Part shown: positions 1-64,000 of the stretch, piece by piece
Layout: each line of letters starts with the position of its first letter
How positions within the stretch are numbered: the first letter of the stretch is position 1
Program-made: the position numbers and the translations under genes
The notes under the pieces: generated by a model
What the model was told of the DNA's origin: nothing
The model's input: only the letters and a program-made list of their open reading frames with translations
The model's database searches: none
IMG/VR virus record: IMGVR_UViG_3300026286_000004
Length of the DNA stretch: 64,000 nt
Source: a virus
Taxonomy: Duplodnaviria; Heunggongvirae; Uroviricota; Caudoviricetes
Strand: one strand, 5' to 3'

Positions 1-18
1 ACCCGGGAGCAGGAGGTC

Positions 19-969
19 GTGGTCCCCAAAGATCGTCCGACCGTTTCGCAGCGGGTCAAGAAGCTGGTGTTGTGGACGATCCTGCTGATGTTCCCGTTGC
101 AGACGCTGGTGACGTTCGCCTCGATGCAGGCGACGCAGAAGGCGCAGCAGACCTCCCCGGAGGCCGGCGCGGCGAAGGTCAGCTCTCCGGGACGGTTCGT
201 GGCGACCCGCGCGATCGAGCAGTGGCTGGCAGCGACGCCGGCGCCCATCCCCGGCGGCCGGATCGTGTCCTGGGATGGCGCGACCACCCGGCAGGCCCCG
301 CTGGACGCGAACGGGAACCCGACGGCGGACTGGCTGTCCTCGACGGAGAACTTCACGATCGCCGACGCGTCCGGAAACCAGTTCACCACGGCGGTGCAGG
401 TGGCGCTGGATCCGCGCGGCGGCGCGAAGACGATCTCCGGGCCGTCGCTGCTCCCGGTGGCGACCGCCGCGTCCGATGAGTGGGTGTCGAACACCGACCC
501 GTGGCCCGGCCTTGACTCGTCCGTCGCGTCCGATCCGGTGAACGCCGCGATCGGGTCGTGGGCCGCGGCGTTCACCGGTGGTGATGCGGATGCACTTCGG
601 CTCGCCGTCGGCGACCCGAACCCGACGCACGGGTACGTCCCGCTGTCCGGCATGCAGCTCGACGGGGCAACGATCGACCGGGCCGCGAAGCTCGCGGATC
701 CGTCCCGGCTGTTGGTCCGGGCGGTGCTGACGTTCGCCGACCGGCAGGCCGACCCGACCTCCAGCATCAAGCCGGAAGTGTCGACCGTCATCTACGACGT
801 CCTGCTGGCGCGGGCCGACACCGCGGCCCCTGCCGTGGTCGCGTGGGGTCCGCCCGGTTCCGGGCCGTCCTTGGTTCCGTTCATGAACGCCGTGACCGCC
901 GTCGCGCGCGAGCCGCTGGTCACGCCGTCCCCGTCCTCCTCATCCCCGACCAGCGAAGGAAGCAAGTAG
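19..969 (+). CDS. hypothetical membrane protein with an N-terminal TM helix; possibly a VirB8/TcpC-like conjugation partner of the downstream ATPase
   Basis: GGAGG RBS at 11-15 followed by a GTG start. N-terminal hydrophobic helix LVLWTILLMFPLQTLVTFA. The stop overlaps the start of the 970 gene (TAGATG). No recognisable motif, so the function is inferred from context only. Confidence 0.5.
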   Translation: MVPKDRPTVSQRVKKLVLWTILLMFPLQTLVTFASMQATQKAQQTSPEAGAAKVSSPGRFVATRAIEQWLAATPAPIPGGRIVSWDGATTRQAPLDANGNPTADWLSSTENFTIADASGNQFTTAVQVALDPRGGAKTISGPSLLPVATAASDEWVSNTDPWPGLDSSVASDPVNAAIGSWAAAFTGGDADALRLAVGDPNPTHGYVPLSGMQLDGATIDRAAKLADPSRLLVRAVLTFADRQADPTSSIKPEVSTVIYDVLLARADTAAPAVVAWGPPGSGPSLVPFMNAVTAVAREPLVTPSPSSSSPTSEGSK

Positions 970-3900
970 ATGGCACGCGGCGGTATCAAGGACGTCCACT
1001 TCGACGTCACTCACCGGTGGGCGACGTCGATGGGGCGCGTCCACGACGGCGGGATCGTGCAGTCCTCTGACGGCGGTTCGACCTGGCTTTTTCGGTCCGT
1101 CCCGATGGGCCCGGTCGTTGATGCCCGGTCGCCGGCGGAATCCCTTCAGCCCGGCAGTCCGTTGATGCTCGCGTTCGACGAGCTGGCCGAACTCGCACCC
1201 CCGGCCCAGTTGAACCGGCGCCGGCTGGCGAAGTCCGGTTACCGCCGGATCCACTTGCTGCGGTTGCGGGTGCCGGCGAAGTATGTGCCGCCGGCGGAGT
1301 CGCAGCTGCGTGAGCACCTGTCGTCGACCTTCCACGACACGATGACGACCGCCTCCGTGCTGCTGATCGGGATCCAGTTGAAGGCGTCGGTGCGCCGGAC
1401 CGGCTGGCGCGACACGGCGGACGGGATCATTGCGTCCCTGACCGAGGGTGTCACTCCGGTCGGTGACTTCATGCGCGACGCCCGGCTGGTCGGCGACGCG
1501 ATGACGCGGTGCGGGCTGCAGGTGCCGACGGCGCAGCAGATGCAGCTGGCGAACTCGTGGTGGGCGGACTACGGCCAGCCGGACCCGCCGTACCTGATGC
1601 ACGCTGACCATCTGCACTCGTTCTCCTCGATGGAGGCGTTGCGGGCCGCCGCGAAGATCGGGCCGGACCGGTGCACCGACTGGGACAACATGCCCGGAAC
1701 GCACGCCCTCAGTTTCGCGACCGTTGCGGCGACGAACCTGTCGTACGTCCAAGCGGATAGCCCGTCCTCGCACTGGATGTCGGCGCTGCTGATGTCGGGT
1801 GCGCAGGCGATCTCGGTCCGCGGGCTGATCGAACCGCCGAAGGTGACCCGCGAGGAACTGCGGCGGATGCGCAAGGGCTACCAGGACGACATCCGGGAGC
1901 GCCTGAACGAGGGGAAGATGGAGCGCACCGAGCAGCTCGAGCTGGAACAGTCGCTGCAGGATGCGGAAGCCTTCTACGCCCAGGGCGGGACACCGACGCT
2001 GACGGACACCTCCGTCCTGGTCGCCTTTTCCGGCCGGCACCCGATCCACGGGTACGACCCGGTCCCGGTCGGGCAGCGTGCCGGGGTGACGCTCTACCCG
2101 ATGGTCAACCGGCAGCAAGAGGCATGGTCGGAGATGATGCCGTGCTCGAAGACGATGTCGAACCCGTATCTGCTGGACCTGCCGGCGCAGACGATCTCCT
2201 TCTCCGGCCTGCCGTCACTGTCGGTGGTCGGTGACAAGTCGGGAGCGCAGCCGGGATTCACCGAGACGGACAACCAGCCGGTCTTCATCGACCACATGGC
2301 GTCCGTCGACGAGGACACCCTCCCGATCGCGGTGATCGTGGGGCAGTCCGGGTCCGGTAAGGCGATGACGATTGACACGCGACTGCGGACGCCGTCCGGG
2401 TGGACGACGTTCGGCCTGGTCGATGTCGGCGACAAGGTCATCGGCTCGAACGGGCTGCCGTGCACGGTGCTGAACGTGACGACTCCGCAGGTCCGCGACG
2501 ACCTGCTCGAGGTCACCCTGAACGACGGCCAGTCGATGCGGGTCGACGGACAGCACCAGTTCGTCGCACGATTCCGCGGCTGGCCTGCCCGCGGGCTGCC
2601 GGAGCGGCTGGATGCGGCCAGCGGCCAGCTGGTCGAACTGGCCGAGTCGACCATCGACAAGGAGGTCGTGACCGCGCCGGCGCTGGCCCGGGAGTTGGCC
2701 GGCACGGGCGCAGGCGAGTTCTTCCCCTCCACGAACGCTGTCGCTGCGGCGCTGGCGATGATGGATGTCCGGCCGGGCACGCTCGGCCGGTACCGCAGAG
2801 CGGTCGCTCTGGCCGCCCTGGCAGCCCGGCTGAAGCAGCGTGCCAGCCATCCGGATGTCGCCGACGGCTGGATGGTCGTTTCGACGGCGGAGATGATCTC
2901 CACCGGTTCGGCGCAGCACTGGTCGCTGCCGTTGCCGGCCCCGGTCGCCGGCTCCGGGGAGAGCCTGGTTACCGATGCCCTTGCTGGGTGGCGCCCGTCG
3001 AAGGCGCTGCCGGAGCGGGTGATTTTCGCGCCAGTGGAGCAGCGCCGGGAACTGCTTCTGGACCTGATCCGCGGCCATGGGTCGATGCCGGGGGATTGCG
3101 AGTTCGCCGTGGCGGAGATGGCCGGCCTGTCCCCGGAAGGGGTCGAGTCGGTGCTGACGCTGGCCCGGTCGCTCGGGGTCTTCTCTGTCGAGGTCCCGTG
3201 GGGCGGTGGGGTCCGCCTCGCGATGACCGCGGACGGCTTCCCGGCCGTGTCATGCGTCGGGATCGAGACGATCGACGCGACCGGTGCGGACATCGTGTGC
3301 TGCATCGAGGTCGACTCGCCCGATTCGACGTTCCTGGTGGACGATCACGTGGTTACGCACAACACGCAGACGGCGCTCTTCTTGGCCGATCAGTACGCCC
3401 GGATGCGCACCAGCAGGGGCCAGCGCATCCCGATCGTGTTCGTCGACCCGAAGCTGGAGTCCAATCACTCCCGCACGGTCGCCCGGTCCGGCGGGACGGT
3501 CTTCTCGCTGGACCGGCTGATCACCTCCGACGGAGTGTTCGACCCGATCCGGTTCGCCAAGACGGCCGAGTCCGGGGCGTCCATGGCGGCCAGCATCATC
3601 CTCGAGGTCAACCCGTTCGGGTCGAAGATCGAGGACTACGAGACCGAGCTGATCCACTCGCTGAACTTCGGCGCCTCCAACGGGGCCCGGTGCACGATGG
3701 AAGCCCTGGCGATGGCTGAGACGGCCGGTCACGCATCCCGGGCGATGGTCGACCGGATCGAGAAGCTCGTTGCCGCGTCGACGTATTTCCGGGCGATGTG
3801 CGGCTCGGACCCGGAGGGTACCCCGCTGCAGGCGTCCGAGGGCATCACGTACATCATGCTCGGCTCGGCGCAGCTGAACTTGCCGGACCCGGACGCGAAG

Positions 3901-4491
3901 CACAAGGCCGACATCGGCCAGCGGACCGCGCTCGTGCTCGTCAAGGCGATGGTGTACGGCTCGATGATGGCGCTGGCCGGCCGGGAGGGCATCGTCATCC
4001 TGGACGAGGGCTGGATCTTCCTCGAGGCCGGCAAGTCCGAGGTCGTCCGTGCCGGGCGTCTGGCCCGGTCCTGGCAGGTGTGGCTGCTGCTGCTGACGCA
4101 GCGCGTCAAGGAGGTCGTGGACGCCGAGATCCAGCACTTCATCTCCCGCGGCGGGATCCTGCCGATGGAGGTGCAGTCGGAGGCGATCGCGGCGTGCCGG
4201 TTGTTCGGCCTGGAACCGACGGCGCAGCGACTGGAACGGATCACCGGGAAGGCGTCCCGCGCCGAGGGCGCATCGAACGCGCCGAACTGGAATTCGATGC
4301 GCGCGCTGCGTGACGACGACGGGAATGTGCTGCGTGGCTCGATCATGCTGTACTGCGACCAGAAGGGGCGCGCTGTCCCGGTCGAGGTGAAGATCCCACC
4401 GGCGTTCCTCGGGATCAGCTCGACGAGCCGGAAGGACATGCTCCGACGGGACAAGGCGTCCGCAGCAGTTCAGGATTCGTCCGCCGGTTAG
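970..4491 (+). CDS. VirB4/TrbE/TraC-family (conjugative T4SS-type) P-loop ATPase-like protein, interrupted by an intein
   Basis: 1173-aa ORF. Walker A GQSGSGK|T is split by an insertion at about residue 464. Walker B VILDEGW, then an LLLLTQ motif and an Arg-rich C-terminal domain. A ~460-aa N-terminal domain precedes the P-loop, as in VirB4-like ATPases. Confidence 0.6.
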   Translation: MARGGIKDVHFDVTHRWATSMGRVHDGGIVQSSDGGSTWLFRSVPMGPVVDARSPAESLQPGSPLMLAFDELAELAPPAQLNRRRLAKSGYRRIHLLRLRVPAKYVPPAESQLREHLSSTFHDTMTTASVLLIGIQLKASVRRTGWRDTADGIIASLTEGVTPVGDFMRDARLVGDAMTRCGLQVPTAQQMQLANSWWADYGQPDPPYLMHADHLHSFSSMEALRAAAKIGPDRCTDWDNMPGTHALSFATVAATNLSYVQADSPSSHWMSALLMSGAQAISVRGLIEPPKVTREELRRMRKGYQDDIRERLNEGKMERTEQLELEQSLQDAEAFYAQGGTPTLTDTSVLVAFSGRHPIHGYDPVPVGQRAGVTLYPMVNRQQEAWSEMMPCSKTMSNPYLLDLPAQTISFSGLPSLSVVGDKSGAQPGFTETDNQPVFIDHMASVDEDTLPIAVIVGQSGSGKAMTIDTRLRTPSGWTTFGLVDVGDKVIGSNGLPCTVLNVTTPQVRDDLLEVTLNDGQSMRVDGQHQFVARFRGWPARGLPERLDAASGQLVELAESTIDKEVVTAPALARELAGTGAGEFFPSTNAVAAALAMMDVRPGTLGRYRRAVALAALAARLKQRASHPDVADGWMVVSTAEMISTGSAQHWSLPLPAPVAGSGESLVTDALAGWRPSKALPERVIFAPVEQRRELLLDLIRGHGSMPGDCEFAVAEMAGLSPEGVESVLTLARSLGVFSVEVPWGGGVRLAMTADGFPAVSCVGIETIDATGADIVCCIEVDSPDSTFLVDDHVVTHNTQTALFLADQYARMRTSRGQRIPIVFVDPKLESNHSRTVARSGGTVFSLDRLITSDGVFDPIRFAKTAESGASMAASIILEVNPFGSKIEDYETELIHSLNFGASNGARCTMEALAMAETAGHASRAMVDRIEKLVAASTYFRAMCGSDPEGTPLQASEGITYIMLGSAQLNLPDPDAKHKADIGQRTALVLVKAMVYGSMMALAGREGIVILDEGWIFLEAGKSEVVRAGRLARSWQVWLLLLTQRVKEVVDAEIQHFISRGGILPMEVQSEAIAACRLFGLEPTAQRLERITGKASRAEGASNAPNWNSMRALRDDDGNVLRGSIMLYCDQKGRAVPVEVKIPPAFLGISSTSRKDMLRRDKASAAVQDSSAG
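2362..3363 (+). other. intein (334 aa) inserted between K and T of Walker A; class-3-like (Ala1, Cys in block F, Thr before the terminal HN); possible degenerate LAGLIDADG segment
   Basis: Block A is AMTIDTRLRTPSGW..VGDKV, block B is DGQHQF, block F is IVCCIEVD..STFLV and block G is DDHVVTHN followed by the +1 Thr. Excision restores GQSGSGKTQTALFL. The internal RRELLLDLIRGHGSM segment looks LAGLIDADG-like. Confidence 0.6.
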
Positions 4492-4526
4492 CGTGTTCAC
4501 CTCGTGCTCCCGCACTCATGTATGTC

Positions 4527-5657
4527 ATGAGTCTTGATCGCGTCATTCCCGCACGCCTTCCCGCAGCCCAGATCGACAACGAAGCCACCGCCATTGCCAG
4601 GGCGCACCAGAGCGGTGAGGTGGACTACGCCACGGCGATGACGTGGCTGAGCCGGCTCATCGTCCTGTCGACGATCCCGCACGAGGAGATGGTCACCCGC
4701 TTGCGCAGCGGGGCGTTGCGCAGGGAGGATGCCGTCACGGCTGAAGACCAGCTCCGGGACATGTTGTGCGACAAGCTCGATCCGACTCCGGGCGATACTC
4801 GGGTGAGGGCGGAGGTCGACTTCAAACTGCTGGCCGGCGGGTCGAGCTTTTCGGCGTGGATGCGCAGCTTCAGCGGCGCGCTGCTGGACCGCACGATCAT
4901 CCGTGGCGTGGGACGGTATCGCACCAAGAACATGCTGTCGCTGACAGGTTCGCTGGCGGATGCCGCCGGGTCGGACTATGTCACGGACGAGGACGCGGAG
5001 CGCGCCGACGACGAGTTGCATGTTCTCCACCGTCAACTGCGGGGCGCGAGCGAGGGGGCCAGCGTTATCGCGCGGTCGACGTCGTTGCTGCGGTACCGCC
5101 AGCTGCCGGAGCCGCGCCGCCCGGTTACGGAAGACGGCCGCCGGCAGGTGCGCGAGGCGATCAAGGCGGGCACGCTGGCGCAGTATCTGCGGTCCGGCCA
5201 CACCGGTCCGGTGCAGGATCTCTTTGCGGACTTCACGGCGGAGCAGGTTGGTGATCTGGACGCGTTGTCACTAGAACTGCTCGCAGAGTTGGCTATCACG
5301 CCGCTGCCGGCGATCTCTCGCACGGTCCAGCGGGAACTGGTCGCCTGGGCTGCTGCTCAGGTCCCGCGTGAGCACGCCGCGGCGGCTCGGGCCGTCACGG
5401 ATGCGTGGCTGACGCAGCGCACCGAGATCACGGGCGGCCGGGAAGGCCCGGTCGAGGTGAAGTCCGATCAGCAGCGGCTGCAGGAGCGCTCCGACTTCTG
5501 GACGGCGGCATCGGTGTTGCTGGATTCCTTCTGCTACGAGCTGGGGGAGACCATCGACGAGATCTCGACGGCCTTGCGGGAGCGGTACTTCACCATCGAG
5601 CGAGAGCGCTTCTTGAGCGCCCCGGAGGCGGCTCCGAGGAGTCAGACGACGGCCTGA
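4527..5657 (+). CDS. hypothetical protein
   Basis: Clean ORF with protein-like composition. A class-1 start motif (GCGTGTT-N18-TCATG-N6-ATG) precedes ATG 4527, and its first element overlaps the TAG stop of the upstream gene. Confidence 0.5.
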   Translation: MSLDRVIPARLPAAQIDNEATAIARAHQSGEVDYATAMTWLSRLIVLSTIPHEEMVTRLRSGALRREDAVTAEDQLRDMLCDKLDPTPGDTRVRAEVDFKLLAGGSSFSAWMRSFSGALLDRTIIRGVGRYRTKNMLSLTGSLADAAGSDYVTDEDAERADDELHVLHRQLRGASEGASVIARSTSLLRYRQLPEPRRPVTEDGRRQVREAIKAGTLAQYLRSGHTGPVQDLFADFTAEQVGDLDALSLELLAELAITPLPAISRTVQRELVAWAAAQVPREHAAAARAVTDAWLTQRTEITGGREGPVEVKSDQQRLQERSDFWTAASVLLDSFCYELGETIDEISTALRERYFTIERERFLSAPEAAPRSQTTA

Positions 5658-5778
5658 TCCACCCGGCCGCCGGGAACGCGCCTGTCTGCGGCAAAGAGGC
5701 GGTGGAGATGTCTCGATGAGCCCCGCGCATATCTACATCACCACTGTTCCCGCACTTCGATGTTAGGACCGACCTCTC

Positions 5779-8700
5779 ATGGCAGCATCCGCCTCCCCGG
5801 CGACCCCCGGATTGACGATCAAGCGCATCCACACCACCGCGGGTGTTCACCCGTACGACGAGGTCGACTGGGAGGGCCGGGACGTCATCCAGACGAACCG
5901 GCGCACCGGCGAGACGATCTTCGACCAGCGTGGCGTGGAGTTCCCGACGTTCTGGTCGGAGAACTCATCGACGATCGCGGTCACGAAGTATTTCCGCGGC
6001 AAGCACGGCACCCCCGAGCGGGAGCACAGCCTCCGGCAGCTGATCGACCGGGTTGTGCTCACGTACGGCAAGGCGGGCCGCGAGCACGGCTACTTCGCCA
6101 CCGAGGATGACGCTGTCATCTTCGAGCACGAGCTGACGTACGCACTGCTGCACCAGATGTTCTCGTTCAACAGTCCGGTCTGGTTCAACGTCGGCACGAA
6201 GGCGAAGCAGGCCGTCTCGGCTTGCTTCATCCTGTCGGTCGCCGACTCGATGGAGTCGATCCTGAACTGGTACACCGAAGAGGGCATGATCTTCAAGGGC
6301 GGCTCGGGCGCCGGGGTGAACCTGTCCGCCATTCGCTCCTCCAAGGAGTTGCTCTCCTCCGGTGGCACGGCGTCCGGCCCGGTCTCGTTCATGCGTGGTG
6401 CGGACGCCTCCGCTGGCGGAATCAAGTCCGGTGGCGCGACCCGTCGTGCCGCCAAGATGGTCGTCCTCGACGTCGACCACCCCGACATCGTCGAGTTTGT
6501 CGAGACCAAGGCCCGCGAAGAGGACAAGATCCGCGCCCTGCGTGACGCCGGCTTCGACATGGACCTCGGCGGCAAGGACATCAACTCCGTCCAGTTCCAG
6601 AACGCCAACAACTCGGTCCGGGTCACGGACGAGTTCATGCGAGCCGTCGAGGCCGGGTCCGGCTTCGACTTGATCGCCCGCACCACCGGCGAGGTCGTCA
6701 AGTCCGTCGACGCCCGCGACCTGTGGCACCGGATCGCGAAGGCCGCGTGGGAGTGCGCCGACCCGGGCGTCCAGTACGACGGCACGATCCAGGACTGGCA
6801 CACCAACCCGGTCACCGGCCGGATCACCGCGTCCAACCCGTGTTGCTTCGTCGGGGACACCCTGGTGATGACCGGCGACGGGGATTACCGCACGATCCGC
6901 GGGATCACCGAGGATGTGGCCGCCGGGATCGACGTCGACGTCATGTCGTGGGATGCCGCCGAACGCTGCTTCACGATCAACCAGGTCAAGAAGGGCTGGG
7001 TCGCCGGCCGGACGAACAAGCTGGTCCGGCTGCGCACCTCCGCCGGGGCGGCAACCGTTTCGACGCCGGAGCACAAGCACATGCTCGTTGACGGCACCTG
7101 GGTGGAGGCGCAGGACCTGCTCTCCGGGATGCAGCTGCGGGCGCATGCCGACGAGATCGTCACGGTTGTCTCGGCGACGCTGTCCACGGACGGGCCTGAG
7201 GTCGACGTGTACGACCTCGAGGTCGAAGACACCCACACCTTCCTCGTCGGTGAACTGGGCCGCGACCCGGTCGTCGTGAGCAACAGCGAGTACATGTCCA
7301 TCGACAACAGCTCGTGCAACCTCGCGTCGATCAACCTGCTGAAGTTCCTGCGCGACGACGACACGTTCGATGCGCAGCGGTTCGCCGACCTGTGCGAGCT
7401 GGTCATCACCGCGATGGACATCTCGATCTGTTTCGCGGAGTTCCCGACGAAGGCGATCACGAAGAACACCCGCGACTATCGTCAGCTCGGCATCGGGTAC
7501 GCGAACCTCGGCGCGCTGCTGATGGCGACCGGGCACCCGTACGACTCCGACTCGGGCCGTCAGGTTGCGGCCAGCATCACGTCGCTGATGTCGGCTGCCT
7601 CGTACCGCCGGTCCGCGGAGCTGGCCGGCGTGTTCGGACCGTACGCCGGGTATAAGAAGAACACCGGCGCGCACCTGCGGGTCATCGGCAAGCATCACGC
7701 GGCGAACATCGACCTTCGGGTGACGGACGCCTTCGCCGCCCCGATCCACGACCTCGCGGGAGCCGAATGGGAGGCTGCGGAGCGTCTCGGCGTCCGTCAG
7801 GGCTTCCGGAACGCGCAGATTTCACTACTCGCGCCCACTGGCACGATCAGCTTCTTGATGAACTGCGACACGACCGGTATCGAGCCGGACTTCTCCCTGG
7901 TGAAGTTCAAGAAGCTCGTCGGCGGCGGGTCGATGAAGTTCGCGAACCTGACGATCCCGCGGGCGCTGCGCAAGCTCGGCTACGACGATGACACCGTGTC
8001 CGCGATCGTCGCGCACATCACCGAGCACGGCCACGTCCTGGACGCCCCCGGCTTGAAGACCGAGCACTACGCGATCTTCGACACCGCGATCGGGGCCCGG
8101 TCGATCTCCCCGATGGGCCACGTCAACATGATGGTTGCCTGCCAGCCGTTCCTCAGTGGCGCCATAAGCAAGACGATCAACCTTCCGGAGAGTGCGACCG
8201 TTGAAGATATCGAGGCCGTCTACATGGCCGGCTGGAAGCTGGGCCTGAAGGCTCTGGCGGTGTACCGGGACAACTGCAAGGTTGGTCAGCCGCTGTCCGA
8301 CGGAGCGGTCAAGCCGGTCGCTGTCGCTGACCCTGCGGCGCCCGCTGCAGCCGTCCCGGCGACGATCACGGCACCGGTCCCGGTCCGTGTTCGGCTGCCG
8401 CGCAAGCGGGTCAGTGAGACGACGTCGTTCACGGTCGGTGGGGCTGCCGGGTACTTGACGGCGGGCACCTATCCGGACGGTCGTATCGGGGAGTTGTTCA
8501 TGAAGTTCGGCAAGCAGGGCTCGACCCTGGCCGGCGTCATGGACTCGTTCTCGATCGCGATCTCCATCGCGCTGCAGTACGGGGTGCCGTTGGAGACGTT
8601 GGTGGAGAAGTTCACGAACACCCGGTTCGAGCCGGCCGGCCTGACAGACGACGCGGATATCCGGATAGCGCAGTCGCCGATGGACTACGTCTTCCGCCGG

Positions 8701-9033
8701 CTTGCTCTCGACCACATGGACTTCGAGACCCGGGCGTCGTATGGCATCTACACGGCAGCGGAGCGGGCCCGTCACCTCGAGACCGGGTCGTACGAGCCCG
8801 AGCTGGTCGAGGAGGAGATGGACGGATTGTCCGACGGCATCGGTGAAGACATGGTCCCGGCTCCGAAGCCGGCCCCGGCCGCGCTCCCGGCGCCGGTCCG
8901 CCATGACGCGCTGAACGAGGGCTTGCGCAAGTCCGAGGATGCCCCGCTGTGCTTCACCTGCGGGGTACGCATGGTGAGAGCTGGAAGTTGTTTCTCGTGC
9001 GAATCGTGCGGGGCGACGTCCGGTTGTAGCTAG
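5779..9033 (+). CDS. nrdJ: class II (adenosylcobalamin-dependent) ribonucleotide reductase NrdJ, intein-containing
   Basis: The N-terminal region and the NPC catalytic-cysteine motif are recognised from memory as NrdJ-like. The ORF carries a C-terminal CxxC..CxxC Zn ribbon and is 1084 aa including the intein. Confidence 0.85.
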   Translation: MAASASPATPGLTIKRIHTTAGVHPYDEVDWEGRDVIQTNRRTGETIFDQRGVEFPTFWSENSSTIAVTKYFRGKHGTPEREHSLRQLIDRVVLTYGKAGREHGYFATEDDAVIFEHELTYALLHQMFSFNSPVWFNVGTKAKQAVSACFILSVADSMESILNWYTEEGMIFKGGSGAGVNLSAIRSSKELLSSGGTASGPVSFMRGADASAGGIKSGGATRRAAKMVVLDVDHPDIVEFVETKAREEDKIRALRDAGFDMDLGGKDINSVQFQNANNSVRVTDEFMRAVEAGSGFDLIARTTGEVVKSVDARDLWHRIAKAAWECADPGVQYDGTIQDWHTNPVTGRITASNPCCFVGDTLVMTGDGDYRTIRGITEDVAAGIDVDVMSWDAAERCFTINQVKKGWVAGRTNKLVRLRTSAGAATVSTPEHKHMLVDGTWVEAQDLLSGMQLRAHADEIVTVVSATLSTDGPEVDVYDLEVEDTHTFLVGELGRDPVVVSNSEYMSIDNSSCNLASINLLKFLRDDDTFDAQRFADLCELVITAMDISICFAEFPTKAITKNTRDYRQLGIGYANLGALLMATGHPYDSDSGRQVAASITSLMSAASYRRSAELAGVFGPYAGYKKNTGAHLRVIGKHHAANIDLRVTDAFAAPIHDLAGAEWEAAERLGVRQGFRNAQISLLAPTGTISFLMNCDTTGIEPDFSLVKFKKLVGGGSMKFANLTIPRALRKLGYDDDTVSAIVAHITEHGHVLDAPGLKTEHYAIFDTAIGARSISPMGHVNMMVACQPFLSGAISKTINLPESATVEDIEAVYMAGWKLGLKALAVYRDNCKVGQPLSDGAVKPVAVADPAAPAAAVPATITAPVPVRVRLPRKRVSETTSFTVGGAAGYLTAGTYPDGRIGELFMKFGKQGSTLAGVMDSFSIAISIALQYGVPLETLVEKFTNTRFEPAGLTDDADIRIAQSPMDYVFRRLALDHMDFETRASYGIYTAAERARHLETGSYEPELVEEEMDGLSDGIGEDMVPAPKPAPAALPAPVRHDALNEGLRKSEDAPLCFTCGVRMVRAGSCFSCESCGATSGCS
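6844..7284 (+). other. mini-intein (147 aa, no endonuclease domain) inserted immediately after the catalytic Cys of NPC
   Basis: Sequence context is ASNPC|CFVGDTLVMTGDG...VYDLEVEDTHTFLVGELGRDPVVVSN|SEY. It has Cys1, a C-terminal Asn and a +1 Ser. The penultimate residue is Ser rather than His. Confidence 0.75.
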
Positions 9034-9563
9034 ACAGTTTGACCAGCACGGCAGGTTCGGGATGAACGTTTTCCCGGGCCTGCGGTGCTGTTTCTTGGGT
9101 CGGCTGCCGCATCGCTCTTGGCATGAACCATCGAACGGCAGATGACCCGGTCGGGGCAGTACCCGCTGTGGCTGGTGCCGCCGGACGACCAGTGCCCGAC
9201 GTACCGTCCGTCGGTGAAGCTGACCCTCGCCCGGCGCGTGGACGAGATGGTGCTGGCGACGCGGAACTGCGGCGAGAGGACGGTGCTGATCCTGCCTCCG
9301 GGCGGCTGCCACGCTCTCGGGGCTGCGCTGAGCCGGCTGGTGCGGACACGGTCACCGCTGCCGGTCTCTGCCTCGCTGGGGCGGTGTCACGGTGAAAGGT
9401 TTTCCCGTACGCCCATCAGGCTGCGGTGCCGGCGGTTCTGATCGACGCCCGGATCGCCCGGCTGGGCGGCCTGTTGCGGCGCCGGGTGCAGTTCGGGCTG
9501 ATCGAACTGCGCGATGCCTCGAGCATCTCGAGGAAATTGCTGAGCGCAGCCGGCTGAATCAAA

Positions 9564-9603
9564 CGAACAGGGTGCCGAGGATCTCTCCCCGGCACCCTGT
9601 TCG
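9564..9603. terminator. perfect 14-bp inverted repeat hairpin (cgaacagggtgccg / cggcaccctgttcg) with an 11-nt loop
   Basis: Seen directly in the sequence. It lies downstream of the small minus-strand ORF and shows no U-tract, as is usual in high-GC genomes. Confidence 0.4.
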
Positions 9604-9619
9604 GCGTGTGCTGAATCAG

Positions 9620-9684
9620 CCGTTGCGCCACTCCCAGTGGTCACCCTTGGTCACGGTGTTGCCGTTGCGCCACTCCCAGTGGTC
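9620..9684. repeat. two copies of a 23-bp direct repeat ccgttgcgccactcccagtggtc with a 19-bp spacer
   Basis: Exact copies at 9620-9642 and 9662-9684. Confidence 0.8.
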
Positions 9685-9763
9685 GGCCGCGGACAGACGC
9701 AGATGTCGCGCCGACGAAGACCGCGGTGGCCGCGAGCGTCACTGCTGCAATGCGACGAATCAT
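9641..9763 (-). CDS. possible small signal-peptide ORF (40 aa) preceded by an AGGGAG RBS
   Basis: Translates as MIRRIAAVTLAATAVFVGATSASV.., with RBS agggag 7 nt upstream. A Trp-rich repeat DHWEWRNG is encoded twice in the adjacent -1 frame. Confidence 0.2.
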   Translation of the reverse strand: MIRRIAAVTLAATAVFVGATSASVRGRPLGVAQRQHRDQG

Positions 9764-9899
9764 GTCGGCTCCCTGCTCTCTCGATTCCATGGGGTCGGTG
9801 CGTCAACATCCGGATTGATCACGCTCACGCTCCCCTGCTGAGATGTATGCGGCAAGGCACCTTGCCCCCGATGCGTAACGACCCTCTCTTACCGGAGTC

Positions 9900-10754
9900 A
9901 TGGATGGCATGACTGATCTCGTTGCACCTGGCGACCCGCGGCACGGCACGTACACGGGCTACAAGCAGCTTCGCTGTCGCTGCGAAGACTGCCGGGCAGC
10001 TCAGGCCCGGCGGTACCGGGAGAGGGTGCGCAAGGGCCTTCCGAAGAACGACCCGAAGCACGGGACGCTGACGGGGTACAACAACTACGGGTGCCGGTGC
10101 GAGCCCTGCTGCGAGGCGTATGCCGCGTACCGCCGCAAGAAGTTGTCCAACGGTCTTCCCGAGGGTGACTCGCGGCATGGGACGCTAACGGGGTACAACC
10201 ACTATGGGTGCCGGTGCGAGCCCTGCTGCGAGGCGGATGCCGCGCACCGCCGCAAGAAGATGTCCGGCGGCCTTCCCGAGGGTGACTCGCGGCATGGGAC
10301 GCTGACGGGGTACAACAAATACGGGTGCCGGTGCGATAAGTGCGGCGAAGCCCGTTCCGTGTACCGCCGCAAGAAGATGTCCGGCGGCCTTCCCGAGGGT
10401 GACTCGCGGCATGGGACGCTGACGGGGTACAGACACTATGGGTGCCGGTGCGAGCCCTGCTGCGAGGCGGATGCCGCGCACCGCCGCAAGAAGTTGTCCG
10501 GCGGCCTTCCCGAGGGCGATCCGCGGCACGGGACGCTGACGGGGTACAACCATCACGTATGCCGGTGCAAGCCCTGCTGCGAGGCGCTTGCCGCGTACCG
10601 CCGCAAGAAGGCGTCCGGCGGCCTTCCGAAGAACGACCCGAAGCACGGGACGACGACGGGGTACGACAACTACGGGTGCCGGTGCGAGTCCTGTCGTCGA
10701 GGGTATGCCGCGTACCGGCGAGAACGCAGGCAACGGCCTGACCCCGCCGCCTGA
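9900..10754 (+). CDS. Cys-rich tandem-repeat protein: seven 40-aa repeats, each with an [28 protein letters not shown] motif (putative Zn-binding or DNA-binding module)
   Basis: Seven near-identical 120-bp DNA repeats. Each unit is P(E/K)(G/N)D(S/P)(R/K)[20 protein letters not shown](D/Y)AA(H/Y)RRKK(L/M)SGGL. Class-1 promoter motif upstream at 9873-9911. Confidence 0.7.
9945..10735 (+). repeat. seven ~120-bp near-identical tandem direct repeats (coding)
   Basis: Seen directly. Shadow ORFs on the opposite strand (9898..11013, 10185..10733) are artefacts of this repeat. Confidence 0.85.
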
Positions 10755-10767
10755 CCGGCTGTCTCCG

Positions 10768-10783
10768 GCAAAGAGGGAGTATG
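10768..10783 (+). promoter_or_regulatory. class-2 start element GGCAAAGAG-N5-ATG (thyA)
   Basis: One of 9 copies. The others lie before starts at 13033, 20746, 25599, 31913, 38212, 43021 and 60520(-), plus an orphan at 5690. Confidence 0.55.
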
Positions 10784-11572
10784 CGACAGTACCTCGACCT
10801 GATGCAACGAGTCCTCGACGAGGGTGTGGAGCGCCCGGACCGCACCGGCACGGGCACGCTCGGGGTCTTCGGCCACCAGATGCGCTTCGACCTCGCCGAC
10901 GGGTTCCCCGTCGTGACCACCAAGAAGCTGCACCTGCGCTCGATCATCGGTGAGCTGCTGTGGTTCCTGCGCGGCGACACGAACGTGGCGTGGCTGAACG
11001 AGCGCGGCATCACGATCTGGGACGAGTGGGCCGACGAGAACGGCGACCTCGGGCCGGTATACGGCTACCAGTGGAGATCGTGGCCGGCACCGGATGGCCG
11101 CAGCATCGACCAGATCGCGGACGTGATCGCCTCGATCCGGTCCAACCCGAACGGCCGCCGGCATGTCGTGTCCGCATGGAACCCGGCCGACGTCGACAAG
11201 CAGGCCCTGCCGCCGTGTCACGCACTGTTCCAATTCCACGTTGCGGACGGACGCCTGTCGTGCCAGCTGTACCAGCGGTCTGCGGACATCTTCCTCGGTG
11301 TCCCGTTCAATATCGCCTCGTATGCCCTGCTCACCCACCTCGTCGCCCAGCAGACCGGGCTTGAGGTCGGCGACTTCGTGCACACCCTCGGCGATGCCCA
11401 CCTCTATCTCAACCACCTCGATCAGGCCCGCGAGCAGCTGGCCCGCGAGCCCTTCCCGCTGCCGACCCTGCGATTGACGCCGCGGGAGTCCATCGACGCC
11501 TACGAGTTGGAGGACGTCGAGCTGGTCGGCTACCAGGCGCACCCGTCGATCAAGGCGCCGATCGCGGTATGA
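10781..11572 (+). CDS. thyA: thymidylate synthase ThyA
   Basis: [38 protein letters not shown]..., ending PIAV. Confidence 0.9.
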
Positions 11573-11630
11573 GCACGTGGTGGAGCCGGTGCCAAGACCG
11601 GACCGTGAAGTCAACCGTGGGGATGGCAGC

Positions 11631-12872
11631 ATGATCACCTTGATCGCGGCGGTCGCGCAGAACCGGGTGATCGGGAACGGGCCACAGATCCCGTGGCGGG
11701 TACCGGGGGAGCAGGAGCATTTCCGGGACACCACGATGGGCCACGCCGTCATCATGGGCCGGGCCACGTTCGACTCTATCGGCCGGGGGCTGCCGGGCCG
11801 GCGCGTCATCGTCGTCACGCGCGCACCGATCGTTTCCCATCCGGACGTCGAGACCGCGTCGAGCCTGGATGACGCGATCGCGTTGGCCGGGGCCGGCACG
11901 GAGATTTTCATCGCCGGCGGCGGGCAGCTCTACGAGGCGGCGATGCCGTACGCGGATCGGTTGATCCTGTCGGAGATTCCGCTGGCGCCGGACGGCGACG
12001 TGCTGTTCCCGGAGTTCACGCTGTTCGACGGCCGGGATCTGCTGACCCGTCCAAGCCTCGATGCGTGGGTGGAGACCAGCCGCGCCGACCACTGGTCCTT
12101 TCAGGTGGTCACGTACGCCCGCCCGGTGCCCGTGCACGACCCGGACGCCCCGGTCCTGGTCGCCGGCGACTGGCACGGCGAGGTTAGGCTGGCGGTGGCT
12201 GCGGTCCAGGCCGCGAAGGGGCGCGGGATCGACCTGATCCTGCACACGGGCGATTTCGGGATCTGGCGCGGCGACGAGTTCTTTCTCGACGCCCTGCAAC
12301 GCGAGCTGGAGGCTGCCGGCGTCCAGTTGTGGTTCGTCGATGGCAACCATGAGGACTTCGAGCGGTTGTACGCCTATGCGCCGGACCCGGATGGCCGCCG
12401 CCGGGTGCGCCGGTCGGTGTGGCATCTGCCGCGCGGGCACCGGTTCGCCGCGGCCGGCCGGTCGTGGCTGGCGTGCGGCGGGGCGGCGTCGATCGACCGA
12501 TCGTTCCGGACCCCGGTTCTCAACTGGTGGCCGCAGGAGACGATCACGCAGGCGGATCTACACCGGTGCGCCATCGGCGGCCGCGTTGATGCCCTGCTTG
12601 TCCACGAGGCCCCGGATGAGTCGCCGACGTTGCGGGCCGCGTATGCCAGCCCGTCGCAGTGGCCGGAGTCCGGACTGGCCGAGTCGGAGCAGTCGCGCCG
12701 GATGATCTCGGCGCTGGTCGCGGCGACCGGGCCGCGGTTCCTCTTCCACGGTCACCATCACCTGCGGTACGTCGACGTCCTCGACGAGTTGACGATCACA
12801 GGCCTCGGGACGCTCCCGAGCGACAACCTGGCCGTCTTCGACGGCGAGACGATCGAGCTGCTCGGACCGTGA
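11631..12872 (+). CDS. folA: dihydrofolate reductase (N-terminal ~165 aa) fused in frame to a calcineurin-like metallophosphoesterase domain
   Basis: DHFR N-terminus MITLIAAVAQNRVIGNGPQIPWRVPGEQEHF. Phosphoesterase motifs follow from about residue 175: GDWHGE, TGDFG, VDGNHE, FHGHHH. The ATG at 11631 has a GGGGATGG RBS-like upstream sequence and sits 59 nt after the thyA stop. Confidence 0.8.
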   Translation: MITLIAAVAQNRVIGNGPQIPWRVPGEQEHFRDTTMGHAVIMGRATFDSIGRGLPGRRVIVVTRAPIVSHPDVETASSLDDAIALAGAGTEIFIAGGGQLYEAAMPYADRLILSEIPLAPDGDVLFPEFTLFDGRDLLTRPSLDAWVETSRADHWSFQVVTYARPVPVHDPDAPVLVAGDWHGEVRLAVAAVQAAKGRGIDLILHTGDFGIWRGDEFFLDALQRELEAAGVQLWFVDGNHEDFERLYAYAPDPDGRRRVRRSVWHLPRGHRFAAAGRSWLACGGAASIDRSFRTPVLNWWPQETITQADLHRCAIGGRVDALLVHEAPDESPTLRAAYASPSQWPESGLAESEQSRRMISALVAATGPRFLFHGHHHLRYVDVLDELTITGLGTLPSDNLAVFDGETIELLGP

Positions 12873-12965
12873 CATCTCGCCGCGCGAAATGCTTCCGCCC
12901 GAAGTGTCCATATGGTAAGATGCGCACACTGCGATAGAGGCTATGTCCGCGGGAACGGGAAGCCT

Positions 12966-12998
12966 GAGAGGCGAGGTCAGAAATGGCCTCGCCTCTCG
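12966..12998. terminator. 11-bp perfect inverted repeat hairpin (gagaggcgagg / cctcgcctctc) between the folA fusion and dinG
   Basis: Seen in sequence. Confidence 0.4.
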
Positions 12999-13032
12999 CC
13001 GTCTCCGGGCCGGCCTGCGGCAAAGAGGAAGC

Positions 13033-15324
13033 GTGACGATCCCTGATGCCGACGCTCTGCACGCGACTCTCGATGATGTCCTGACCCGGACCGTCATCGA
13101 GATCACCGGCGACCCGGACGCGAAGCCGCGGCCTGGGCAGTCCGCTCTCGCGCACGACATCCTGACCGCGATGATCAACGCGACGTCACGCGATGCGCAG
13201 GCCGGCTCCGACCATGTGCTCGGGTGCGCCCCGACCGGCGTCGGCAAGGCGATCGCGTGCGCCGCCCCGGCCGCCGTCATGGCTGCGAAGCGCGGTCACC
13301 GGACGGTTGTGTCGACCGAGTCGCTGGCGTTGCAGGCCCAACTGCTGACCAAGGATCTGCCGGACATCGCGAACGCGATCTTGAACGCGACCGGGCACGA
13401 GCTGACGTTCTCGGTCCGCAAGGGATGGTCGAACTACGGCTGCGTCGTCCAGGCCGTCACGAAGCTGCGCTCCGACCTCGAGCTTGCCGGGATCAAGGAC
13501 ACCATCCCGGACCCGGCGGACACCGACCCGGAAGAGGTCGTCGACGCGGCGATGACCATCATCCAGGACCACCCGGAACTGGACACTGCCCTGGTGAACT
13601 GGGTTCTCCTGGAAGCCATCTCCGGTGGTGAGGGAGACCGGGCGACGTGCGATGAGGACGTGACCGAGTGGGACAAGGTGTCCATCGGCCCGACCGAATG
13701 CCTCGGCAACCAGGACAAGGGCTGCCCGTTCGCGAAGCAGTGCCCGGCCGTCCGGGGCCGTGAGGCGTCGCGGGAGTCCGACATCGTCGTCACCAACCAT
13801 TCGCTGCTCGCGGTGCAGGCATCCCAGTCGGCGCCCGTGCTGCTGTCGAACCCGTCCAACGGGTTGTTTCGGCACCTGATCATCGACGAGGCGCACGCCC
13901 TGCCCGGCCAGGTCCGCGGTGCCGGGGCGCGAGACCTGTCGGCTCGCCGGATCACGCGGGTCGCCCGGGAACTGGCCCGCAACTTCGGCACGATCAACGA
14001 CTTGAAGGCGCCCGCCGTGGACGCCGTCGTCGACGACGGCTACCTGGTCGCGACCGAGGTCGACCACCTGGTGACGGCGTGGGTGCGCGGCCAGGTCGGC
14101 GAGACCCCGGCCCTGCCGCCCGATCTCAGCACGACAAGCCTTTCACCGATCTACGACAAGCTGCTCACCTGGGGTGCCGCGGTGAAGCGGGCTCTGCCCG
14201 GTGGCGACGGCCTGCCGACGTCGGCCGAGCTGTCCCGGCATCGCGTCCTGGGGCAGCTCGGATCGTTGCTGCGAGACGTGTCCGACCTGTTCGACCCGGA
14301 CGTTGCCGCGGCCCGGTGGGTCGAGGTCGGTCATGTCACCGACTCCGAGCGCGCCCGTGGCTGGACCGGTCTCGTGATGCGTTTGTCCCCGATCGACGTG
14401 TCGGAGGCGATCTCCGGCAACCTGTTCTCCACGACCGACCGGAAGCCGGGGGAGAAGCGCCCGAAGGACGAGGTGGAGCCGCGGCTCCCTTTGTCGGTGT
14501 CGATGGTGTCGGCGACCTTGCCGGCGGGTTTCGCCCGCGAGTCCGGGATCCGTGCGAAGGCGCAGGAGTACGAGTCGCCGTTCGCGACCGCGTACGAGAA
14601 TTCGATGCTCTACGTCCCGCGCGTCGACGACCCGGCCGAGCTGGCACGGATCGCGACCCGCAACGAGCGTGGCCGGTGGCGGTTCGACGTCTACCGGCAC
14701 CCGCAGTGGGCGGCCGACTACGTGACCGAACTGGTCAGCGCCAACGACGGCTACGCGCTCGTGCTGGCGGCGACGGCGGCGACCGGGAAGATGTATGCCG
14801 ACGAGTTGCGCCGTCGCACCCGGCTGCACGTCCACTCCCAGTGGGACGGCGGTGACCCGGCCCGGATCGCGGCGTCCTGGAAGGACGACCCGTCATCGGT
14901 CATGGTGGGCACGAAGTCGTTCATGACGGGCTTGGACGCGGCCGGGGACACGTGCTCCCTGGTCATCATCGACCGGGTGCCGCGGGCCCCGCAGAACGTC
15001 GTCGACGACGCCCGGGCGCAACTGCTGATGGACGAACTCGACATCGACAAGTGGGCAGCGGACCGGATGGTCTACGGCGCGGACGCCTCGCTGACGTTCG
15101 AGCAGGCCCTCGGCCGGTTGATCCGCCGGGTGTCCGACCACGGGATGGCGGTCTGCCTGGATCCGCGGCTGATGAAGAACGCCCCGCTGTCGCAGCCGGA
15201 GACGACCCGGGCGGCGTACATGGCGGCGGCCCGCCACTTCACGCGCCGCACGTCCAGCAAGGCGGACGCTCTCGCGTTCCTGCGCGAGCAGGCGGCTGCC
15301 CGGGCCGTGGCCGGGGCAGCGTAA
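13033..15324 (+). CDS. dinG: DinG/XPD-family Fe-S DNA helicase-like protein
   Basis: CAPTGVGKA P-loop (K followed by A rather than T/S), a DEAH box LIIDEAHAL, and a 4-Cys cluster CLGNQDKGCPFAKQCPAV. The class-2 element GGCAAAGAG lies 5 nt before GTG 13033. The ORF is open from 12943. Confidence 0.8.
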   Translation: MTIPDADALHATLDDVLTRTVIEITGDPDAKPRPGQSALAHDILTAMINATSRDAQAGSDHVLGCAPTGVGKAIACAAPAAVMAAKRGHRTVVSTESLALQAQLLTKDLPDIANAILNATGHELTFSVRKGWSNYGCVVQAVTKLRSDLELAGIKDTIPDPADTDPEEVVDAAMTIIQDHPELDTALVNWVLLEAISGGEGDRATCDEDVTEWDKVSIGPTECLGNQDKGCPFAKQCPAVRGREASRESDIVVTNHSLLAVQASQSAPVLLSNPSNGLFRHLIIDEAHALPGQVRGAGARDLSARRITRVARELARNFGTINDLKAPAVDAVVDDGYLVATEVDHLVTAWVRGQVGETPALPPDLSTTSLSPIYDKLLTWGAAVKRALPGGDGLPTSAELSRHRVLGQLGSLLRDVSDLFDPDVAAARWVEVGHVTDSERARGWTGLVMRLSPIDVSEAISGNLFSTTDRKPGEKRPKDEVEPRLPLSVSMVSATLPAGFARESGIRAKAQEYESPFATAYENSMLYVPRVDDPAELARIATRNERGRWRFDVYRHPQWAADYVTELVSANDGYALVLAATAATGKMYADELRRRTRLHVHSQWDGGDPARIAASWKDDPSSVMVGTKSFMTGLDAAGDTCSLVIIDRVPRAPQNVVDDARAQLLMDELDIDKWAADRMVYGADASLTFEQALGRLIRRVSDHGMAVCLDPRLMKNAPLSQPETTRAAYMAAARHFTRRTSSKADALAFLREQAAARAVAGAA

Positions 15325-15350
15325 CGACGTCGGAGGACCGGACCGGCGTC

Positions 15351-15635
15351 ATGGACGGCATGAAGAAGAAGCTCCGGATCCGCGTCGTGGATTACGCCAC
15401 CACGTGCTACGCCTGCCCGACGATCTTCGACATGACGACGACCGGCCGGCCGGGGTACTTCCGGCTCCGGGACGGCTCCTTCCGGCTGGCGTACGACGAC
15501 GGCGACCGGGCCGTGATCGTCTCCGGTTCCGCGCCGGATGACTTGGACGGGGTGTGCACGTTCGAGGACGCCCTCGGCCTGGTTCGCGCCGCCGGCGTCG
15601 ACATCACGTATGAGCCTGCCCGGCAAGGAGGTTGA
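15351..15635 (+). CDS. hypothetical small protein (about 94 aa)
   Basis: Class-1 motif GCGTAAC..CCGGCGTCATGGACGGCATGAAG. Its GCGTAA contains the dinG stop codon. Alternative start at 15360. Confidence 0.5.
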   Translation: MDGMKKKLRIRVVDYATTCYACPTIFDMTTTGRPGYFRLRDGSFRLAYDDGDRAVIVSGSAPDDLDGVCTFEDALGLVRAAGVDITYEPARQGG

Positions 15636-15639
15636 CGTC

Positions 15640-16050
15640 ATGACCATCGCCACGGTTCTTGTCCCGGTCGTCGATGCCCCGTTCGTTGTCGACATGGTCC
15701 GCCCGATCGGGGCCGGCCGGATCGCAACGCTCAGCGCGATCCTGTACACGCCCGGCTCGACCCGCACGGTCGCGGCCGATGTCGTTCTCGACGAGAACGG
15801 TCGTGTCGGGGTTGGACAGTTCGGCGAGGACGCCCTCCGGGCGCTCGTGGCGACGGTGCGCGCCGGGCATGTGGCCGACATCTTCCTCGGGGTTTCCGCT
15901 TCCGCTGACGCACCCGAGCAGGCGGCGGCGTGGGTGGCCGCCGGCGGGCGGCTCAGGCCGCGGAGCGCGACGGAGATCGCGGCGTTCACCTGGTTCGGTG
16001 ACAAGGCCGATCCGATCCGTTTCGTCGACGCGTGGCCGGTGCAGCTGTGA
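15640..16050 (+). CDS. hypothetical protein; paralog of 38679..39095 (shared C-terminus ..D(P/Q)(I/L)R(F/Y)(V/L)DAWPV)
   Basis: AAGGAGG RBS at 15624-15630. Aligns with the 38679 product across the second half. Confidence 0.6.
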   Translation: MTIATVLVPVVDAPFVVDMVRPIGAGRIATLSAILYTPGSTRTVAADVVLDENGRVGVGQFGEDALRALVATVRAGHVADIFLGVSASADAPEQAAAWVAAGGRLRPRSATEIAAFTWFGDKADPIRFVDAWPVQL

Positions 16051-16144
16051 GCGCGCAGCGAGGCGCGGCAGTCGCTGTTCTTCGACGCCGAGTTCTCGGC
16101 CGCGAACCGGGCAGAAGCTCGCGCACATCGTCGGCGAACCGCGG

Positions 16145-16387
16145 ATGCGCGAGGAGGTCACCCGTGTCGGAGTTTCGAAGACCGACCTGCGGTACCGGCC
16201 GGAGTTCCCGGACTGGTCGAGCACGTTGTGGGTGACGTTCGTGACGTCGATGCTGACCGGTGACAGCGTGCTGTCCCTGATCGACGCCGGCGGGCTGAGC
16301 GTCGGTGTCGGGGAGTGGCGGCCGGAGCGCAGCGGGGACTTCGGAACGTTCCGTGTTGACACGACCAGAGACGTCGTCATCGCCTGA
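16145..16387 (+). CDS. hypothetical small protein
   Basis: Protein-like C-terminal 80 aa of the 15659 ORF frame. Start uncertain. Confidence 0.3.
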   Translation: MREEVTRVGVSKTDLRYRPEFPDWSSTLWVTFVTSMLTGDSVLSLIDAGGLSVGVGEWRPERSGDFGTFRVDTTRDVVIA

Positions 16388-16462
16388 AGATCATCTCGGC
16401 AGGGTAGGCACGGTTAGGCGCGTCGTGCTCTGGCAACGCAAGCTACGACACGGTACGGGCGC

Positions 16463-16495
16463 GGCCCCGGTCCGGATTCTCCGGACCTGGGCCGC
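16463..16495. terminator. bidirectional hairpin (ggtccgga-ttc-tccggacc with a GC-clamp extension) between convergent genes
   Basis: Seen in sequence between the stops at 16387 (+) and 16499 (-). Confidence 0.45.
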
Positions 16496-16498
16496 GTT

Positions 16499-16786
16499 TC
16501 ATACCCGGCGCAGCGCGTCCTGGACGTATTCGACGACCTCGGAGCGTTTCTTGGTCCAGCGGTAGTCCTTGACGACGATCGAGTCGGCGTTCTCGATCCA
16601 GACGTTCCACCCGACCCAGACATCCCGGTTCTTGCGCCACCATATGTCGTTGACGTGGATGATGTGCTTGCCGGAGCGGATCTGGATCTGGTGCGACATG
16701 CCGTTGATGCCGCTGCGCACGATCACTTTCGTCTCGATCCCGGCCTGTTGCAGGCTGGCTTGCAGTCGATTCCATCGCGCACTCAT
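16499..16786 (-). CDS. hypothetical protein (95 aa, Trp-rich), the only minus-strand gene in a long plus-strand block
   Basis: Clean protein-like ORF. A class-1-like motif on the minus strand (GCGTGTC..N18..TCAAC-N7-ATGAGT) precedes it. Local GC content appears lower. Confidence 0.55.
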   Translation of the reverse strand: MSARWNRLQASLQQAGIETKVIVRSGINGMSHQIQIRSGKHIIHVNDIWWRKNRDVWVGWNVWIENADSIVVKDYRWTKKRSEVVEYVQDALRRV

Positions 16787-16890
16787 GCCCGTGTTGATGC
16801 CGGTCAGGCCGGCTGGACACGATGTTGTCAGCATTTGCCAAGCACTGCCCTTTCTGTTAACAGATTCTGCTACCCGCACACATTCCGGGC

Positions 16891-18153
16891 GTGACGATTT
16901 CCGCGGCGAGCGTGTCCGCTCGTGAGCAAGCCCGCCAGGTCGACGGCAAGTTCGGCGCGCACCGGCACGCCGAGCAGGACGCCGACCTCGCGCCGGCCCA
17001 GGACCCTATCCCGCCGACGCCGCGGCACCTGGTGGTCTACGGCACGGACCAGCACGGTTTCGACGAGGCCATGACGTCCGATCTGTTCGCCCGGGCGTAC
17101 CGGGAGGCATCGGACGGACCCATCACCGGTCAAACCGAGAAGGCGTGGCGGAACTTCTGCTCCTGGCGCGCGAAGCACGCGCACTCCCCAGCGATCGCCG
17201 GTGGTTACCGGCGCCTGGCGGCCCAGCCGCCGGACGACCCGCGGACACTGCGAGCCGCCCTCGACATGAACCGGCGGGATGACAGAGCCTCGAAGGCCCT
17301 GAGCGCGCACGTCGCCTCGATCGCCGCCGTGCACGGCGTCGACCCGGACCGGGTGCGCTCGTACGTCCGGGCCGCCCGGATCCAGCATCAGGGCGCCGAA
17401 CCCGGGACGCTTCCGGCGCCGCCAGCCGAATGGGTGGCCGGCGTGACCGAGCGGGCCTACGACGTCCGTTCCGCCCCGCACGACCCGGCGACCCTGTACG
17501 CGCTCTACCGTGCCGAAGCGGATCCGGAGGCGTTCGGGCGGATTGCCGACCGGCCGCGCCAGTTCGCCTCCGTCGACCTCGAGACTGCCGGGCCGTTCGA
17601 CAAGTCCGGCTTCAAGCCGGAGAACGGCTGCATCATCGAGGTCGGGGTGTCGATCTGGAACGAGCGCGGCGAACGGGTCGGGGAGTTCGCGTCCCTGGTC
17701 CGGCCGGAGCCGCGGGCCGCGGGCACGTACCGGACCGGTGCCGTCGACGTGCACGGCATCCAGTGGGAGGACGTCGAGAACGCCCCGGAATGGCCGGCCG
17801 TCGCCACGCAGCTCGAGACGCACCTGCGCGGCTCGACGATGATCGCGCAGAACAGCCCGTTCGAGAGCACGTGGCTCGATCACCACATGCCGGCCGCCGG
17901 AGCGAGTTTCGACCGGTACATCCCCACCGCGGACACCTTCCGCGTGGCCCAACGGCACTTCGGGACGCTGGAGAACCACAAGCTCGAGACGATCGCCGGG
18001 CATGTCGGCGTCGAGTACGCCGACGGGCACCGGGCGTTGCATGATGCCGACGTCGCAGCTCGCACCCTGTTCGCGATGCAGGGGAGAATCGAGCAGACGT
18101 ACCAGTCCGACCCGGCCTGGGCGAACGCACCGAAGGTCGATGCCGAATGGTGA
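16891..18153 (+). CDS. two-domain protein: shared N-terminal family-X module plus a C-terminal DnaQ-like (DEDDh) 3'-5' exonuclease
   Basis: N-terminus MTISAASVSAREQARQVDGKFGAHRHAEQDADL. Exo I motif FASVDLETAG..ENGCIIEVGV and Exo III motif HRALHDADVAARTLF. GTG start preceded by CCGCACACATTCCGGGC. Confidence 0.7.
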   Translation: MTISAASVSAREQARQVDGKFGAHRHAEQDADLAPAQDPIPPTPRHLVVYGTDQHGFDEAMTSDLFARAYREASDGPITGQTEKAWRNFCSWRAKHAHSPAIAGGYRRLAAQPPDDPRTLRAALDMNRRDDRASKALSAHVASIAAVHGVDPDRVRSYVRAARIQHQGAEPGTLPAPPAEWVAGVTERAYDVRSAPHDPATLYALYRAEADPEAFGRIADRPRQFASVDLETAGPFDKSGFKPENGCIIEVGVSIWNERGERVGEFASLVRPEPRAAGTYRTGAVDVHGIQWEDVENAPEWPAVATQLETHLRGSTMIAQNSPFESTWLDHHMPAAGASFDRYIPTADTFRVAQRHFGTLENHKLETIAGHVGVEYADGHRALHDADVAARTLFAMQGRIEQTYQSDPAWANAPKVDAEW

Positions 18154-18404
18154 GCCCGGACATTCCCGTGATCGCCGCACTCATGGTGTTCGCGCTGTCC
18201 TGCCAGTTGGCGGCGCTGCGTCCGGACTACGGCGCGCCCGTCCTGAGCCTGGCGGCCCTCATCACGGGGATCGCCGGGTGGCTGTGGGTGCTGCAGCAGA
18301 CCGGGTGGCTGAACCGGGTCACGGCCGCGGCGATCATGCTCGGGGTCTGCCTCGCGTCGGCGCTGCTCGCCGCGGTCACCCGCGAATCTGCCGCATCGGT
18401 ATAG
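18147..18404 (+). CDS. small integral membrane protein
   Basis: Three predicted TM helices. ATG overlaps the upstream stop (ATGGTGA). Confidence 0.5.
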   Translation: MVSPDIPVIAALMVFALSCQLAALRPDYGAPVLSLAALITGIAGWLWVLQQTGWLNRVTAAAIMLGVCLASALLAAVTRESAASV

Positions 18405-18443
18405 GTGTCAGGGCTTTCCTCTCCACCTAAGCAGGTACCCGTC

Positions 18444-18602
18444 ATGCGCGACATCCACGAAGCGCTGAAGCATCTCGAGCAGCACCTCCCGCCCGACCTG
18501 GACCCAGGCCAGGTCGTCGACTACATCGCCGAGCACGCCGAGGAGCTGCGTCACCCGGCCTGCTGCGGCCAGCCGTTGCGGGCGCCCGAGGTCTTTCAGT
18601 GA
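18444..18602 (+). CDS. hypothetical small protein
   Basis: Product MRDIHEALKHLEQHLPPDLDPGQVVDYIAEHAEELRHPACCGQPLRAPEVFQ. Stop overlaps the next GTG start. Confidence 0.35.
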   Translation: MRDIHEALKHLEQHLPPDLDPGQVVDYIAEHAEELRHPACCGQPLRAPEVFQ

Positions 18603-18826
18603 AGTTCGCCTACCTCGCCGCGGCGGCATTGACGGTCCTGATGGCCGCCAACGTGCTGCTGTGGAAGCGGGCCGGCTCCCCGGTCGATCACGACCGCAAG
18701 CACGACCCGGTGCCGGTGACCGTCGCCGGCGCGATCGCCGCGTTCACCACGGGGATCACGTTGCTCATGCTGCTCTGGTGGGTGGTCGAGCAGGCGCTGT
18801 CGGCGTGGCGATCCCGCGGCGCGTAA
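18599..18826 (+). CDS. small membrane protein
   Basis: Two hydrophobic helices. The stop sits inside the GCGTAA of the next promoter motif. Confidence 0.45.
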   Translation: MKFAYLAAAALTVLMAANVLLWKRAGSPVDHDRKHDPVPVTVAGAIAAFTTGITLLMLLWWVVEQALSAWRSRGA

Positions 18827-18856
18827 CCACCCCTGGTCACCGGAGTCATCACGATC

Positions 18857-18961
18857 ATGGACATGGAAACGGCAGTCGAGATGGTCAAGCTGATCTTCCC
18901 CGGTTCGACCGTCATCGACGTCACCGTCGAGCCGATCCTCGCAGAGGCCGGCGATGAGTGA
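18857..18961 (+). CDS. tiny ORF (34 aa) behind a class-1 motif
   Basis: GCGTAAC-N18-TCATC-N7-ATG. Overlaps the start of the 18954 gene. Confidence 0.3.
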   Translation: MDMETAVEMVKLIFPGSTVIDVTVEPILAEAGDE

Positions 18962-19655
18962 CGGCCAGACCCGCATACTCGACCACGACGCGCAGCCATA
19001 CCTGGTTGCGGCGCTGGTGGCGACCCGGCAGGCGGACCTCCCCGGTTTCGAGGATGCCGTGCGAGAGTCCCGGACCTGGCTGCACCCCGGTCATGGTGCG
19101 CATCCGTATCTGGACCGCGCGATTCTGGCGGCGACATCCGGCTGGTGGGCGTGTGCTTACCTCGCGATCCGTGCGGCGATCGCCGTGCTGATGTTCACCG
19201 TCCCGGTGGACCTGCCGGCGTCGCCCATGGTGGCCGACTGCGAGTGCGGGGCGATGCCGCTGTCCGGTGCGCTGTTCTGCGCCGAGTGCGGGGCCGACCT
19301 CCAACTGCCGCTGACCGTCTCCCGGCTGCCGGTCGCGTCCGCCGACGACCCGGACCTGTGGACGGACCTGCCGATGACGCTGAGCAGTGTCGCCCTACAC
19401 GGCACCACGGTCGTGATCACCTATGGCTCCGACGCGGGGCTGCTGCACGATGAGCCCGTCGACGGCCTGGTCGGGCGGCTGGTGTTCGACCTTGGCCCGG
19501 ACCCGGCAGCGGCAGCAGCGATCGACCAGGCGCACGCCCGGCTGCGGGAATGGTCCGCATCCGTCACGACTGTGCGCCTCCTGGAAGGCCCTGGACGGCT
19601 TTCGCGGCTTGTCGCTCCGGACGGCGCGTCCGTGACCCTTCCGAGCGGGATGTGA
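18954..19655 (+). CDS. Zn-ribbon hypothetical protein, paralog 1 (CxCG..CxxCG)
   Basis: PASPMVADCECGAMPLSGALFCAECGADL. Shares roughly half its positions with the 20023 product over its full length. Confidence 0.6.
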   Translation: MSDGQTRILDHDAQPYLVAALVATRQADLPGFEDAVRESRTWLHPGHGAHPYLDRAILAATSGWWACAYLAIRAAIAVLMFTVPVDLPASPMVADCECGAMPLSGALFCAECGADLQLPLTVSRLPVASADDPDLWTDLPMTLSSVALHGTTVVITYGSDAGLLHDEPVDGLVGRLVFDLGPDPAAAAAIDQAHARLREWSASVTTVRLLEGPGRLSRLVAPDGASVTLPSGM

Positions 19656-20026
19656 TGGCGATGCGTCTGGCTCGGGCGGCTGCGATCGGGGCTGTCGCGC
19701 TCACTCTTGTCGGCGTGGCGAAGATCGGCGACGACGAGGTGCTCTACATCCACGTCCCTGCCGAGGTGACGCATTTCGTGGTGACGAACCCGCATTCCTC
19801 GCCGTGGGTGGTCGAGGTGGACACGGACGAAGGCCGCTTCTCCCGGTGTGACCTGTCCCGGTATGACGGGCCGGAGGACATCTTCGGCGACCAGTTCGAG
19901 CTGCCCGGTCGTGCGACGGTCCCGTGCGTGACGTGGGAGTCCGGGCAGGAGGAACCGAACCCGGTCCCGGTGTTCGTCGCGGGTGGGCGTGCCGACGCCG
20001 AGGCACCGGCATCATCGCAGGCATGA
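19655..20026 (+). CDS. secreted or membrane-anchored hypothetical protein
   Basis: Product begins MAMRLARAAAIGAVALTLVGVAKIG.. The start overlaps the upstream stop. Confidence 0.5.
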   Translation: MAMRLARAAAIGAVALTLVGVAKIGDDEVLYIHVPAEVTHFVVTNPHSSPWVVEVDTDEGRFSRCDLSRYDGPEDIFGDQFELPGRATVPCVTWESGQEEPNPVPVFVAGGRADAEAPASSQA

Positions 20027-20709
20027 ACGACGCATACGAGCCGCTCCGGGACGCCATGCTGGCGACCCGCGTCTACGACGTCGATGCGTTCGAGCGTGCG
20101 CTGGCGGACGCCGAGCAGTGGCTGCATTCCCAGCACGCCGCCCGGAACATGACCGCGAAGGCGCGCCAGTACGCCGTCAAGGGCCGCTGGTATGCCGCGT
20201 ACGTCGCGGTCTGGCATGCGATGTGTGACCTGGTGTTCACCTCCGCTCCGTCGCAGATCGTTCTGCCCGCCTCGCCGGCAATCGCTGACTGCGCGTGCGG
20301 GGCGATCCCGTTCTCGGGGGCGAAGTTCTGCACCGAATGCGGGCGCGCCGTTCTCGAGCGGGAGTCGGAACCGCTGGATGTCGCTCGCCCGGACGATGCG
20401 GACCTGACGACGAACATGGAGATCACGGTGCGCCGGGCCGCTGTGCACGGGACTGCGCTGATCGTCCTGTACGCGCAGGAAGGCACCGGGATCTCCGACG
20501 GGTGCCTTACCCGGAACCAGGTCGGGCAGTTCACGATCGACCTCGGCGATCAGCCCGCGGCCGTTCAAGCCCTCGACCAGGCGCAGGCCCGCCTGTCGGG
20601 ATGGTCGGCCGCCGGCACCGTCGTCACGTTCGTCGACGCGCCGGGGCGCCTGGCCCGGCTGATCGCTCCGGACGGGACCGCCGTCACGATCCCCTCCCTC
20701 GTCTGGTAG
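20023..20709 (+). CDS. Zn-ribbon hypothetical protein, paralog 2
   Basis: PASPAIADCACGAIPFSGAKFCTECGRAV and the C-terminal APGRLARLIAPDGTAVTIPS both match paralog 1. Class-1 motif at 19987-20025. Confidence 0.6.
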   Translation: MNDAYEPLRDAMLATRVYDVDAFERALADAEQWLHSQHAARNMTAKARQYAVKGRWYAAYVAVWHAMCDLVFTSAPSQIVLPASPAIADCACGAIPFSGAKFCTECGRAVLERESEPLDVARPDDADLTTNMEITVRRAAVHGTALIVLYAQEGTGISDGCLTRNQVGQFTIDLGDQPAAVQALDQAQARLSGWSAAGTVVTFVDAPGRLARLIAPDGTAVTIPSLVW

Positions 20710-20745
20710 CGCCGCGTCCGGCGCCCTGTCCGGCAAAGAGCAGAC

Positions 20746-21123
20746 ATGAAACGGATCCTGGTCACCGGCCCGCGCTGGCTCGACGACGTGTCTGTCATCG
20801 GGCCGGCGCTTGATGCCGCATATGCCGGGCTTCAGGCCGGCGACGACGACGTCGAGCTGGTGCACGGCAACTGCCGGGGCGTCGACCGGGTGTCTGCGGC
20901 GTATTGGTCCTCGAAGGGCTTGCCGGTCAAGCCGGTCGTGGTGACCTGGCAGCATGGACGGTACGCCCGGTTCGCGAGCAGTGAGCTGGCGACGTCCACC
21001 GGGGTCGACCTGTGTGTCGCGTTCGTTGCCGACCCGGTCTCCCGCGGCACCGCGTACTGCGTGGCCCGCGCCCAGGACCGGTCCATCCCGGTCACCATCG
21101 TCCCGATCGCCAGGAGCACGTCG
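20746..21123 (+). CDS. SLOG/DUF2493-like Rossmann-fold protein (tentative)
   Basis: ILVTGPR...VELVHGNCRGVDRVSAAYW pattern. Class-2 GGCAAAGAG 5 nt before the ATG. Confidence 0.45.
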
Positions 21124-21458
21124 TGATCACCGTGACCGTCACCCCCGTGCTGATGACGATCTTCTTGATCGTTTTCTCGCTGGCAACGGGCGTGTTCAGC
21201 ACCTTTCTGCTGTTCTGGGCGCACGGCGGCGGCTGGCATCCGCTGCGCATGGCACGCGACATCGTCGACGACCTGCGGGCCGTCCAGGCAGATCCGGTCA
21301 TGATCGGCTACGCACCAACACTGGCCGTCGTGTTCGTCCTGATCGTCGTGTGGTGCGTGGTGCTGGCGACGTTCAGCACCACCACGCCCACGAGCAAGCC
21401 TGCCGCCGGGTTCCACCCGGTCCACGACATCATCGACTTCTTCCGAGGTGCCCTGTGA
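21123..21458 (+). CDS. small membrane protein (3 TM helices)
   Basis: GTG overlaps the upstream stop (GTGA). Hydrophobic helices present. Confidence 0.45.
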   Translation: MITVTVTPVLMTIFLIVFSLATGVFSTFLLFWAHGGGWHPLRMARDIVDDLRAVQADPVMIGYAPTLAVVFVLIVVWCVVLATFSTTTPTSKPAAGFHPVHDIIDFFRGAL

Positions 21459-22078
21459 ACGTCAAGTACCGTCCGCTGTCGGACCGATCCTGGATACGGC
21501 CAGCCGGTCGTTCGTCGACCCGGTTCCGGGCCACGTGGACCGACACGCTGCGCTTGTTGAAGCAGGAGGCGAAGTATCTCGGCGCGACCGAGCTGGTCAT
21601 CGGGGTCGACGTGGCCGAGATGGACTTGACGCTTTCCGGACAGCCACGGGCGCGCGCGAACTTCCGTTCTCCCGCAGTCGAAGTCGCGTTCACCTCGAAG
21701 CACGGCCCGGTCCTGATGCGGTGCGATGAGTACACGACGGCGTACTACGACCAGGGTGCTGCGTGGAAGCACAACGTGCGCGCGATCGCGATGACGCTGG
21801 AGGCGTTGCGCGCGGTCGACCGGTACGGCGCGTCCCGGTCCGGGGAGCAGTACCGCGGCTATGTGCAGATCACGTCCGAACCGGAGGTCATGTCCCACAC
21901 GACGGCGGTCATCGTGGTCGTCGACATGGCCGGGGCGGCGATGGGCCCGCAGGTCGAGGACGAACTGCCGGTGCTGTGGAAGCTCGCTCGCCGTAACGCG
22001 CACCCGGATCTGCATCGCGGCGATCGCGCCAGGTGGGACCAGCTCGAGGCGGCCGGGAAGGTACTGAACCTGCTATGA
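21455..22078 (+). CDS. hypothetical protein
   Basis: GTGA-coupled start. Protein-like composition. Confidence 0.5.
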   Translation: MNVKYRPLSDRSWIRPAGRSSTRFRATWTDTLRLLKQEAKYLGATELVIGVDVAEMDLTLSGQPRARANFRSPAVEVAFTSKHGPVLMRCDEYTTAYYDQGAAWKHNVRAIAMTLEALRAVDRYGASRSGEQYRGYVQITSEPEVMSHTTAVIVVVDMAGAAMGPQVEDELPVLWKLARRNAHPDLHRGDRARWDQLEAAGKVLNLL

Positions 22079-22362
22079 GCACCGACCCGTCGATCACGTT
22101 GCGGGAGTACATGGCCCGCGACATCGCGAACCTGTCCGGCATCGACCACGAGATGTGGGCTGCGATGGACCAGACCGAGCGGCGCACGTTCCACGTCACC
22201 GCAGACCGGGCCCTGCTCGCCCTCACCGACTGGGCCGCAGGACTGGGCGGCCAGCGCCAGATCGTCGACGCGATCCGCCAGGCCGGCGAACCCGTGTGGA
22301 CCCACTACGACGACTTCGGCTACCCGAAGCCGGCAACCCGAGAAGGACGACCCGATGGCTGA
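22075..22362 (+). CDS. hypothetical protein
   Basis: ATGA-coupled start. Confidence 0.45.
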   Translation: MSTDPSITLREYMARDIANLSGIDHEMWAAMDQTERRTFHVTADRALLALTDWAAGLGGQRQIVDAIRQAGEPVWTHYDDFGYPKPATREGRPDG

Positions 22363-22495
22363 ACTTGCATTGACCATCACCGCTGACCGGCTCACCCCGG
22401 ACCGGATCGACGACATCGGCTTGGACGGCCTGATGCGTGCCCGGACCGAGGCCGGCAGCGACGACGTGCTGATCACCTACGGCGGCCCCGCGTAA
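22355..22495 (+). CDS. small hypothetical protein (46 aa)
   Basis: Overlapping start. The stop is the TAA inside the GCGTAAT of the next promoter motif. Confidence 0.35.
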   Translation: MAELALTITADRLTPDRIDDIGLDGLMRARTEAGSDDVLITYGGPA

Positions 22496-22525
22496 TCACG
22501 CGCGGGCACCGGCGTCATCTCGGAC

Positions 22526-22663
22526 ATGAACGCCACCAAGCGCACCGAAAACCCCGTGCTCCGATTCCAGCGCCAGGGTGCCTCCGGCGTGTACAAACAC
22601 CAGGCGCCGATGACCGAGTCGGTTGCCCGGCCGGACCTGGCTCACTATCTGCAACTGATCTGA
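22526..22663 (+). CDS. small hypothetical protein (45 aa)
   Basis: Class-1 motif at 22489-22528. Confidence 0.35.
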   Translation: MNATKRTENPVLRFQRQGASGVYKHQAPMTESVARPDLAHYLQLI

Positions 22664-22678
22664 TCGGTAGGGACGACG

Positions 22679-25339
22679 ATGAATGAGATCATTCCGACCG
22701 GCCAGGCCGCCCTGGATGCCCGGGCCGATGCTGCCGCGGCGAAGGCCGAGGCGACCCGCCGGAAACTAGAGCTGGAAGCGCTGGAACGCGCAGCGAAGGC
22801 CGACCTCGCGGCGCAGCGTGCCGAGCTGGACCGCCAGCACCGGGAGCAGATGGCTGCCCTGGCTGCGCGGATGGCTCCGGTGGAGGCAGAGCTGGCCGTG
22901 TTGAAGAAGAAGGCCGAGTTGATCGACCTCTACCTGGGTCGCGGCGAGAATGTCGAGATGCTGCGAGGCGGCAAGCCGGCACCGGCGGATACCCCGCTGG
23001 TGGTCCGCTCGACGGTCCTGTTCGCCGACGAGGAGTCGCTCATCCTTGTCGAACACGGCGGCCTCGACTTCCGCACGATGGGAGCTTTCCTCGACTGGAT
23101 CGTCGCCGCGCCGGAGAACCTGGACCGGGTCGTCCCGGACCAGCGTGGCATCGTCGTGGTCAAGCCGTCCCGGCAGGCCCGCGATTACGGCGACCCGTGG
23201 CTGAACAGCACGGTGATGACCGAGAACGAGCGTCCGCACTGGATCCTCCGCAACGGGGAACGGGTATATGTGCTGATCACCGGCGTCGACCTCCCGGTGG
23301 GCCGGCGGATCGTGCCGGCGGCCGATGAGTTCACGGCCATGTTCACCAAGAACGGAAAGCCGCTGGAACCCGGATCCAAGAAATGGATCGAAGCAGAAGA
23401 TCAGGCCGAGGCGAAGCAGAAGCACTTCATGCGGCTGATGCTCGTCATCCAAGGACTGGTCGACCGGTCGGTGGTCTTCCGGCCACTGCCCGACGGCGGA
23501 CTGAACGTCATGTCCCTGGCCGCACAGGATGCTGGACATGTTGTCCTGCTCGACGAAGAAGCCAAGGCGCTGACCGACGGCCGGCCGAGCTTCCGCGCCT
23601 GGCAGAAGTCGCTGAACTCCCGGCTCCGGCCTGGAATGCGGGTCATCCTGGCAACCGGATCGGACGCCTTCGACGACGACGACAAATCGCGCAGTAGCGA
23701 CGGCTGGGGCTACCGGCACCTGCGGATCACTCCGGAGAGGTGTGGGTCGCTGCCGGAGCAGGACGCTCCGCATCTGATCGAGCAGCACAAAGGCGGCCGG
23801 TTCATCATCCGGTTCGCCCGCACCGACGAGGTGTGGCGGCGCAATGTGCCCGTCCCGGACAAGCCGGGTTACATCTACCGCGGCGAGCGCCCGGTGGTCC
23901 CATCGAAGCGGGCGTCGTTGTGGTTCACCGGCGAAGAGTCGTGGGTGCTGCCGTTCGACGCGGCGACCCGAGACGAGCTGGCCTACTACCTGCACCGCCG
24001 CAGCGACCGCCAGGACTACCTGAACATGGTGCCCGTGCTACGCGCCGCCCTGGCCGCGAAAGACGCTGAGGCGGCGCAGGAGGCCGGTTTCCGAGGCTAT
24101 CTGGCTGCCCAGCTCGGCGACGACGGACACCTGCTGGATGAGCTGGTGGCCTGGTTCAAGACCGCTCACGGTTCGGCCCGCCCGCTGACCGGTGACGGCC
24201 CGCATGAAGCGAAGGCCGCGAAGGCGATCCTGACCGAATACGCCCGCCGGCAGAAGACGGTGGCGCTGGCCGGCACGGACGCTGCCGTGGTCGCCGGCGC
24301 CCGGGCTTCGATTGCGGATGTGCTCGCAATCGTCCGGCTCGCCTCCGGGGCCTACCGGGCGTTCACGCTTACCGATCCTGATCGGGGTCCATGGCTGACG
24401 ACGCATGCCCTGGATGCCACTGGCGAAGTCACCTCGACGATCCCGTGGAGCATCATCCCGGCGGCGGCCCTGCCGCGTATGGATGTGTTGTGGTCGGACC
24501 CGAAATGGGATGACGTCCCGCTCCGGCCGAAGCTGGCTGCGTTCCTGACCACTCCGGAGATCCAGAACATGATCGCCAACGGTCGGGCATGGCTGGACGA
24601 AAAGGGCGCGAGGCCGATCGCGGCAGTCCTGACGTGGGGCAAAGATTACTCATCGCAGCGGGACGCGGTCACCGTGTACGGCTGGAAGCAAGGCGTCGAC
24701 TTCACCGACACCAGCGATCCGGTCGATGACCACATGATGTCTGTCGTGGTTTACTGGCGCCGGGATGCCAAAGGTGGGCTGCGCACCGAATGTCATGACC
24801 GTAAGGCCCTGTGGTACCGCTACGAGCACGAGGGGCGTCGGCGTCCGTGGCGCGAACGTGGTAGCCATTGGTTCCGCGCCGGCCAGTCCGCCGAGCTGGT
24901 CTGGTGCGACCCGGATCAGGTCGCACTGGTCGACGGCTACGTTGAAACCCAGGAAGCACGGTCCAGGAAATCCATGGAGCAGTCAGACCGTCGCGCCAGC
25001 GCGACTCTTGTGCTGCGGAACCGCCTGGAACGGGCGTGGCTGGAAAGGGAGACCGCACGGGAGCGTGCCAGCTTCGTGATCGACTTCGGCTACGACGCCG
25101 GAGCCGACCTGTGGGAACACCACCTGCGTACCGTGAAACTGGCCCAGAGGTATCGGGAGCCCCGGTGGGCGTTCGCCGTGTTCAGTGCCTGCGTCGGCGC
25201 CGGAGTGGACCTGGCGGGTAAGACCGTCGGCCAGATCGTCGAGATGTACCTCGGCGAGCTGACCACCGGCGAGAAGACAATCGACGCCGGTGACTTCGCC
25301 GATCTCGTCATGCCCGGCGATCAGCCCGCGGACGTGTAG
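22679..25339 (+). CDS. large hypothetical protein (886 aa) with an N-terminal coiled coil
   Basis: Long clean ORF. The first ~80 aa are Ala/Glu/Leu-rich and heptad-like. No recognisable catalytic motif. Confidence 0.6.
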   Translation: MNEIIPTGQAALDARADAAAAKAEATRRKLELEALERAAKADLAAQRAELDRQHREQMAALAARMAPVEAELAVLKKKAELIDLYLGRGENVEMLRGGKPAPADTPLVVRSTVLFADEESLILVEHGGLDFRTMGAFLDWIVAAPENLDRVVPDQRGIVVVKPSRQARDYGDPWLNSTVMTENERPHWILRNGERVYVLITGVDLPVGRRIVPAADEFTAMFTKNGKPLEPGSKKWIEAEDQAEAKQKHFMRLMLVIQGLVDRSVVFRPLPDGGLNVMSLAAQDAGHVVLLDEEAKALTDGRPSFRAWQKSLNSRLRPGMRVILATGSDAFDDDDKSRSSDGWGYRHLRITPERCGSLPEQDAPHLIEQHKGGRFIIRFARTDEVWRRNVPVPDKPGYIYRGERPVVPSKRASLWFTGEESWVLPFDAATRDELAYYLHRRSDRQDYLNMVPVLRAALAAKDAEAAQEAGFRGYLAAQLGDDGHLLDELVAWFKTAHGSARPLTGDGPHEAKAAKAILTEYARRQKTVALAGTDAAVVAGARASIADVLAIVRLASGAYRAFTLTDPDRGPWLTTHALDATGEVTSTIPWSIIPAAALPRMDVLWSDPKWDDVPLRPKLAAFLTTPEIQNMIANGRAWLDEKGARPIAAVLTWGKDYSSQRDAVTVYGWKQGVDFTDTSDPVDDHMMSVVVYWRRDAKGGLRTECHDRKALWYRYEHEGRRRPWRERGSHWFRAGQSAELVWCDPDQVALVDGYVETQEARSRKSMEQSDRRASATLVLRNRLERAWLERETARERASFVIDFGYDAGADLWEHHLRTVKLAQRYREPRWAFAVFSACVGAGVDLAGKTVGQIVEMYLGELTTGEKTIDAGDFADLVMPGDQPADV

Positions 25340-25598
25340 CCCGGCGGGTAGTACGGCTGGCCCGCGTCGATCGTGTGAAGGTACGCGACCGCGGCGGGTG
25401 TTTCGCAGTAGCTGTACGTGCTGGTGTCCCCGTACGACATCAGCCCGCCCCAGCGTCGTCGCGACAGCGAGCGGAGCCGGCAGGCGGGGTGGCTTCATGC
25501 AGGGCTCCAAGAGGTCTGAAACGGTGGTCGTTTCCTCTATGAATGCGGCGGGCGGTCCAGCTCGCCGTGTTCATACTCGCCGGCGGCAAAGAGGAGCC

Positions 25599-26138
25599 GT
25601 GAAGTCAGCTCGAGCGGGAGAGAATGTCGGCGGTCCAGCCCAGCCGGCCGCGGTGCCGCGCACTGGCGTTCGCGCTGTGCGCCGGCTGTCTCCCCGGTTG
25701 CTGCTCGCCCTCGCCGTCGCGGTCCTGCTGGCGCAGTTGATGGTCACGAATGCCCGGGTCGTCCCAGACCCGGCATCGTTCCGGCCGGTGTCGACGGTTG
25801 CCGATGCACTGGCGCTCGTGCCGCAATACCGCGACGCTCCGCAGGGCGACGACCCGGACGAGAACGTCACCGTCATCGAAGGCGAGAACTGGTCGGTCAC
25901 CCTCCCGGTCATGGCCCGGATGACCGGCACCGGCCTGCCCGGCATCCCGTTGTGGACGAAGAAGAAGGACGGGATGTGCGCCCAGTTCATTGACGGGACG
26001 GTCGAGCTGTTCGACCAGACTGCGCCGTTCCTGGCGACGCCGTCCTGCCCCTCCGACGGGGCCGCCGAATGGGCGATGAACCCGGATGGTTCATGGCGGG
26101 AAGCGGTCGAGGACGTCGATTATCCGGAGGACTGGTGA
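25599..26138 (+). CDS. secreted hypothetical protein (signal/TM RRLSPRLLLALAVAVLLAQ)
   Basis: Class-2 GGCAAAGAG 5 nt before the GTG. Confidence 0.5.
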   Translation: MKSARAGENVGGPAQPAAVPRTGVRAVRRLSPRLLLALAVAVLLAQLMVTNARVVPDPASFRPVSTVADALALVPQYRDAPQGDDPDENVTVIEGENWSVTLPVMARMTGTGLPGIPLWTKKKDGMCAQFIDGTVELFDQTAPFLATPSCPSDGAAEWAMNPDGSWREAVEDVDYPEDW

Positions 26139-27082
26139 CCGGGAAGGTGCGTCCCGCGGACGTGCCACGGATCGCGCGGGAGATCATGACGCAGATCGCA
26201 GCGAATCAGCGCCGCATCCGTGAACAGGGCACTCCCGCAAGCGTTCTCGCCGACCCGTACGTGGCCGCGTTCCTCGAGACCGGGACGGTCCTGGCCGGCG
26301 CCGACCTGATCCTGGTCTCGCCGGACATGACGACCCTCGCGGTCGACGCGGCACGGGACATCCCGGACTTCTCGATCACCGGCCTGGCGCCGGCCCGCAA
26401 CGGGATGATCGTGTTCGGCCGCGCGCTGCCGCCGATCACCCCGACTGCCGCCGACGGCCCGAACGCGACGGACAGCTTCCGAACCGCGACCGGCTTCGTC
26501 CTCACCTGGGCGTGGATCCGCGACGACGCGGTCCACATCCTGCTCTGGGGCCACAGCGACGACATCGACTGGGTGCACTCGGACAGCGCGGACGACGACC
26601 AGTGGCGATGGGACACGATGTTCGCGGCGACGTTCGAGGCGAACCGCGTGTACAACCTGGCCGACGTGGAGCGGACCGCCCCAACCGGCGCGTCCGTGCT
26701 CGCTGTGATCGCGTCGACGTGGGCGCACATGTCCTCGCCCGGTGTCGCGCGGGAGCGGGTGGTGGTCTCGGCGAAGAAGGCGAAGGGACGCCGCGGCAGC
26801 GACCGGGTCCGGCCGGTGAAGGTTGTCGAGCTATGCCCGCCGAAGTCCGCGCCGGCGGCAGCCGAATCCGGGCGGGTCTACACGCACCGCTGGTGGGTCG
26901 ACCCGTACTGGCGGTCGCAGCCGTACGGCCCGGGAAGCACACTGCGCCGCCCGGTCCGGGTGCCCGGCCACATCAAGGGGCCGGAGAGCGCCCCGATGTT
27001 GCCGTCCCGGCAGCGGGTCTATCAGTGGCGGAACGCCCCGGAGCGTGCCGACGGCCAGCCACCGGCATCATCCGCGTCATGA
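26135..27082 (+). CDS. hypothetical protein, paralog A (C-terminal HRWWVDPYWRSQ..RPVRVPGHIKGPE)
   Basis: GTGA-coupled start. Homologous to the 27441 product. Confidence 0.55.
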   Translation: MTGKVRPADVPRIAREIMTQIAANQRRIREQGTPASVLADPYVAAFLETGTVLAGADLILVSPDMTTLAVDAARDIPDFSITGLAPARNGMIVFGRALPPITPTAADGPNATDSFRTATGFVLTWAWIRDDAVHILLWGHSDDIDWVHSDSADDDQWRWDTMFAATFEANRVYNLADVERTAPTGASVLAVIASTWAHMSSPGVARERVVVSAKKAKGRRGSDRVRPVKVVELCPPKSAPAAAESGRVYTHRWWVDPYWRSQPYGPGSTLRRPVRVPGHIKGPESAPMLPSRQRVYQWRNAPERADGQPPASSAS

Positions 27083-27444
27083 ACAAGCAAATCGCATCCG
27101 CACTGACCGCCGCCGCCCTCCTCTCGCTGGTACCCGTCCCCGCCGGCGCGAGCACCGATGACTCGCGGACGCTCATGCTTCGCACCAGTTCGGCCACCCC
27201 TATCCCGCAAGCATGGGCCGGCCAGTTCTGGTACTGGAGCGCCGTTGCTGAACAGGTCGCCGAGTGCGCCGAGACCGAGTGGCGCAACTACGTCGAGAAC
27301 ACGCGTCGCTGGAACCCTGATGTCACCACGGTTAGCTACACCGGTTGCTGGTTCGACGCGGCGAGCCACCAGGTGGTCTCAACCTTCACCGTCACTGCGC
27401 CTGCCGGGACCACGCTGAACGAAGCGCTGACCGACCGGCCATGA
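27079..27444 (+). CDS. small secreted protein (signal peptide MNKQIASALTAAALLSLVPVPAGA)
   Basis: Class-1 motif at 27043-27081. ATGA overlap with the upstream gene. Confidence 0.5.
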   Translation: MNKQIASALTAAALLSLVPVPAGASTDDSRTLMLRTSSATPIPQAWAGQFWYWSAVAEQVAECAETEWRNYVENTRRWNPDVTTVSYTGCWFDAASHQVVSTFTVTAPAGTTLNEALTDRP

Positions 27445-28448
27445 CGCTGCGCTTGCGGCCCATCCAGATCCTGGAAGCCGTCGAGGACTTGGGCCGCCGT
27501 GTCCGGCAGCCGAAGTTCATCCAGTACCTGACGTTCACGGCGTTCGGCGCCGACGATCCGGCCAAGAATCAGCAGCTGGTCTCGCGCATGTTCACGGCGC
27601 TGTCGACGATCGCGGAGCCGTTCCTGATCACCGACGACATGACGCATGTCGTCAAGGCCGCCGCGGACGCCCTCGACGATTCGGACATCCTCGACCCGAC
27701 GCTGGCGCCGTCCCCGTACGGGATCGCCCGGTTCAACACGCCGCTGCCGGTGCTGGACGCCCGCGGCCGGAAGATGCTCGCGCACTGGATGATGTGGCAG
27801 CCCGTAACCAAGAGCGGACCGGACGCGTTCGGGGTGGTCCGGGAACGAGCCGGGGTCGCTGTGTCGTCGTGGAACGACACGGACGACCCGGACGACATCT
27901 ACGGGATCTTGAAGGATCTGCTGCCGGAGAAGATCCCGCAGTTCGATGCCATCGTCGGGCGGTGGGGCCTGCTCGGGGTCGACTTCGTTCCGTCCGGGAG
28001 CCAGCTCGGACCGCCCGCGACCGGTTTACCGGCCGAAGCAGAGCGAAGGATCGTCGCCGACGGCGACACCCCGAACCGGCCGACCAACATGATCCGGTAT
28101 GCACACGCCCTCTGGCTGCTGCTCGGGCAGACGATCGTCGAAACCGAACGGCAGGACATCCGGCCGCGCCGGAAAGGTCCGCGCCGGATGAACCTGCCGA
28201 AACCGGTCACCGTGGTGAAGTTGCGGCATATCGCCAAGCCGCCGTCCGGCGAGCCCGCTGACGTGCACTGGCGGCACCGTTGGTACGTCCGTGGGCATTG
28301 GGCGTGGCGGCAGTGCGGGAAGGATCACCCGATGGCGCAGGAGTATGACCGCGGCCACCGGGTCCGGCTCTGGATCAGCCCGTACGTCAAGGGCCCGGAC
28401 GGTGCGCCGTTCGTGCAGTCGGAGAAGGTCAACGTCCTGGCCCGGTGA
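27441..28448 (+). CDS. hypothetical protein, paralog B (HRWYVRGHWAWRQ..RVRLWISPYVKGPD)
   Basis: Homologous to the 26135 product in both the N- and C-terminal blocks. Confidence 0.55.
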   Translation: MTLRLRPIQILEAVEDLGRRVRQPKFIQYLTFTAFGADDPAKNQQLVSRMFTALSTIAEPFLITDDMTHVVKAAADALDDSDILDPTLAPSPYGIARFNTPLPVLDARGRKMLAHWMMWQPVTKSGPDAFGVVRERAGVAVSSWNDTDDPDDIYGILKDLLPEKIPQFDAIVGRWGLLGVDFVPSGSQLGPPATGLPAEAERRIVADGDTPNRPTNMIRYAHALWLLLGQTIVETERQDIRPRRKGPRRMNLPKPVTVVKLRHIAKPPSGEPADVHWRHRWYVRGHWAWRQCGKDHPMAQEYDRGHRVRLWISPYVKGPDGAPFVQSEKVNVLAR

Positions 28449-28520
28449 CCCGCGTTAACTCGCCTGCCGCATTGATCTTCATGGAGGTCACTGCACAGCC
28501 TCCGATCCTCCCCAGGATGA

Positions 28521-28565
28521 GGCCGGCCCTGGAGTTCCACCCCAACCCCCACTTCAGGGCCGGCC
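28521..28565. terminator. 11-bp perfect inverted repeat (ggccggccctg / cagggccggcc) with a 23-nt loop
   Basis: Seen in sequence after the stop at 28448. Confidence 0.4.
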
Positions 28566-28642
28566 GCCGGGGAGGGAATTTCGCTCCGGGAAACACCCCG
28601 TCCCCGGCGTAACCACGACCGCCTACCGGCCTCATCAAGGGC

Positions 28643-30625
28643 ATGGATAAGACCACTTACGACGCAGTCGTCGCCCAGCTTCAAGCCGCCTCCGCTGCCT
28701 ACTACGGCGACGGCAATTCGGTGATGTCGGACGCCGAGTTCGACGACCTGCTCGCGCAGGTCCGCGACTTCGATGCCACGAACGGCATCACCGACGGGAT
28801 CGCCGGGAAGGTCGCCGTCGGCGCCGTCACCGGCGATGTCGCGCACAGCACCCCGATGCTGTCGCTGGACAACATCTTCGACACCAGTGTGTTGCGGACG
28901 TGGATGAAGCGGGCCGACGTGACCGAGTGGGCGATCGAGCCGAAACTCGACGGTCTCGCGGTCGCCATCCAGTACGAGAGCGGCAAGCCCGTCCAGATGG
29001 TCACACGCGGTGACGGCCAGCACGGCGAGGACGTCACGTTCGCGATCGGCCAGATCGCCAACCTGCCCACGCTCGCCGGAGCGTTCTTCGGCGAGGTCCG
29101 GGGCGAGATCATCTTCACCCGCGAGCAGTTCGATGCCGCGAACAGCGCCCGTGTCGCCCACGGCAAACCTGCGTTCGCGAACGCCCGCAATGGCGCCGCA
29201 GGTGCTCTGCGTGGCGCGAAGGACCGCGCCTACGACATGCCGATGTCGTTCTTCGCCTACGACCTGACCGGCTCGCATGTCTCGCACACCGAGTCCATGC
29301 ACCGGCTGCGCGTCCTCGGGTTCGAGGTCGCCGTGGACGTGACCGCCGGGATGTCGCTCATCCCGCTCGACCGTTCCCTGGACGCTGTCGAGGTGGCGGG
29401 CGTTGTGACCGCGACGGCGGACCCGCTGGTGCGCGGCCAGCTGCCGGTCGAAACCGACGGTCTGGTCATCAAGGCCAACCAGCCCGCCGACCGGGATCGT
29501 CTCGGCGCCGGGTCGCGTGCGCCCCGCTGGGCGGTTGCTTTCAAGTTCCCTGCCGAGCAGGGAACGACGAAGCTGATCGGCTGGGACATGGAGGTCGGAC
29601 GGACCGGCGTCCTGACGCCACGGGCGATCCTGAACCCGGTGTTCGTCGGCGGCACGACCGTCACGTATGCGACCCTGCACAACTTCGAGGATGTGGCGCG
29701 CAAGGACATCCGGGTCGGCGACACGGTCGTGATCGTTCGGGCCGGCGAGGTAATCCCGCGCGTCGAAGCCGCCGTCCTCGCCGGCCGTGACGGGTCGGAA
29801 ACCCCGATCGTCGCCCCGACCTCCTGCCCGCGCTGCGGTGGCCCGCTCGATGCGTCCCAGGCTCGCCTGCGGTGCGCTGCCGGGCGTGACTGCGGTGTCG
29901 CGGAAGCGATCTCGTATGCCGTGGGCCGCGATGCCCTCAACATCGAAGGTCTCGGCAAGACCCAGGTGAGCAACCTGGTGGCGTCCGAGACGTTCGTGGA
30001 CGTGGCCTCCATCTTCGAGACCGGCGCGGTCGAGAACCTGCTTGTGACCGGCGGCAAGGTCGCCCCGGCGAACGCCCCGAAGATCGTCGCCCAGGTCGAG
30101 AAGGCGAAGTCGGCCCCGCTGGCGCGAGTCATCACCGCGCTCGGGATCAAGGGCACCGGACGGTCGATGAGCCGCCGCCTGGCCGCGCACTTCGGCTCGA
30201 TGGCCGCGTTGCAGGCCGCGACGGTGACCGAGCTGGCTGCCGTGGACGGTGTCGGTGATGTCAAGGCCGAGTTGATCCGAACCGAACTGGACGTTCTGGC
30301 GAACGTCATCACACGTCTCGCTGCCGCTGGCGTGGTCGCCGCGCAGGACCAGCCTGCCGCCCCGGCCACCGACGCCCCGGCGTCCGCGCTTCCGCTGGCA
30401 GGCAAGTCGGTGTGCGTCACCGGGACGATGGTTTCCCGGTCCCGGAACGAGATGAACGAGTTCGTCGAGTCGCTCGGCGCCAAGGCGTCATCGTCGGTCA
30501 GCAAGAACACGGACATCCTTCTCGCCGGTCCTGGTGCCGGAAGTAAGCTCGCCAAGGCCGAATCGCTCGGCGTCACGGTCATGTCCGAGGATGAGTTCCT
30601 CGCCGAGTTCGGCGGTGGGTCGTGA
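28643..30625 (+). CDS. ligA: NAD-dependent DNA ligase LigA
   Basis: Adenylation motif EPKLDGLAV, Zn finger CPRCG..C..C, and a C-terminal BRCT-like region. Class-1 motif at 28607-28645. Confidence 0.9.
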   Translation: MDKTTYDAVVAQLQAASAAYYGDGNSVMSDAEFDDLLAQVRDFDATNGITDGIAGKVAVGAVTGDVAHSTPMLSLDNIFDTSVLRTWMKRADVTEWAIEPKLDGLAVAIQYESGKPVQMVTRGDGQHGEDVTFAIGQIANLPTLAGAFFGEVRGEIIFTREQFDAANSARVAHGKPAFANARNGAAGALRGAKDRAYDMPMSFFAYDLTGSHVSHTESMHRLRVLGFEVAVDVTAGMSLIPLDRSLDAVEVAGVVTATADPLVRGQLPVETDGLVIKANQPADRDRLGAGSRAPRWAVAFKFPAEQGTTKLIGWDMEVGRTGVLTPRAILNPVFVGGTTVTYATLHNFEDVARKDIRVGDTVVIVRAGEVIPRVEAAVLAGRDGSETPIVAPTSCPRCGGPLDASQARLRCAAGRDCGVAEAISYAVGRDALNIEGLGKTQVSNLVASETFVDVASIFETGAVENLLVTGGKVAPANAPKIVAQVEKAKSAPLARVITALGIKGTGRSMSRRLAAHFGSMAALQAATVTELAAVDGVGDVKAELIRTELDVLANVITRLAAAGVVAAQDQPAAPATDAPASALPLAGKSVCVTGTMVSRSRNEMNEFVESLGAKASSSVSKNTDILLAGPGAGSKLAKAESLGVTVMSEDEFLAEFGGGS

Positions 30626-31054
30626 TGCGGGCCGCGCTGCGGGAGCTGGCCGCCACGGTCGCCGACCGGATCGCCTACGCCCCGGAGGTCGCGAAGGCCC
30701 GGACCGAATGGCGCCGCGCCGGCAACTTCCGCTCGCGCGCTGGCCGCAGCTGTGGCGGGCCTGCAACGGCGACTTCCGCTACCCGGTCCCCGGCCCGGAG
30801 ACGCTCGAGCAGCACGCGGCGGACATGCTCGACGATGTTCGGCTCGGCCCGGACACACCCTGAACCACCTGCTCCCGTCCGGGCTCACCGTCACCGTGGA
30901 GACCGAACGGCCAGCACGCACGGTCGCGGAACGGCACCAGCGCCTGACCGGACCTCGCGTCCGCCTGTTCGACCCTGACCTCCTGCGGGTGGCCTTCTGG
31001 CTGGTCCTGGCGGGCGGTGTCGCGTACCAGGCCGCCGAACTTTTCTTGCCGTGA
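30622..31054 (+). pseudogene. hypothetical gene whose protein-like segments lie in three successive frames, consistent with two 1-nt deletions
   Basis: Frame A reads MMRAALRELAATVADRIAYAPEVAKARTEW. Frame A-1 reads ..WPQLWRACNGDFRYPVPGPETLEQHAADMLDDVRLGPDTP. A further -1 frame reads TLNHLLPSGLTVTVETERPARTVAERHQRL..AAELFLP. The segments abut near 30720 and 30855. Confidence 0.4.
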
Positions 31055-31082
31055 TGCGTGCCGACGCCGGGGTGCCGCACTC

Positions 31083-31370
31083 ATGAAGATCATGAGCAGC
31101 ACGACGACCAACGACATGATCACAGTCAAGGGTCACAAGCAGATCATGACCGGCGACCCAGCCATCTTCGTTCTGGAGACTGGCGGGCACGGCGACCTCT
31201 ACCTGCGTCACGAGCGCGGCCAGTTGCACCTGTACTACGCCTTCTGCGGCGGGGTCCTGGCGCACACCACGGCACCCCGCGATTTCGACGGCACGGTCGA
31301 GTCGGCCGTGGCGGCATTCGCCGCCGTGAAGGTTCCGATTCGGATCGGCGTGCCTGCGGGCCGCTTCTGA
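31083..31370 (+). CDS. hypothetical protein
   Basis: Class-1 motif GCGTGCCGACGCC..CCGCACTCATGAAGATCATGAGC. The alternative start is 31092. Confidence 0.45.
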   Translation: MKIMSSTTTNDMITVKGHKQIMTGDPAIFVLETGGHGDLYLRHERGQLHLYYAFCGGVLAHTTAPRDFDGTVESAVAAFAAVKVPIRIGVPAGRF

Positions 31371-31391
31371 CCCGCAGGCCGACCGGGCCCG

Positions 31392-31835
31392 CTAGGACAT
31401 GTCCGCCCGGGTCCAGTGCAGCAGCTGCTGAATGGCCGCGACGACCGGACTGCCGTCCGCCCGCGGGTGTTCGATCCGGTCGTCGAACCAGCGGACCCCG
31501 CTCGAGGTCCTGACGAACGGACGCACCTTCACGTCCGTGTGTATGGGGGAGACCGTCACGGTGATGGCCGCCTCGGCAAGATGCTCGTCGTCGCCGTCCG
31601 AGGCGACCGAGCGCACCCATGCCTCGAAGCACAGGCGCGCTTCGTCGCATCGCATTCCTTGGCGGACCAGCTGTGCGATGACGGCCTTCGGGTCCTGGTC
31701 GCCGGATATCAGGAGCACCTTCGGCTGGTCGCCGGTCCGCATGCACAAAACTGGCTTCGCCAGGTCGTACTTTTCGACCACCTCGTAGAAGGTCTCTTCC
31801 AGTCTCTCGATGAGGGGTGTGTTCCGATCAGTCAT
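31392..31835 (-). CDS. hypothetical protein (147 aa)
   Basis: Clean ORF. Minus-strand class-1 motif GCGCGCC-N18-TCATT-N6-ATGACT at 31833-31871. Confidence 0.55.
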   Translation of the reverse strand: MTDRNTPLIERLEETFYEVVEKYDLAKPVLCMRTGDQPKVLLISGDQDPKAVIAQLVRQGMRCDEARLCFEAWVRSVASDGDDEHLAEAAITVTVSPIHTDVKVRPFVRTSSGVRWFDDRIEHPRADGSPVVAAIQQLLHWTRADMS

Positions 31836-31912
31836 GCCTTGAATGACGCCGCTGATGCCTGGTAGGCGCGCTTCGCCGCCGCCGTATCGGGGTGTTTTGG
31901 CAAAGAGCAGGC

Positions 31913-32572
31913 ATGCCCCTCGTTCCCGGCCTGTCGTTCGTCGCCCTCGACTTCGAATGCGCCAACAGCAGCCACGGCTCGGTGTGCAGCGTCGGGGTGA
32001 CCCGTGTCGTCGATGGTGTGGTGCACGAGCCCCGGCACTGGTTCATCCGTCCCGTGCCGCCGTTCGACTTCATCGCGCCGTACAACGCGCACCTGACCGG
32101 CATCACCGTCGCCGACCTCGCGGACGCCCCTGGGTTCGACTACTTCGGACCGCACCTGGTCCGCAACATCGGTGCGGGGATCGTCGTCGGCCACTGCGTG
32201 CGGTCCGCTGACCTGTCGATGTTCGAGCAGGCGTGGCATGCGAACCGGCTCGGCACCTCGCCGACGTTCCGCGCCCTGTGCACGCACGAGCTGGCGCGGG
32301 CGGTCCGTCCCGGACTGTCGTCGTACCGGCTCAACGACCTGGTCCGCTCCGTCCTCGGCGAGGACATGAAGGACCACCATAACGCCGGCGCGGACGCGCA
32401 TGCGACGGCCCGGCTCGCCGTTGCCCTGCTCGCTCAGAATCCGGCCCTGTTGGAGCGGTACTCCCGGCTGCGTCCCGGCCGTCCGCACCGGGAACCGAAG
32501 CCGCCGAAGCATCCGGGCATGGGAAACCCGCTCCCGCCGCGTAATGACCTCGTGCTACCGCACTCATGTTGA
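31913..32572 (+). CDS. DnaQ-like (DEDDh) 3'-5' exonuclease
   Basis: Exo I motif FVALDFECAN and Exo III motif HNAGADAHATARL. Class-2 GGCAAAGAG 5 nt before the ATG. Confidence 0.7.
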   Translation: MPLVPGLSFVALDFECANSSHGSVCSVGVTRVVDGVVHEPRHWFIRPVPPFDFIAPYNAHLTGITVADLADAPGFDYFGPHLVRNIGAGIVVGHCVRSADLSMFEQAWHANRLGTSPTFRALCTHELARAVRPGLSSYRLNDLVRSVLGEDMKDHHNAGADAHATARLAVALLAQNPALLERYSRLRPGRPHREPKPPKHPGMGNPLPPRNDLVLPHSC

Positions 32573-32574
32573 GC

Positions 32575-33372
32575 ATGACGACGATTCCGACCGTTTACGT
32601 GCCAGGCACCACGCCGCCGCGCGTCACGCCCGGCTGCGAGTGGGTGGTCGCCGGCGAGGGACGGGCGACGAAGAAGTATCGCGGCGTCCGGTTCCGTTTC
32701 GACGGCACCGCCTGGTTAGCGCGCCGCCTCGCGTGGGAGTTCCTGGACAACGCCTGGCAGCTGATCGAGATCGGCCCGGCGCTGGACCGGGATGATCTGT
32801 GGGAGCCGGCCGAGAACAGCAAGGCGTTCTTCTTCTTCGCATCCGCCCGCAACTTGCAGCGCGAGTGGACTCCCGGCCAGTACGACCTGATCGGGCCGCT
32901 CATCGAGCGCAACCTCGACCACGCGGAGGAGTACCTGCTCGCCGGGTCCGGGAACGCGGAGGAGTTCCTTCCCGCCCGGGGCCGGGACCCGCTGGACGCA
33001 ATGATCCTTGCCGCGCGCTACGGCTACGCGGGGCTGGTGTGGCGGCACCCGGACGGCCGGGAGGCACAGATGTTCGCGTCCGATGTCCCGCAGCCCACCC
33101 GGATCACCAGCGAGGCCGTACGTGCCGCCGCCTTCCACGACGTCACCGGCCGTGACGACCGGATTATCGCCGAGAAGCGGACCGGACGCACGTGGGCGGC
33201 GGAGCTTCCCGTCGTCCTGCCGTGCGAGTTGCACAACCCGTGCCGGCCGCTCGACGTGGACGAAGCCTTCGCCGTCGCAGAGGTTCTCGGCGAGCAGATC
33301 CCGCACCTGTCCGCGTGCAAAGCCAGGGCCCTGCTCAAACGCTGGGCGATCAACCACTTACAGAAAGGCTGA
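32575..33372 (+). CDS. hypothetical protein (begins MTTIPTVYV)
   Basis: Variant class-1 motif CCGCACTCATGTTGAGCATGACGACG. The ORF is open from 32566. Confidence 0.5.
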   Translation: MTTIPTVYVPGTTPPRVTPGCEWVVAGEGRATKKYRGVRFRFDGTAWLARRLAWEFLDNAWQLIEIGPALDRDDLWEPAENSKAFFFFASARNLQREWTPGQYDLIGPLIERNLDHAEEYLLAGSGNAEEFLPARGRDPLDAMILAARYGYAGLVWRHPDGREAQMFASDVPQPTRITSEAVRAAAFHDVTGRDDRIIAEKRTGRTWAAELPVVLPCELHNPCRPLDVDEAFAVAEVLGEQIPHLSACKARALLKRWAINHLQKG

Positions 33373-33378
33373 AACCCG

Positions 33379-33600
33379 ATGAGCACCAGGAAGATCCGCG
33401 TCACGATGAGACAGACGACTGTCACTGACGTCGAATTCGAATTCACCGCCACCGATCTCGCCCGCCATGGGATTCCGTTCGATATGGACGTCCTGGAAGA
33501 GGGGGGCTACGACGAGGCGCTGTTCACCATGATCGACAAGGTCAAGGAGCCGGTCGGGTACAGCGTCACGGACCGCATCTTCGAGTTCGAGTCCGCTTGA
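33379..33600 (+). CDS. hypothetical small acidic protein
   Basis: RBS AAAGG 8 nt upstream. Confidence 0.45.
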   Translation: MSTRKIRVTMRQTTVTDVEFEFTATDLARHGIPFDMDVLEEGGYDEALFTMIDKVKEPVGYSVTDRIFEFESA

Positions 33601-33644
33601 GGGTCGGTGCGTACCAACGGCATTCGACCGGCGTCATCCTCGGT

Positions 33645-33860
33645 ATGAAGCTGATCGAGAACCGGACCGATTACCGGGACGCCATCACGGTCGCCTGGTC
33701 GCTGATCGGCGCGGGAGTGCTGATGATCGCCTGGGCGGCCCTGGCACCCGTATCGCCGCTCGTGCCGTCCTGGCTGCCGCCGCTGCTGGCCGGCGGTACC
33801 ACGGCAGCCGGCTGCTGCCTGCTGGTTCTCGCGCACGTCCTTTGGGACCGGTTCCAGTGA
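33645..33860 (+). CDS. small membrane protein
   Basis: Class-1 motif at 33609-33647. Two TM helices. Confidence 0.4.
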   Translation: MKLIENRTDYRDAITVAWSLIGAGVLMIAWAALAPVSPLVPSWLPPLLAGGTTAAGCCLLVLAHVLWDRFQ

Positions 33861-34276
33861 GCGCGCGCACGTTCGATCCGTCGCTGCGCGGAACATGCAA
33901 GCAGGCGGCGGAGGCAGCGGTCGCCGCAGACCCGGCGTTGCGGCTGGTGCGCGGCTGGTACTTCGACCCGGTTTGGGGGCAGCAGGAGCATTGGTGGGCG
34001 GCAGCCGACGACGGCACCATCGTCGACCCGACAGCGGCGCAGTTCCCGCACGGTGGGGTCGCCGCGTTCTACGCCGAGTTCGACGGCTGGGGCGTGTGCG
34101 AGGAATGTGGGCACGATGTGCACGAGGACGACATGTACCGCTGCGAGGCACCCATGATGATCTGTTCCGCGTACTGCTACGGCTTGATGATCGGGCTGCC
34201 CGGGAACGTCGACCGGTCCGACCTGGAAGCCGCATGGGCCACGGCGAACGCCCGACAGGAAAGCGAAAGACTATGA
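33857..34276 (+). CDS. Cys/His-rich hypothetical protein (CEECGHDVHEDDMYRCE..CSAYCYG)
   Basis: GTGA-coupled start. Confidence 0.45.
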   Translation: MSARTFDPSLRGTCKQAAEAAVAADPALRLVRGWYFDPVWGQQEHWWAAADDGTIVDPTAAQFPHGGVAAFYAEFDGWGVCEECGHDVHEDDMYRCEAPMMICSAYCYGLMIGLPGNVDRSDLEAAWATANARQESERL

Positions 34277-34530
34277 CCGGCAACCATTTCGGCACTCGCG
34301 TTGAGCTTCCGGACGGCGTCGACTTCAAGGGTGCCGGGCACGGGCCGGAGCACCTGTGCTGGTTCTGCGCGACCCGCCAGCAGCGGGAGGACTTCTTTCC
34401 GGAAATGCCGTACGGGCACACCTTGTGCGCCCGTTGCGGTGCATTCATGAAGACCGGGATCGACGACCCGTCGAACCAACAGATGCGCGTGTGCAGCGAA
34501 TGCGGGAAGACCCTGGCCGGCGATCTGTGA
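34273..34530 (+). CDS. Zn-ribbon protein (CWFC..CARCG..CSECG)
   Basis: ATGA-coupled start. Confidence 0.45.
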   Translation: MTGNHFGTRVELPDGVDFKGAGHGPEHLCWFCATRQQREDFFPEMPYGHTLCARCGAFMKTGIDDPSNQQMRVCSECGKTLAGDL

Positions 34531-34546
34531 CGTCTCGCGAAAACCG

Positions 34547-35098
34547 TTGCCGGAGCGTACGATCACGGCATCCGGCCGCCAGCTCCCCGTGGCCCGAACC
34601 GAAAGGTCGCCGCCGATGCCGGTGGACGTTTCCGAAGTTCATGTCCGCACCGTGGCGCAATGCCTTACGTTGACGCACGCCTTCCACGACGAGAATGGCC
34701 GGGCGGACCTGCGGCTGCTCGTGCAGCGGCTGAACGGGACGGTCGTGGCCGGCCGGCCACAACTGACCGTCGGCGATGACGGCACTTTCACGATCGCGAC
34801 GCTGCACGGATCCCGGTACGAGACTGCTCACTTCCTCGGGCATTACGTGCTCGGCTTCCTCGACGCCGGACGTAGTGGTCCGGCGTTGGTCTGGTGCCCG
34901 ACAACGATTTCCGGGGAGCGGGCGGCGAACCTGTTCGCGGACGAGATCCTCATGCCGCCGCAGTTCTTCCACGACTCGGTCGCGGCGCACCGCAACGACA
35001 TGCGCTCGATCGCGGAACAGTTCGGGGTCACCCCGCTGACCGCGAGGATGCGGTCGCACCGGTTGCGCACCGGCGCCGGGATTGCGTCCGTGCGCTGA
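34547..35098 (+). CDS. ImmA/IrrE-family metallopeptidase-like domain protein with a degenerate HExxH (HFLGH)
   Basis: ETAHFLGHYVLGFLD followed by NLFADEILMPP, the family's C-terminal motif. The catalytic Glu is replaced by Phe. Confidence 0.5.
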   Translation: MPERTITASGRQLPVARTERSPPMPVDVSEVHVRTVAQCLTLTHAFHDENGRADLRLLVQRLNGTVVAGRPQLTVGDDGTFTIATLHGSRYETAHFLGHYVLGFLDAGRSGPALVWCPTTISGERAANLFADEILMPPQFFHDSVAAHRNDMRSIAEQFGVTPLTARMRSHRLRTGAGIASVR

Positions 35099-35106
35099 CG
35101 GACGCC

Positions 35107-35145
35107 GCGTAACGACCGTCGCTGACCGGCGTCATCTGCGGCATG
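35107..35145 (+). promoter_or_regulatory. class-1 start-associated motif (representative): GCGTAACGACCGTCGCTGACCGGCGTCATCTGCGGCATG
   Basis: GCGTAAC-N18-TCATC-N7-ATG. One of about 25-30 copies. Confidence 0.6.
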
Positions 35146-35832
35146 AAGACCGATCACGTCTCCCGGCTGCTGACCGCGCCGCGCCTGTTCACCGCCGTTG
35201 TCGGTTCTCGCGCGTACGGTCTGGCGAACACGGGTAGCGATACGGACAAGTTCGGTGTCGCCCTACTGCCTGCGACCGTCTTCCTCGGCCTGAACCCGCC
35301 GGCGAAGGAAGCACTGACGTACCACTCGACAGGGACCGCCGACGACATCACGGTCCACGAGGCCGGTAAGTACCTGTCGCTGGCGCTGCGCGGCAACCCG
35401 TCCGTCCTCGAGACGTTCTGGCTGACCGACTACCTCGATGTCTCGCCGCTTGGTCGGTCCCTGCTGGAGCTACGCGACGCGGTCCTTTCCCGGCGCGAGG
35501 TCGCGTCCTCCTACCTCGGGTACTGCTCCGCGCAAGCCCACGGGATCGCCGTGAAGCAGGCCACGAAGCACGAGAAGTTCGGCCGGCACCTGTACCGGCT
35601 CGCCGAGCAGGCGACCGGCCTGTGGACCACCGGTCGGATCGACCCGGTCGTCGCCGACCCGGAGGCATGCCGGGCGTTCGGACGGTCCTGCGCGAACGGT
35701 GAGACCGCTCCGGCCGAGGCCCTGATCGCCCGGTTGAAGGACACGTTCGAGCAGCCGACACCGCTGCCGGTGCGCGCCGAACAGGACCGGATCAACGACT
35801 GGCTGGTCGCCACCCGCAAAGCGACCCTCTGA
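35143..35832 (+). CDS. Pol-beta-superfamily nucleotidyltransferase-fold protein
   Basis: GSRAYGLANTGSDTDKFGV matches the GS..DxD NTase motif, followed by a helical C-terminal domain. Class-1 motif at 35107-35145. Confidence 0.55.
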   Translation: MKTDHVSRLLTAPRLFTAVVGSRAYGLANTGSDTDKFGVALLPATVFLGLNPPAKEALTYHSTGTADDITVHEAGKYLSLALRGNPSVLETFWLTDYLDVSPLGRSLLELRDAVLSRREVASSYLGYCSAQAHGIAVKQATKHEKFGRHLYRLAEQATGLWTTGRIDPVVADPEACRAFGRSCANGETAPAEALIARLKDTFEQPTPLPVRAEQDRINDWLVATRKATL

Positions 35833-35890
35833 GCGCGGAACCCCCTCTCTCGCAACATCATCAAAGTAGCAACCCGACACAGAAAGACAC

Positions 35891-36877
35891 ATGATGGTCA
35901 ACAAGATCAAGGGCTACGCCCTGCTCGCCGCGGTAGCGGTCGTCATCCTCAGCGTCCTCGGATTCCTCATCTCCGGGACCGTGTCCGCGCAAGCCGACGA
36001 GGTCGCCGTGCACAAGGGCGGCGGCATCATCGAGTCGCCCAACTCGAAGGGCTGCGTGAAAGCGAACTCGCGCGAGATCCAGAAGCCCGGCGACAAATAC
36101 TTCTGGTACCCCGCGTCCCAGCGCACGTACAACTTCACCGGAGTCGAAGGCTCCGACCACGGCTCGTTCACTGTCGTGTCCAAGGACTACCAGCCGCTGT
36201 CCGTGCCGGGCTCGGTCGAGTTCACCCTGAACACCGACTGCGAGGTGCTGACCCGCTTCCACGACTCGATCGGCAACCGGTACTCCGCCTTTCACTCTGG
36301 CTCCGGAGACTGGTCGGAGACCCCGGACGGCTGGCGGATTATCCTTGACCTGTACTTCGCGCCCGCGCTCGACGCGACCCTGGACCGGGTGGCGAAGAAG
36401 TACACGTGGAAGGAGCTATACGCCGACCCCACGATCAAGGACGAGATGAACAAGACGGTCAACGAGCAGCTGGCCGCCCTGATCCAGCAGAAGATGCCCG
36501 GCGAGGACGAGTTCTTCCAGGGCTTCTCCGCGCTCATCCAGCAGCCGCAACCGGCGGAGACCCTCGTGACCGCCCTCGGCAATGAGGAGTCGGCGAAGGC
36601 TCAGGCGAATGCCGCCAAGGCGAAGGCTGTCGCGGACGCCGAGACGCAGCGTGCGAAAGCCGTCGCGGATGCCGAAGCGGCGAAGGCTGCCGCCGAGGCG
36701 CAGGTGGCGACGAAGGAGGCCGAGGCCCGGATCGCCAAGCTCGATGCCGAGATCCTCGAGCAGAAGATCAAGCCGTTCGGTTCCGTTGAGGAGTACAACA
36801 GCCACCTCGCGATCGAGCAGGGTCTCAACCCCTACCAGCCGACGTACGGCGGCAACGTCCTGACCCCGGCCAAGTAG
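35891..36877 (+). CDS. SPFH/band-7-like membrane protein (N-terminal TM, Ala/Glu-rich coiled-coil tail)
   Basis: TM helix LLAAVAVVILSVLGFLI. C-terminal AKAQANAAKAKAVADAETQRAKAVADAEAAKAAAEAQ. Confidence 0.5.
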   Translation: MMVNKIKGYALLAAVAVVILSVLGFLISGTVSAQADEVAVHKGGGIIESPNSKGCVKANSREIQKPGDKYFWYPASQRTYNFTGVEGSDHGSFTVVSKDYQPLSVPGSVEFTLNTDCEVLTRFHDSIGNRYSAFHSGSGDWSETPDGWRIILDLYFAPALDATLDRVAKKYTWKELYADPTIKDEMNKTVNEQLAALIQQKMPGEDEFFQGFSALIQQPQPAETLVTALGNEESAKAQANAAKAKAVADAETQRAKAVADAEAAKAAAEAQVATKEAEARIAKLDAEILEQKIKPFGSVEEYNSHLAIEQGLNPYQPTYGGNVLTPAK

Positions 36878-36983
36878 CCAAGACCCCAGTCCTGGTCCGC
36901 CATGCGGGCCGGCCCGGACGCACAGTACGAGCGCTGCGCCGGCCCGCAGGCGGCATCCGGATTCAACCACGAAAGACCCGCTG

Positions 36984-37208
36984 ATGCGCATCTTCCTGAT
37001 CCTCGCGATCATCCTCGGTTTCGTCGCCGGCTACATCGCCTCGGTCGCCGTCGGAACACGCTCTCGCACACCGCAAGACCAGCGTGTCGTGCAGCCGTGG
37101 GAGCGGGCCCTGCTGTTGGCCGGCACCGCGGCGATCATCCTGACCGGCGCAGCCGTGCTCGTGCTCGTCATCGTGATCCTCTTCCGATCCGTCCTCGATA
37201 TCGCGTAA
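36984..37208 (+). CDS. small membrane protein (2 TM helices)
   Basis: The stop TAA lies inside the GCGTAA of the next motif. Confidence 0.4.
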   Translation: MRIFLILAIILGFVAGYIASVAVGTRSRTPQDQRVVQPWERALLLAGTAAIILTGAAVLVLVIVILFRSVLDIA

Positions 37209-37241
37209 CGACGTCCGATCACCGGGCTCATCTTGGTCATG
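37203..37241 (+). promoter_or_regulatory. class-1 motif: GCGTAACGACGTCCGATCACCGGGCTCATCTTGGTCATG
   Basis: Same architecture. Its first element contains the TAA stop of the 36984 gene. Confidence 0.6.
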
Positions 37242-37514
37242 AAACGCGCTCTCACTGTCCTGGCTGCGGCGCTGTTGCTCGGTGGCTGCGGCAGCTCTGT
37301 CTCGCCCAAAGACCCCAACGTCAACGGCGCCCCGTCGCCGGTCACGTCCAAAAAGGTGAAGGTCATCCCGATCACCGGGGATCAGCTGGTCCCGCGGGAC
37401 GTGTCCGTCCTCTGCGTGGACGGGTTCGCCTTCCTGTCCGTTTTCTACGAAGTCATGTACGCCGGGAACCCGCCGCTCGCGCGGTTCCCCGAGATGGACG
37501 AGACGTGCCGGTAG
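37239..37514 (+). CDS. lipoprotein (MKRALTVLAAALLLGGCGSS)
   Basis: Lipobox LGGC. Class-1 motif at 37203-37241. Confidence 0.5.
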   Translation: MKRALTVLAAALLLGGCGSSVSPKDPNVNGAPSPVTSKKVKVIPITGDQLVPRDVSVLCVDGFAFLSVFYEVMYAGNPPLARFPEMDETCR

Positions 37515-37590
37515 TAGCGGTCGACCTCGCCCGCCTGGTGGCCGAAGCCATCCAAGGCCATCGAGAATCCGCCCCGCCTCCGCGGGGGAT

Positions 37591-37620
37591 ACCGATCGGT
37601 ATGCCAGATCCGGCATACCG
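37591..37620. promoter_or_regulatory. 12-bp perfect palindrome gatcggtatgcc-N6-ggcataccgatc immediately upstream of a class-1 motif
   Basis: Seen in sequence. Candidate operator or terminator. Confidence 0.35.
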
Positions 37621-37651
37621 ATCCGCGTGCTTACCTTGACGGACCGGCTTC

Positions 37652-38170
37652 ATGACCAGCATGACCTTCGACCGTCAGACCCCGCCCGTCAAGGGCCACC
37701 GTCTCGTTGTCACGCGCGACCAGGTGGACGAGTTCGCTCAAGCCCAGTCGTCGTCGCGTGTCTCCACGCGGCTGGCCCGTGGGTTCACCGCCCACGATGT
37801 CGCCAAGCATGGCCTCGGTTTCGACCCAAGTATCGGCAAGCCCGGCGCGGACTTCGGCGGGAAGAGCCGGGACGGCTGGGTCCGCGAGTACGTCGACCTG
37901 GCGAAGCTGAACCGTCTACTGGCCCAGATGGTTGCCGACGGCGACCTCACCCCGGTGTCCGCGAGCGATGCGCACGTCGTGCTCCCGCCCAGGGCCCGAA
38001 GCGGTTTCGTCTGGACCGCGGACCTGGATGTCGCCCGGCAGGCCGCCGAACAGGCGCGGGCAGCTAAGCTCGACACGCAGCTGCGTGACCGCGCCCTGCG
38101 GATCGTCGCAGAACGGCACGCCGACGAGGTCGAAGCGGTCCTGGCCGAACTGCGGGCGGCGCAGAGCTGA
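37652..38170 (+). CDS. hypothetical protein; paralog of 40470..40907 (shared LN(R/E)LL(A/R)QMVADG(D/T)L)
   Basis: Class-1 motif at 37625-37663. The alternative start is 37661. Confidence 0.55.
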   Translation: MTSMTFDRQTPPVKGHRLVVTRDQVDEFAQAQSSSRVSTRLARGFTAHDVAKHGLGFDPSIGKPGADFGGKSRDGWVREYVDLAKLNRLLAQMVADGDLTPVSASDAHVVLPPRARSGFVWTADLDVARQAAEQARAAKLDTQLRDRALRIVAERHADEVEAVLAELRAAQS

Positions 38171-38211
38171 TGACCCGCCGCGAAACCGCGGCTCGGCGGC
38201 AAAGAGCCGAT

Positions 38212-38682
38212 GTGCACAACTCACCGTTGATCCGCATCACCGACCCGTCGACGCTAACCGCAGGCGACAGCGTCTTCGTAGTCCGCTTCGGGCACGAGAG
38301 CGTCGGCGAAGTGAACACGTGGATGACCGTGAAGGTGCCCAACGAGCAGTTCCGGCTGCGCGTGCGCGCCGCGAAGGACGCCGACCTCGTCATCGGGTTG
38401 CGCCCGATCGGCGACCTGGCCGGCGGGGAGGCGTACCTCGCCACCGACACCGACCTGATCACGCCCGCCCTCGACCTTGTCGCAAAGCAGGGCGGCGGCG
38501 TGTCGACCTGGCTGGCCGGCCAGCTCGCATCCGATGCGCACACCGCACTCCCGCAAGGCACCTGCGCAACGTGCGTCACGGCCTTCCCGTGCGATCCGCG
38601 CCGGGACCAACTCGAACTTGCGGCGCTCCTGCTGATCGACGCCGGATCCGTCAAACACCGACAGAGTAAGGAAATCCCATGA
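38212..38682 (+). CDS. hypothetical protein
   Basis: Class-2 GGCAAAGAG 5 nt before GTG 38212. An in-frame ATG at 38170, coupled to the upstream stop, is an alternative start. Confidence 0.45.
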   Translation: MHNSPLIRITDPSTLTAGDSVFVVRFGHESVGEVNTWMTVKVPNEQFRLRVRAAKDADLVIGLRPIGDLAGGEAYLATDTDLITPALDLVAKQGGGVSTWLAGQLASDAHTALPQGTCATCVTAFPCDPRRDQLELAALLLIDAGSVKHRQSKEIP

Positions 38683-39095
38683 CCGCCAACGACACTCAGA
38701 TCAAGGTTTCCGGGCAGGACGCCAAGTTCGTCCTCGACATCACGAGGCCGCTCGGTCCGCGCCAGACCGCGAAGATCACCGGCCTGCTGACCGGCCAGGG
38801 CGCGGTGCGCCGCATCGACATCGACGTCGCCAAGAACGACCAGGGCCAGGCCGGGTTCGAGAAGGCCGACATGGACGCGTTGCACACCCTCGTGGGGACG
38901 ATCCGTCTCGGAATGAGGGTGGATGTGTTCCTAATCGTGCCGCGCACCGACACCGCGCCGCCGCAGCTGGCTGCCTGGTCCTCCGCCGGCGGGAACCTCG
39001 TCGGTCGGACCGCGATCGAGTGCCGGGCTTTGCCGCTCAATGGTGAGGACGTCGACCAGCTGCGCTACCTCGACGCCTGGCCCGTCCGGGTCTGA
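38679..39095 (+). CDS. hypothetical protein; paralog of 15640..16050
   Basis: AAGGAAA RBS. C-terminus LRYLDAWPVRV. Confidence 0.55.
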   Translation: MTANDTQIKVSGQDAKFVLDITRPLGPRQTAKITGLLTGQGAVRRIDIDVAKNDQGQAGFEKADMDALHTLVGTIRLGMRVDVFLIVPRTDTAPPQLAAWSSAGGNLVGRTAIECRALPLNGEDVDQLRYLDAWPVRV

Positions 39096-39100
39096 CCTCC

Positions 39101-39140
39101 GCGTGCCGACGCCGCCCGACCGGCCTCATGGGTGACCATG
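39101..39140 (+). promoter_or_regulatory. class-1 motif, GCGTGCCGACGCC subfamily
   Basis: GCGTGCCGACGCCGCCCGACCGGCCTCATGGGTGACCATG. The same subfamily occurs at 19987, 27043, 31056, 54426(-) and 55068(-). Confidence 0.55.
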
Positions 39141-39401
39141 ATGAACATCGCGCATGAGCTGGACCGGATCGAAGAGGCCGCGCGGCAACTCCGTGCGGGC
39201 GCGGACGGGCTCCCGGAGCGCTACCTGATCGAGATCAGCCACGACACGCCGCCGCACGAGCAGATGCTTGGGCACCCGTTGTTCGTCAACGGGGTCGCGG
39301 ACATCCTCGAGAATCACGCCGCGCTGTGCCGCGCGACCGGCTGTTCGCCGTCGGCGTCTGCGCGGTCCGTCGCTGACGTCATTCTCGGGGCGAACCTCTG
39401 A
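39138..39401 (+). CDS. hypothetical small protein
   Basis: Class-1 motif at 39101-39140. The ORF is open from 39132. Confidence 0.4.
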   Translation: MMNIAHELDRIEEAARQLRAGADGLPERYLIEISHDTPPHEQMLGHPLFVNGVADILENHAALCRATGCSPSASARSVADVILGANL

Positions 39402-39907
39402 TGGACAGTCAGGTGGCCGACCGCATCGAGGCCGAACACCCGGAGTACCGGTTCCGGCGCCGCGATGATGGCACGGTGCACGACTGGGGCACCCAGCCGC
39501 TGCACGCCGTCGGCGAGTTCGCCAGGCGGATACCGTTCGCGTTCCGGGTCTTTCACGGCCGAGCGCACCTGTGGCTGGGCCGGTCGGTCGACCCGGTCGC
39601 CTCGGCGCACCTGGAAAGCCTGACCGCCGCCGCGATGGACGACATCGCCGGAATCTTCGCCACCCTCGCTGCGAAGGTCGCCGTCGACGTCGTGCACGGT
39701 TTCACCACGGGAGACACGGTCGTGGTCGTTTCCGCGGTGCCCGGTTCTTCCTGGCACATCACGACGATCGGGACAATCATCGGCTGCGACGATGTGTGGC
39801 TGTTCGTCGACACCGGCGATGCGCTGCCGTTCGGGACTGCGGTCCGGCGGGCACGGATCGTCTCGGTGCGTGCCCACGACCTGGTACCGGCATCAACATC
39901 GGCATGA
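39401..39907 (+). CDS. hypothetical protein
   Basis: TGATGG-coupled start. Confidence 0.45.
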   Translation: MDSQVADRIEAEHPEYRFRRRDDGTVHDWGTQPLHAVGEFARRIPFAFRVFHGRAHLWLGRSVDPVASAHLESLTAAAMDDIAGIFATLAAKVAVDVVHGFTTGDTVVVVSAVPGSSWHITTIGTIIGCDDVWLFVDTGDALPFGTAVRRARIVSVRAHDLVPASTSA

Positions 39908-40473
39908 GTGAGATCTGGCTGACGTCCGACTTGCATTTCGGGCACCCGCACGTCGCGCGGTTGCGCGGCTTTGACGACGTTGACGACCACGACAAGCACG
40001 TCGTGGGGAACCTGTCCCGGATGGTGCGCCACCGCGACGAGCTGTTCGTCCTCGGCGACCTGAGCGTCGGCCGGCTCGACCAGGCCCTCGCGTTGATGGC
40101 GTCCGTCCCGGGGACGAAACACCTGATCCTCGGCAACCACGACGCGGCATTCCCGGGGGCGCGCGGGCACCGGTCCGCGTTCCGCCGCTACCTCGACGTG
40201 TTCGCCACCGTGGCCCTGCACGGCGCGCTGCGAACCGACCACGGACAGATCCTGCTGTCGCACTTCCCGTACGAGGGCGACCACGGCCCGGACCGGTTCA
40301 CGCAGTGGCGGTTGCGGGACAACGGGTTCCCTGTCGTGCACGGGCACACGCACGGCCCGGAACGGTTGACCACATCCGGCGCCGGTAGCGCCCAGGTCCA
40401 TGTCGGCCTGGACGCCTGGGACATGGGACCGGCCAGCGTGCACGACGTCACCGCCTTGATCGGGAGCCGATGA
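39904..40473 (+). CDS. calcineurin-like metallophosphoesterase (second copy in this window)
   Basis: Motifs SDLHFGH, GDL, GNHD and GHTHG. ATGA-coupled start. Confidence 0.65.
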   Translation: MSEIWLTSDLHFGHPHVARLRGFDDVDDHDKHVVGNLSRMVRHRDELFVLGDLSVGRLDQALALMASVPGTKHLILGNHDAAFPGARGHRSAFRRYLDVFATVALHGALRTDHGQILLSHFPYEGDHGPDRFTQWRLRDNGFPVVHGHTHGPERLTTSGAGSAQVHVGLDAWDMGPASVHDVTALIGSR

Positions 40474-40907
40474 TGACGACGAAGCTCCGTGTCATCACGA
40501 CCGGCGATGTCCTGCGCCGCCGCCGGGTCCCGTCCGCCCCGCACGCCCAGGTAGCGTACGGCTTCACCCCGTTCATGCTGGCCGACGACGTTCTCGGGTT
40601 CACCCCGACCGACGGCTACGACCGGCACATCGACGTGGTCGCGCTGAATGAGCTGCTGCGCCAGATGGTTGCCGACGGGACCCTGGCGACCGTCACCCGC
40701 AGGACGCCGTTCGTCTCTCTGCCGTGGTGGGCGCAGAGCGGGTACGTGTTCGCCGACGAGTACGCGCGTGTCACGCTGAACCGGGCCAAGAAGGACAACG
40801 AGGACGTGCTCCGCCGGGCCTATCAGATGGTCGCCGAAGCGCACCCGGAGGAACTGCTGAGCACCCTGCTCCGGCTGCACACAGACCAATGGAAGGGCAC
40901 GTCGTGA
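40470..40907 (+). CDS. hypothetical protein; paralog of 37652..38170
   Basis: Aligned blocks ALNELLRQMVADGTLATV and SGYVFADEYARV. Confidence 0.55.
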   Translation: MMTTKLRVITTGDVLRRRRVPSAPHAQVAYGFTPFMLADDVLGFTPTDGYDRHIDVVALNELLRQMVADGTLATVTRRTPFVSLPWWAQSGYVFADEYARVTLNRAKKDNEDVLRRAYQMVAEAHPEELLSTLLRLHTDQWKGTS

Positions 40908-41066
40908 CCACTCACGACGACGAGGTTGCCGCGCTGCGCGCGACCGTCGAGGCGGAGAAGCTGGCCGCAGCGATGCCGCGCTGCTACAGCGAGCCAGGAA
41001 CGTTGTCGCGCAGCGGTATCCCGACCAGGTGCAGGCCGAGCTCGGCCGGCTGAAAGGCGAAAGTCA
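40903..41066 (+). pseudogene. small coiled-coil ORF apparently frameshifted (VTTHDDEVAALRATVEAEKLAAA then -1 frame ..LLQRARNVVAQRYPDQVQAELGRLKGESHA)
   Basis: Protein-like reading continues only after a -1 shift near 40975. Confidence 0.25.
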
Positions 41067-41191
41067 TGCCTAGCTTCCTGTCCGTCCCGATGGTGTGCGT
41101 GCCTTGCCGCCGGGTGTGGCGGGCCGCGCTGTCCGGTCCGAACCGGCCGTCGTCGGGATCGTGCTCGTCATGCGGCCGCGCGGGACGGCGG

Positions 41192-41626
41192 ATGCCGACG
41201 ACGTGGCGGGCACCGCGACGCGACAACGATCGCGCGTGGGCGTTGATCGAGGCCGGCCGGTGGCTGTGGGATCGTCGCGCCGTGACCGGCAAGGCGGTGC
41301 GCGAGCGTCGCCGGCGGGAGCCGGTGAAGGTGCTCTCGCACCGGACGACCGATGCGATCCGGGACTCCCTGGCGCCGATGCGCGTGGTCGTGCACGGCCG
41401 GAACGGCAGACTGGTCATCGTCTGGTCCGGACAGGATGTTTCGGCCGCCGGGGACCGGAGCCGTTTGGAGCGGGCATTGATCCGGGCGGGGTTCCGCACC
41501 CCGGGCGTGCACCTGGTCCACGTCGTTGACGGGCCCGCGTGGGTTGAGACGCTGCTGCTGTCCACGGCACGCGACTACCCGCAGCACCAGGTGCAGGTCT
41601 CGACCCGGCACCGGTCGCGCGTCTAG
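41192..41626 (+). CDS. hypothetical protein
   Basis: The protein-like part of the 41066 ORF begins at M43. The upstream region is ambiguous. Confidence 0.35.
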   Translation: MPTTWRAPRRDNDRAWALIEAGRWLWDRRAVTGKAVRERRRREPVKVLSHRTTDAIRDSLAPMRVVVHGRNGRLVIVWSGQDVSAAGDRSRLERALIRAGFRTPGVHLVHVVDGPAWVETLLLSTARDYPQHQVQVSTRHRSRV

Positions 41627-41692
41627 ATCTCGATCACCGGCACGTCGAGGTCACGGCGGCTTGCGCCTGCTCTGCGTTCAAGGACCCCGGGT

Positions 41693-42357
41693 TTAGCCGG
41701 ACCGACCTGAGCGCAGTCGTGAGCGGCTCTTTGCATCCGCGCAGATTCGCGGCAGCTCGACTTGATCCTCCGACCGGTCGACGATCAGGTACCGGAGGGC
41801 GGCGGGCAGCTGCTGCAGGACCGGCACCACCATGTCGACGGCGCGCTGTCCGCTGTTACGCACTCCGAGCATGACGTTCGGGAGCGGCCAGGCGACATAT
41901 TCGGTGGCCGGCAGGTTGACGTCCGGGTGGAGCGACATCATCAGGTTCCGGCCGTTGTGGTAGGTGTTGCGAACCATATGTTCGAGCGTCAGGCCGCCGG
42001 CGTCGGGAACCTCGCCGGTGTTCAGGCGGAGCAGGCCGTCGGGGTCGGCGACCACCACCCGGAATGTCAGGGTCGGGTGCAGGCCCATCTCGGCGAACGA
42101 GGCCGCGACGGCGCTGGCTTGCCCGGATCCGTTAACGACGGCCGGAATGGCCGGCGGTAGGTGGCTTCGATCTGGTTCACGGCGGCGTCTTTCGGTGTTG
42201 GTCCGGTTGCTTTCTCTTTGCCACCGGACGCCGGCGCAGTCAGGTCGACGTCCTGCTCGGGATGCGGCTTGGTGGCGAACTTCCCGCCCGATCCGCGTGG
42301 GTGGTCGGCTTCGGTGAATTGCGTCGTCGTGCCCTGGATGTGTGCGGGGACATGCAC
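41693..42357 (-). pseudogene. decayed family-X gene: the N-terminal module is intact but the canonical ATG reads ACG, and it is followed by a frame break into the 41693..42088 ORF
   Basis: The reverse strand reads CCGCACACATCCAGGGCACGACGACGCAATTC, compared with CCGCACACATCCAGTGCATGACGACG at 44260. It encodes TTQFTEADHPRGSGGKFATKPHPEQDVDLT. Protein-like reading switches frame near 42140-42160. Confidence 0.4.
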
Positions 42358-42437
42358 ACAGTGCAGGTAGCGCGTCTGGGACGTCAGCCAATCCGGCCGC
42401 CGCGTACCGATCCTCTCGTCCCGGCCTCATCATCGGC

Positions 42438-42983
42438 ATGGACAACACCTTGCTGATGTGGACCGACGTCGAAACGAGCGGCCTGGACGCCGAGCGTGAC
42501 CACTTGCTCGAAATCGCCGCCGTCATCACCGACCCGACCGGCCGATACGAGATGGGCTGCTTCGAGCGCACGATCGCCTACAGCCCGGACGAAGCGTCCG
42601 CGATCCGCGCGAACAGCGGCCCCGTCGTGCAGAACATGCACGACCAGACCGGCTTGTGGGGCCGGCTGCCGGGAGGCACGCCGCTGGCCGAGGTCGACGC
42701 GCAGCTGCTCGACTTCATGGGCCAGTTTTCCGGCCGCCCCCGCCAGCTTCGGGTCGCCGGCAACTCCGTCCGGCTCGACCTCAACTTCCTCGAGCGGCGC
42801 CTGCCCGGTACGTACGGGATGCTGCACTACCGTTCCGTCGACGTCACCGCGCTGGCGTACGTGATGTTCGCCAACGGTTTCGTCACCGAGGGGTTCCCGA
42901 AGGAGAAGCAACACTCGGCGATGTCCGACATCCGCGAGTCGATCGCCGAATACCGGTGGATCATGGAGCGATTGCGGGGCTGA
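42438..42983 (+). CDS. orn: oligoribonuclease (DEDDh 3'-5' exoribonuclease)
   Basis: LLMWTDVETSGLD, HLLEIAAVITD and a DxxxH C-terminal motif. Class-1 motif at 42402-42440. Confidence 0.75.
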   Translation: MDNTLLMWTDVETSGLDAERDHLLEIAAVITDPTGRYEMGCFERTIAYSPDEASAIRANSGPVVQNMHDQTGLWGRLPGGTPLAEVDAQLLDFMGQFSGRPRQLRVAGNSVRLDLNFLERRLPGTYGMLHYRSVDVTALAYVMFANGFVTEGFPKEKQHSAMSDIRESIAEYRWIMERLRG

Positions 42984-43020
42984 TCGCCGCCGCAGTCGGG
43001 GTCCGCGGCAAAGAAGAGAC

Positions 43021-43827
43021 GTGGACCCCTCCATGAAGCGTCTCGACCCGGTGCCCGGCCTGCCGCCGGTCGGCACCGCGGTCTCGCTTGCTCTCGGGGT
43101 GCTCAAGCATGCGAAAGTGCGCCGCTGGTCCGACCTGCCGCACTTTCCGGAGGACCTCGCACTGACGACCGGCCAGCCGGAGCTGCTGACCCGGTTCGCC
43201 CCGGCAATCACCCACGTCGCTGCCGCCGCCGACGGACGCCCGCTCGTCACCGTTGTCGTGTGCACCGCCTGCCGCCGCTGGCTGTTGTTCGCGCGCGGCA
43301 CCGCACCGAAGTCGTGCCCGATGTCGCTGGACTGTCCGGGCGAGCTGATCAAGGTGGCCCCGGCCCAGCTCGTTCCGCTGGTGCCGCGAATCTCCGGGCG
43401 GATCGAGCGCCCCGACGGGACGGTCGAGTTCCGTCTCGATGACGTGCTGCACAACCCGGACGGACCGGCCGTGATATTGCCGGACGGGGAGACCCAGTTC
43501 TGGGTGAAGGGCAAGCTGCACAACGCCGACGGTCCGGCGATCTCCCGCCCGGACGGCACGTTCGAGCACTGGGTTCGCGGACGCCGGCACAACCCGGACG
43601 GTCCCGCGGCGAAGTACCCGGACGGGACGGTCGAGTTTTGGGTGAACGGGAAGCTGCGCAGCAAGGACGGGCCGGGTCGTATCCGCCCGGACGGGACCCG
43701 CGAGTTCTTCGACACGCAGGGCCGCTGGCACCGCGCCGGCGCTCCCGCTGTTGAACGACCAGACGGGACCGGCGAATGGTTCGCCCATGGCAGACAGAAA
43801 TCCACTCCATTGAAGGGAACATCATGA
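43021..43827 (+). CDS. MORN-variant repeat protein (~8 repeats of RPDGTxEFWVxGKLHNxDGPA) with an N-terminal Cys cluster
   Basis: Tandem repeats of 11-12 aa. Class-2 element GGCAAAGAA before the GTG start. Confidence 0.55.
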   Translation: MDPSMKRLDPVPGLPPVGTAVSLALGVLKHAKVRRWSDLPHFPEDLALTTGQPELLTRFAPAITHVAAAADGRPLVTVVVCTACRRWLLFARGTAPKSCPMSLDCPGELIKVAPAQLVPLVPRISGRIERPDGTVEFRLDDVLHNPDGPAVILPDGETQFWVKGKLHNADGPAISRPDGTFEHWVRGRRHNPDGPAAKYPDGTVEFWVNGKLRSKDGPGRIRPDGTREFFDTQGRWHRAGAPAVERPDGTGEWFAHGRQKSTPLKGTS

Positions 43828-44228
43828 ACGCGCGTAACGCCTTGCTCCGCGGGGTCGGAGCTGCGTTCGACAACGGCGAAGCGATCGAGACTCTCGCGGA
43901 CGACATCAACCTGATGCTGGACGTGCTCATCCCCAACCCGGAAGACCGGGTTCGGGCGGTGACCAGGTTGCAACGGATCGAGGCGCTGGCGGGTCACGGC
44001 AGGGCAACCGGAGAGGCCCGCAAGGTGGCGTCGCTGATCGCGGTGCGCACCCTCAGCGCGGACCTGACCGTCCAGCTCGGCGAGGCGGGCGGAGTCCGGC
44101 TGTTCAACAACGCGAACGATCAGGTCGCCGACGTTCGAGCGGACGGCTCGGTCTTCATCTCCGGCCTGTCGATGACGGTCGACGAGGTGGCCCGTCGCTG
44201 GGACTGTTCGGCACAGCCCGCGTCCTGA
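43824..44228 (+). CDS. hypothetical protein
   Basis: GAAGGGA RBS 7 nt upstream. Confidence 0.45.
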   Translation: MNARNALLRGVGAAFDNGEAIETLADDINLMLDVLIPNPEDRVRAVTRLQRIEALAGHGRATGEARKVASLIAVRTLSADLTVQLGEAGGVRLFNNANDQVADVRADGSVFISGLSMTVDEVARRWDCSAQPAS

Positions 44229-44259
44229 CCGGTCTGTTCGCCCCGCACACATCCAGTGC

Positions 44260-45489
44260 ATGACGACGATCTCGACGCATGCGGAGTCGGCCCGCGAGTC
44301 CGCCCGGCAGAGCAACGGCCAGTTCGGAACGCAAGCTCACGGTGAGCAGGACGTTGACCTCTCCGAGCTGATGTCGACGCCGGATGTGCGCGAATACCTG
44401 GTCTCGCTCGGGCATGACGCGCACGTCGTTGACGGGATGCTGGAGGGGATCGACGAGGACGCCGTGTTCACGCCGCAGGCTGTTCAGGATCTGGCGGCCG
44501 GGTCGGAGGCGATGCAGCCGACCGGGAACGACGTGCGGATGACAACCGTCTTCTCGAACGTCGACATCAAGGAGCGGGCCGCACGGATCGAGCAGGAGCT
44601 GCTCGCCTCCGTCGAGCAGATCGTCGCCGAGGGGAAGCTGCGGGACTTCCTTGACCTGTGTGCCGCGAACCGGATGTCGAGCTGGTCGTTCGGTAACCAG
44701 ATGCTCGCCCACCTGCAGGGTGCGGAGCGCCGGGCCAACGCAACCGAGGAAGAGCTGGAGGGCTGCCCGCCGGACCTGATGCTCATGTCGGCGGCGGCGT
44801 GGAAGCGGACGTACAAGCGGCACCCGCGCGCCGGCGCGAAGGCGATCTGGATCCTGCGCCCGAACAAGATCACGATCACCGAGAAGGACCCTGGCACCGG
44901 TGAAGAGAAGAAGCGGTCCTTCATCAAGGGCTGGTCGGGGCAGGCCGAGTTCGACGCGTGCCAGACGACCGGCGGGCCGATCCCGCAGCAGGAGCTGGTC
45001 TCGTTCAGTTCGGCGGCTCCGCCGGAGGGCGCATACGAGGCGCTCAAGGATGCCGTCGGCAAGGCGGGCTACCAGTACGAGGAGAAGGAGATCCCGCGCT
45101 ACCGTCCGGGTGACCCGACGTCGAACGTGGGCTACACCGATCCGAAGACGAAGACCGTTGTCGTCGACTCGCGGCTGCCGGAGGCGCAGAAGGTCTCGAC
45201 TCTCGCGCACGAGCTGGGCCACATCCACTGCGGCCACGTCGACGAAATGGACGACTACCACACCCGCTCCGGGCGGTCTCGCGCAGAAACCGAGGCCGAG
45301 GCGACGGCGTACATGACGATGCGGCACTGGGGGATGCCCCCGTCCGAGGCGTCCAGTTTCTCGCCGGGCTACATCGCGTCCTGGTCGCGCGGGGACCCCG
45401 AGACGATCAGCAAGGCAATGGCGAAGGCGACGAAGGCGTTCCAGGCGATCACCGGGCTCCGCCCGCAGGCTCAGGAATCGTCGTCCTGA
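44260..45489 (+). CDS. family-X N-terminal module plus an ArdC-N-like ssDNA-binding domain and an HExxH Zn-metallopeptidase (ArdC-like anti-restriction or polyvalent-type protein)
   Basis: N-terminus MTTISTHAESARESARQSNGQFGTQAHGEQDVDL. Middle block SWSFGNQMLAHLQG..MSAAAWKRTYKRHPRAGAKAIWILRP. Metallopeptidase motif STLAHELGHIHCGH. Confidence 0.65.
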   Translation: MTTISTHAESARESARQSNGQFGTQAHGEQDVDLSELMSTPDVREYLVSLGHDAHVVDGMLEGIDEDAVFTPQAVQDLAAGSEAMQPTGNDVRMTTVFSNVDIKERAARIEQELLASVEQIVAEGKLRDFLDLCAANRMSSWSFGNQMLAHLQGAERRANATEEELEGCPPDLMLMSAAAWKRTYKRHPRAGAKAIWILRPNKITITEKDPGTGEEKKRSFIKGWSGQAEFDACQTTGGPIPQQELVSFSSAAPPEGAYEALKDAVGKAGYQYEEKEIPRYRPGDPTSNVGYTDPKTKTVVVDSRLPEAQKVSTLAHELGHIHCGHVDEMDDYHTRSGRSRAETEAEATAYMTMRHWGMPPSEASSFSPGYIASWSRGDPETISKAMAKATKAFQAITGLRPQAQESSS

Positions 45490-45596
45490 GTCCGCAGGCT
45501 GCCAATGACCGACCGGAGCGGGTAGGTGTCCCGTCCGCGAAGGAGTACCGCAACGTCGGCCGTGGTGATGACCTGCATTTCGTAGGGGTTATCCAT
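45471..45596 (-). CDS. tiny ORF (41 aa) behind a minus-strand class-1 motif
   Basis: ACGTAAT-N18-TCATC-N7-ATGGAT. Overlaps the 3' end of the 44260 gene. Confidence 0.3.
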   Translation of the reverse strand: MDNPYEMQVITTADVAVLLRGRDTYPLRSVIGSLRTQDDDS

Positions 45597-45679
45597 GCCC
45601 ATGATGACGCCGGTCCGTTCCAGTGATTACGTTGCCCAGCAACGGTTTTCGGCATTTTGTGTGACGGATTTCCGCCACG

Positions 45680-48600
45680 TCAGAAGCTCCATTCGTCCGC
45701 AGTTTTTGCCGGCACCGGCACCGGGTCCGGGACGTCGCCGAAGTTCCAGTCGTCGGCGTTGGCCGGCTTCGGTGCGGGCCGCTCGACCGGTTCGGAAACG
45801 AAGTCCCAGCCCTCGTCGTCTGCGTCGGCGAGGTCGACGTCGTTGACCACGTCCTTGACCACCTGCTCGACCGGATCTTCGCCGAAGTCCCAGCCGTCGT
45901 CGGCCGGTTCCGATTTGTTGTCCGGCCGCGCGTCCGGGGCGTCGATGGACCACAGGTCGTCGTCGTCGTCGGTCTCTGTCTCGACTGGCTCCGACGCGCC
46001 GAAGACATCCCACGCATCGTCCGTTTCCGGCTCGCTGACCGGGCTGGCGGGCTCGCTGGCAGCCTCCTGCTCCAGACCGGGCTGATCGGTCACGGGCTGC
46101 CCGTCCAGTGCTTCTGCGGCCTCGGAAGCCTCGTCGGCAAAGTCGTCCAGGTCCAGCTCTATCTCTACGGCGTTCTCCAGATCGCCAAGGTCCAGCTCGA
46201 TCTCGTCTTCCAGGTCCCATGCCTCGTCCAGGTCGATGTCCTCGACGGCCGGGCCGCGGTCCTTGCGGACCTGGATGAACGGGGACAGGTCTACGGGCAC
46301 GACCGGTTCGCGCTCCTGCGCGATCTTCGCACCCATCACGGCAGTATCGGTGAAGGCGACCTGCACCGTGTGCGGCATACCGGTCGACGGTTCGTAGATG
46401 CCACGGCCCGGCGGGATCGCGCCCGGGAAGATCGGGGCTTCTTCGGCACGCCGCAGCGCCGACATCCGGTCGCCGGAGGTGGTCGCGCCGACGAGCAGCC
46501 GGGCCAGGTTCGTCTTCAGGCTGCCGAGGCCGCCGATCTTCGCCAGGTCGTCCTGGCGCAACTTCTGGCCGCCGAGCACCAGCGAGACACCCGCGGACCG
46601 GGCCTCCCGGGTGATCTTCCCGGCCAGCGACCCGATCGTGTCCTTGAAGCTGTTCTCCAGCAGCAGCAGTTGCCGCTCTTCCTCGAGGTCCGGGTCGTCC
46701 ATCGGGGTCTTCGGCACGGATGACTTCTCGATCAACGACGTGAACTCGTCGATGAACACGACCAGCCTGCGCGGACGAACCTCATCCGGCAGCTTGTCGA
46801 TGGACTCGGTCCCGTGCTGCTTGTTCAGATCCTTGCGGCGCAGTACCTCCTGGTAGGCCCACCGCATCGCCGCTGCACCGTTCTGCCACGTGTCGGCCGT
46901 CGCGAGAGCGAACGACGTCGCGTACTTGAAGTCGGCGGCCCCCTTGACCGGGTCGACGACGATCGCGTCATGCCCGGCCAGCAGCACGCCGGTCAGCAGG
47001 TTCGTCATCGCGACCGACTTACCTGACCCGGACCCACCGATCACGCCCAGGTGCGGCGACTCCTTCATGTTCCAGTTGTCCGGGACTCCGGCCACGTTCA
47101 CGGCCAGCGGGATCGACAGCGACCCGTCCGGGATGCCGTCCATGATCAGTTCGACGCGCGAGGGCATCGGGTCCCGCTCGGAGACCTGCAGCACCAGCCG
47201 GGCGGCCGTGGTCCGCTCCCGGTCAAGCTCGATGAAGTCGTTCCCGGTCGAGGTCCGCAACGTCGGCAGGATCTTCACGATCCCCGGAATCGACGCACCC
47301 TGCGGCAGGTCGAACGTCAACACGGTCACCTGCGGGTTCGTCTCGACCGGCTCCACCTTCGCCAGCACCGGGGTGAGCGCGCCCGGGATGTCGAGTTTCG
47401 ACTTCAGCCACGCCTGGTCCCAGTCGAGGGCCACAACCTTGTCGCGGTCCTTGACGGAGACGATCTCGACGGACGACGGTCTCGCGCCGGCGTAGATGAT
47501 GCACCCGTCCGCGGCAGCATCCACGCGCAGCCACGGCGTCGCCAGTGCCTGCCGCATCCGGTCCGCCGCGCCGCGCACGTCCGCGAGGGTCACCCCGCCA
47601 TACAGCCGCAGCGTGATCTCCCAGACGGACGGCTCGGCGAACCGCCTGTTCCCGGACGGCTCCGGGGTCAGCGCGCGAACCGCGACGACCTCGGGGCGCG
47701 CGAGACGAGCCGCATCGAAGGCATGGTTGACGTGCGAGGCGAGCAACCACTGGTACGCCGGCGTCGGCCGGGATGCGGACACGACCTTCTCCGGTGCCGT
47801 CGGCAGGCCCGGTTCGGAGGACCACGTGACGCAGAACGCGGTTGCGTGGCGGGTCGCCTTCCGGCCCACGCTCGGCGGGGTCCACCCGGTCACAGACACG
47901 AACGGGGCCGCGTTCAACGTGGACGCCAGTTTCGTCTCCGCCTTCGGGTTGCCGTGCTCCATCGGGTCCATGCCCTTGCGTACCTGGAAGACGGTGTGCT
48001 TGATCCGCTTCCCCTGGTAGGTGTCCTCGCTCGAGACCCGGGGCGCGATCGTAGGCGGGTTCACCCCCTGCTTGAGCACCTCCGTCCAGACGCCGTTCCA
48101 CCAGTCCTCTTCGAAGATCTCGCCCAGCGCGTCCGGGAATTTCGGGTCGATCGTCTTCAGATCGTCCGTCGCGGCGCCGAGGAACAGGTGCCCGCCGTCG
48201 GGTGACCGGTGGTCGATCGCAGCGTCCAGTCGCGTCCCGCCGCCGAGCATCGGAGCGAACCCGAGGGCGCGTGCCGTGGTCCAGCCCGGGCCTTCCGGCC
48301 ACGCCCCGTTCACCTGCCACATCGCGACCGGTGAGTCGTCGGTGTGCATCGCCGTGACCGCGGTGACCATGACGGGCGCGACCTTGAGCGCGTCGCAGAC
48401 CTGCTGAACCCAGGTGCGGACTGCGGTGTCCAGGACCTCCGGGGATGTTGCCGGATCGCCGATGTCGGGGATGTCGCCGGACGGGGAGATGACGATCGCG
48501 AACTTGCGTGGGTGGATCGTCCCGGTGACCTCGACCCCGTCCACGTCGTTCGGTCTCGGGATGAGTGTCATGTCCACGCCGGCGCCGACGGTCGGCGCGA

Positions 48601-50131
48601 TCTTCGGCGCCTTCAACCGCATCGTCTCGGACGACTCGGCACCGAGCGTCTCGAACTCGTAGACCGTCCACGTCCCGACGGACCGGACCTCGTACAGGTC
48701 CGGCGCCGGGTCGACCTTCAGGATCTCCCACCGGGCGCGCCACTGGTCTTCGGCGGCGAGCATCAGCACGATCGGGCGGACGCTCTCGTCCTTCAACGGC
48801 ATGTCGTCATCGACCGCACCGACGAACATCGACCCGCCGTCGCGGCGGTGGTCGACCACGGCCGGCATACCGGAGACCGCCATGAACCGGTCGCCGAACT
48901 TGTTCGACCCGCCGTCGGTGACCCGCTTGGCGACCTTTCCCGACCGGGCCGCCTCCCATCCGGGGCCGTCCGGCCAGTCCGCGGTGACTCGCCACAGCGC
49001 CTTCGTCGCACCGTCGGCGTGCATGCCTTCGACGCCGGTGACGACGGCCGGGGGCAGGCCGAGCGCGATGCATGTGCGCCGCATCAGGACGTCGATGACG
49101 ACCTGGACGATGTCCGCCGGGGTGCCCGGGTCGGTCAGATCCGGGGCGTTCCCGGACGGCGCGGTCACGATGGCGAACTTCTGCGGGTGGATCGTGCCGG
49201 GCAGCGGTTGCCCGCCGGCCTCGTTCGGTCGGGTCAGGACGGTCACCTCGACGCCGCCGCCGACGGTGGTCGCGACCTTGTCGGCCTTGTCGCGGACCTC
49301 CGCCGCGCCACCGACGCTGGTTGCGATGAAGTCGTCGATCTGCCAGTCGCCGACCATGACCGAGTCGATCAGCTGTGGCAACGGATCGAACTTCAGCGAC
49401 TCCCACCGCGGGCGCCACTCCCGCCGGGCCCGGACGACCGCGCGCCACCGGGCCAGCGCCTTGTTCGACCAGGCCGGGTACAGCCCGGCGAGGAAGCCGA
49501 GGAACGCAAGCCCGGAGACGATGACCATCGGCGGGCCGAACTCGAGGCCGGGGACGGCCTCTTCGATCTTCGGCGGCCCGTACTTCCCGGCCGCAGCGCC
49601 CGCCCCGGCGCCGGCCAGGCCGGACAGCAGTGCCAGCGGGCGGAACGGGAAGGTGTTCAGTCGCAGGCCGGGGGATCCGGACTTGCGGCGCATCGCGGCC
49701 GTCATCACGGCGACCACGATGAACATTGCTGGCGGGTTCGCCAGCGCGTACACCGGCTCCTTCACCGGCAACGCGATCGAGGTCCACGCAGCCGCGACCG
49801 CAGCGAACCACGACGCGCGCGGCGGCCACCCGGGCAGCCAGTCGAGCGTCGGGACGAGCAGGCGCCACCGCAGGCTGCGCCACATCTGGTACGACGCCTG
49901 CAGGTCTTCCTCCTTCTCGCCCGCGGGTTGCGCGCCGCGGCCCGGGACCTTCCGCCCGGTCATCAGCGGCGGCTTCTCCAGGATTGCCGAGATCACGAGC
50001 GCAGCGAGCAGGACCGGGACGCCCGGGTAGCCCTTCCACGCGGCCACGCCGATACCGATGATGCCGACGAAGAACGCGAACGGCGCCAGCGACGCCGACC
50101 CGGCCTGCTGCTGGCTGCGAGTGGCAGGCAT
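45680..50131 (-). CDS. FtsK/SpoIIIE-family DNA translocase-like giant membrane protein (TraB/TcpA-like), with a duplicated internal domain and an acidic Trp-rich C-terminal tail
   Basis: N-terminal TM helices. Two repeats of about 250 aa carry the TIHP(Q/R)KFAI(V/I)..PSG..PD motif. Walker A GSGKSVAMTNLL and Walker B LVVFIDEF. The tail holds six (D/E)(D/E)xW(D/N)F motifs and ends DEWSF. Start ATG 50131 overlaps the upstream TAA. Confidence 0.75.
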   Translation of the reverse strand: MPATRSQQQAGSASLAPFAFFVGIIGIGVAAWKGYPGVPVLLAALVISAILEKPPLMTGRKVPGRGAQPAGEKEEDLQASYQMWRSLRWRLLVPTLDWLPGWPPRASWFAAVAAAWTSIALPVKEPVYALANPPAMFIVVAVMTAAMRRKSGSPGLRLNTFPFRPLALLSGLAGAGAGAAAGKYGPPKIEEAVPGLEFGPPMVIVSGLAFLGFLAGLYPAWSNKALARWRAVVRARREWRPRWESLKFDPLPQLIDSVMVGDWQIDDFIATSVGGAAEVRDKADKVATTVGGGVEVTVLTRPNEAGGQPLPGTIHPQKFAIVTAPSGNAPDLTDPGTPADIVQVVIDVLMRRTCIALGLPPAVVTGVEGMHADGATKALWRVTADWPDGPGWEAARSGKVAKRVTDGGSNKFGDRFMAVSGMPAVVDHRRDGGSMFVGAVDDDMPLKDESVRPIVLMLAAEDQWRARWEILKVDPAPDLYEVRSVGTWTVYEFETLGAESSETMRLKAPKIAPTVGAGVDMTLIPRPNDVDGVEVTGTIHPRKFAIVISPSGDIPDIGDPATSPEVLDTAVRTWVQQVCDALKVAPVMVTAVTAMHTDDSPVAMWQVNGAWPEGPGWTTARALGFAPMLGGGTRLDAAIDHRSPDGGHLFLGAATDDLKTIDPKFPDALGEIFEEDWWNGVWTEVLKQGVNPPTIAPRVSSEDTYQGKRIKHTVFQVRKGMDPMEHGNPKAETKLASTLNAAPFVSVTGWTPPSVGRKATRHATAFCVTWSSEPGLPTAPEKVVSASRPTPAYQWLLASHVNHAFDAARLARPEVVAVRALTPEPSGNRRFAEPSVWEITLRLYGGVTLADVRGAADRMRQALATPWLRVDAAADGCIIYAGARPSSVEIVSVKDRDKVVALDWDQAWLKSKLDIPGALTPVLAKVEPVETNPQVTVLTFDLPQGASIPGIVKILPTLRTSTGNDFIELDRERTTAARLVLQVSERDPMPSRVELIMDGIPDGSLSIPLAVNVAGVPDNWNMKESPHLGVIGGSGSGKSVAMTNLLTGVLLAGHDAIVVDPVKGAADFKYATSFALATADTWQNGAAAMRWAYQEVLRRKDLNKQHGTESIDKLPDEVRPRRLVVFIDEFTSLIEKSSVPKTPMDDPDLEEERQLLLLENSFKDTIGSLAGKITREARSAGVSLVLGGQKLRQDDLAKIGGLGSLKTNLARLLVGATTSGDRMSALRRAEEAPIFPGAIPPGRGIYEPSTGMPHTVQVAFTDTAVMGAKIAQEREPVVPVDLSPFIQVRKDRGPAVEDIDLDEAWDLEDEIELDLGDLENAVEIELDLDDFADEASEAAEALDGQPVTDQPGLEQEAASEPASPVSEPETDDAWDVFGASEPVETETDDDDDLWSIDAPDARPDNKSEPADDGWDFGEDPVEQVVKDVVNDVDLADADDEGWDFVSEPVERPAPKPANADDWNFGDVPDPVPVPAKTADEWSF

Positions 50132-50703
50132 TACGCCACCAGTGACCGGATGCGTTGCACGATGCGCGGGTCGGCCTGCTTCGTGACAGGGACTGCCCGC
50201 CGCACGACACGCTCGAGCGCTGCGCCGTGGACCAGCCTCGCGGACGGGAACGTCGCCGCCCACAGCGACACCTTCCCCTCCCGCCGGGACGGCCACACGA
50301 CGACGACCGGGACGGTCAGGTGCACGTCATACATGGACAGGTACGCCGTGAACGCCTCCTGCGCCATCTGCACGGACTTCTTGTCGCACGCCGCGAACGG
50401 CTGGAAACCGCGGCGGGTCTTCCCGCCGAACGTCCACAGGAAACCCGGCTTCCACGACTTGCTGTCGATGAGCATGACGCGGTTGCTGGCGATGACCACG
50501 TGGTCGATGTTGATCGACATGCCGGGGATCGGGACACTCACGTCATGCATGACCGTGATCTCGGTACTGCCGGCCATCTGGTTGAGTACGTACGCGGTCG
50601 CCGCCTCGCCGCGGGTGCCGGCGCTGACCGTGCCCGCGTTCGTGGCCCACCTGGTGTCACCGGAGAGCGAGGTCGCGGCCCGTCCGATGATCTGCCCGCT
50701 CAC
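50131..50703 (-). CDS. NERD-like (nuclease-related domain) protein
   Basis: NIDHVVIASNRVMLIDSKSWKPG matches the NERD core. GTG start. Confidence 0.5.
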   Translation of the reverse strand: MSGQIIGRAATSLSGDTRWATNAGTVSAGTRGEAATAYVLNQMAGSTEITVMHDVSVPIPGMSINIDHVVIASNRVMLIDSKSWKPGFLWTFGGKTRRGFQPFAACDKKSVQMAQEAFTAYLSMYDVHLTVPVVVVWPSRREGKVSLWAATFPSARLVHGAALERVVRRAVPVTKQADPRIVQRIRSLVA

Positions 50704-50873
50704 AGGAGCCCCTGGATGATCCGGACGATGAACATCACGGCGAGGGCCGCGAGGATCACCATGACCACGGTCGATCCCGGTCCGTTCAGCCAGTTCGTGA
50801 CGTCATCGTTCGACCGGCCGGTGCCACCTGCCGGCGCCCGGTTGCCGATGTCGGTGCTGTTGTCGTCCGCCAT
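50700..50873 (-). CDS. small membrane protein (57 aa)
   Basis: AAAAGGG RBS. C-terminal TM helix VVMVILAALAVMFIVRIIQGLL. Confidence 0.4.
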   Translation of the reverse strand: MADDNSTDIGNRAPAGGTGRSNDDVTNWLNGPGSTVVMVILAALAVMFIVRIIQGLL

Positions 50874-50899
50874 ACCCTTTTCAATGCGGCAGATCGGGC

Positions 50900-51250
50900 G
50901 TTACGGCGGCGAACTCCCGGGCGGCGGGAGGGCACCTTCGCTCGCGCGACCACGGGAGGGAGCCCGTGCCGCCCGGCGTTGACAGCCGGTCAGACCGGCG
51001 CAGGTGCCCCGTCGTCCGGTGGGTAGGATCAGCCGTCTTACCCGCCGCCCGGGGTCCTACCCGGCATGAGTGCGGGGGCAGACAATCCAGCCCTCCGGGG
51101 AGAGGCAGCCTTCGGTTCGGGACCGAGGCCACACCACCACAGAGAGCCTTCGACGTCGCCGATGCCGTTAACAGCCGGACAGGCCGGTGCAGGCTGCCCT
51201 TCGGGGCGAAAGGGGAAATCTCCTACTCCCCGGAGGGCCGGTCTTGTCTT
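50900..51250 (-). ncRNA. candidate structured non-coding RNA or long 5' leader, transcribed from a class-1 promoter with no ORF
   Basis: On the minus strand, GCGTAAC-N18-TCATT (51259-51288) is followed by about 350 nt of GC-rich self-complementary sequence with no start codon. A long-range helix gccctccgggga...tccccggagggc is visible. Confidence 0.25.
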
Positions 51251-51302
51251 GCACCCGTAATGACGCCGGTGGCCGGAGGTCGTTACGCGCTTTGGGAAAA
51301 GA

Positions 51303-51347
51303 AATCCCCGGCCCGCAATGAGTGAGTGAGGGTGCGGGCCGGGGATT
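51303..51347 (-). terminator. rho-independent terminator (14-bp perfect stem, 16-nt loop, T-run on the minus strand)
   Basis: aatccccggcccgc-aatgagtgagtgaggg-gcgggccggggatt, followed by TTTT on the minus strand. Directly downstream of the 51354 stop. Confidence 0.55.
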
Positions 51348-51353
51348 CCCGGT

Positions 51354-51908
51354 TCAGGACGGGATGTCGATCCCGTGGTCGGCCAAGAGGTTCTCGAGCA
51401 CCGTGACCCGTGCTTCGGCGTCGCGGTGCAATTCGCCCGGGGTCTGCCCTTCGGACCAGCACGCCGCGACGGCGATCCGGTCGCGCACGGTACCGTCCGG
51501 GCCGGTGACCGGGTGGAGCAGGACGGTGGCCTGTTCGACGTAGTTCGGCGCGTCCGGGAACGCTTCCAGTACGGTCAATGCCCACGCCGCGAGGTTCGTC
51601 AAAGCGTCTTCCGGGGTGATGACGGTCGTCTGCCCGTCCTGGAGGCCCGTGACGAACGACCCGGCCGTCGTGTCGCCGTCGGCGGTTAGATCCTGGTATT
51701 CGTCGCGGACCTCGACGAGCGCCCATTCCGCGTCGGAGCGCCCGTTCGGGTTCGGGACGCGCAGCACCAGGTGGTCCCGGGCGGCCGGGTCAGCCTGGTC
51801 GATGACCGCCTCGGGCCATACCGTCCCGATGGCCCGGATCAGTGTCGCGGACAGGACCAGCGGAAGCGGGTAGGCGACCTTGATCGTCAGCCAGCCAGTG
51901 GTGTCCAT
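51354..51908 (-). CDS. hypothetical protein (184 aa)
   Basis: GGGAAGG RBS before the M21 start of the ORF. Confidence 0.5.
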   Translation of the reverse strand: MDTTGWLTIKVAYPLPLVLSATLIRAIGTVWPEAVIDQADPAARDHLVLRVPNPNGRSDAEWALVEVRDEYQDLTADGDTTAGSFVTGLQDGQTTVITPEDALTNLAAWALTVLEAFPDAPNYVEQATVLLHPVTGPDGTVRDRIAVAACWSEGQTPGELHRDAEARVTVLENLLADHGIDIPS

Positions 51909-51939
51909 GGGCAGTACCTTCCCTTCTGGATACTGGCGG

Positions 51940-53103
51940 TCACGCGACCGCAAGGATGACCTTTCCAAGTTCGTCGCGCATCCGCTGCGGGATGGCCGCG
52001 TCCTGCGGCTTCATCGCGAGCAGCGAACGGACGGCGGGGACGACAACATCCTTGCGGCCAGCGGCGATAGCGGAGTCGCACACGTCGATGGCGGCGTTCC
52101 AGCGGTTCAGCGTTGGGTTGTGGCCCATCAGGGCGACGATGGCCTGGGTGAGGGCGAACAGGACGTCCGGTGTGTCGGTCGTCCACTTCACGAGCGACGG
52201 GTCCGCGAGGACCGCTTCGGGGTCGTACAGGCCGCGGGCCTTGAACCACTGGAAGAACATCTTGCCCTCGCCTTCTCCGACGCACCCGTTGATCACGAGC
52301 ATCAGGGTGGGGGCGTCGCCACGGCGGACGTAGCGCAGCATCTTCTGCAGGTTGTCCCATGACCGGGGCGACGGCCAGGCACCGGAGGACTTGTCCGCGT
52401 CGGCCGGGCAGCCGGGGTCGATTTTGGACGGGTTGTGTTGGAGATAGCCGACAACGGCTGACGCATTGGCGAGCTGCTCCGCCTCGGTCGGGTTGCCGGT
52501 CAACTGCTCCAATGACGGGACGATCTCGTTGGCGAACCCGGACAGGACACCGTTCAGCCACGCCTCGCGGTCGAACTGCCACTTGCAGTGCCAGAAGCGG
52601 TTCGCTGTCGCGGGAGCCAGTTCCTGGCCGTTCACGGCGGACTCGGGCGGGTTCATCGCCGCGACCATCGAGACCGTCTTGGGGAGCTGGAAGTCGCCCG
52701 CGCACCGTTCCTGGATCACGCGGAGCATCCCGGCCTGCGTGGACGGCGGGACGGTGGTCAACTCGTCGAAGAAGATGGTCGCCTTCGGGGCGGCCGCGGC
52801 CCGGATCGCGAACGCCGGGACGGTGTTGACCGTGGTCGGCTGCGCGACCACGTCGCCGTTCGGCATTGTCGTGACATCGGAGATCACGGGCAGGCCGGAA
52901 AAGTCGACCGCCTCCCGGATCGAGCCGATCATCGTTTCCAGGTGACGGCCCCACGCGGCCGACCACTTGGTCAGCTGGGCGGTCTTGCCGATGCCCGGGT
53001 CGCCGATGAAGGCGGCGGGCACGTCCGCGAGGACGGCTGCGGCATACGCGCGCAGCATTGGTGTTCCGGGCAGGTTTTTCAGGTTCTCACTCATGCCCCA
53101 CAT
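51940..53103 (-). CDS. MoxR-like AAA+ ATPase
   Basis: Walker A GDPGIGKT and Walker B IFFDELT. Minus-strand class-1 motif GCGTAACGACGTGCGATCACCGGCGTCATGTGGGGCATG. The alternative start is 53094. Confidence 0.7.
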   Translation of the reverse strand: MWGMSENLKNLPGTPMLRAYAAAVLADVPAAFIGDPGIGKTAQLTKWSAAWGRHLETMIGSIREAVDFSGLPVISDVTTMPNGDVVAQPTTVNTVPAFAIRAAAAPKATIFFDELTTVPPSTQAGMLRVIQERCAGDFQLPKTVSMVAAMNPPESAVNGQELAPATANRFWHCKWQFDREAWLNGVLSGFANEIVPSLEQLTGNPTEAEQLANASAVVGYLQHNPSKIDPGCPADADKSSGAWPSPRSWDNLQKMLRYVRRGDAPTLMLVINGCVGEGEGKMFFQWFKARGLYDPEAVLADPSLVKWTTDTPDVLFALTQAIVALMGHNPTLNRWNAAIDVCDSAIAAGRKDVVVPAVRSLLAMKPQDAAIPQRMRDELGKVILAVA

Positions 53104-53130
53104 GACGCCGGTGATCGCACGTCGTTACGC
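53092..53130 (-). promoter_or_regulatory. class-1 motif on the minus strand: GCGTAACGACGTGCGATCACCGGCGTCATGTGGGGCATG
   Basis: 26 of 30 positions identical to the 37203 copy. Contains the helicase TAA stop. Confidence 0.6.
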
Positions 53131-54390
53131 AATCGGCTGGGAAAGAATCCGCTGCCGCACGGCGACAGCGGCCCGTTCCGCGCCGATCTTCACGAGCTGG
53201 GCCACGGACGTACTGTCGTGAACCCACACCAGTCGGGCCTTGTGCCGGGAGAGCATCACGCAAGTACGGCCCAGCGAGATTTGGTGCGACCCGAGGTCGG
53301 GTGCGCCAGTGATCGGGTCGAGCGCGACCACGACCGCCCACTGCCCGCCCTGCAACTTGTCCGCCGTGCCGATCGAGATCCGGGAGCGGCCCCTGGCGCG
53401 CAGCATCGCGGTGATCTTCGTGACCTGGGTGGACCGTGAAACGACGATGGCGATATCGGATTCGACGACCGTCCGCTGCTGGCCGTCCTCGACCAGGGTG
53501 TCCCCGAGGTGGGAGACGGCGAGATCGACAACGGCGCGCATCATCGCGGAGTCGTCCACCCCGTCCGGTTCCGGGACGGTGAAGTGGGCAACTTCGGGCA
53601 GCCGCGCACCGCCACGGGCGACGTACTTGTCCGGGCGCGCCGAACCGAACGGGAAGTCGTACAGCGGAGCGATCACCTTCGCTGAAATCTCGCCGAGCCG
53701 CCACGTAGCGTCCATCGTGTGCACCTTGGGTGTCACCCCGTACAGGTGCTCGAACGCTTCCGGGGAGCGGCGGTGCGGAGCGATCCGCATCGCCTCCCAT
53801 GCGGACGTGTCGGCGGTGATCACCGGACCGATCTGGCCGGGATCGCCAACCAGGACGAGCTGCGGGGTGTTCGCGGCAGCGGTCGCGACCTCATCGAACG
53901 GCAGCTGGTACGCCTCGTCGATGAGCAGCACGTCGAACTGCGGTGCCGACCTATGTGCCGTCAGTGACGCGCACGTCATTACTGACACCTTCGTGCCCGG
54001 CACGCCTGGCATGGGCTTGGTCAGGTGCTTCAAACCATCCGGGACGTTGCTTCTGCCTTCGAGGCGGACCATGCCGTCGGGCAGGTCCAGCGCGAGCCGT
54101 TCGGCGACCGCGTTGCGCTGTTCCGTCGTGAATGTTGCGACGCCGACGCGCAGGTCTCCGAACCCGGCGAGCCACGCCGTGAGGATGCCGAGCAGGTGCG
54201 TCTTGCCGCCACCGGGCGGCGACTTCACGATCGTTACAGCCGCGCCGCCGTACACGTCGGCGACAACCGCCGCGGCAACCGAACCGGGCACCAGGGTCGG
54301 CGGAGCCCAACCGGCTTCCGGCTCATCCTGAACCGCTTCCGGCTTGACGTTCTGCTCGCCAATCAGCCCGGCCAGGTCATCGAGATTCAT
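53125..54390 (-). CDS. SF1 (RecD/AAA_30-like) helicase
   Basis: Walker A SPPGGGKT, Walker B LLIDEAYQL and LVGDPGQIGPV. Minus-strand class-1 motif at 54388-54426. Confidence 0.65.
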   Translation of the reverse strand: MNLDDLAGLIGEQNVKPEAVQDEPEAGWAPPTLVPGSVAAAVVADVYGGAAVTIVKSPPGGGKTHLLGILTAWLAGFGDLRVGVATFTTEQRNAVAERLALDLPDGMVRLEGRSNVPDGLKHLTKPMPGVPGTKVSVMTCASLTAHRSAPQFDVLLIDEAYQLPFDEVATAAANTPQLVLVGDPGQIGPVITADTSAWEAMRIAPHRRSPEAFEHLYGVTPKVHTMDATWRLGEISAKVIAPLYDFPFGSARPDKYVARGGARLPEVAHFTVPEPDGVDDSAMMRAVVDLAVSHLGDTLVEDGQQRTVVESDIAIVVSRSTQVTKITAMLRARGRSRISIGTADKLQGGQWAVVVALDPITGAPDLGSHQISLGRTCVMLSRHKARLVWVHDSTSVAQLVKIGAERAAVAVRQRILSQPIA

Positions 54391-54444
54391 GCCCTACATG
54401 AGTGCGGTCAGGCGGCGTCGGCACGCATTTCGCGGGACCGATTT

Positions 54445-55041
54445 CTATCGGCCGGCGACCTTCTCGGCCCGGTCCAGGTCGGCGGACTCCTGTGCCGTCC
54501 CGCCACCGTTGACGAGCAGGTAGATTTCCGCTTCGGCGGCAACCGTCGACACCCGGCTCGTGACGACCGGCACCAACGCCCGGTTGCCGAGCAGCCGCCG
54601 GCCACGCTCGCTCAGGCCGGACCGGGTCGCGTACGGGCCGTCGCCGGTGTCGATGGTCTTCTCGACCCACTCGGGTTCCAGCCAGGACGCCGGGATCGCA
54701 ATCTCATTGTCCTCGAACGCCATCCACGCGGTCAGCCGCTGCTTGCCGTCGATGACGGCGTACATGTCGATGCCGTCGTTGAGCGGGTTTGGGCCGTCGG
54801 ACCACTCGTGCGTGCGGTCGTTGATGACGATCGCCGGGATCGGGACGCCGCGCAGGACCGACTCGATCAGCCGGACCTGCTGCATCGTCGTCCAGACCTG
54901 GCCGCGCTGGTACGGCGCGTCCAGAGTCATGCCGTCCCCCCGCACCAGCCGGGACAGCTCCGACAGCATCCGGGAGGAGGCCGGCAAGGACTGGTGCCGG
55001 ATCGGCTCGGTCGTCTGCAGCGTGATCGTCATGTCGTCCAT
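54445..55041 (-). CDS. DUF262/ParB-sulfiredoxin-like domain protein (DGQQR-like IDGKQRL)
   Basis: YAVIDGKQRLTAW. Minus-strand class-1 motif GCGTGCCGACGCC..CCGGCCTCATGGACGACATGACG. Confidence 0.55.
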   Translation of the reverse strand: MDDMTITLQTTEPIRHQSLPASSRMLSELSRLVRGDGMTLDAPYQRGQVWTTMQQVRLIESVLRGVPIPAIVINDRTHEWSDGPNPLNDGIDMYAVIDGKQRLTAWMAFEDNEIAIPASWLEPEWVEKTIDTGDGPYATRSGLSERGRRLLGNRALVPVVTSRVSTVAAEAEIYLLVNGGGTAQESADLDRAEKVAGR

Positions 55042-55072
55042 GAGGCCGGTCCGCCGGCGTCGGCACGCGGCG

Positions 55073-55504
55073 TCAGAGAATCCACGCCTCCCAGTAGAAC
55101 TTGACGGTCTCCGTCGAGGCGAGGGCGTCGGCGACGTCGGCCCAGGACAGCCCGCCGATGCCGCACCCGATCTGCGGGATCGCGACCCGGGCAATGCCGT
55201 TCGCGCCGGCCCATTCCGCGGTCGCTCGGGCCGCGTCGAGCACGAGACCGATCCGGGCGTCCCGGCCGGGCCAGACCTGGGTTGCCATGTTGATGATCGC
55301 CGGGCCAGTCTCCGGCTGCCAGACGTATATGCCGCCGGGGTGCAGGGCGCGGGAGTGGCATGCGTCCCGGTAGGCGGTCACCATGTCGGGGTGGCGGGCG
55401 GCGAACTGCTTCGCGATCCCGGCACCCATGACGCCGGCAAGGTTGACTCCATGTCCGAGGGCGGGCGCGTCCGAGTCGAACAGGTTGCCGCGCTTGACGA
55501 TCAT
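55073..55504 (-). CDS. macro-domain protein (ADP-ribose binding or hydrolase)
   Basis: GNLFDSDA..GHGVNLAGVMGAGIAKQF. Confidence 0.7.
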   Translation of the reverse strand: MIVKRGNLFDSDAPALGHGVNLAGVMGAGIAKQFAARHPDMVTAYRDACHSRALHPGGIYVWQPETGPAIINMATQVWPGRDARIGLVLDAARATAEWAGANGIARVAIPQIGCGIGGLSWADVADALASTETVKFYWEAWIL

Positions 55505-56028
55505 GCGGGAAGCCTTTCCAGGAACGCGCGGGCCTTAGCGATGTGCTCGTCGGTCAGTCCGGTGAACTGGTCGACCTGGATGACCAGGTGCGCGCTGCCG
55601 TGCTCGGCGAACATCTCCCGGTCGTCCGTGGTCGGCTCGTCGTCGAACCAGACGAACGGGCGGTCGCCGGCGACCTCGAGGATCCCGCGGCCTTTCGTGT
55701 ACTCGCTCATCTTCCGGTACGCGACCGGCAGCCCGCCGGGCAGCCCGATCCGGTTCCCGATCAGGTCGGCCAGGTCGGTCCACGTCGTCGCCCACGCCAG
55801 GTCGGCCAGGTCGGTCAGCGACAGCAGCCGCTGACCGTCGGCCGGGTCCAGACGCATCGTCCACGTCCTGCCGATCCAGTCTTCCTGGTCGTAGACGATC
55901 AGGCCCTTCTGGCTGGCTTCCGTGACCGGGATCCGGTAGCGGTTCAGGACACCGTCGATGTCGATGAACACGAGTGGACGCCGCTCGTAGGCAGAGTCGT
56001 CCAGCGTCTGTGCGCGTGAGTCCTTCAT
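55501..56028 (-). CDS. HAD-superfamily phosphatase-like protein
   Basis: Motif I VFIDIDGVLN. Confidence 0.55.
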   Translation of the reverse strand: MKDSRAQTLDDSAYERRPLVFIDIDGVLNRYRIPVTEASQKGLIVYDQEDWIGRTWTMRLDPADGQRLLSLTDLADLAWATTWTDLADLIGNRIGLPGGLPVAYRKMSEYTKGRGILEVAGDRPFVWFDDEPTTDDREMFAEHGSAHLVIQVDQFTGLTDEHIAKARAFLERLPA

Positions 56029-56038
56029 TACCGTTCTC

Positions 56039-56761
56039 TCACAATCCGGTCGGGAGGTGGTCGCCGGGGTGGCCTTCGACGCGGGTACAGCGCGGGGAGT
56101 ACCGGTCGCCGCCGAACCCACACTTCTGCGGCCTGTTCCAGAGCAGGCTGAACCGTTTCGCCACCGCCACAGCGACGTGCGCGCCGACAACGTCAGCGGG
56201 CTGGGTGGCGTCGACGATGATGAACCGCGTCGGGTCGTCGGCGGCTTGGGCGAGGAAGCCTTCTCGGACCTTCCTGTGAAAGTCGATGATCTTCGACTCC
56301 ATCCGGTCCTTCTGGCCGCGCTGACCGACTCGTTCCAGGCCGACCGCCGGGTCCAGGTCGAGCAGGATCGTCAGGTCCGGGACCAGGCCGCCGGTCGCGG
56401 TCATCGACATGTTCCACACCACGTCCCGGGTCAGGTGCCCGTCGGCGGTCTGGTACGCGACCGAGCTGTCGATGTACCGGTCGCAGATCACGTCCACGCC
56501 GCTGCGCAGCGCCGGCCACAACACCTGGTCGGCGTGGTGTCCGCGGTCCGCGGCGAACAGCAGCGTTTCGACGACCGGGGACAGGTGCTCGCCGTGCAGG
56601 ACCATCTGCCGGATCTCGCGGCCCAGGCCGGTGCCGCCCGGTTCCCGGGTCACCAGCGGTGTCCGGCCGGCGAGCCGGAGAGATTCCTCGATGCTTTTGA
56701 TGGCGGTCGTCTTGCCGGCACCTTCGATGCCTTCGACGGTGATGAACTTTCCGGTCGTCAC
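56039..56761 (-). CDS. tmk: thymidylate kinase
   Basis: FITVEGIEGAGKTT and a LID region REPGGT. GTG start coupled by GTGA. The N-terminal extension of the 397-aa ORF is rejected. Confidence 0.75.
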   Translation of the reverse strand: MTTGKFITVEGIEGAGKTTAIKSIEESLRLAGRTPLVTREPGGTGLGREIRQMVLHGEHLSPVVETLLFAADRGHHADQVLWPALRSGVDVICDRYIDSSVAYQTADGHLTRDVVWNMSMTATGGLVPDLTILLDLDPAVGLERVGQRGQKDRMESKIIDFHRKVREGFLAQAADDPTRFIIVDATQPADVVGAHVAVAVAKRFSLLWNRPQKCGFGGDRYSPRCTRVEGHPGDHLPTGL

Positions 56762-57195
56762 AAGATCACCCCACGGTCGATCAGGAGCGCGATGGAGAAC
56801 TTCTCGATCAGGTACCGGACGGTGCACGGCGCCATCTGGTCGCATTCGTTGCAGATCCCGGACACCGGGTGGTCGCCATCCTCGCCGAGCAGTTCGTCCA
56901 GAGCCCGCGACACGGCCCGGCCCGAGAACACCAGCGAACGAGCTTGCGTGACAAGGTCTTTCCGGTCGCTGATCCGGTACGCGATCCCATCCGCCATGTC
57001 GTCGAGGGAGTACGTGAACGCCGCCATCTCCCGGCCTTGAAGCGCCGGGTTGATCGCGACCAGCGCGTCGGTCACCTTCTGCACGACGCGGATGTCCGGG
57101 TCGCTCGTCGGCGCCCCGTCGGCGGTGTGCGTGACGATCACCAGGTCGCCCTCGCGGACCGCCCCGGCTTTCACGATGCGGGTCAAGGTCTTCAT
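56758..57195 (-). CDS. hypothetical protein with a C-terminal Cys cluster (CNECDQMAPC); tandem paralog of 57192..57605
   Basis: Begins MKTLTRIVKAGAVREGDLV, compared with MKTIFEQLTLDSTLAEGDLV in the neighbour. Confidence 0.45.
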   Translation of the reverse strand: MKTLTRIVKAGAVREGDLVIVTHTADGAPTSDPDIRVVQKVTDALVAINPALQGREMAAFTYSLDDMADGIAYRISDRKDLVTQARSLVFSGRAVSRALDELLGEDGDHPVSGICNECDQMAPCTVRYLIEKFSIALLIDRGVIL

Positions 57196-57605
57196 GGCAG
57201 ACGGCCAGCGTCGCGCAGTGCTGCCACGGCAAGCTCCGCGATCTCTTCGTGCCGTTCGCACGGTCCGACGGCGTTGCAGGTCCGGCAGCAATCAGTGCGG
57301 CGGTGCGAGGGCCACTCGTTCAGGATGTCGCGGACGAAGTTGTCCACGCGCGATCCGGTCAGGCACGTCTTCGCCTCGTCGACAAAGGCGGCCATGTCGT
57401 GGATGCGGACCGCGCCGTCGTCGACGAGAGCGCACAAATCCAGGACTCCGACCGTCACGCCGACGCCGTCGAGGTGCGGGTAGATCGCCTTCCACCCGTC
57501 CGACGGCAGACCGGCCGAACCCGGCTGCGCCCACGATGACGGCAGCACCAGGTCGCCCTCGGCCAGCGTGCTGTCCAGGGTCAGCTGTTCGAAGATCGTT
57601 TTCAT
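57192..57605 (-). CDS. hypothetical protein with a C-terminal Cys cluster (CCRTCNAVGPCERH); tandem paralog
   Basis: Minus-strand class-1 motif GCGTGTC-N18-TCATGGTGGTCATGAAA. Confidence 0.45.
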   Translation of the reverse strand: MKTIFEQLTLDSTLAEGDLVLPSSWAQPGSAGLPSDGWKAIYPHLDGVGVTVGVLDLCALVDDGAVRIHDMAAFVDEAKTCLTGSRVDNFVRDILNEWPSHRRTDCCRTCNAVGPCERHEEIAELAVAALRDAGRLP

Positions 57606-57775
57606 GACCACCATGAAGCCGGTCGTGAAGGATCGACACGCGCGGCCGGCCGTGCCGGGTCGCGAAGCGCCTGCCGGAACGACGCAGGCTTCCGGGCGCG
57701 CAGCCGCTGGGCGTCGGCCCGAGCCTGCAGCGCCCTCGCGGTCTTCTCCTTCCAGTCGGGTACCAAGTCAGTCAT
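57602..57775 (-). CDS. small coiled-coil ORF (57 aa)
   Basis: ATGA-coupled to the downstream gene. Protein-like composition. Confidence 0.3.
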   Translation of the reverse strand: MTDLVPDWKEKTARALQARADAQRLRARKPASFRQALRDPARPAARVDPSRPASWWS

Positions 57776-57887
57776 CGTCGCGCTTCCCGGGGAGACGGAT
57801 GATCACGATCAGCAGGACGAGCGCGGTCACCACTGTCGCGGCGCACGAGAGCGCGATGACACCGATCGCATACAGGACGGTCGCCAT
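57768..57887 (-). CDS. small membrane peptide (39 aa)
   Basis: MATVLYAIGVIALSCAATVVTALVLLIVIIRLPGKRDDD. The start overlaps the recG stop (TGATG). Confidence 0.3.
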   Translation of the reverse strand: MATVLYAIGVIALSCAATVVTALVLLIVIIRLPGKRDDD

Positions 57888-60520
57888 CACGCGCTCATCA
57901 GCCACGCCGCGGCTTCCTCTCCGACCGCCGCGGCGACCTCGGAGCGCAGGCCGGGCCGGCGCACCAGGTGCGGGTCGTCGCGTGTCAACGCTGCCGCGTC
58001 CTCGTTCGCCCACGCCAGCAGCTTCGTATCGTTCGTCACTGACGCGACCCGCAGGTCCCGGCCCGTTCCGGACTGGGTCGTTCCGAGCACCTGACCGGCG
58101 CCGCGGATCTCCAGGTCGAGTTCGGCCAGGGCGAATCCGTCGGTCGTCGACACGATCGCCTCCATGCGCTGCTTCGCGACGGCGGTCTTCGGGTCGCCGA
58201 CGAGGATGCACCGCCCGGACGCATGGCCGCGCCCGACCCGGCCCCGTAGCTGATGCAGTTGTGCGAGACCGAACTTCTCCGCCCCGAGCACCACCATGAC
58301 GGTCGCGTTCGGGATGTTCACGCCCACCTCAATCACGGTGGTCGCGACGAGCACGTCGAGCTTCTTCGCCGCGAAATCGGCCATCGTCGCGTGCCGGTCC
58401 GCTGGGGTGTCCTTGCCGGTGATGACACCGATCCGCATTCCGGCCAGCGCGCCGATGACGAGCTGCTCCGCGGTCGCGTGCGCGGCGGCGGCCTCTCGGG
58501 TCGCAGAAGACGTCACCAGCGGGACGACGACGAATGCCTGATGGCCGGCGTCCACTGCGGTGCGGACCGCGGCCCACGCCATCGACGCCGGGTCCATCAG
58601 GTCGGCCTGGTCGCCGCTGATGTGGTGGGTCAAGATCGGGGTCCGGCCGGGCGGCATCTCGTCCAGGACGGACAGGTCCAGGTCGCCGAACGTCGTCAGC
58701 ACGGCGGTTCGCGGAACCGGCGTCGCCGAGGCGTACAGGACATCCGGGACCCGGACCCCCTTCGCGCGCAACGCGGCCCGCTGCTCGACGCCGAACCGGT
58801 GCTGCTCGTCGATCACGGCCACCGTCAGGTCGTGGAAGACCACCTTCTCGTCCAGCAGGGCGTGCGTGCCGATCACGATGTCGATCGAACCGTCAGCCAT
58901 CCCGGCAAGGGTCTCCTTGCGCTTCTTCCCGGTGACCTTCCCGGTCAGCAGGCGCACCTGGACCGGTTCGCCGTCGGCCTTCGTCAGCCCGGACAGCGAA
59001 TCCTCGACGTCCTCGAAGTGCTGGAGCGCGAGGATCTCGTTCGGCGCGATCATCGCGGCCTGGGTGCCGTTCTCGACCGCTCCGAGCATCGCGATCAGGG
59101 CCACCAGCGTCTTGCCGGACCCGACGTCTCCCTGCAGCAGGCGGTGCATCGGCGCCGGGACGGCCATGTCGTTCAGGATCGCCGTCACGGCGCGCTGCTG
59201 TGCCCCGGTCGGGGTGTACGGCAGCGACGCGAGGAAGTCGCGCATCAGGTCACCGGTCAGGACGTGCGCGGTCGCCTCCTGGCCGCTGTTCGCTGCCTTG
59301 GCGGCCGAGATCACCAGTTGCAGCCGCAGCAGTTCGTCGTACGCGAGCCGGTCGCGGCCGGACTGCGCCTCATCGGCATTGGCCGGGTCGTGCACCATCC
59401 GGTACGCGGACGCCCGGTCCGGCAGCCCGTGCTCGCCGAGCAGTTCCGGTGGCACCGGGTCGATCATCGACCCCAGGCGGCGGGCCGCTTCCCGGGCGGC
59501 AGCGAAAATCTGCCACGTCGCCAGCTCATTCACCCCGGATGCCGGGTAGACGCCGATCATCTTCGCGGACGATTCGACGATCGGTTCCGCGAGTGGGTTC
59601 GTCATCCCGAACCCGTTGCCGCCGTCGCTGTAAGGGAACGTCTCGAGCTTGCCGTGCATGATGACGCGCGTGCCGACGGGGATGCGCCGGCCCAGGCCGC
59701 GGGCATGGAACCAGCGCACATGCAGGTACGTGCCGGCGTCGTCCCGGATGGTTGCCTTGCTCATCGCGCCCCGCTCCTTCGGGACCTCGAGCTTCGTCAC
59801 CGTCCCGAACACGGTCGCGGTCGTGCCGGGCACGAACTGTCGCACCTGGCCCGGCGAGGTCAGGTCGATGTACCGGCGCGGCAGGGTGTGCAGCAGGTCG
59901 TGCACGTTGCTGATCCCGGTGGCGTGCATCGCGTCGGCGATCACCGGCGAGACGGCGGCCAGCTCGTCCAGGCCGACCCCGCGCAGGCCGTCGATGTTGC
60001 CGTCGAACGGCAACGGCGGCAACGCCTCGGTCGCGACGACCGGGTTCTTCTCGCACCACTGCACGATCGTCTCGGGCACCTCGCACCAGCCGACGGGGGA
60101 GCCGGCCTTGACGAGCGCGTGCGACGGCAGCAGCCAGCAACTGTCGGCCTTGCGCCACATCGCGGTCGCCCCCATGTGGGAGCGCACCAGGTCCGGGCCG
60201 TCCAGTCGTGGGTGCACCTCGACCAGTGACGGGTCGCCGGGACGTGCACGTGCGGCCGCCTTCGCAAGCCCGTTCAAGGCGGCCGGCCGGCCGTCCGGCC
60301 CGATCACGGTGATGCCCGCTTCGGTGAAGGTCCGGTCCGGGTTCTTACCGGTCGCGGTGATCGTCCACGACTTGTCGGCGTCGTTGAACTGCCGCCCCGG
60401 GAAGCGCTTCACCCATTCACGCAAGGATTCTCCCGTGATTGCGTGGATGTCGTGGTAGCCGAAGTACAGCACGACGGCAGGGGTGTACCAGCTGCCGGTG
60501 ATCTCCGCTTGTGCCGTCAT
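57887..60520 (-). CDS. recG: ATP-dependent DNA helicase RecG
   Basis: GDVGSGKTLVA, DEQHRFG and the wedge and helicase domains. Class-2 GGCAAAGAG 5 nt before ATG 60520. Confidence 0.85.
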   Translation of the reverse strand: MTAQAEITGSWYTPAVVLYFGYHDIHAITGESLREWVKRFPGRQFNDADKSWTITATGKNPDRTFTEAGITVIGPDGRPAALNGLAKAAARARPGDPSLVEVHPRLDGPDLVRSHMGATAMWRKADSCWLLPSHALVKAGSPVGWCEVPETIVQWCEKNPVVATEALPPLPFDGNIDGLRGVGLDELAAVSPVIADAMHATGISNVHDLLHTLPRRYIDLTSPGQVRQFVPGTTATVFGTVTKLEVPKERGAMSKATIRDDAGTYLHVRWFHARGLGRRIPVGTRVIMHGKLETFPYSDGGNGFGMTNPLAEPIVESSAKMIGVYPASGVNELATWQIFAAAREAARRLGSMIDPVPPELLGEHGLPDRASAYRMVHDPANADEAQSGRDRLAYDELLRLQLVISAAKAANSGQEATAHVLTGDLMRDFLASLPYTPTGAQQRAVTAILNDMAVPAPMHRLLQGDVGSGKTLVALIAMLGAVENGTQAAMIAPNEILALQHFEDVEDSLSGLTKADGEPVQVRLLTGKVTGKKRKETLAGMADGSIDIVIGTHALLDEKVVFHDLTVAVIDEQHRFGVEQRAALRAKGVRVPDVLYASATPVPRTAVLTTFGDLDLSVLDEMPPGRTPILTHHISGDQADLMDPASMAWAAVRTAVDAGHQAFVVVPLVTSSATREAAAAHATAEQLVIGALAGMRIGVITGKDTPADRHATMADFAAKKLDVLVATTVIEVGVNIPNATVMVVLGAEKFGLAQLHQLRGRVGRGHASGRCILVGDPKTAVAKQRMEAIVSTTDGFALAELDLEIRGAGQVLGTTQSGTGRDLRVASVTNDTKLLAWANEDAAALTRDDPHLVRRPGLRSEVAAAVGEEAAAWLMSA

Positions 60521-60573
60521 ATTTGCTCTTTGCCGCTGCACGTCGTTCCGGCGGCACCGCACACATACTGGGC

Positions 60574-61212
60574 ATGACGACCCCGTTCAACGAGAGCGAT
60601 CATCCGCGCGGAGCAGGTGGGCAGTTCGCGCCGAAGGCTCGCTCGGAGCAGGCCCGGCTGGACGCTCCATACGGCGACGGGCACCCGTGGAACCAGGATG
60701 CGGAGCAACGGGAACGGTTGGAGGTCGAGCTGGCTGGGCAGATCGCCGCGTTCCCGCATTTCGTGGCCGACCCGCGAGCGTGCGCCGCGCGCATCTTCCA
60801 GATCGTCGCCGTGTACCGCGGTGTCCCATCCGAGGTCGCCGAAGCCGCGACACCGGATGCCGTGGCGGCAGCCAGCCGCGGCGGGCCGTCCGGCGAGGGG
60901 ATGTACCGGGCGATGCTTCCGGTGATCGACGCCGCCCAGGCCCGCGAGTACGCCCCGAAACCGCAGCCGGACCGGATCCCCGACGTCCCGACGCTGAGAG
61001 AAGTCGAAGCCGCGAAGGCGTACCTGGATGCGCTGGAGCCGGTCCGGCAGATGTACCGGCCCGACTGGGAGCGGAGGAACGGCGGGTACGGGCCGACCGT
61101 CGCGCAAGTTCGCACACATGCCCATGAACGCTCCTTACAGGATGACCGGATCCGTGCCGCGAAAGTCGAGTACGACCGGCTGAAGGCGGCCTACGACGCC
61201 GCGAACGGCTAG
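60574..61212 (+). CDS. family-X N-terminal module protein (213 aa)
   Basis: N-terminus MTTPFNESDHPRGAGGQFAPKARSEQARLD. Promoter variant CCGCACACATACTGGGCATGACGACC. Confidence 0.55.
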   Translation: MTTPFNESDHPRGAGGQFAPKARSEQARLDAPYGDGHPWNQDAEQRERLEVELAGQIAAFPHFVADPRACAARIFQIVAVYRGVPSEVAEAATPDAVAAASRGGPSGEGMYRAMLPVIDAAQAREYAPKPQPDRIPDVPTLREVEAAKAYLDALEPVRQMYRPDWERRNGGYGPTVAQVRTHAHERSLQDDRIRAAKVEYDRLKAAYDAANG

Positions 61213-62489
61213 CTGTCGAACACGACCAGGTACCGCAGCGCAACCTGGTCGATCGGGGTGATGACTTCCTGGTTGAGGACGTTGCACGTTCCCGCCCGGA
61301 CGTGGATCGAGTCGAACCGGCGGCCCTTGGTGTCGCTGACCTTGCCGCGCAGGATGTCGTCCCACACGTACTGGCCTTTGCGGTCCGGGAGGCACTCGTT
61401 GCCCATGATCACGTCGGCGCTGAACATGAACCACTGCCGGTCGACCCCGGACGACCAAACCCCGCCCGCGGCATACCCAGCCGCCTTCGTCGACGTTTCG
61501 GACGTGTACACGCAGTTGTAGCCGCCGAACATGTTGCCGGCCAGGCCGACGGTCGAGATCGACCCGCGCGGCACGAACCCGGTCGTCAGGATCGACAGCA
61601 CGTTGTGGTTTCGGGTGCCGTGCCAGTTGCGCTGGACGTTCCCTAGCTTCGCGGCGAGGGCGTCGAACTGGTCGGCCTTACGGGTGTCGGTGATCTCGTA
61701 CGCGCCGACGAGCTTCGCGCCTGTGACGCGCGCCGAATGCTGGGCTTTCACGGTCGAGGTGAACCGTCGGCCCAGGTCATCCATGACCTTCCCGTCGCTG
61801 ACGGGTGCCAGGCGGTACCGGAACAGCGCCAGCGGGTCGATGTCAGCGCCGGCTTCCTCCTTGACCAGCCCGACCTGCACGGAGGCACGCAACCGGTCGA
61901 GGAAATCAGCTTGTGCCGCAACCTGATCGGGCGTGACCAGGAAGTCCTCATGCCAGCCGCGGCGCGCACCGACCTGCTGCGGGATCAGCCGCAGGTACCG
62001 TTCCAGGTTCTCGATGCGGGCGCTGCCGGTCAGCTTCGGCAGTTCGTTCAGCAGCACCGCAGCCTCATCGATCGTGCGGGTCGTGACCAGCCCGAGCGGA
62101 GTGGTGACCTGCCCGTCCCGGACAGTCATCCGTCCGCCGGAGATGTTCGCGATCTGGTGGGCGTTCGAGGCGACCAGCCGGTCGATCAGGGCGACCACGG
62201 ACGGGTCGGACACGGACGCAAGACCCTCGCGCGCCAACGATTTCAGGGGTGTGTCGTCGCTGGTTTTCGCCGCGTGCGCGGTGACCGTCTTGACTTCGCT
62301 GTACCCTTCGCGCGTCTTGGACCGCACGAGCCGGTCGAACGTGTGCTGCCCGCCGGGATACGGCTTGGTCCGGCCAGTGTTCCCGACTCGCCCCCAACGG
62401 GCGTGCACCGTATCGCCGTCGAGGCGCAGGTGGTAGAACTTGTTGTTGTTCTCCTGCGTGTTGACCTTCACGAGCATGATCTCGCTCAT
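61209..62489 (-). CDS. PARP-like ADP-ribosyltransferase (WGR domain, helical domain, ART domain with an H-Y-E triad)
   Basis: WGR motif NKFYHLRLDGDTVHARWGRVGNTG. Catalytic motifs NWHGTRNHNVLSILTTGF, GNMFGG..STKAAGYA and LNQEVIT. GGGAGAGAAG RBS before M17. Confidence 0.7.
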   Translation of the reverse strand: MSEIMLVKVNTQENNNKFYHLRLDGDTVHARWGRVGNTGRTKPYPGGQHTFDRLVRSKTREGYSEVKTVTAHAAKTSDDTPLKSLAREGLASVSDPSVVALIDRLVASNAHQIANISGGRMTVRDGQVTTPLGLVTTRTIDEAAVLLNELPKLTGSARIENLERYLRLIPQQVGARRGWHEDFLVTPDQVAAQADFLDRLRASVQVGLVKEEAGADIDPLALFRYRLAPVSDGKVMDDLGRRFTSTVKAQHSARVTGAKLVGAYEITDTRKADQFDALAAKLGNVQRNWHGTRNHNVLSILTTGFVPRGSISTVGLAGNMFGGYNCVYTSETSTKAAGYAAGGVWSSGVDRQWFMFSADVIMGNECLPDRKGQYVWDDILRGKVSDTKGRRFDSIHVRAGTCNVLNQEVITPIDQVALRYLVVFDS

Positions 62490-62583
62490 CGCTTCTTCTC
62501 TCCCGAAAGCACTTGTGCTGCAAGGTTTCGCAGCCACCGGGCGGTGTCACTCAGGCCGTCGCGGAAAGCCTGCGCGGCAGCCC

Positions 62584-62955
62584 TCAGATGACCTTCGCGA
62601 CCGCGGCGTCCACGATGTCGGAGATCATCTTCGACAGGTCGTCGACGGTGACCGTGAACAGGTCTGTCGTCTCCGCGACCCGCTCGGCGGTCTTGACCAT
62701 CGCCAAGTGCCGGACGCCGTGCTCGTCGATGTAGTCGTGGCCCTCGTCGCGGTGGTCGGTCCAGGTGGACTTGACCGTCACGAGGCGGCCCTTCTCGGTC
62801 AGCCAGTGCTTCTTGCTGACACGCCATCCGAGGCGCGGATCGGTGCCGGACGCGACGCGCTGCGTCGGGACGCCGAGGTTGTGCAGCAGCTCTCGCATGG
62901 TGTTGATGAGGCCGACCTTGGCGGTCGCAAGGATCTGGTCGGAAACGCTGTTCAT
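62584..62955 (-). CDS. hypothetical protein (123 aa)
   Basis: AGGAGC RBS. An upstream class-1 motif (GCGTAAG-N18-TCATA) sits about 40 nt before the start, with a short hairpin in the leader. Confidence 0.5.
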   Translation of the reverse strand: MNSVSDQILATAKVGLINTMRELLHNLGVPTQRVASGTDPRLGWRVSKKHWLTEKGRLVTVKSTWTDHRDEGHDYIDEHGVRHLAMVKTAERVAETTDLFTVTVDDLSKMISDIVDAAVAKVI

Positions 62956-63060
62956 GGGTTCTGCTCCTAATGGTTCGGGGTGCTTCTACCCCTTATGACG
63001 CCGGTCGCCGATGATGCTTACGCTACCGGGGAGGTCTGACAGTCCTCGGGCCAGAAAACG

Positions 63061-64000
63061 TTACGCAGCAGTCGATTTCGTCAATTCCTCGCGATCCACG
63101 ACGACCGTTTTGATCCACTCCGGCAGCGGGCAGCACCACGGGCTCTCAACGTTGTCGGTGACGACGACGGCGACCACCGGAATGTCGTTGATCATCTTGT
63201 TGGGCCAGCCCGTCCCGCCGTCCGTCGCGCAGATCACGACATGCGGTCGCGGCTTGAGGTTGCACGCCTGCTCGATGGCGCGGGCCATGTCAGTGCCACC
63301 GCGCCCGGTGACCTGCTCCATCGTCTTGCGGCCCTGGTACTTCTTCACGTCGTAGATGTGCGTGTCGGCGTCCACGACCCGGAAGTCATCGCCCCTGATG
63401 CCCATCCGCTTCGCAATCGCCTCGCACTCACGGGACACGGCGGCGAGGTCTGCCTGCCCCATCGACCCGGAGGTGTCCCGGATCAGGATGATCTGTGGGA
63501 CGGGGCGGACCAGGCCACGGTTCGGTGACTTCCGGTCGCCGAGCATCGTGTACTGGCGGCGACGGTTGGGACGCTGGAACGTCGTGTCGTCATACCCGGA
63601 GCGCCACGCCTTCGCGCGACGGATCGTCTTGCCGAGCACCGTCTGCCACGGCACCTTCGACGGACTCATGTGCTCCTTCGCGGTCCCCAGCAGACCGGCC
63701 GGGACGTTGCCGATGCCCTTGCCCTGATGGTCGAGGATGTTCACCGCGGTGTCGAGAATCGTCGCTTCGATCTCGACCGGAGACACGCCCTGGACCGGAT
63801 TCTCGCCGTCATCGCTGCCGGGAACCGGCATGCCTCCTGCCCCCTGCCCGCAGCCGCTGAACGTGACTTCCTGGCCGCAGTCCGGGCAGCACTGGCCCTG
63901 CTGACCGCCCTGGCCCTGCTGACCACCCTGACCGCCCTGGCCCTGCTGACCACCCTGACCGCCCTGACCGCCCTGGCCCTGCTGACCGCCCTGACCGCCC
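63061..64000 (-). CDS. von Willebrand factor A (vWA/MIDAS) domain protein; frame open to the window edge through a Gly/Gln-rich repeat and CPDCG
   Basis: MIDAS motif LIRDTSGSMG, plus GGTD and ATDGG. M at 63831 is the only internal start. Upstream in frame lies (GGQ/GQQ)n..QCCPDCGQEVTFSGCG. Confidence 0.6.
   Translation of the reverse strand, partial: GGQGGQQGQGGQGGQGGQQGQGGQGGQQGQGGQQGQCCPDCGQEVTFSGCGQGAGGMPVPGSDDGENPVQGVSPVEIEATILDTAVNILDHQGKGIGNVPAGLLGTAKEHMSPSKVPWQTVLGKTIRRAKAWRSGYDDTTFQRPNRRRQYTMLGDRKSPNRGLVRPVPQIILIRDTSGSMGQADLAAVSRECEAIAKRMGIRGDDFRVVDADTHIYDVKKYQGRKTMEQVTGRGGTDMARAIEQACNLKPRPHVVICATDGGTGWPNKMINDIPVVAVVVTDNVESPWCCPLPEWIKTVVVDREELTKSTAA

What the first reader, a model, noticed from the sequence alone, without database searches (positions are those of the whole stretch)
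2362..3363. Class-3-like intein (Ala1 ... C in block F ... T-H-N) splitting the Walker A lysine and threonine of a VirB4-like ATPase
The insertion lies exactly between K and T of GQSGSGK|T. The intein starts with Ala (AMTIDTRLRTPSGW), so it has no N-terminal Cys or Ser nucleophile. It carries Cys in block F (IVCCIEVD) and Thr before the terminal HN, which are the hallmarks of the rare class-3 splicing mechanism. It may also contain a degenerate LAGLIDADG segment (LLLDLIRGHG). Inteins in conjugative-ATPase P-loops are unusual, and the host protein cannot bind ATP until splicing occurs.
Basis: partly seen in the sequence, partly recalled or inferred. Interest (0 to 1): 0.65.

Follow-up and report, generated by a model that had tools for sequence, protein, structure and literature searches.

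The report
Class-3-type intein in VirB4-like ATPase

Summary
ORF 970-4491 (+) encodes a 1173-aa precursor in which residues 465-798 (nt 2362-3363) interrupt the Walker A motif: GQSGSGK|AMTIDT...VVTHN|TQTALF. Sixteen homologues of 812-869 aa lack the insert and have a contiguous GxxGxGK(T/S).

The centre is a decayed LAGLIDADG endonuclease. Motif 1 and its half-domain are deleted, and motif 2 reads LLLDLIRGHG, with no acidic residue.

The spliced protein models as full-length TrwK/VirB4 (Foldseek E 3e-22).

K|T is the classic P-loop insertion site, and VirB4 and IcmO inteins are already published. In this ATPase family, 10 of 28 species-representative genome loci carry class 3 inteins, at two sites.

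Verdict: real, correctly interpreted, a new member of a known kind, of low to moderate interest. Splicing itself is inferred, not shown.

The parts
970..4491 (+). Precursor gene: VirB4-like (AAA_10) ATPase interrupted by the intein; 1173 aa.
   Evidence: ORF with GC1/GC2/GC3 of 0.66/0.49/0.90, typical of real genes here. The identical protein is called on 17 public contigs.
970..2361 (+). N-extein, aa 1-464: VirB4-like N-terminal domain plus the first part of the ATPase domain.
   Evidence: Aligns to intein-free homologues. The model of the spliced protein matches TrwK/VirB4 over its full length.
2341..2361 (+). First seven residues of the Walker A motif, GQSGSGK. [quoted passage not shown]
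   Evidence: Sequence. G461, G463 and K464 are invariant in the 16-sequence family alignment.
2362..3363 (+). Intein, 334 aa, class-3-type.
2362..2400 (+). Block A (AMTIDTRLRTPSG). Ala1 means there is no N-terminal nucleophile.
   Evidence: In 207 related inteins the first residue is Ala in 111 and Cys or Ser in only 6.
2527..2568 (+). Block B (GQSMRVDGQHQFVA): Asp62 at B:7, His65 at B:10, Phe67 at B:12 in place of the signature Trp.
   Evidence: Alignment to 6BS8 DAQHQW. Among relatives B:12 is W in 195, F in 8 and other residues in 4.
2575..3231 (+). Central insert, about intein aa 72-290: a helical, probably DNA-binding region followed by a remnant LAGLIDADG half-domain. The motif 1 remnant DALAGW is at 2974-2991. 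The motif 2 remnant LLLDLIRGHG is at 3052-3081.
3289..3336 (+). Block F (DIVCCIEVDSPDSTFL). Cys314 at F:4 is the predicted initiating nucleophile (nt 3301-3303). Cys313 at F:3 is unique to this intein.
   Evidence: Cys314 aligns to the catalytic Cys of 6BS8 and 6RIX (VRCVEVD). F:4 is Cys in 180 of 180 relatives, and none of them has Cys at F:3.
3343..3363 (+). Block G (DHVVTHN): Thr332 at G:5, His333 at G:6, Asn334 at G:7.
   Evidence: Among relatives G:5 is Thr in 176 of 180, G:6 is His in 165, G:7 is Asn in 178.
3364..4491 (+). C-extein. Thr+1 (3364-3366) completes the Walker A motif GQSGSGKT. The second family intein site, FVDPK (3439-3453), is empty here. Walker B GIVILDEGW is at 3988-4014. 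The stop codon is included.
   Evidence: In the spliced protein the AAA_10 match runs unbroken over residues 453-725. In the precursor it covers only 822-1059.

Best explanation
Nucleotides 2362-3363 encode a 334-residue intein of the class 3 clade, translated in frame inside a VirB4-like (AAA_10) ATPase. The host element is a roughly 161-kb actinobacterial megaplasmid or ICE-like element.

The intein separates Lys464 from the Thr that completes the Walker A motif (GQSGSGK|T). The precursor therefore should not bind or hydrolyse ATP (inferred).

The inferred splicing pathway is the established class 3 one:
1. Cys314 (block F:4), activated by His65 (B:10) with Thr332 (G:5), attacks the Lys464-Ala465 peptide bond and carries the N-extein as a thioester.
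2. The N-extein is passed to the hydroxyl of Thr+1.
3. Asn334 cyclises and releases the intein.
4. An O-to-N shift leaves a native Lys-Thr bond. This yields an 839-aa ATPase with an intact P-loop and a free intein of about 37 kDa.

The signature Trp at B:12 is replaced by Phe, which probably lowers the rate or makes splicing temperature-sensitive rather than abolishing it.

The intein's LAGLIDADG homing endonuclease has decayed. One half-domain is deleted and the catalytic acidic residue is lost. The element is therefore probably no longer mobile and is inherited with its host gene.

Shown here: the insertion, its exact boundaries, the fold, homology to proven class 3 inteins, the residues present, the endonuclease decay, and the VirB4-like fold of the spliced product. 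Inferred: that it splices, the order of chemical steps, loss of homing, and a role in conjugation.
For: Insertion:
- Sixteen homologues of 812-869 aa have a contiguous GxxGxGK(T/S).
- Excision restores collinearity and one unbroken AAA_10 match (residues 453-725, 44.2 bits against a cut-off of 27.5).

Hint fold and class 3 kinship:
- phmmer hits Msm DnaBi1 (6BS8) at E 1.3e-10 and MchDnaB1 (6RIX, 6RIY) at about 1e-9, with both termini aligned.
- The AF2 model has pLDDT 92.3 and pTM 0.89.

Catalytic set:
- Ala1, His65, Cys314, Thr332, His333, Asn334 and Thr+1 are all present.
- In 207 related inteins, F:4 Cys is invariant (180 of 180) and G:5 is Thr in 176 of 180.
- In the same set, +1 is Thr or Ser in 173 of 180, -1 is Lys in 147 of 207, and position 1 is a nucleophile in only 6.

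Phe at B:12:
- It occurs naturally in 8 of 207 relatives, 4 of them at this same site. One further example is Brevibacterium antiquum.
- The nearest relatives have Trp, so the change arose more than once.
- W67F in the MP-Be DnaB intein kept about 50% splicing at 30 °C, and splicing was rescued at 15 °C (PMC2807308).

Maintenance:
- The ORF is intact and the protein is identical on 17 contigs.
- A variant allele has 8 synonymous and 1 non-synonymous differences. Three synonymous ones and no non-synonymous ones fall in the intein.
- The intein's GC3 (0.88) matches that of the exteins (0.90-0.93).

Endonuclease decay.

VirB4-like host:
- The top 13 Foldseek hits are TrwK/VirB4 of R388 over about 850-900 columns (E 2.6e-22, TM 0.52/0.54). 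VirB4 of Thermoanaerobacter follows.
- Homologues lie on actinobacterial megaplasmids, including pMP7017.
- An FtsK/TrwB-like ORF lies in the same window.
Against: - No splicing data exist for this protein.
- The canonical WCT triplet is not met, because B:12 is Phe. Trp B:12 to Ala blocked splicing in three class 3 inteins (PMC5222942), and W67F halved it at 30 °C in MP-Be DnaB (PMC2807308). Slow or conditional splicing, or none, cannot be excluded.
- Pfam and NCBIfam intein models do not detect the element.
- The polymorphism sample is tiny (9 differences), so the evidence for selection is weak.
- VirB4 membership rests on fold and on the broad AAA_10 family. A sequence profile did not reach solved VirB4 structures.
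- PLSDB types the homologous plasmids as non-mobilizable.
- No relaxase was identified in the window. Only about half of the window's ORFs were scanned.
Confidence: 0.82

Rival explanations
1. It is a splicing-dead or badly impaired intein. The W-to-F change at B:12, perhaps with other drift, has inactivated it. The ATPase would then be made only as a non-functional precursor, and the gene would be on its way to becoming a pseudogene.
For: B:12 is Phe. [quoted passage not shown] W67F gave only about half spliced product at 30 °C (PMC2807308). A dead class-3-like intein is documented (Arth_1007, PMC3196547). The endonuclease has already decayed.
Against: Every catalytic residue is intact. There is no frameshift or stop codon in 3.5 kb. 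The exteins keep the family's invariant residues. Phe recurs independently at this position in relatives with intact host genes. The few polymorphisms in the intein are all synonymous. Phe was the best-tolerated substitution tested (PMC2807308).
Confidence: 0.1
2. It splices, but by a class 2 (KlbA-like) route. Thr+1 would attack the N-terminal junction directly, without a Cys314 thioester intermediate.
For: Ala1 is shared with class 2 inteins. The strict WCT signature is incomplete (FCT).
Against: F:4 Cys is invariant in 180 of 180 relatives. The closest sequence and structural relatives are experimentally proven class 3 inteins (PMC5222942, PMC7664689). Even Bvi IcmO, which has Cys+1, could not use the class 2 route (PMC5222942).
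Confidence: 0.04
3. The segment is not an intein but a lineage-specific domain that stays in the mature ATPase.
For: Pfam and NCBIfam give no Hint match.
Confidence: 0.01

Closest known systems
Mycobacterial DnaB-b (DnaBi1) class 3 inteins: Msm DnaBi1 (PDB 6BS8), Mch DnaB1 (6RIX, 6RIY), Mle DnaB
   Different: Those are mini-inteins of 139-145 aa in the replicative helicase, with Trp67. This one is 334 aa with a decayed endonuclease, has Phe67 and a Cys-Cys pair at F:3-F:4, and sits in a VirB4-like ATPase. It also lacks the Cys48 that pairs with the catalytic Cys in the Msm DnaBi1 redox switch.
Mycobacteriophage Bethlehem DnaB intein (MP-Be DnaB), the founding class 3 intein
   Same: Similar size (341 aa), with a central endonuclease-type domain between blocks B and F. 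It has no N-terminal nucleophile, has Cys F:4, T-H-N and Thr+1, and lies in an ATPase gene (PMC2807308).
   Different: It starts with Pro1 and has Trp67. Its W67F mutant is the only experimental proxy for the natural Phe seen here (about 50% splicing at 30 °C; splicing rescued at 15 °C).
Bvi IcmO intein (Burkholderia vietnamiensis G4 plasmid) and the five VirB4 (COG3451) inteins listed by Novikova et al. 2016
   Same: These are inteins in plasmid-borne, type IV secretion-related ATPases. Bvi IcmO is a proven class 3 intein (PMC2807308, PMC5222942). VirB4 inteins are catalogued in Firmicutes and Proteobacteria (PMC4760082, Table 3).
   Different: Bvi IcmO has Cys+1 and a different flank (ARSLGF|CITFA), which is not the GK|T site. 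I did not examine the catalogued VirB4 inteins for class or insertion site. They come from other phyla, not from this actinobacterial AAA_10 family.
TerL1-a and other 'classic' P-loop K|T inteins (mycobacteriophage terminases, MCM-a, RFC-S, RadA)
   Same: The insertion lies exactly between the invariant Walker A Lys and the nucleophilic Thr. [quoted passage not shown] About 70% of inteins lie in ATP-binding proteins (PMC5050341, PMC4760082).
   Different: The host proteins differ, and many of those inteins are class 1.
Sibling inteins in the same VirB4-like family (e.g. P0002, P0005, P0022, P0010; Arthrobacter terrae, Oerskovia enterophila, Brevibacterium spp.)
   Same: Same site (GxxGSGK|T/S) and same clade. 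Those of 320-360 aa share the same truncated central domain over its full length.
   Different: Most have Trp at B:12 (30 of 34 at this site). Many are 555-654 aa with an intact LAGLIDADG domain. Ten proteins also carry a second class 3 intein at DPK|, a site that is empty here.

Membership tests
Intein (Hint-fold protein-splicing element) | In-frame insertion in a conserved host protein that is absent from homologues, with precise boundaries | tested here: met
   Sixteen homologues of 812-869 aa lack it. Excision restores GQSGSGKT and collinearity.
Intein (Hint-fold protein-splicing element) | Hint fold | tested here: met
Intein (Hint-fold protein-splicing element) | C-terminal His-Asn followed by a Ser, Thr or Cys nucleophile at +1 | tested here: met
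   ...VVTHN|T.
Intein (Hint-fold protein-splicing element) | Demonstrated protein splicing | not testable with these tools
   Needs expression and detection of the spliced product.
Class 3 inteins (Tori et al. 2010) | No Cys, Ser or Thr at intein position 1 | tested here: met
   Ala1.
Class 3 inteins (Tori et al. 2010) | Cys at block F position 4 | tested here: met
   Cys314 aligns with the catalytic Cys of 6BS8 and 6RIX. It is invariant in 180 of 180 relatives.
Class 3 inteins (Tori et al. 2010) | Thr at block G position 5 | tested here: met
   Thr332.
Class 3 inteins (Tori et al. 2010) | Trp at block B position 12 (the W of the WCT triplet) | tested here: not met
   Phe67 (VDGQHQF against DAQHQW). 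F occurs in 8 of 207 relatives. I therefore call it class-3-type with an FCT triplet, assigned by homology and catalytic residues. It is not a canonical WCT intein.
Class 3 inteins (Tori et al. 2010) | Ser or Thr at +1 | tested here: met
   Thr+1.
Class 3 inteins (Tori et al. 2010) | Groups by sequence and structure with experimentally proven class 3 inteins | tested here: met
Class 3 inteins (Tori et al. 2010) | Obligate block F thioester branched intermediate | not testable with these tools
   Needs C314A and N334A mutants and thiol-decay assays.
LAGLIDADG homing endonuclease (intein-borne) | Two LAGLIDADG motifs, each ending in a catalytic acidic residue, in two alpha-beta-beta-alpha-beta-beta-alpha half-domains | tested here: not met
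VirB4 / TrwK-type type IV secretion ATPase | Protein of about 800 aa with a VirB4 N-terminal domain plus a C-terminal RecA-like ATPase with Walker A and Walker B motifs | tested here: met
   The spliced product is 839 aa. Its AF2 model (pLDDT 83.4) matches full-length TrwK/VirB4 chains as the top 13 Foldseek hits (E 2.6e-22, TM about 0.5 over about 850-900 columns) and VirB4 of Thermoanaerobacter. Walker A is GQSGSGKT and Walker B is GIVILDEGW.
VirB4 / TrwK-type type IV secretion ATPase | Sequence-family membership (Pfam AAA_10 PF12846; NCBIfam VirB4 models) | tested here: inconclusive
   AAA_10 is met (44.2 bits against 27.5; all 16 family members hit it). AAA_10 is broader than VirB4, however. 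The only NCBIfam VirB4 hit is partial (28 bits against a cut-off of 590). A PDB profile search reached only FtsK, EccC and HerA P-loops.
VirB4 / TrwK-type type IV secretion ATPase | Encoded alongside other conjugation components (coupling protein, relaxase, channel proteins) on a transmissible element | tested here: inconclusive
   An FtsK/SpoIIIE plus TrwB-like 1538-aa ORF lies 41 kb away. Homologues lie on actinobacterial megaplasmids, including pMP7017, next to a lysozyme-type hydrolase and an FtsK-like gene. No relaxase was identified, the neighbouring ORFs have no Pfam hits, and PLSDB types those plasmids as non-mobilizable.

The most novel reading that the evidence does not exclude
The natural FCT triplet (Phe at B:12), together with a vicinal Cys313-Cys314 pair at the catalytic position, might make this intein a conditional switch. 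No Cys at F:3 was seen in 180 relatives. Splicing would be slowed or blocked at higher temperature, as in the W67F mutant phenotype. It could also be blocked under oxidising conditions by a Cys-Cys disulfide or by metal binding at the nucleophile. Assembly of an active VirB4-like ATPase, and hence DNA transfer by the element, would then be gated after translation by the environment.
Probability: 0.08. Interest if true: 0.55.

Novelty: new member of a known kind. Interest (0 to 1): 0.25.

Why it matters
The finding adds one more class-3-type intein at the classic Walker A K|T site. This example is in an actinobacterial VirB4-like ATPase family that standard annotation labels only 'ATP-binding protein', and whose inteins Pfam and NCBIfam models miss.

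Three points have modest value:
- It is a natural example of Phe replacing the signature Trp at B:12. This supports the view that Trp has a packing or tuning role rather than a catalytic one, and it offers a natural test case for temperature-dependent splicing.
- The host family is an intein hot spot. It has two class 3 insertion sites (GK|T and DPK|T/S), occupied in about a third of the species-representative loci sampled. That makes it useful for studying intein gain, endonuclease decay and loss.
- Annotation pipelines will mis-size and under-annotate these genes.

None of this changes what is known about how inteins work.

Tried and rejected
Searches that led nowhere:
- Pfam and NCBIfam scans of the intein gave no family, even at E<=1.
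- The word-indexed homologue search with the intein gave nothing. It was probably swamped by Ala-rich candidates. The exhaustive search found 3617 hits.
- Megablast of the gene against phages and plasmids gave no match.
- tblastn of the spliced ATPase against 50,697 phage records gave no match, so I have no evidence that the element is a phage.
- tblastn of the intein against phages gave only N-terminal Hint matches, in terminases, PhoH and helicases.
- An exact 51-nt junction search in genome contigs and viral contigs gave no match.
- An exact-protein look-up of the 1538-aa ORF found nothing on record.
- A PDB sequence-profile search with the extein family reached only generic P-loop, FtsK, EccC and HerA hits. 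Fold comparison was needed to reach VirB4.

Ideas considered and rejected:
- A retained domain rather than an insertion. Intein-free homologues rule this out.
- A class 1 mechanism. Ala1 rules this out.
- An active LAGLIDADG endonuclease. One motif is deleted and the acidic residue is lost.
- Coding on the opposite strand. ORFs 2094-3305(-) and 2215-3078(-) have GC1/GC2 patterns (0.51/0.68 and 0.88/0.51) unlike real genes here, so they are shadow ORFs of a 68% GC sequence.
- A recent horizontal arrival. The intein's GC and GC3 match those of the host gene.
- Further class 3 inteins in the window. A six-frame profile search finds only this one.
Full report
**1. The observation.** ORF 970-4491 (+) encodes 1173 residues. 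They are flanked by ...VIVGQSGSGK and TQTALFLADQ.... The coordinates, Ala1, the CC in IVCCIEVD, the T-H-N end and the LLLDLIRGHG segment (intein residues 231-240) are all as described. The + frame has the codon-position GC pattern of real genes in this 68% GC window (0.66/0.49/0.90). The long antisense ORFs over the same stretch do not, and are shadow ORFs.

**2. It is an insertion.** A search with the conceptually spliced 839-aa protein returned 20 relatives.
- Fifteen of them are 812-869 aa and align across the junction. With the spliced query they form a 16-sequence alignment in which G461, G463 and K464 of the Walker A motif are invariant.
- Excision makes the protein collinear with them (GQSGSGK-TQTALF-LADQ against GQSGSGK-TITMLN-LADQ in P0006).
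- Pfam AAA_10 matches only residues 822-1059 of the precursor. In the spliced protein it matches residues 453-725 without a break, at 44.2 bits against a cut-off of 27.5.

**3. It is a Hint-fold intein of the class 3 clade.**
- phmmer against all PDB chains hits Msm DnaBi1 (6BS8, E 1.3e-10) and MchDnaB1 (6RIX and 6RIY, about 1e-9). Both ends align: residues 1-68 (ALALDTPLPTPSGWTTMG...DAQHQW) and the C-terminal VRCVEVDNP...PTHN.
- An AlphaFold2 model built on a 10-sequence alignment is confident (pLDDT 92.3, pTM 0.89).
- From these alignments, His65 is B:10, Cys314 (the second Cys of VCCIEVD) is F:4, Thr332 is G:5, His333-Asn334 end the intein, and Thr is +1.
It is Phe67, so the triplet is F-C-T, not W-C-T.

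**4. How typical it is.** An exhaustive HMMER search of 1.84 billion cluster representatives found 3617 proteins at E<=1e-3. I extracted 207 inteins from the best 150 hits plus the extein relatives:

| Position | Result |
|---|---|
| Position 1 | Ala in 111; Cys or Ser in only 6 |
| B:10 | His in 206 of 207 |
| B:12 | Trp 195, Phe 8, other 4 |
| F:4 | Cys in 180 of 180 |
| G:5 | Thr in 176 of 180 |
| G:7 | Asn in 178 of 180 |
| +1 | Thr 132, Ser 41 |
| -1 | Lys in 147 of 207 |

The element is thus an ordinary member of a very large clade, apart from Phe67 and a Cys at F:3 that none of the 180 relatives has. The relatives with Phe at B:12 are not its nearest relatives, so W-to-F has arisen repeatedly.

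**5. Will Phe67 allow splicing?**
- In the founding study of class 3 inteins, W67F in the MP-Be DnaB intein gave about equal precursor and spliced product at 30 °C, and splicing was rescued at 15 °C. Most other substitutions gave more than 90% precursor at 30 °C. The authors assigned Trp mainly a packing role next to His B:10 (PMC2807308).
- Trp-to-Ala blocked splicing in three mini-inteins (PMC5222942).
- Here all catalytic residues are intact, the 3.5-kb ORF is uninterrupted, and the identical protein is encoded on 17 public contigs.
- A variant allele differs at 9 nucleotides, 8 of them synonymous. Three synonymous and no non-synonymous changes fall in the intein. This sample is small and the evidence is weak.
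- I conclude that the intein most likely splices, possibly slowly or in a temperature-dependent way. This is inference.

**6. Mechanism (established for the clade, inferred here).**
1. Cys314 attacks the Lys464-Ala465 bond and forms a thioester branch.
2. The N-extein moves to the Thr+1 hydroxyl.
3. Asn334 cyclises and releases the intein.
4. An O-to-N shift restores Lys-Thr.

The sources are PMC2807308, PMC5222942 and PMC7664689; the last describes a Cys-His-Thr triad. Until splicing occurs the Walker A motif is split, so the precursor should be inactive as an ATPase. This was argued for DnaBi1 and shown for a RadA P-loop intein, as cited in PMC6195587.

**7. The central domain.**
- Aligned with sibling inteins of 495-578 aa, this intein lacks the first LAGLIDADG motif (PY(V/L)LGAWLGDG is reduced to DALAGW) and the half-domain that follows it.
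- It retains the second motif in degenerate form. LLQGLMDTDG has become LLLDLIRGHG, with His where the catalytic Asp would be.
- The long siblings hit Pfam LAGLIDADG_3 and Hom_end at exactly that position. This intein does not.
The endonuclease should be inactive and the intein immobile (inferred).
- The intein's GC and GC3 (0.70, 0.88) match those of the exteins (0.68, 0.90-0.93), consistent with long residence.

**8. The host protein and its surroundings.**
- The AF2 model of the spliced protein (pLDDT 83.4) has TrwK/VirB4 of the R388 type IV secretion system as its top 13 Foldseek hits, over about 850-900 columns (E 2.6e-22, TM 0.52/0.54). VirB4 of Thermoanaerobacter and then HerA, TrwB and FtsK follow. 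'VirB4-like' is supported by fold.
- Sequence evidence alone is weaker: the broad AAA_10 family, a partial NCBIfam hit, and no VirB4 match in a PDB profile search.
- Homologues lie on actinobacterial megaplasmids: Arthrobacter, Pseudarthrobacter and Curtobacterium plasmids of 375-608 kb, and Bifidobacterium pMP7017-type plasmids of 169-198 kb. They also lie in chromosomes of Aeromicrobium, Microlunatus, Brevibacterium and others.
- The local gene order is conserved: PDDEXK nuclease, small ORFs, an ORF of about 340 aa, the ATPase, an ORF of about 380-420 aa. A DEAD/Helicase_C_2 helicase follows directly in Aeromicrobium. In this element NrdJ, ThyA and the DHFR fusion lie between.
- The window belongs to contigs of 160,903 and 161,078 bp from independent assemblies, including MAG GCA_036736985.1.
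- The window is densely packed with small, mostly unannotated ORFs. It also carries NrdJ, ThyA, a DHFR fusion, an NAD-dependent ligase, exonucleases, helicases and an FtsK/TrwB-like 1538-aa ORF.
- The ATPase has no relative in 50,697 phage records.
- I read the element as a megaplasmid or ICE-like element. A role in conjugation is plausible but not shown.

**9. Comparison with what is known.**
- Insertion between the invariant Walker A Lys and the following Thr or Ser is described as the 'classic' P-loop intein site (PMC5050341). It is the site of the mycobacterial DnaB-b inteins (FGVGK|STLGL, PMC5222942).
- Most class 3 inteins were already noted to sit in ATPase P-loops (PMC2807308).
- Inteins in VirB4 (five, COG3451) are tabulated in PMC4760082. 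The plasmid-borne Bvi IcmO intein is a proven class 3 intein (PMC5222942).
- Within this ATPase family, 45 of the 61 proteins in hand carry class 3 inteins. At least 34 are at the GK| site and 15 at a second site, DPK|, 26 residues downstream. Ten proteins have both.
- Among 28 loci from species-representative genomes, 10 carry one or both. These include isolates of Brevibacterium aurantiacum, B. picturae, B. antiquum (Phe at B:12), Arthrobacter terrae and Oerskovia enterophila.

**10. Verdict.** It is a class-3-type intein, assigned by homology, fold and catalytic residues. It fails the strict WCT signature at one position. It carries a decayed LAGLIDADG endonuclease and sits at the classic K|T site of a VirB4-like ATPase. 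It is a new member of a known kind, and interest is low to moderate (0.25). The most novel reading still open is that Phe67 and the unique Cys313-Cys314 pair make splicing conditional and so gate the ATPase. I put that at about 8%.

Noticed in passing
window 5779-9033 (+); intein at 6844-7284: The class II ribonucleotide reductase (NrdJ) two genes downstream carries a second, unrelated intein. It is a 147-aa class 1 mini-intein (ASNPC|CFVGDTL...VVVSN|SEYMS) with weak Pfam PT-HINT and Intein_splicing hits. The element therefore has at least two inteins of different classes within 5 kb.
   Followed up: partly
window 3298-3303 (intein Cys313-Cys314): There is a vicinal Cys-Cys at block F positions 3-4. 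The second Cys is the predicted catalytic nucleophile. None of 180 related inteins has Cys at F:3 (most have Arg, Gln or Lys). It could be incidental, or it could be a redox or metal-sensitive feature.
   Followed up: partly
window 3439-3453 (FVDPK), and related proteins P0004, P0021, P0023-P0027, P0030, P0033, P0074; loci L026, L031, L035-L037: The same ATPase family has a second class 3 intein site, after DPK and 26 residues downstream of the Walker A site. It is empty in this window. It is occupied in 15 of the proteins examined, and 10 proteins carry inteins at both sites. Intein sizes range from about 220 to 650 aa, a series from intact LAGLIDADG domains to mini-inteins.
   Followed up: partly
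window 45680-50296 (-): A 1538-aa ORF has FtsK/SpoIIIE and TrwB-type (type IV coupling protein) matches around residues 1058-1187. It is a candidate DNA-translocating partner of the VirB4-like ATPase. An exact-sequence look-up found no record, so the true start codon may differ. The six-frame profile search of the window found no class 3 intein here. No search for other intein classes was run, so the ORF's large size remains unexplained. The Aeromicrobium locus L007 has a 1539-aa protein with a LAGLIDADG_3 hit.
   Followed up: partly
window 61209-62537 (-): A 442-aa protein with WGR and poly(ADP-ribose) polymerase catalytic domains, i.e. a bacterial PARP-like enzyme on this element. Nearby are a RecG-like helicase (57887-60562, -), a MoxR-like AAA_5 ATPase (51940-53103, -) and a VWA/DUF2201 protein (63061-63831, -).
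   Followed up: no
whole window; contigs Ga0102832_1000176 (160,903 bp) and DAINLJ010000004.1 (161,078 bp): Two independent assemblies give contigs of nearly the same length, so this may be a complete replicon of about 161 kb. Gene content is mostly same-strand small ORFs without Pfam hits, plus NrdJ, ThyA, a DHFR-metallophosphatase fusion, an NAD-dependent ligase, RNase_T exonucleases, helicases and IrrE-like peptidases. That looks phage-like or megaplasmid-like, but the genes scanned included no phage structural genes and the ATPase has no phage homologue. Circularity, the replication module and a relaxase were not examined.
   Followed up: partly
window 22679-25339 (+): An 886-aa ORF with good coding statistics and no Pfam match. 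It is found on at least 24 public contigs. Function unknown.
   Followed up: no
plasmid hits H17-H21 (Bifidobacterium longum megaplasmids, 169-198 kb) and H15 (Curtobacterium sp. MCBD17_040, locus L009 7992-11648): The homologous 'ATP-binding protein' genes are 3.6-4.2 kb long and match in two pieces. This suggests that they also carry unannotated inteins. I did not check them individually.
   Followed up: no

Follow-up and report, generated by a model that had tools for sequence, protein, structure and literature searches.

A repeated two-block motif at gene starts of a giant conjugative element has the geometry of a promoter for leaderless mRNAs

Which function explains a conserved DNA sequence that recurs at the start codons of about a third of the genes in a 64-kb window (the whole stretch of DNA analysed here)? 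The initial annotation had read it as an ECF-like promoter producing leaderless mRNAs, with one promoter for each gene. The window comes not from an actinophage but from a giant conjugative plasmid or an ICE-like element whose host is an uncultured Micrococcales bacterium; the element carries conjugation-type genes (VirB4-like, T4CP-like and FtsK-like).

A search with a positional weight matrix, built from positions -38 to -5 only so that the start codon was left out, identified 26 copies of a 40-bp two-block motif (class A) at a threshold of at least 19 bits. In first-order Markov simulations of the window, sites above 12 bits averaged 0.8 and the highest score was 22, and the shuffled background yielded about zero sites. 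Exact matches to GCGTRMCGAC occur 15 times in the window versus 2.75 expected, a number reached in none of 100 shuffles. All 24 positions in the initial annotation were recovered within 0-4 nt, and two copies that it had missed, with TCAT at 32564 (+) and TCAA at 39893 (+), were added. The full set of class A copies is as follows:

4491..4529, plus strand: GTGTT variant; predicted +1 at ATG 4527 of a 376-aa gene following a VirB4-like ATPase; the upstream gene's stop TAG sits in TAG-CGT
9873..9911, plus strand: GTAACG; predicted +1 at ATG 9909; 281-aa protein with 7 zinc-knuckle repeats
15319..15362, plus strand: ACCGG duplicated, spacer longer by 5 nt; ATG 15360
16784..16822, minus strand: weak copy (CGTGTC, TCAA); ATG 16786; divergent from a class B site at 16875(+)
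18821..18859, plus strand: GTAACC; ATG 18857; TAA of GCGTAAC is the upstream gene's stop
19987..20025, plus strand: GTGCCG; ATG 20023; within the upstream gene's 3' end, ATGA stop/start overlap
22490..22528, plus strand: GTAATC; ATG 22526
27043..27081, plus strand: GTGCCG; ATG 27079; within the upstream gene's 3' end
28607..28645, plus strand: GTAACC; ATG 28643; NAD-dependent DNA ligase
31056..31094, plus strand: GTGCCG, CCGCAC-TCAT form; ATG 31092
31833..31871, minus strand: weakest copy (GCGCGCC as -35 block); ATG 31835; divergent from a class C site at 31899(+)
32539..32577, plus strand: GTAATG, CCGCAC-TCAT form; ATG 32575; RNA-ligase-like gene; newly added
33609..33647, plus strand: GTACCA; ATG 33645
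35107..35145, plus strand: GTAACG, joint top matrix score; ATG 35143; RlaP nucleotidyltransferase
37203..37241, plus strand: GTAACG; ATG 37239; TAA in the motif is the upstream gene's stop
37625..37663, plus strand: GTGCTT; ATG 37661
39101..39140, plus strand: GTGCCG; ATG 39138, 12 nt rather than 11 past TCAT (39126)
39868..39906, plus strand: GTGCCC, TCAA for TCAT; ATG 39904; phosphoesterase; within the upstream gene's 3' end; newly added
42402..42440, plus strand: GTACCG; ATG 42438; RNase_T exonuclease
45594..45632, minus strand: ACGTAATC; ATG 45596; 41-aa ORF
51250..51288, minus strand: no ATG; predicted +1 at G 51252; directly after a terminator-like hairpin and T-run (about 51300-51345)
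53092..53130, minus strand: GTAACG, joint top matrix score; ATG 53094; AAA_5 (MoxR-like) ATPase; TAA in the motif is the upstream gene's stop
54388..54426, minus strand: GTGCCG, CCGCAC-TCAT form; ATG 54390; AAA_30 helicase
55030..55068, minus strand: GTGCCG; ATG 55032; GmrSD_N / DUF262-like gene
57603..57641, minus strand: GTGTCG; ATG 57605
62985..63023, minus strand: no ATG at +1; predicted +1 at A 62987; followed by a leader of about 30-40 nt with AGGAG and by ATG 62955

Numbered with the A of the ATG as +1, the class A consensus consists of GCGT-R-M-C-N-AC at -36 to -27, ACCGG at -18 to -14, TCAT at -11 to -8 and GGC at -3 to -1. The invariant bases are CGT (-35 to -33), C-30, A-28 and C-27, i.e., CGT..C.AC over a 10-bp block, and the 8-nt gap from -26 to -19 is unconserved. 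In keeping with the initial annotation, all 26 copies are directed at the adjacent gene, and 25 of them share an identical spacer (18 nt from GCGTRMC to TCAT, the AAC-N16-CGTC geometry). In 23 of 26 copies the ATG follows the T of TCAT at exactly 11 nt (binomial chance about 1e-44), and a pyrimidine at -1 together with a purine at +1 is found in 25 of 26, including both copies that lack an ATG. The window and further sequence of the element together hold 37 distinct sites, 30 of them with an ATG at exactly +11; one additional copy, without ATG, lies within a coding region (L010:6748). In variant copies of the element, six of six substitutions and one indel within the motif span hit non-conserved positions, with a hand-calculated chance of about 0.006, or (18/42)^6, for the six substitutions. 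The spacing is not absolutely fixed, since the copy at 31092 has gained 1 nt in a variant element and the copy at 15319 carries 5 nt more.

The most plausible explanation, with a probability of roughly 0.7, is that class A is a complete, element-specific bacterial promoter that gives rise to leaderless mRNAs and is read by an alternative holoenzyme. The block from -36 to -27 would be the -35 element, TCAT with the preceding ACCGG would form the -10 region, and C(-1)/A(+1) would be the start site, so that transcription would begin on the A of the ATG and the predicted mRNA would have neither a 5' leader nor a Shine-Dalgarno sequence. The leaderless reading is well supported in silico, because the geometry of class A is the layout of a sigma-H open complex and places the predicted start site exactly on the ATG. 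The open-complex scaffold of Mycobacterium tuberculosis sigma-H has GGAACA from -34, an optimal spacer of 17 bp and a GTT in which T-10 and T-9 are flipped out, and the same paper describes ECF sigmas as requiring a rigid spacer (PMC6411747). From the start of GGAACA at -34 we placed the sigma-H hexamer at -34 to -29; taking the A of the ATG as the start site, class A shows GTRMCG at -34 to -29, 17 bp, and TCA at -11 to -9. Class A thus shares with ECF promoters the position of the hexamer, the rigid spacer, the short -10 word and the stringent conservation of both blocks.

An ECF-type sigma would fit this layout and the rigid spacer, but class A need not belong to the ECF promoters, because about half of the copies lack the AAC core that defines most ECF -35 elements, and searches of the window and some 40 kb of flanking element sequence found no sigma gene; of the ECF-like promoter initially proposed, it is the layout that stands. 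Position -32 is an A in 13 of 25 copies and position -31 in 11 of 25, and the GTGCC sub-family lacks the AAC core altogether. The -35 element of actinobacterial sigma-D is GTAAC(A/G), in promoters of the form GTAAC(A/G)-N16-CGAT (PMC6338062; PMC13537577). The GTAACG sub-family of class A has the same -35 word, which is identical to that of sigma-D in about 11 copies, but downstream of it stands TCAT or CGTC, at N17 or N15, and never CGAT at N16. Class A therefore differs from both sigma-H and sigma-D promoters in its -10 word (TCAT, not GTT or CGAT), and from sigma-D promoters also by one nucleotide in the spacing and by GTGCC in place of GTAAC in half of the copies. Unlike ECF promoters, it has an additional conserved ACCGG at -18 to -14 and a -35 block of 10 bp. 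The two sub-families noted at the outset, GTAAC and GTGCC, are genuine, as they covary with G at -12 among the 37 distinct sites (12/21 versus 2/16, p=0.007), and may correspond to two related sigma specificities.

The housekeeping -10 element TANNNT is absent between -17 and -3 from all 26 copies, which argues that the factor reading class A is not the sigma-A holoenzyme. The leaderless promoters of Actinobacteria modelled by GeneMarkS-2 and MetaGeneMark-2 share with class A a word resembling a -10 element some 10 nt ahead of the start codon, the lack of a Shine-Dalgarno sequence and a 5'-terminal AUG. They usually have a sigma-A TANNNT with little or no -35 element, whereas class A couples a strong -35 block to a consensus other than that of sigma-A and, unlike the usual leaderless promoters, is confined to one mobile element, beside two further motif classes. 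Pairing with the anti-Shine-Dalgarno sequence is weaker in motif genes than in the others (median -2.9 versus -5.0 kcal/mol, p=0.03), and the start codon is ATG in all 24 motif genes versus 33 of 53 others (p=0.0002). The ORFs opened by class A ATGs all have a GC3 of 0.76-0.94.

The position of class A at start codons, the short intergenic gaps and the occasional presence of the previous gene's stop codon within the motif could also point to a translation signal (re-initiation or coupling, as in start-associated sequences, SAS, of the Cluster K type) or to a stoperator-like block of elongation; re-initiation elements and stoperator-like repressor sites were raised in the initial annotation. 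This explanation is already disfavoured and scarcely credible. Distances between class A copies and the upstream gene vary between -4 and over 800 nt, and divergent regions contain some of the copies, so in many cases there is no upstream ribosome at hand. The stop codon is the TAA of GCGTAAC in four copies and the TAG of TAG-CGT in two, a minority rather than the frequent arrangement first described, and three copies have an ATGA stop/start overlap. Furthermore, two copies have no start codon at their predicted +1, both of them recognized earlier: the one with TCAT at 51263(-) heads a predicted 379-nt structured, ORF-free transcript reaching ATG 50873, and the one at 62998(-) precedes the leader with AGGAG, which separates the motif from translation signals. 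The conservation extends 36 nt upstream with a variable gap, and the motif has no Shine-Dalgarno content. Mycobacteriophage Cluster K SAS and Cluster A stoperators are single 13-14-bp blocks; SAS include the ribosome-binding site, and stoperators keep no fixed distance to gene starts. Both resemble class A in their many oriented copies with short gaps by gene starts on an actinobacterial mobile element, but they lack the -35/-10 geometry and the fixed distance that sets the start site on the ATG, whereas class A is bipartite and about 40 bp long.

A more serious competitor, though still an unlikely one, is that the class A blocks serve as operators for a global repressor or activator encoded by the element and that promoter function is secondary or supplied by the host holoenzyme. 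Such repeated operators are known from the KorA/KorB system of IncP plasmids and from plasmid R388. Class A contains two partial inverted repeats of the kind that dimeric regulators would be expected to bind: GCGT-N4-AC(GC), which is half-palindromic and becomes a full palindrome (GCGT-N4-ACGC) in most GTGCC copies, and TCAT-N7-ATGA, which is present in 20 of 25 copies. The conserved blocks exceed the usual sigma contacts in length, the invariant -35 bases spanning 10 bp, more than the usual sigma-4 site; these features count against the promoter reading. Also in favour of operators, the element encodes many uncharacterised small proteins and the 7-repeat zinc-knuckle protein, which matches phage 'HTH DNA binding' families. 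However, class A as a whole is asymmetric and always co-oriented with the gene; its constant distance of 11 nt from the ATG, like the Y(-1)/R(+1) pair, is characteristic of promoters. As no copy contains a separate TANNNT, promoter function has to come from the class A blocks. Selection for a palindrome need not be invoked to explain the ATGA arm, because A at +4 is also common among non-motif genes (35/53). Within the promoter reading, the 10-bp half-palindromic -35 block might alternatively be an activator site.

The class A motif is absent from IMG/VR and from the representative genomes of GTDB and was found in few metagenome samples only. This restriction to the element and the high uniformity of the consensus would suit a promoter for a non-sigma RNA polymerase (a T7-like or YonO-like single-subunit enzyme) encoded elsewhere on the element, which we regard as very improbable. 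T7-type promoters form a contiguous block from about -17 to +6, whereas class A is bipartite, with the unconserved 8-nt gap and -35/-10 spacing, and no polymerase-like protein was found in the approximately 105 kb examined of the element, whose source contig spans 161 kb. The search for an ECF or phage sigma gene recommended in the initial annotation was likewise negative: called proteins of the window have no match to Sigma70_r2/r4 (including PHROGs and NCBIfam), and the window plus about 40 kb of further element sequence contains no genes for sigma factors, anti-sigma factors or RNA polymerase. In the sequence covered, class A thereby differs from ECF systems, whose cognate sigma gene, usually autoregulated and paired with an anti-sigma gene, would lie in the same genetic unit.

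Of the approximately 77 genes in the window, 24 have class A in front of them, 22 show translational coupling within operons and 11 have one of two other start-adjacent motifs, so the notion of a promoter for every gene was overstated. These motifs are class B, CCGCACACAT-N7-ATG, and class C, GGCAAAGAG-N5-RTG; their -10-like words, ACACAT and CAAAGA, are at the same distance from start codons as that of class A. Divergent intergenic regions contain one start-adjacent motif for each direction. Class A promoters would be located in or right after the end of the preceding gene, mostly without a terminator, and each gene would thus have its own leaderless transcript besides read-through. If transcript mapping bears it out, the motif would also correct gene starts: for several genes the gene callers picked the in-frame ATG within TCATG, which accounts for the MDGM and MDDM protein starts reported earlier, and the conserved position is the downstream ATG.

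Phage middle and late promoter sets are read by phage-encoded sigma factors, and SigN of the Bacillus subtilis plasmid pBS32 is an example of a plasmid-encoded one. Like these sets, the present element has dozens of near-identical promoter-like sites and several classes of them on one mobile element; unlike phage sigma systems, it is conjugative, and no sigma factor of its own was found in the window and the additional 40 kb or so. We tentatively propose, as a possible but doubtful extension, that the element runs its own transcription programme in which classes A, B (CCGCACACAT) and C (GGCAAAGAG) would all be leaderless promoters. Class A would then be read by an element-encoded specificity factor, or by two paralogues for GTAAC and GTGCC, that co-evolved with about 40 or more promoters, and class B would be the ancestral promoter type of a family of giant Micrococcales plasmids comprising pACHL01, a Pseudactinotalea contig and metagenomic relatives.

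If confirmed by transcript mapping, the compact, stringent promoter with its leaderless start would be a candidate orthogonal expression part for high-GC Actinobacteria, and the approximately 40 near-identical sites would offer a direct way to identify the sigma factor or activator in charge of this giant conjugative element in its host, an uncultured wastewater-type actinobacterium. Confirmation would also mean that, on such elements, element-specific promoters can drive the leaderless expression of at least a third of the genes. Should the tentative broader proposal hold true, conjugative megaplasmids would possess a phage-like, self-contained and largely leaderless expression system.

The two-block, start-adjacent motif of about 40 bp (class A; positions are counted with the A of the ATG as +1) occurs at a density of 26 copies in 64 kb. 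The exact word GCGTRMCGAC was matched 15 times in the 64-kb window against 2.75 expected. A position matrix was built from copies aligned on TCAT and limited to columns -38 to -5, so that the start codon could be used as an independent test. This matrix identified 26 sites of at least 19 bits in the window, whereas first-order Markov simulations of the window averaged 0.8 sites above 12 bits, with no score exceeding 22 bits. The enrichment over background is thus borne out; all 24 coordinates listed in the initial annotation were recovered, together with two copies absent from that list (TCAT at 32564 and TCAA at 39893, both on the plus strand). An ATG lies exactly 11 nt past the T of TCAT in 23 of the 26 sites (chance about 1e-44) and at 12 nt in one site, while another site has a spacer longer by 5 nt caused by a duplicated ACCGG. 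The ORFs opened by these ATGs have a GC3 of 0.76-0.94. When the flanks and variant contigs of the same element are included, there are 37 distinct sites, 30 of them with an ATG at the 11-nt offset.

Within class A, G-36, C-35, G-34 and T-33 are nearly invariant and are followed by A or G at -32, A or C at -31, and conserved C-30, A-28 and C-27; the conserved -35 block spans 10 bp and forms a half-palindrome (GCGT-N4-ACGC). Positions -26 to -19 are unconserved, ACCGG occupies -18 to -14 and TCAT -11 to -8, and a further unconserved stretch (-7 to -4) precedes G-3, G-2 and C-1, then ATGA. The two sub-families discerned earlier, GTAAC-like and GTGCC-like, are real and covary with G at -12 (p=0.007). 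The TANNNT hexamer is found in 0 of 26 copies, and a pyrimidine at -1 with a purine at +1 in 25 of 26, including both copies that have no ATG. Comparison with a 98.2%-identical variant contig and of two other variant pairs revealed six substitutions and one indel within the motif span, all at unconserved positions, which points to selection on the motif; for the six substitutions the hand-computed chance is about 0.006, or (18/42)^6. In that variant (L032, an SRR29782984 contig), the class A copy corresponding to window positions 31056-31094, which precedes a 92-aa gene, has a spacer longer by 1 nt, providing a natural test case for spacer stringency. Another, high-scoring copy (35.6 bits), at position 6748 on the plus strand of contig L010, lies within a PDDEXK_1 gene some 2.3 kb before the window begins, has no ATG at +11 and may be an internal or remnant promoter.

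We infer that class A would serve as a promoter for leaderless mRNA, the start site being placed by the geometry of the motif. The crystallised open complex of M. tuberculosis sigma-H has the -35 element GGAACA at the start of a duplex beginning at -34, 17 bp as the optimal spacer, and a -10 element GTT whose T-10 and T-9 are flipped out; ECF sigmas require consensus elements and a rigid spacer (PMC6411747). On this scaffold class A reads as GTRMCG at -34 to -29, 17 bp, and TCA at -11 to -9, a fit that holds if and only if the start site is the A of the ATG. The ECF-like geometry proposed in the initial annotation therefore stands as far as the layout is concerned, but ECF membership is not established, because the AAC core is missing in about half of the copies, the -35 block is long and half-palindromic, and ACCGG is an extra conserved element. 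The actinobacterial sigma-D promoter, GTAAC(A/G)-N16-CGAT (PMC13537577, PMC6338062), has the same -35 word as the GTAACG sub-family; however, the -10 word and the spacing differ, which rules out a sigma-D promoter. Class A could also be an operator for a dimeric regulator, either alone or atop its promoter function.

As to the promoter reading, two copies that lack the ATG indicate that the motif is independent of translation. These copies and their surroundings are as follows.

51250-51288, minus strand: class A copy located after a hairpin and T-run, heading a 379-nt ORF-free region
50874-51252, minus strand: the ORF-free region, with the class A copy upstream and a 57-aa ORF downstream
about 51300-51345: intrinsic-terminator-like hairpin and T-run, just upstream of the ORF-free region
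62985-63023, minus strand: class A copy with a leader behind it that is about 30 nt long and contains AGGAG

The ORF-free region had been noted from the start and proves to be structured (-198 kcal/mol, a better fold than 100 of 100 shuffles, z=-3.4), with no match in Rfam; the Rfam and tRNA scans returned no matches. A leader containing a Shine-Dalgarno (SD) sequence had been described as well, and it is present. All class A copies are directed toward their own gene, as first proposed, and divergent gaps contain one start-adjacent motif per direction (16797 minus and 16875 plus; 31846 minus and 31899 plus; 3922 minus and 4005 plus on L005, another contig of the set). All 24 class A genes start with ATG versus 33 of 53 other genes (p=0.0002), and their anti-SD pairing is poorer than that of the other genes.

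The earlier notion of one promoter per gene is overstated, since class A precedes 24 of the approximately 77 genes in our model of the window. Among the remaining genes, 22 are coupled to the preceding gene (an overlap or a gap of at most 8 nt), 20 have upstream regions of other kinds, SD-like in some cases, and 11 have one of two motifs absent from the initial annotation, class B or class C. Six copies contain the stop codon of the gene before them, and three show an ATGA overlap, so that the proposed quantised spacing is real but restricted to a minority. In copies of the TCATG form (4518, 9900, 32566, 37652 and similar), the conserved ATG is preceded, 9 nt earlier and in the same frame, by another ATG, which is the one chosen by ORF finders and public gene calls, e.g., 379 aa versus 376 aa for 4527-5657; the conserved ATG position favours the downstream start.

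Class B has the form CCGCACACAT-N7-(A/G)TG, or CCG(C/G/T)ACACAT-N7-(A/G)TG in ambiguity code, and class C the form CGCCGCC-N~15-GGCAAAGAG-N5-(A/G)TG.

16875, 44244 and 60558, plus strand: class B
42346, minus strand: class B without a start codon
10767, 13019, 20732, 25585, 31899, 38198 and 43007, plus strand: class C
60534, minus strand: class C
5690, plus strand, and 42222, minus strand: class C without a start codon at the N5 offset

Their -10-like words, ACACAT at -13 to -8 in class B and CAAAGA at -12 to -7 in class C, keep the same distance to the start codon as TCAT, and a single base separates class B from the CCGCAC-TCAT form of class A. Class C is found ahead of thyA, helicase, recG, exonuclease and other genes, and would correct two starts to GTG 25599 and GTG 38212. 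Class B also occurs in the relatives L003, L027 and L028, the last of which has the words GCAAAGGA or GCAAACGA, similar to that of class C, before two genes.

The initial annotation had proposed a search of the element for a sigma factor gene. Neither the window nor the further 40 kb or so of the element that was searched yielded a sigma or anti-sigma gene. These searches took all called proteins through Pfam (in concatenated chunks), 51 unannotated proteins through PHROGs and NCBIfam, and 32 proteins from flanking or related contigs through Pfam. An 886-aa protein (22679-25339), whose only relatives are hypothetical proteins of jumbo phages, was considered as a hidden polymerase and rejected, as reading its sequence by eye revealed no polymerase-type metal-binding motif. 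Behind one of the best class A promoters lies a gene (9909-10754, plus strand) for a 281-aa zinc-knuckle protein built from seven repeats, each about 38 aa long and fitting GDPRHGTxTGYxxxGCRCxxCxxA. Ten PHROG families match this protein, among them 'HTH DNA binding protein', integrase and HNH endonuclease, and it is regarded as a candidate for sequence-specific DNA binding. In two relatives, a WhiB-like gene (L027:11932-12234, L028:12130-12408) follows the homologue of a 586-aa ParA/Mrp-like protein; the equivalent position in this element (L010:1864-2532) holds a gene whose 222-aa product lacks any Pfam hit. An element-encoded, so far unrecognised specificity factor may drive a self-contained leaderless programme.

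A phage origin of the window was rejected, as the gene content is conjugative, no nucleotide relative was found in 50,697 phage records, and class A is absent from IMG/VR; PLSDB plasmids gave no nucleotide relative either. Many small window proteins do have PHROG relatives. The 1173-aa AAA_10 (VirB4-like) ATPase shows 40-45% identity to proteins of 370-610-kb plasmids from Curtobacterium, Arthrobacter, Pseudarthrobacter and Paenarthrobacter. Other window genes encode a class II ribonucleotide reductase with an intein, ThyA, a DHFR-phosphoesterase fusion, helicases, NAD ligase, three RNase_T exonucleases, a 1538-aa FtsK-like protein, RecG, a PARP-like protein, thymidylate kinase, and MoxR-like and vWA-like proteins. 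The window belongs to DAINLJ010000004.1, a contig of 161 kb in MAG GCA_036736985.1 that several JGI samples have yielded as well, and a flank walk along it added about 24 kb; the samples containing the element are JGI 3300009517, 3300026282/3/9 and 3300003768, and SRR29782984. Farther on, this contig carries a T4SS coupling-protein-like gene, two tyrosine integrases, excisionase-like HTH genes and DnaG, whose best named relatives are from Intrasporangiaceae, Dermatophilaceae and other Micrococcales (50-65% identity). Taken together, these findings identify the element as a giant conjugative plasmid or integrative element whose host is an uncultured member of the Micrococcales.

Intein-like insertions are present in two window genes (970-4491 and 5779-9033, plus strand). 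Pfam gave Hint/intein hits for the class II ribonucleotide reductase. The alignment of the VirB4-like ATPase to its plasmid homologues is split in two by the insert, which starts past the Walker A GSGK, ends at THN|T and resembles mycobacterial plasmid DnaB regions. The variant L008/L025 (a 67-kb contig of JGI 3300026283), whose DnaE carries an intein, departs from the window right past thyA-DHFR, continuing with enoyl-CoA hydratase, acetyltransferase and AzlC/AzlD genes, and its upstream part has DnaE, SSB and peptidase M23 genes in place of the arrangement on the window contig; it is a relative that underwent rearrangement or, alternatively, a chimeric assembly joined at thyA/folA. Several paralogous gene pairs of unknown function lie on the plus strand: 26135-27082/27441-28448 (phrog_15934, with a common C-terminal RHRWWV...GH.KGP motif), 18954-19655/20023-20709 (zinc-ribbon proteins) and 37661-38170/40470-40907.

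Further class A copies lie in the flanks and on a second contig (44.9 kb) of the same sample, whereas the 12 kb holding the coupling protein and integrases contain none. GTDB representative genomes gave only two single matches, which we judged to be chance. Leaderless genes with a fixed-distance -10 box are well known in Actinobacteria, as are uniform promoter sets on mobile elements (phages and some plasmids) and the ECF-type promoter layout. We found no literature report of these motif sequences and nothing relevant on the Pseudarthrobacter plasmid pACHL01. What is new here is the class A consensus, its density, its confinement to one uncultured conjugative element, and the two other proposed leaderless promoter classes alongside it. 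Among the distant relatives (L003, L027 and L028), class B occurs 7 times within 42 kb of pACHL01, 4 times within 22 kb of a Pseudactinotalea contig and 5 times within 22 kb of a metagenomic relative, with N7 before ATG or GTG without exception. No class A copy turned up in those related regions that were examined, and those of the PLSDB megaplasmids (pACHL01 and Curtobacterium plasmid D40) have no copy of at least 10 bits; pACHL01 carries other start-adjacent motifs. This distribution suggests that class B may be the leaderless promoter type common to the whole family, and that class A, with its strong -35 block, may have been elaborated within one lineage.

Follow-up and report, generated by a model that had tools for sequence, protein, structure and literature searches.

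A repeated 9-mer ahead of gene starts forms the 3′ part of a bipartite, promoter-like signal

The 64,000-nucleotide stretch of viral DNA analyzed here (the window) contains repeated copies of a 9-mer, GGCAAAGAG, close to gene starts. The original prediction described nine of these as a second conserved start element, spaced exactly five nucleotides from ATG or GTG and separate from a first group of start-linked motifs (class 1). The question is what this second motif (class 2) does: whether it addresses the ribosome, RNA polymerase, or a regulator. The window belongs to a large mobile element, approximately 161 kb in length, from actinobacteria of wastewater. The element corresponds to DAINLJ010000004.1, which was read here up to roughly 87.7 kb together with part of Ga0102832_1000637, and it is carried by the samples JGI 3300026282 and 3300009517.

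Motif copies and spacing to start codons

Exact copies of GGCAAAGAG number nine in the window, where 0.28 are expected, and none of 100 shuffles reached nine. Seven of them, together with one copy of the one-mismatch form GGCAAAGAA, precede a gene start (ATG or GTG) by precisely 5 nt; TTG is never used. All eight starts are in frame with coding open reading frames, and those at 10781, 13033, and 20746 are gene starts called independently in public assemblies. The probability of seven of nine exact copies falling at this offset from a gene start by chance is approximately 1e-21. The repeated GGCAAAGAG near gene starts is confirmed as a real signal. The sites in the window are as follows:

5668 to 5706, plus strand: class-2 site lacking a start codon at N5; box CGCCGG at 5668-5673, GGCAAAGAG at 5690-5698
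10745 to 10783, plus strand: class-2 site of thyA; box CGCCGC at 10745-10750, 9-mer at 10767-10775, ATG at 10781
12997 to 13035, plus strand: class-2 site of the DinG-like helicase gene; box CGCCGT at 12997-13002, 9-mer at 13019-13027, GTG at 13033
20710 to 20748, plus strand: class-2 site of the YAcAr/SLOG gene; box CGCCGC at 20710-20715, 9-mer at 20732-20740, ATG at 20746
25563 to 25601, plus strand: class-2 site of the gene for a 179-aa protein; box CGCCGT at 25563-25568, 9-mer at 25585-25593, GTG at 25599
31877 to 31915, plus strand: class-2 site of the DEDDh exonuclease gene; box CGCCGC at 31877-31882, 9-mer at 31899-31907, ATG at 31913
38176 to 38214, plus strand: class-2 site of the gene for a 156-aa protein; box CGCCGC at 38176-38181, 9-mer at 38198-38206, GTG at 38212
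42985 to 43023, plus strand: class-2 site of the gene for a 268-aa protein; box CGCCGC at 42985-42990, GGCAAAGAA at 43007-43015, GTG at 43021
60518 to 60556, minus strand: class-2 site of recG; box (T)GCCGC at 60556-60551, 9-mer at 60534-60526, ATG at 60520-60518
42214 to 42222, minus strand: exact 9-mer with neither upstream box nor start codon; PWM score below 12 bits, site-model score 14.5 bits (E 0.011)

The spacing originally attributed to the named genes is borne out, as is the lack of a start codon 5 nt after the copy at 5690. The count of nine had been made up of the seven exact start-linked copies, GGCAAAGAA at 43007, and the copy at 5690; the exact copy at 42214-42222 on the minus strand had been overlooked and is most likely a chance occurrence outside the system. 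The base before the 9-mer is C (CGGCAAAGAG) in seven copies and T at 31899. A conserved upstream context, GTCTCCGG, had also been proposed. This is not kept; the conserved feature is instead a box, (C)GCCG(C/T), separated from the 9-mer by exactly 16 nt on its upstream side.

Bipartite architecture

GCCG(C/T) occurs exactly 16 nt 5′ of the 9-mer in 9/9 start-linked copies of the element. With a per-position frequency of 0.008, nine of nine at a fixed offset would arise by chance with a probability of approximately 1e-19. The 5690 copy also has its box (CGCCGG) 16 nt upstream, and this distance is the same in all copies of the element; in the relatives L088 and L222 it is 15 nt. The overall architecture is (C)CGCCGC-N16-GGCAAAGAG-N5-RTG and, numbered from the start codon, the box occupies -36 to -31 and CAAAGA -12 to -7. 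The base at -1 is a pyrimidine in 17/17 start-linked copies compared with 49% of genes with neither motif (p ~5e-6), and +1 is A or G in every start-linked copy. The spacer sequence between the two boxes shows no conservation; four sites have the spacer GAAACCGG in common. Conservation is strongest in the asymmetric AAAGAG rather than in the GCCG/CGGC dyad, the inverted repeats of which, with centers 20 bp apart, are present in 11-14 of 14 aligned sites. Promoters of the sigma-70 family are characterized by two boxes at approximately -35 and -10 and a fixed spacer of ~16-19 bp, and class 2 possesses both. On these sequence features, the box and GGCAAAGAG together make up a promoter-like signal, with GGCAAAGAG as its downstream half.

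A candidate leaderless promoter

Class 2 probably represents a second promoter class, beside the ECF-like class 1, and one read by a distinct sigma factor. RNA polymerase carrying an alternative sigma factor, or a factor of equivalent specificity, would bind the box at -36 to -31 and CAAAGA at -12 to -7, with GGCAAAGAG providing the -10-region half. The first base of the start codon, A or G, would also be the first base of the transcript. Each unit would thus have a leaderless mRNA for the translation of its first gene, and later genes in the unit would rely on Shine-Dalgarno sequences or start/stop overlap.

Several features argue for this reading. The boxes fall at the canonical -35 and -10 positions with the start-codon base as +1; the fixed 16-nt distance of GCCG(C/T) makes this a bipartite motif of fixed geometry; and a pyrimidine at -1 followed by RTG is the signature of a transcription start. 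Class-2 genes are also uncoupled, since none (0/8) shows translational coupling to the upstream gene, compared with genes carrying neither motif, of which 69% are coupled or have a Shine-Dalgarno sequence. Promoters of the sigma-70 type occur at chance level over the 60 kb scanned, with none at class-2 sites, yet something must drive transcription. Because of that empty scan, and because the housekeeping -10 sequence TANNNT is absent (CAAAGA retains only the A at -11), class 2, if a promoter, is not of the housekeeping type. A further point against a promoter is that CAAAGA has T at neither -12 nor -7, while its -35 partner consists purely of G+C; to our knowledge, this combination matches no sigma specificity that can be named. 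Searching the literature for earlier descriptions of the 9-mer as a promoter element gave nothing relevant.

Individual sites are informative. The DinG-like site is immediately preceded by a strong, terminator-like hairpin (12965-12998; 15-bp stem, -30.5 kcal/mol, z -5.5), which argues for a promoter here. The 31877 site adjoins, in opposite orientation, the class-1 site that belongs to the divergent gene starting at 31835 on the minus strand, and the 77-bp intergenic region between 31835 and 31913 is occupied fully by one class-1 and one class-2 site, which again argues for a promoter. The recG site overlaps a class-1-variant site (CCGCACACAT-N7-ATG) belonging to the divergent gene at 60574, the intergenic region being 53 bp. 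The 5690 copy, with its box and pyrimidine/purine step and no start codon, fits a promoter with a leader and not a ribosome-binding site. Transcription is predicted to start here at G 5704, preceded by T at -1, which would leave nrdJ with a 75-nt leader if translation begins at ATG 5779 (the public call; the caller of this analysis chose 5812). This site scores 24 bits with the PWM and 31.2 bits with the site model, the training alignment of which includes the site itself. The nrdJ leader shows no structure (z 0.26) and matches no Rfam family.

The thyA product has a ThyA Pfam match, and the start at 10781 is fixed because the ThyA N-terminus, which we take to be the canonical one, begins there. 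The thyA box is found within the 3′ end of the gene upstream, and a DHFR-metallophosphatase gene lies downstream of thyA. The box of the 20710 site abuts the TAG of the preceding gene, and the unit beginning at 20746 consists of the YAcAr/SLOG gene and four further genes, which are coupled or separated by gaps of a few nucleotides. Many class-2 sites lie merely 26-42 nt past a co-directional gene; such gaps are equally expected for an operon-internal ribosome-binding site, a point against a promoter.

Relationship to class 1 and gene content

Promoters recognized by ECF sigma factors have AAC at -35, a spacer of approximately 16 nt, and CGT at -10, for example GTAACG-N-CGAT for SigD of M. tuberculosis. 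Class 1 comprises approximately 23 sites of the form GCGTAAC...CGTCAT-N7-ATG, with the spacing GCGTAAC-N16-CGTCAT, which are start-codon anchored too. These contain AAC-N16-CGTC and are ECF-like, that is, putative promoters of the ECF-sigma type. Class 2 resembles ECF-sigma promoters in its two boxes, its constant spacer length, and the strong uniformity among copies that alternative-sigma regulons typically show, but has neither AAC at -35 nor CGT at -10. Because both classes share the -35/-10/+1 geometry anchored on the start codon, a different sigma factor, as originally suggested, is the most economical reading. The search for its gene yielded neither sigma factor nor RNA polymerase genes among the window proteins (Pfam scan) or in the flanking and second-contig loci (precomputed Pfam), which counts against a promoter. 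For the Pfam scan, small window proteins were fused with linkers, and the matches to "Serglycin" are linker artefacts.

The first genes of class 2 are longer than those of class 1 (median 427 vs 185 aa, p = 0.009). Genes for DNA metabolism account for 6/12 in class 2 and 5/26 in class 1 (Fisher p = 0.068). The proposed division into core DNA metabolism (class 2) and accessory genes (class 1) amounts to a trend, and class 1 precedes genes for an NAD-dependent ligase, an SF1 helicase, and two exonucleases as well. Early and late expression programs, which had also been suggested, find no counterpart in the gene order, where both classes are interleaved along the element with no early or late blocks. 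Class 2 is distinct from class 1 and heads discrete transcription units; the translational sense of "start element" is probably wrong, the motif being a candidate promoter instead.

Pairing with rRNA and comparison with known systems

Where N5 contributes no G, pairing of the 9-mer core with the anti-Shine-Dalgarno sequence gives just -2.1 to -3.8 kcal/mol, so that conservation of the motif is not attributable to rRNA pairing. The GGC flank is unable to pair with the rRNA tail, and AAAGAG, the dominant form, has one mismatch to the anti-Shine-Dalgarno sequence. In three copies a G-rich N5 brings the energy to -6.3 to -8.9 kcal/mol. The purine-rich AAAGAG is at a plausible Shine-Dalgarno distance, which tells against a promoter. 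Weak core pairing and a non-pairing GGC flank agree with the earlier view that the 9-mer exceeds a generic Shine-Dalgarno sequence; the latter is excluded by the weak pairing energies and the invariant non-pairing flanks. A riboswitch or other RNA structure was likewise rejected (no Rfam match; consensus fold of -3.5 kcal/mol without compensatory pairs).

The main rival to a promoter is a start-associated sequence (SAS) of the actinophage type, which we consider unlikely. The mRNA would then include the 9-mer, which would work in translation initiation, either as a ribosome-binding site of unusual conservation or as the site of an RNA-binding factor. The box would correspond to the ESAS, the upstream extension of an SAS. 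SAS and ESAS have been described in mycobacteriophages of Cluster K and Microbacterium phages of Cluster EF (PMC3203893, PMC7302621). As in these phages, class 2 is a conserved asymmetric motif found in one orientation right before the starts of a subset of non-structural genes, with a second conserved element upstream. It bears a partial likeness to the EF motif GG[G/C]AAAG... and resembles the EF SAS GGGAAAGGACCCC, the variant GGCAAAGGACCAGC at L219:8162 being especially close; AAAG is able to pair with the 16S 3′ tail, and class-2 sites are found in short co-directional intergenic gaps. For SAS/ESAS and class 2 alike, the function is so far putative.

Spacing sets the two apart. Class 2 is invariant at N5 in 17 copies (the exception being GGCAAAGGG), whereas the distance from SAS to start is 3-7 nt in Cluster K (PMC3203893) and, as measured here, 2-6 nt in AnnaSerena. 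The Shine-Dalgarno core of an SAS (AGGAG or AAAGGA) is missing from the dominant AAAGAG, the mismatch of which to the anti-Shine-Dalgarno sequence leaves pairing weak. By our reading, most AnnaSerena copies have an AT-rich -10-like sequence (TATAGT/TAGAGT) approximately 30-40 nt upstream, which would place its SAS in the leader; class 2, in contrast, has no separate upstream -10 element, and nothing promoter-like lies upstream of its box, even where the hairpin precedes the site or where divergent genes are only 53 or 77 bp apart. The ESAS consists of 17-bp inverted repeats in Cluster K and a GTAGAG-centered element in Cluster EF (PMC3203893, PMC7302621); class 2 likewise has an upstream box, though this is a 6-bp G+C sequence at a fixed distance, the sole symmetry being the 4-bp GCCG/CGGC dyad. 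The occurrence of a copy without a start codon, at 5690, is a further argument against an SAS.

The promoter reading has its parallel in the leaderless genes of actinobacteria. In Mycobacterium, the -10 region lies approximately 6-7 nt before an ATG or GTG on which transcription itself starts, and C or T is favored at -1 of leaderless transcripts (PMC4633059). Class 2 is similar in the position of its -10 region, the pyrimidine at -1, the lack of a functional Shine-Dalgarno sequence, and downstream genes that are coupled or Shine-Dalgarno-led. Streptomyces has promoters of leaderless genes comparable to those of Mycobacterium. A short leaderless uORF overlapping the next gene by ATGA (RtcB, L108) is another likeness. 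In contrast to these promoters, the class-2 -10 sequence is CAAAGA, within GGCAAAGAG, and not TANNNT, and the -35 sequence is CGCCGC. The motif also shows much greater uniformity than housekeeping promoters do, and to date it is known in one mobile-element family only.

In a rather improbable reading, the GCCG-N16-CGGC dyad plus AAAGAG serves as an operator, bound by a regulatory protein that could be an activator or a repressor of the stoperator type. This protein would co-regulate a DNA-metabolism regulon, with the actual promoter determinants weak or elsewhere; we know of no repressor for the class-2 element. The weak GCCG...CGGC dyad could be a regulator site, which speaks against a promoter. 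The operator is favored by the inverted repeats in 11-14 of 14 aligned sites, by the spacer common to four sites, and by the half of class-2 genes that function in DNA or nucleotide metabolism. Cluster A phages provide a precedent in their stoperators, many short asymmetric intergenic operators oriented with transcription (mentioned in PMC3203893). These act via a repressor and at no fixed distance from start codons, whereas the class-2 distance is fixed; an operator would be expected to show neither this nor the Y(-1)/R(+1) rule. Furthermore, asymmetric AAAGAG is more conserved than the dyad, a 4-bp G+C half-site holds little information at 68% G+C, and no other promoter is visible. A regulator site over a promoter would be compatible with our preferred explanation, not opposed to it.

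A non-functional repeat, arising by recent duplication of an intergenic cassette or by chance, is extremely improbable and effectively refuted by conservation and statistics: the four similar spacers (GAAACCGG...) suggest that some copies stem from duplication, but most spacers and flanks are unrelated while both boxes and their spacing persist, the motif is retained ahead of orthologous genes in an element with 33-48% protein identity, and chance is excluded by the copy number, spacing, and offset statistics.

Copies and relatives outside the window

The architecture recurs at three places beyond the window: elsewhere on the ~161-kb element, on another contig from this sample, and in a distant relative that has integrated into the chromosome of Nostocoides (Tetrasphaera) jenkinsii Ben 74; its conservation beyond the window argues for a promoter. 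The N5 spacing, loss of which outside the window was to have spoken against the original prediction, is maintained at L090:4742, at four L220 sites, at L219:8162 (GGCAAAGGA), and in the relatives L088 and L222. The sole deviation among start-linked copies is the diverged GGCAAAGGG at L219:9986, which is N6 from the called GTG or N4 from an ATG. Both diverged forms, GGCAAAGGA and GGCAAAGGG, shift toward the Shine-Dalgarno consensus (AAAGGA or AAAGGG) and resemble the Microbacterium phage SAS, an observation against a promoter. In L088 and L222, the motif lies ahead of the orthologous PD-(D/E)XK gene, the products showing 33-37% amino-acid identity and aligned N-termini. In N. jenkinsii Ben 74, this gene has its GTG at position 1,900,337 of HF571038.1 (minus strand) and its 9-mer at 1,900,351-1,900,343. 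It thus persists upstream of orthologues in an element with proteins just 33-48% identical.

Class-2 copies are absent from the closest relative, L085 (DinG 59% identical), and from L087, L089/L217, and L218; a match at L085:8825 falls within the DinG coding sequence. GTDB genomes scanned with the DinG-like protein contained relatives of at most 34% identity, none with clustered motif copies. No near match to the element was found in the INPHARED phage collection or among PLSDB plasmids, and scans of IMG/VR gave no related sequence; L098, from IMG/VR, is a chance match that is not at a gene start. A pattern scan of metagenomes returned mostly chance singletons, L108 alone being informative among the matches listed. 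Two other matches were set aside: L103, which arose by chance near an nrdJ homologue that is unrelated, and L158, which is part of a tandem repeat of 42 bp.

Implications for annotation

The results suggest that class 2 is useful for annotation, and not a new kind of biology. If it is a promoter, it would provide a simple rule for true start codons and transcription units in an uncultured element family, imply a further transcription specificity factor, and define a co-regulated set weighted to nucleotide and DNA metabolism (nrdJ, thyA-folA, the DinG-like helicase, recG, the PD-(D/E)XK nuclease, and the DEDDh exonuclease). The presence of a motif-bearing relative in the chromosome of the cultured N. 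jenkinsii Ben 74 makes the model directly testable, and the comparison sharpens the question of the role of SAS and ESAS in actinophages. It is conceivable, though doubtful, that a family of large integrative or conjugative elements (~160 kb) of Nostocoides/Tetrasphaera-like actinobacteria runs almost wholly on leaderless mRNAs from several orthogonal element-specific promoter classes, one with a -10 sequence, GGCAAAGAG, that matches no described sigma specificity and is read by an element-encoded factor conserved despite 33-48% protein identity. Were this true, some actinophage start-associated sequences might be promoter elements rather than translation signals.

By this rule, automatic start calls would be shifted at 25599 and 38212 in class 2, and approximately ten class-1 genes would start at the second ATG. 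The 25599 open reading frame was called from later in-frame starts, 25677 in the public annotation and TTG 25698 in this analysis; the motif argues for 25599 as the true start of the 179-aa protein. For the 38212 open reading frame, our caller picked the downstream in-frame TTG at 38227, and the site ahead of it (38176) has the top site-model score, 40.8 bits.

Class 2 sites in the window

The 9-mer GGCAAAGAG occurs nine times in the window (68% G+C), where 0.28 copies are expected. Seven copies are followed by exactly five nucleotides and RTG (ATG or GTG), and a further site at 43007 has the same N5-RTG arrangement with one mismatch in the 9-mer (GGCAAAGAA). The recurrence described originally is confirmed. 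In the codon-usage gene map, each of the eight RTGs falls in the reading frame of a coding ORF. The starts at 10781, 13033 and 20746 are identical to independent calls on public assemblies of the same element, and that at 10781 is secure because the product begins with the canonical ThyA N-terminus. The copy at 5690 lacks a start codon at N5, as had been noted before; the earlier list of copies overlooked the ninth exact copy (42214-42222, minus strand), which has neither a start nor an upstream box and is best treated as a chance occurrence. A position-weight scan of the window and left flank returned ten sites above 12 bits, nine of them at 38-44 bits; the class 2 sites form a discrete set without a graded tail of weaker matches.

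Bipartite architecture

When the 9-mers are aligned, another conserved box, (C)GCCG(C/T), appears at a distance of exactly 16 nt on the upstream side; every start-linked copy has it, and the copy at 5690 has it in the form CGCCGG. The intervening spacer is mostly unrelated among copies. Since GCCG[CT] occurs at 0.8% of positions, its presence at one offset in nine of nine copies has a probability of ~1e-19. With the first base of the start codon as +1, this box occupies -36 to -31 and CAAAGA -12 to -7. Position -1 is C or T in 17/17 start-linked class 2 copies, versus 49% for genes without either start-linked motif, and position +1 is A or G, with no case of a TTG start.

Judged from the sequence, this layout is the geometry of a bacterial promoter with its transcription start on the start codon. 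RNA polymerase would recognize the -36 to -31 box and the CAAAGA region and transcribe from the A or G of the start codon, the first cistron of each unit being a leaderless mRNA. We consider it reasonably probable that class 2 is a second promoter class of this kind, putatively read by an alternative sigma or other specificity factor. No sigma factor or RNA polymerase gene was found among the window proteins or the precomputed annotations of the other loci.

Four sites possess a similar spacer (CGCCGC GAAACCGGGG.CGG.C), namely L090:4720-4741 in the left flank, 38176-38197 in the window, and L220:9272-9293 and L220:12434-12455 on a second contig of the same sample, which suggests that a promoter cassette was duplicated or that a subset of sites contains an additional operator.

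Class 1 and genomic context

The other start-linked motif, class 1, is GCGTAAC(G/C)AC-N9-ACCGGCNTCAT-N7-ATG, with ~23 copies in the window, for example:
35101-35145, class 1 site
28601-28645, class 1 site
53094-53136, minus strand, class 1 site

GTAAC lies at about -34 to -30 and CGTCAT at -13 to -8, giving AAC-N16-CGTC, the ECF-sigma pattern. Class 1 sites, too, keep a fixed position relative to the start codon, and 21 of 22 have C at -1. Because the CAT within the motif often makes a false ATG, automatic callers place the start of ~10 class 1 genes 9 nt too far upstream. Probable true starts are:
15360, 31092, 32575, 37239, 37661 and 39141
53094, 55032 and 57605, minus strand
At 4527 and 9909, too, there are better starts than those chosen by the codon-usage caller.

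Across 60 kb, sigma-70-type promoters are no commoner than chance would give (two found versus ~1.2 expected per 20 kb), and therefore classes 1 and 2 are the only visible candidates for transcription signals. The gap before class 2 genes is always at least 26 nt, and none of the eight is translationally coupled; 69% of genes without either motif overlap the upstream gene or carry a Shine-Dalgarno sequence pairing at -6 kcal/mol or lower. A hairpin at 12965-12998 (15-bp stem, GAAA loop, -30.5 kcal/mol, z -5.5, no U-tract) separates the thyA-DHFR unit from the DinG-like site and probably acts as a terminator, of the U-tract-less type known from actinobacteria. It directly precedes the DinG-like site, so that only the 36-bp class 2 motif is left to restart transcription. 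A class 1 site and a class 2 site, back to back, take up the 77 bp that separate the divergent starts 31835 (minus) and 31913 (plus), and the 53 bp between 60520 (minus) and 60574 (plus) contain two overlapping sites.

The functional contrast proposed originally holds in part. Class 2 first genes are longer (median 427 aa versus 185 aa for class 1, p = 0.009); the excess of DNA and nucleotide metabolism among them (6/12 versus 5/26) has p = 0.068. The suggested early and late programmes find no counterpart in the gene order, the two classes being interleaved instead of arranged in temporal blocks.

Alternative explanations

A generic Shine-Dalgarno sequence was rejected, in line with the original prediction, because pairing between the core 9-mer and the 16S tail of actinobacteria is weak (-2.1, -2.8 and -3.8 kcal/mol at 60520, 20746 and 43021) and the invariant GGC of the 9-mer cannot pair at all; stronger pairing is seen only at copies with a G-rich N5. 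A start-associated sequence (SAS) as in actinophages, or another translational element, is an unlikely but more serious candidate. AAAGAG is purine-rich and its distance from the start is plausible, many sites lie in short gaps behind a co-directional gene, and two diverged class 2 copies read GGCAAAGGA and GGCAAAGGG. The SAS of Cluster K mycobacteriophages, GGGATAGGAGCCC, has a full Shine-Dalgarno core and is typically located 3-7 nt from the start (PMC3203893); that of Cluster EF Microbacterium phages is GGGAAAGGACCCC (PMC7302621). Direct reading of the EF phage AnnaSerena reveals eight SAS copies 2-6 nt from the start and, ~30-40 nt further upstream of most of them, an AT-rich, -10-like TATAGT/TAGAGT, from which we surmise that the SAS of this phage would be part of a leader. 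Class 2, by contrast, keeps N5 fixed where SAS spacing varies, has a mismatched Shine-Dalgarno core, and lacks a separate -10 element further upstream. Rfam gave no match, and no conserved RNA structure was found.

An operator for a regulator, overlapping a promoter that was not seen, could in part coexist with the promoter reading; as a separate explanation of class 2 it is rather improbable. A non-functional repeat is highly improbable.

Class 2 beyond the window

The window matches public contigs of ~161 kb (DAINLJ010000004.1, 161,078 bp; JGI contigs of 160,903 and 160,953 bp). To its left, partly by means of sequence model R1, three further sites were found:
L090:4742, CCGCCGC-N16-GGCAAAGAG-atcat-ATG, called start of an 831-aa PD-(D/E)XK protein
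further left (R1), CGCCGC-N16-GGCAAAGGA-ccagc-ATG, start of a 983-aa protein
further left (R1), CGCCGC-N16-GGCAAAGGG, upstream of a 586-aa gene, N6 to the called GTG

Contig Ga0102832_1000637 (L220), which shows no similarity at the nucleotide level to the window or to the flanks next to it, carries four start-linked copies. All four are at starts that had been called independently (release-factor-like, WhiB-family, 124-aa and 80-aa genes), and in one of them the -35 box is weak. L088, a distant relative (DinG-like protein 48% identical), has a near-identical copy, L222, in the chromosome of Nostocoides (Tetrasphaera) jenkinsii Ben 74, with a tyrosine integrase gene close by. Here the form is CGCCG(C/T)-N15-GGCAAAGAA-N5-RTG. 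Two genes have it upstream, the PD-(D/E)XK orthologue (33-37% identity, with N-termini that align) and a methyltransferase gene; L222 has an additional variant, GGCAAAGAC-N5-GTG. Seven of the nine exact 9-mers stand at gene starts, and N5 persists beyond the window at L090, the 983-aa gene, L220 and L088/L222, the 586-aa gene being the only exception; the original prediction thus passes the refutation tests set for it.

Class 2 is absent from other relatives (L085, L089/L217 and L218). L085 has its own start-anchored motif, CCGTACACATC-N6-ATG (11 copies in 21 kb), as does L089/L217 (GCCGCATAGATC), and L218 (56% G+C) uses ordinary Shine-Dalgarno sequences. From these sequences, the element family appears to exchange promoter specificities while keeping start-codon anchoring. 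L085, L088/L222 and L089/L217 each have a promoter-like motif of their own in many copies beside start codons; besides CCGTACACATC-N6-ATG and GCCGCATAGATC, these are CTGCGCTCA-N8-RTG and GCCGCATAGGGCTATAT-GTG. A pattern scan also returned L158:3060-3170 (Ga0196963_10000064), rejected as a 42-bp tandem repeat with GGCAAAGAG in each unit on an unrelated contig.

No description of the class 2 motif was found in the literature; features of this kind, regulons under an alternative promoter that yield leaderless mRNAs and belong to actinobacterial mobile elements, are known. The practical value of class 2 lies in start-codon and operon annotation, and N. jenkinsii Ben 74, which carries a relative with the motif, is a cultured strain available for 5′-end mapping.

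Nature of the element

The window is devoid of phage structural genes and codes for a 1483-aa FtsK/TrwB-like protein and an AAA_10 ATPase; NrdJ, ThyA, a DHFR fusion and Tmk; DinG-like and RecG helicases, an NAD-dependent ligase and exonucleases; PARP-WGR and Macro-domain proteins; the RNA-repair-associated domains RlaP and HAD_SAK_2; and GmrSD and NERD domains. This content and the integrase in the relative indicate a large element of Micrococcales, conjugative or integrative, rather than an obvious phage. HINT/intein-like Pfam hits at residues ~361-489 of NrdJ, a class II ribonucleotide reductase (5779-9033), suggest an intein insertion. The protein at 63061-63999 (minus strand) has a long N-terminal GQGGQ-type repeat followed by a DUF2201/vWA-like region; a MoxR-type AAA_5 ATPase (start 53094) is encoded elsewhere on the same strand. 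In one assembly (JGI Ga0209368_1000257, L091:20603-23522), the sequence changes behind the element's thyA: a short DHFR gene comes next, and then enoyl-CoA hydratase, acetyltransferase and AzlC/AzlD genes, chromosomal in look. This may reflect chimeric assembly across thyA/folA or a junction formed by recombination with the host.

A release-factor-like gene (PCRF/RF-1 domains, GGQ motif) adjoins RtcB at L220:9308-9938 (equivalent to L108:878-1508) and L222:8198-7553 (minus strand). At CTT TGA C, the classic RF2 (prfB) +1 programmed-frameshift site, this gene breaks into an ORF of 46-49 codons and a longer one; the site is kept in two divergent elements, including that of cultured N. jenkinsii Ben 74. 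At L108:1522-1574 a class 1 site precedes an 11-codon ORF (MPTDQSRKTLR) whose stop overlaps the RtcB start (ATGA), RtcB having its own GAAAGA Shine-Dalgarno sequence; the short ORF looks like a leaderless uORF coupled to RtcB.
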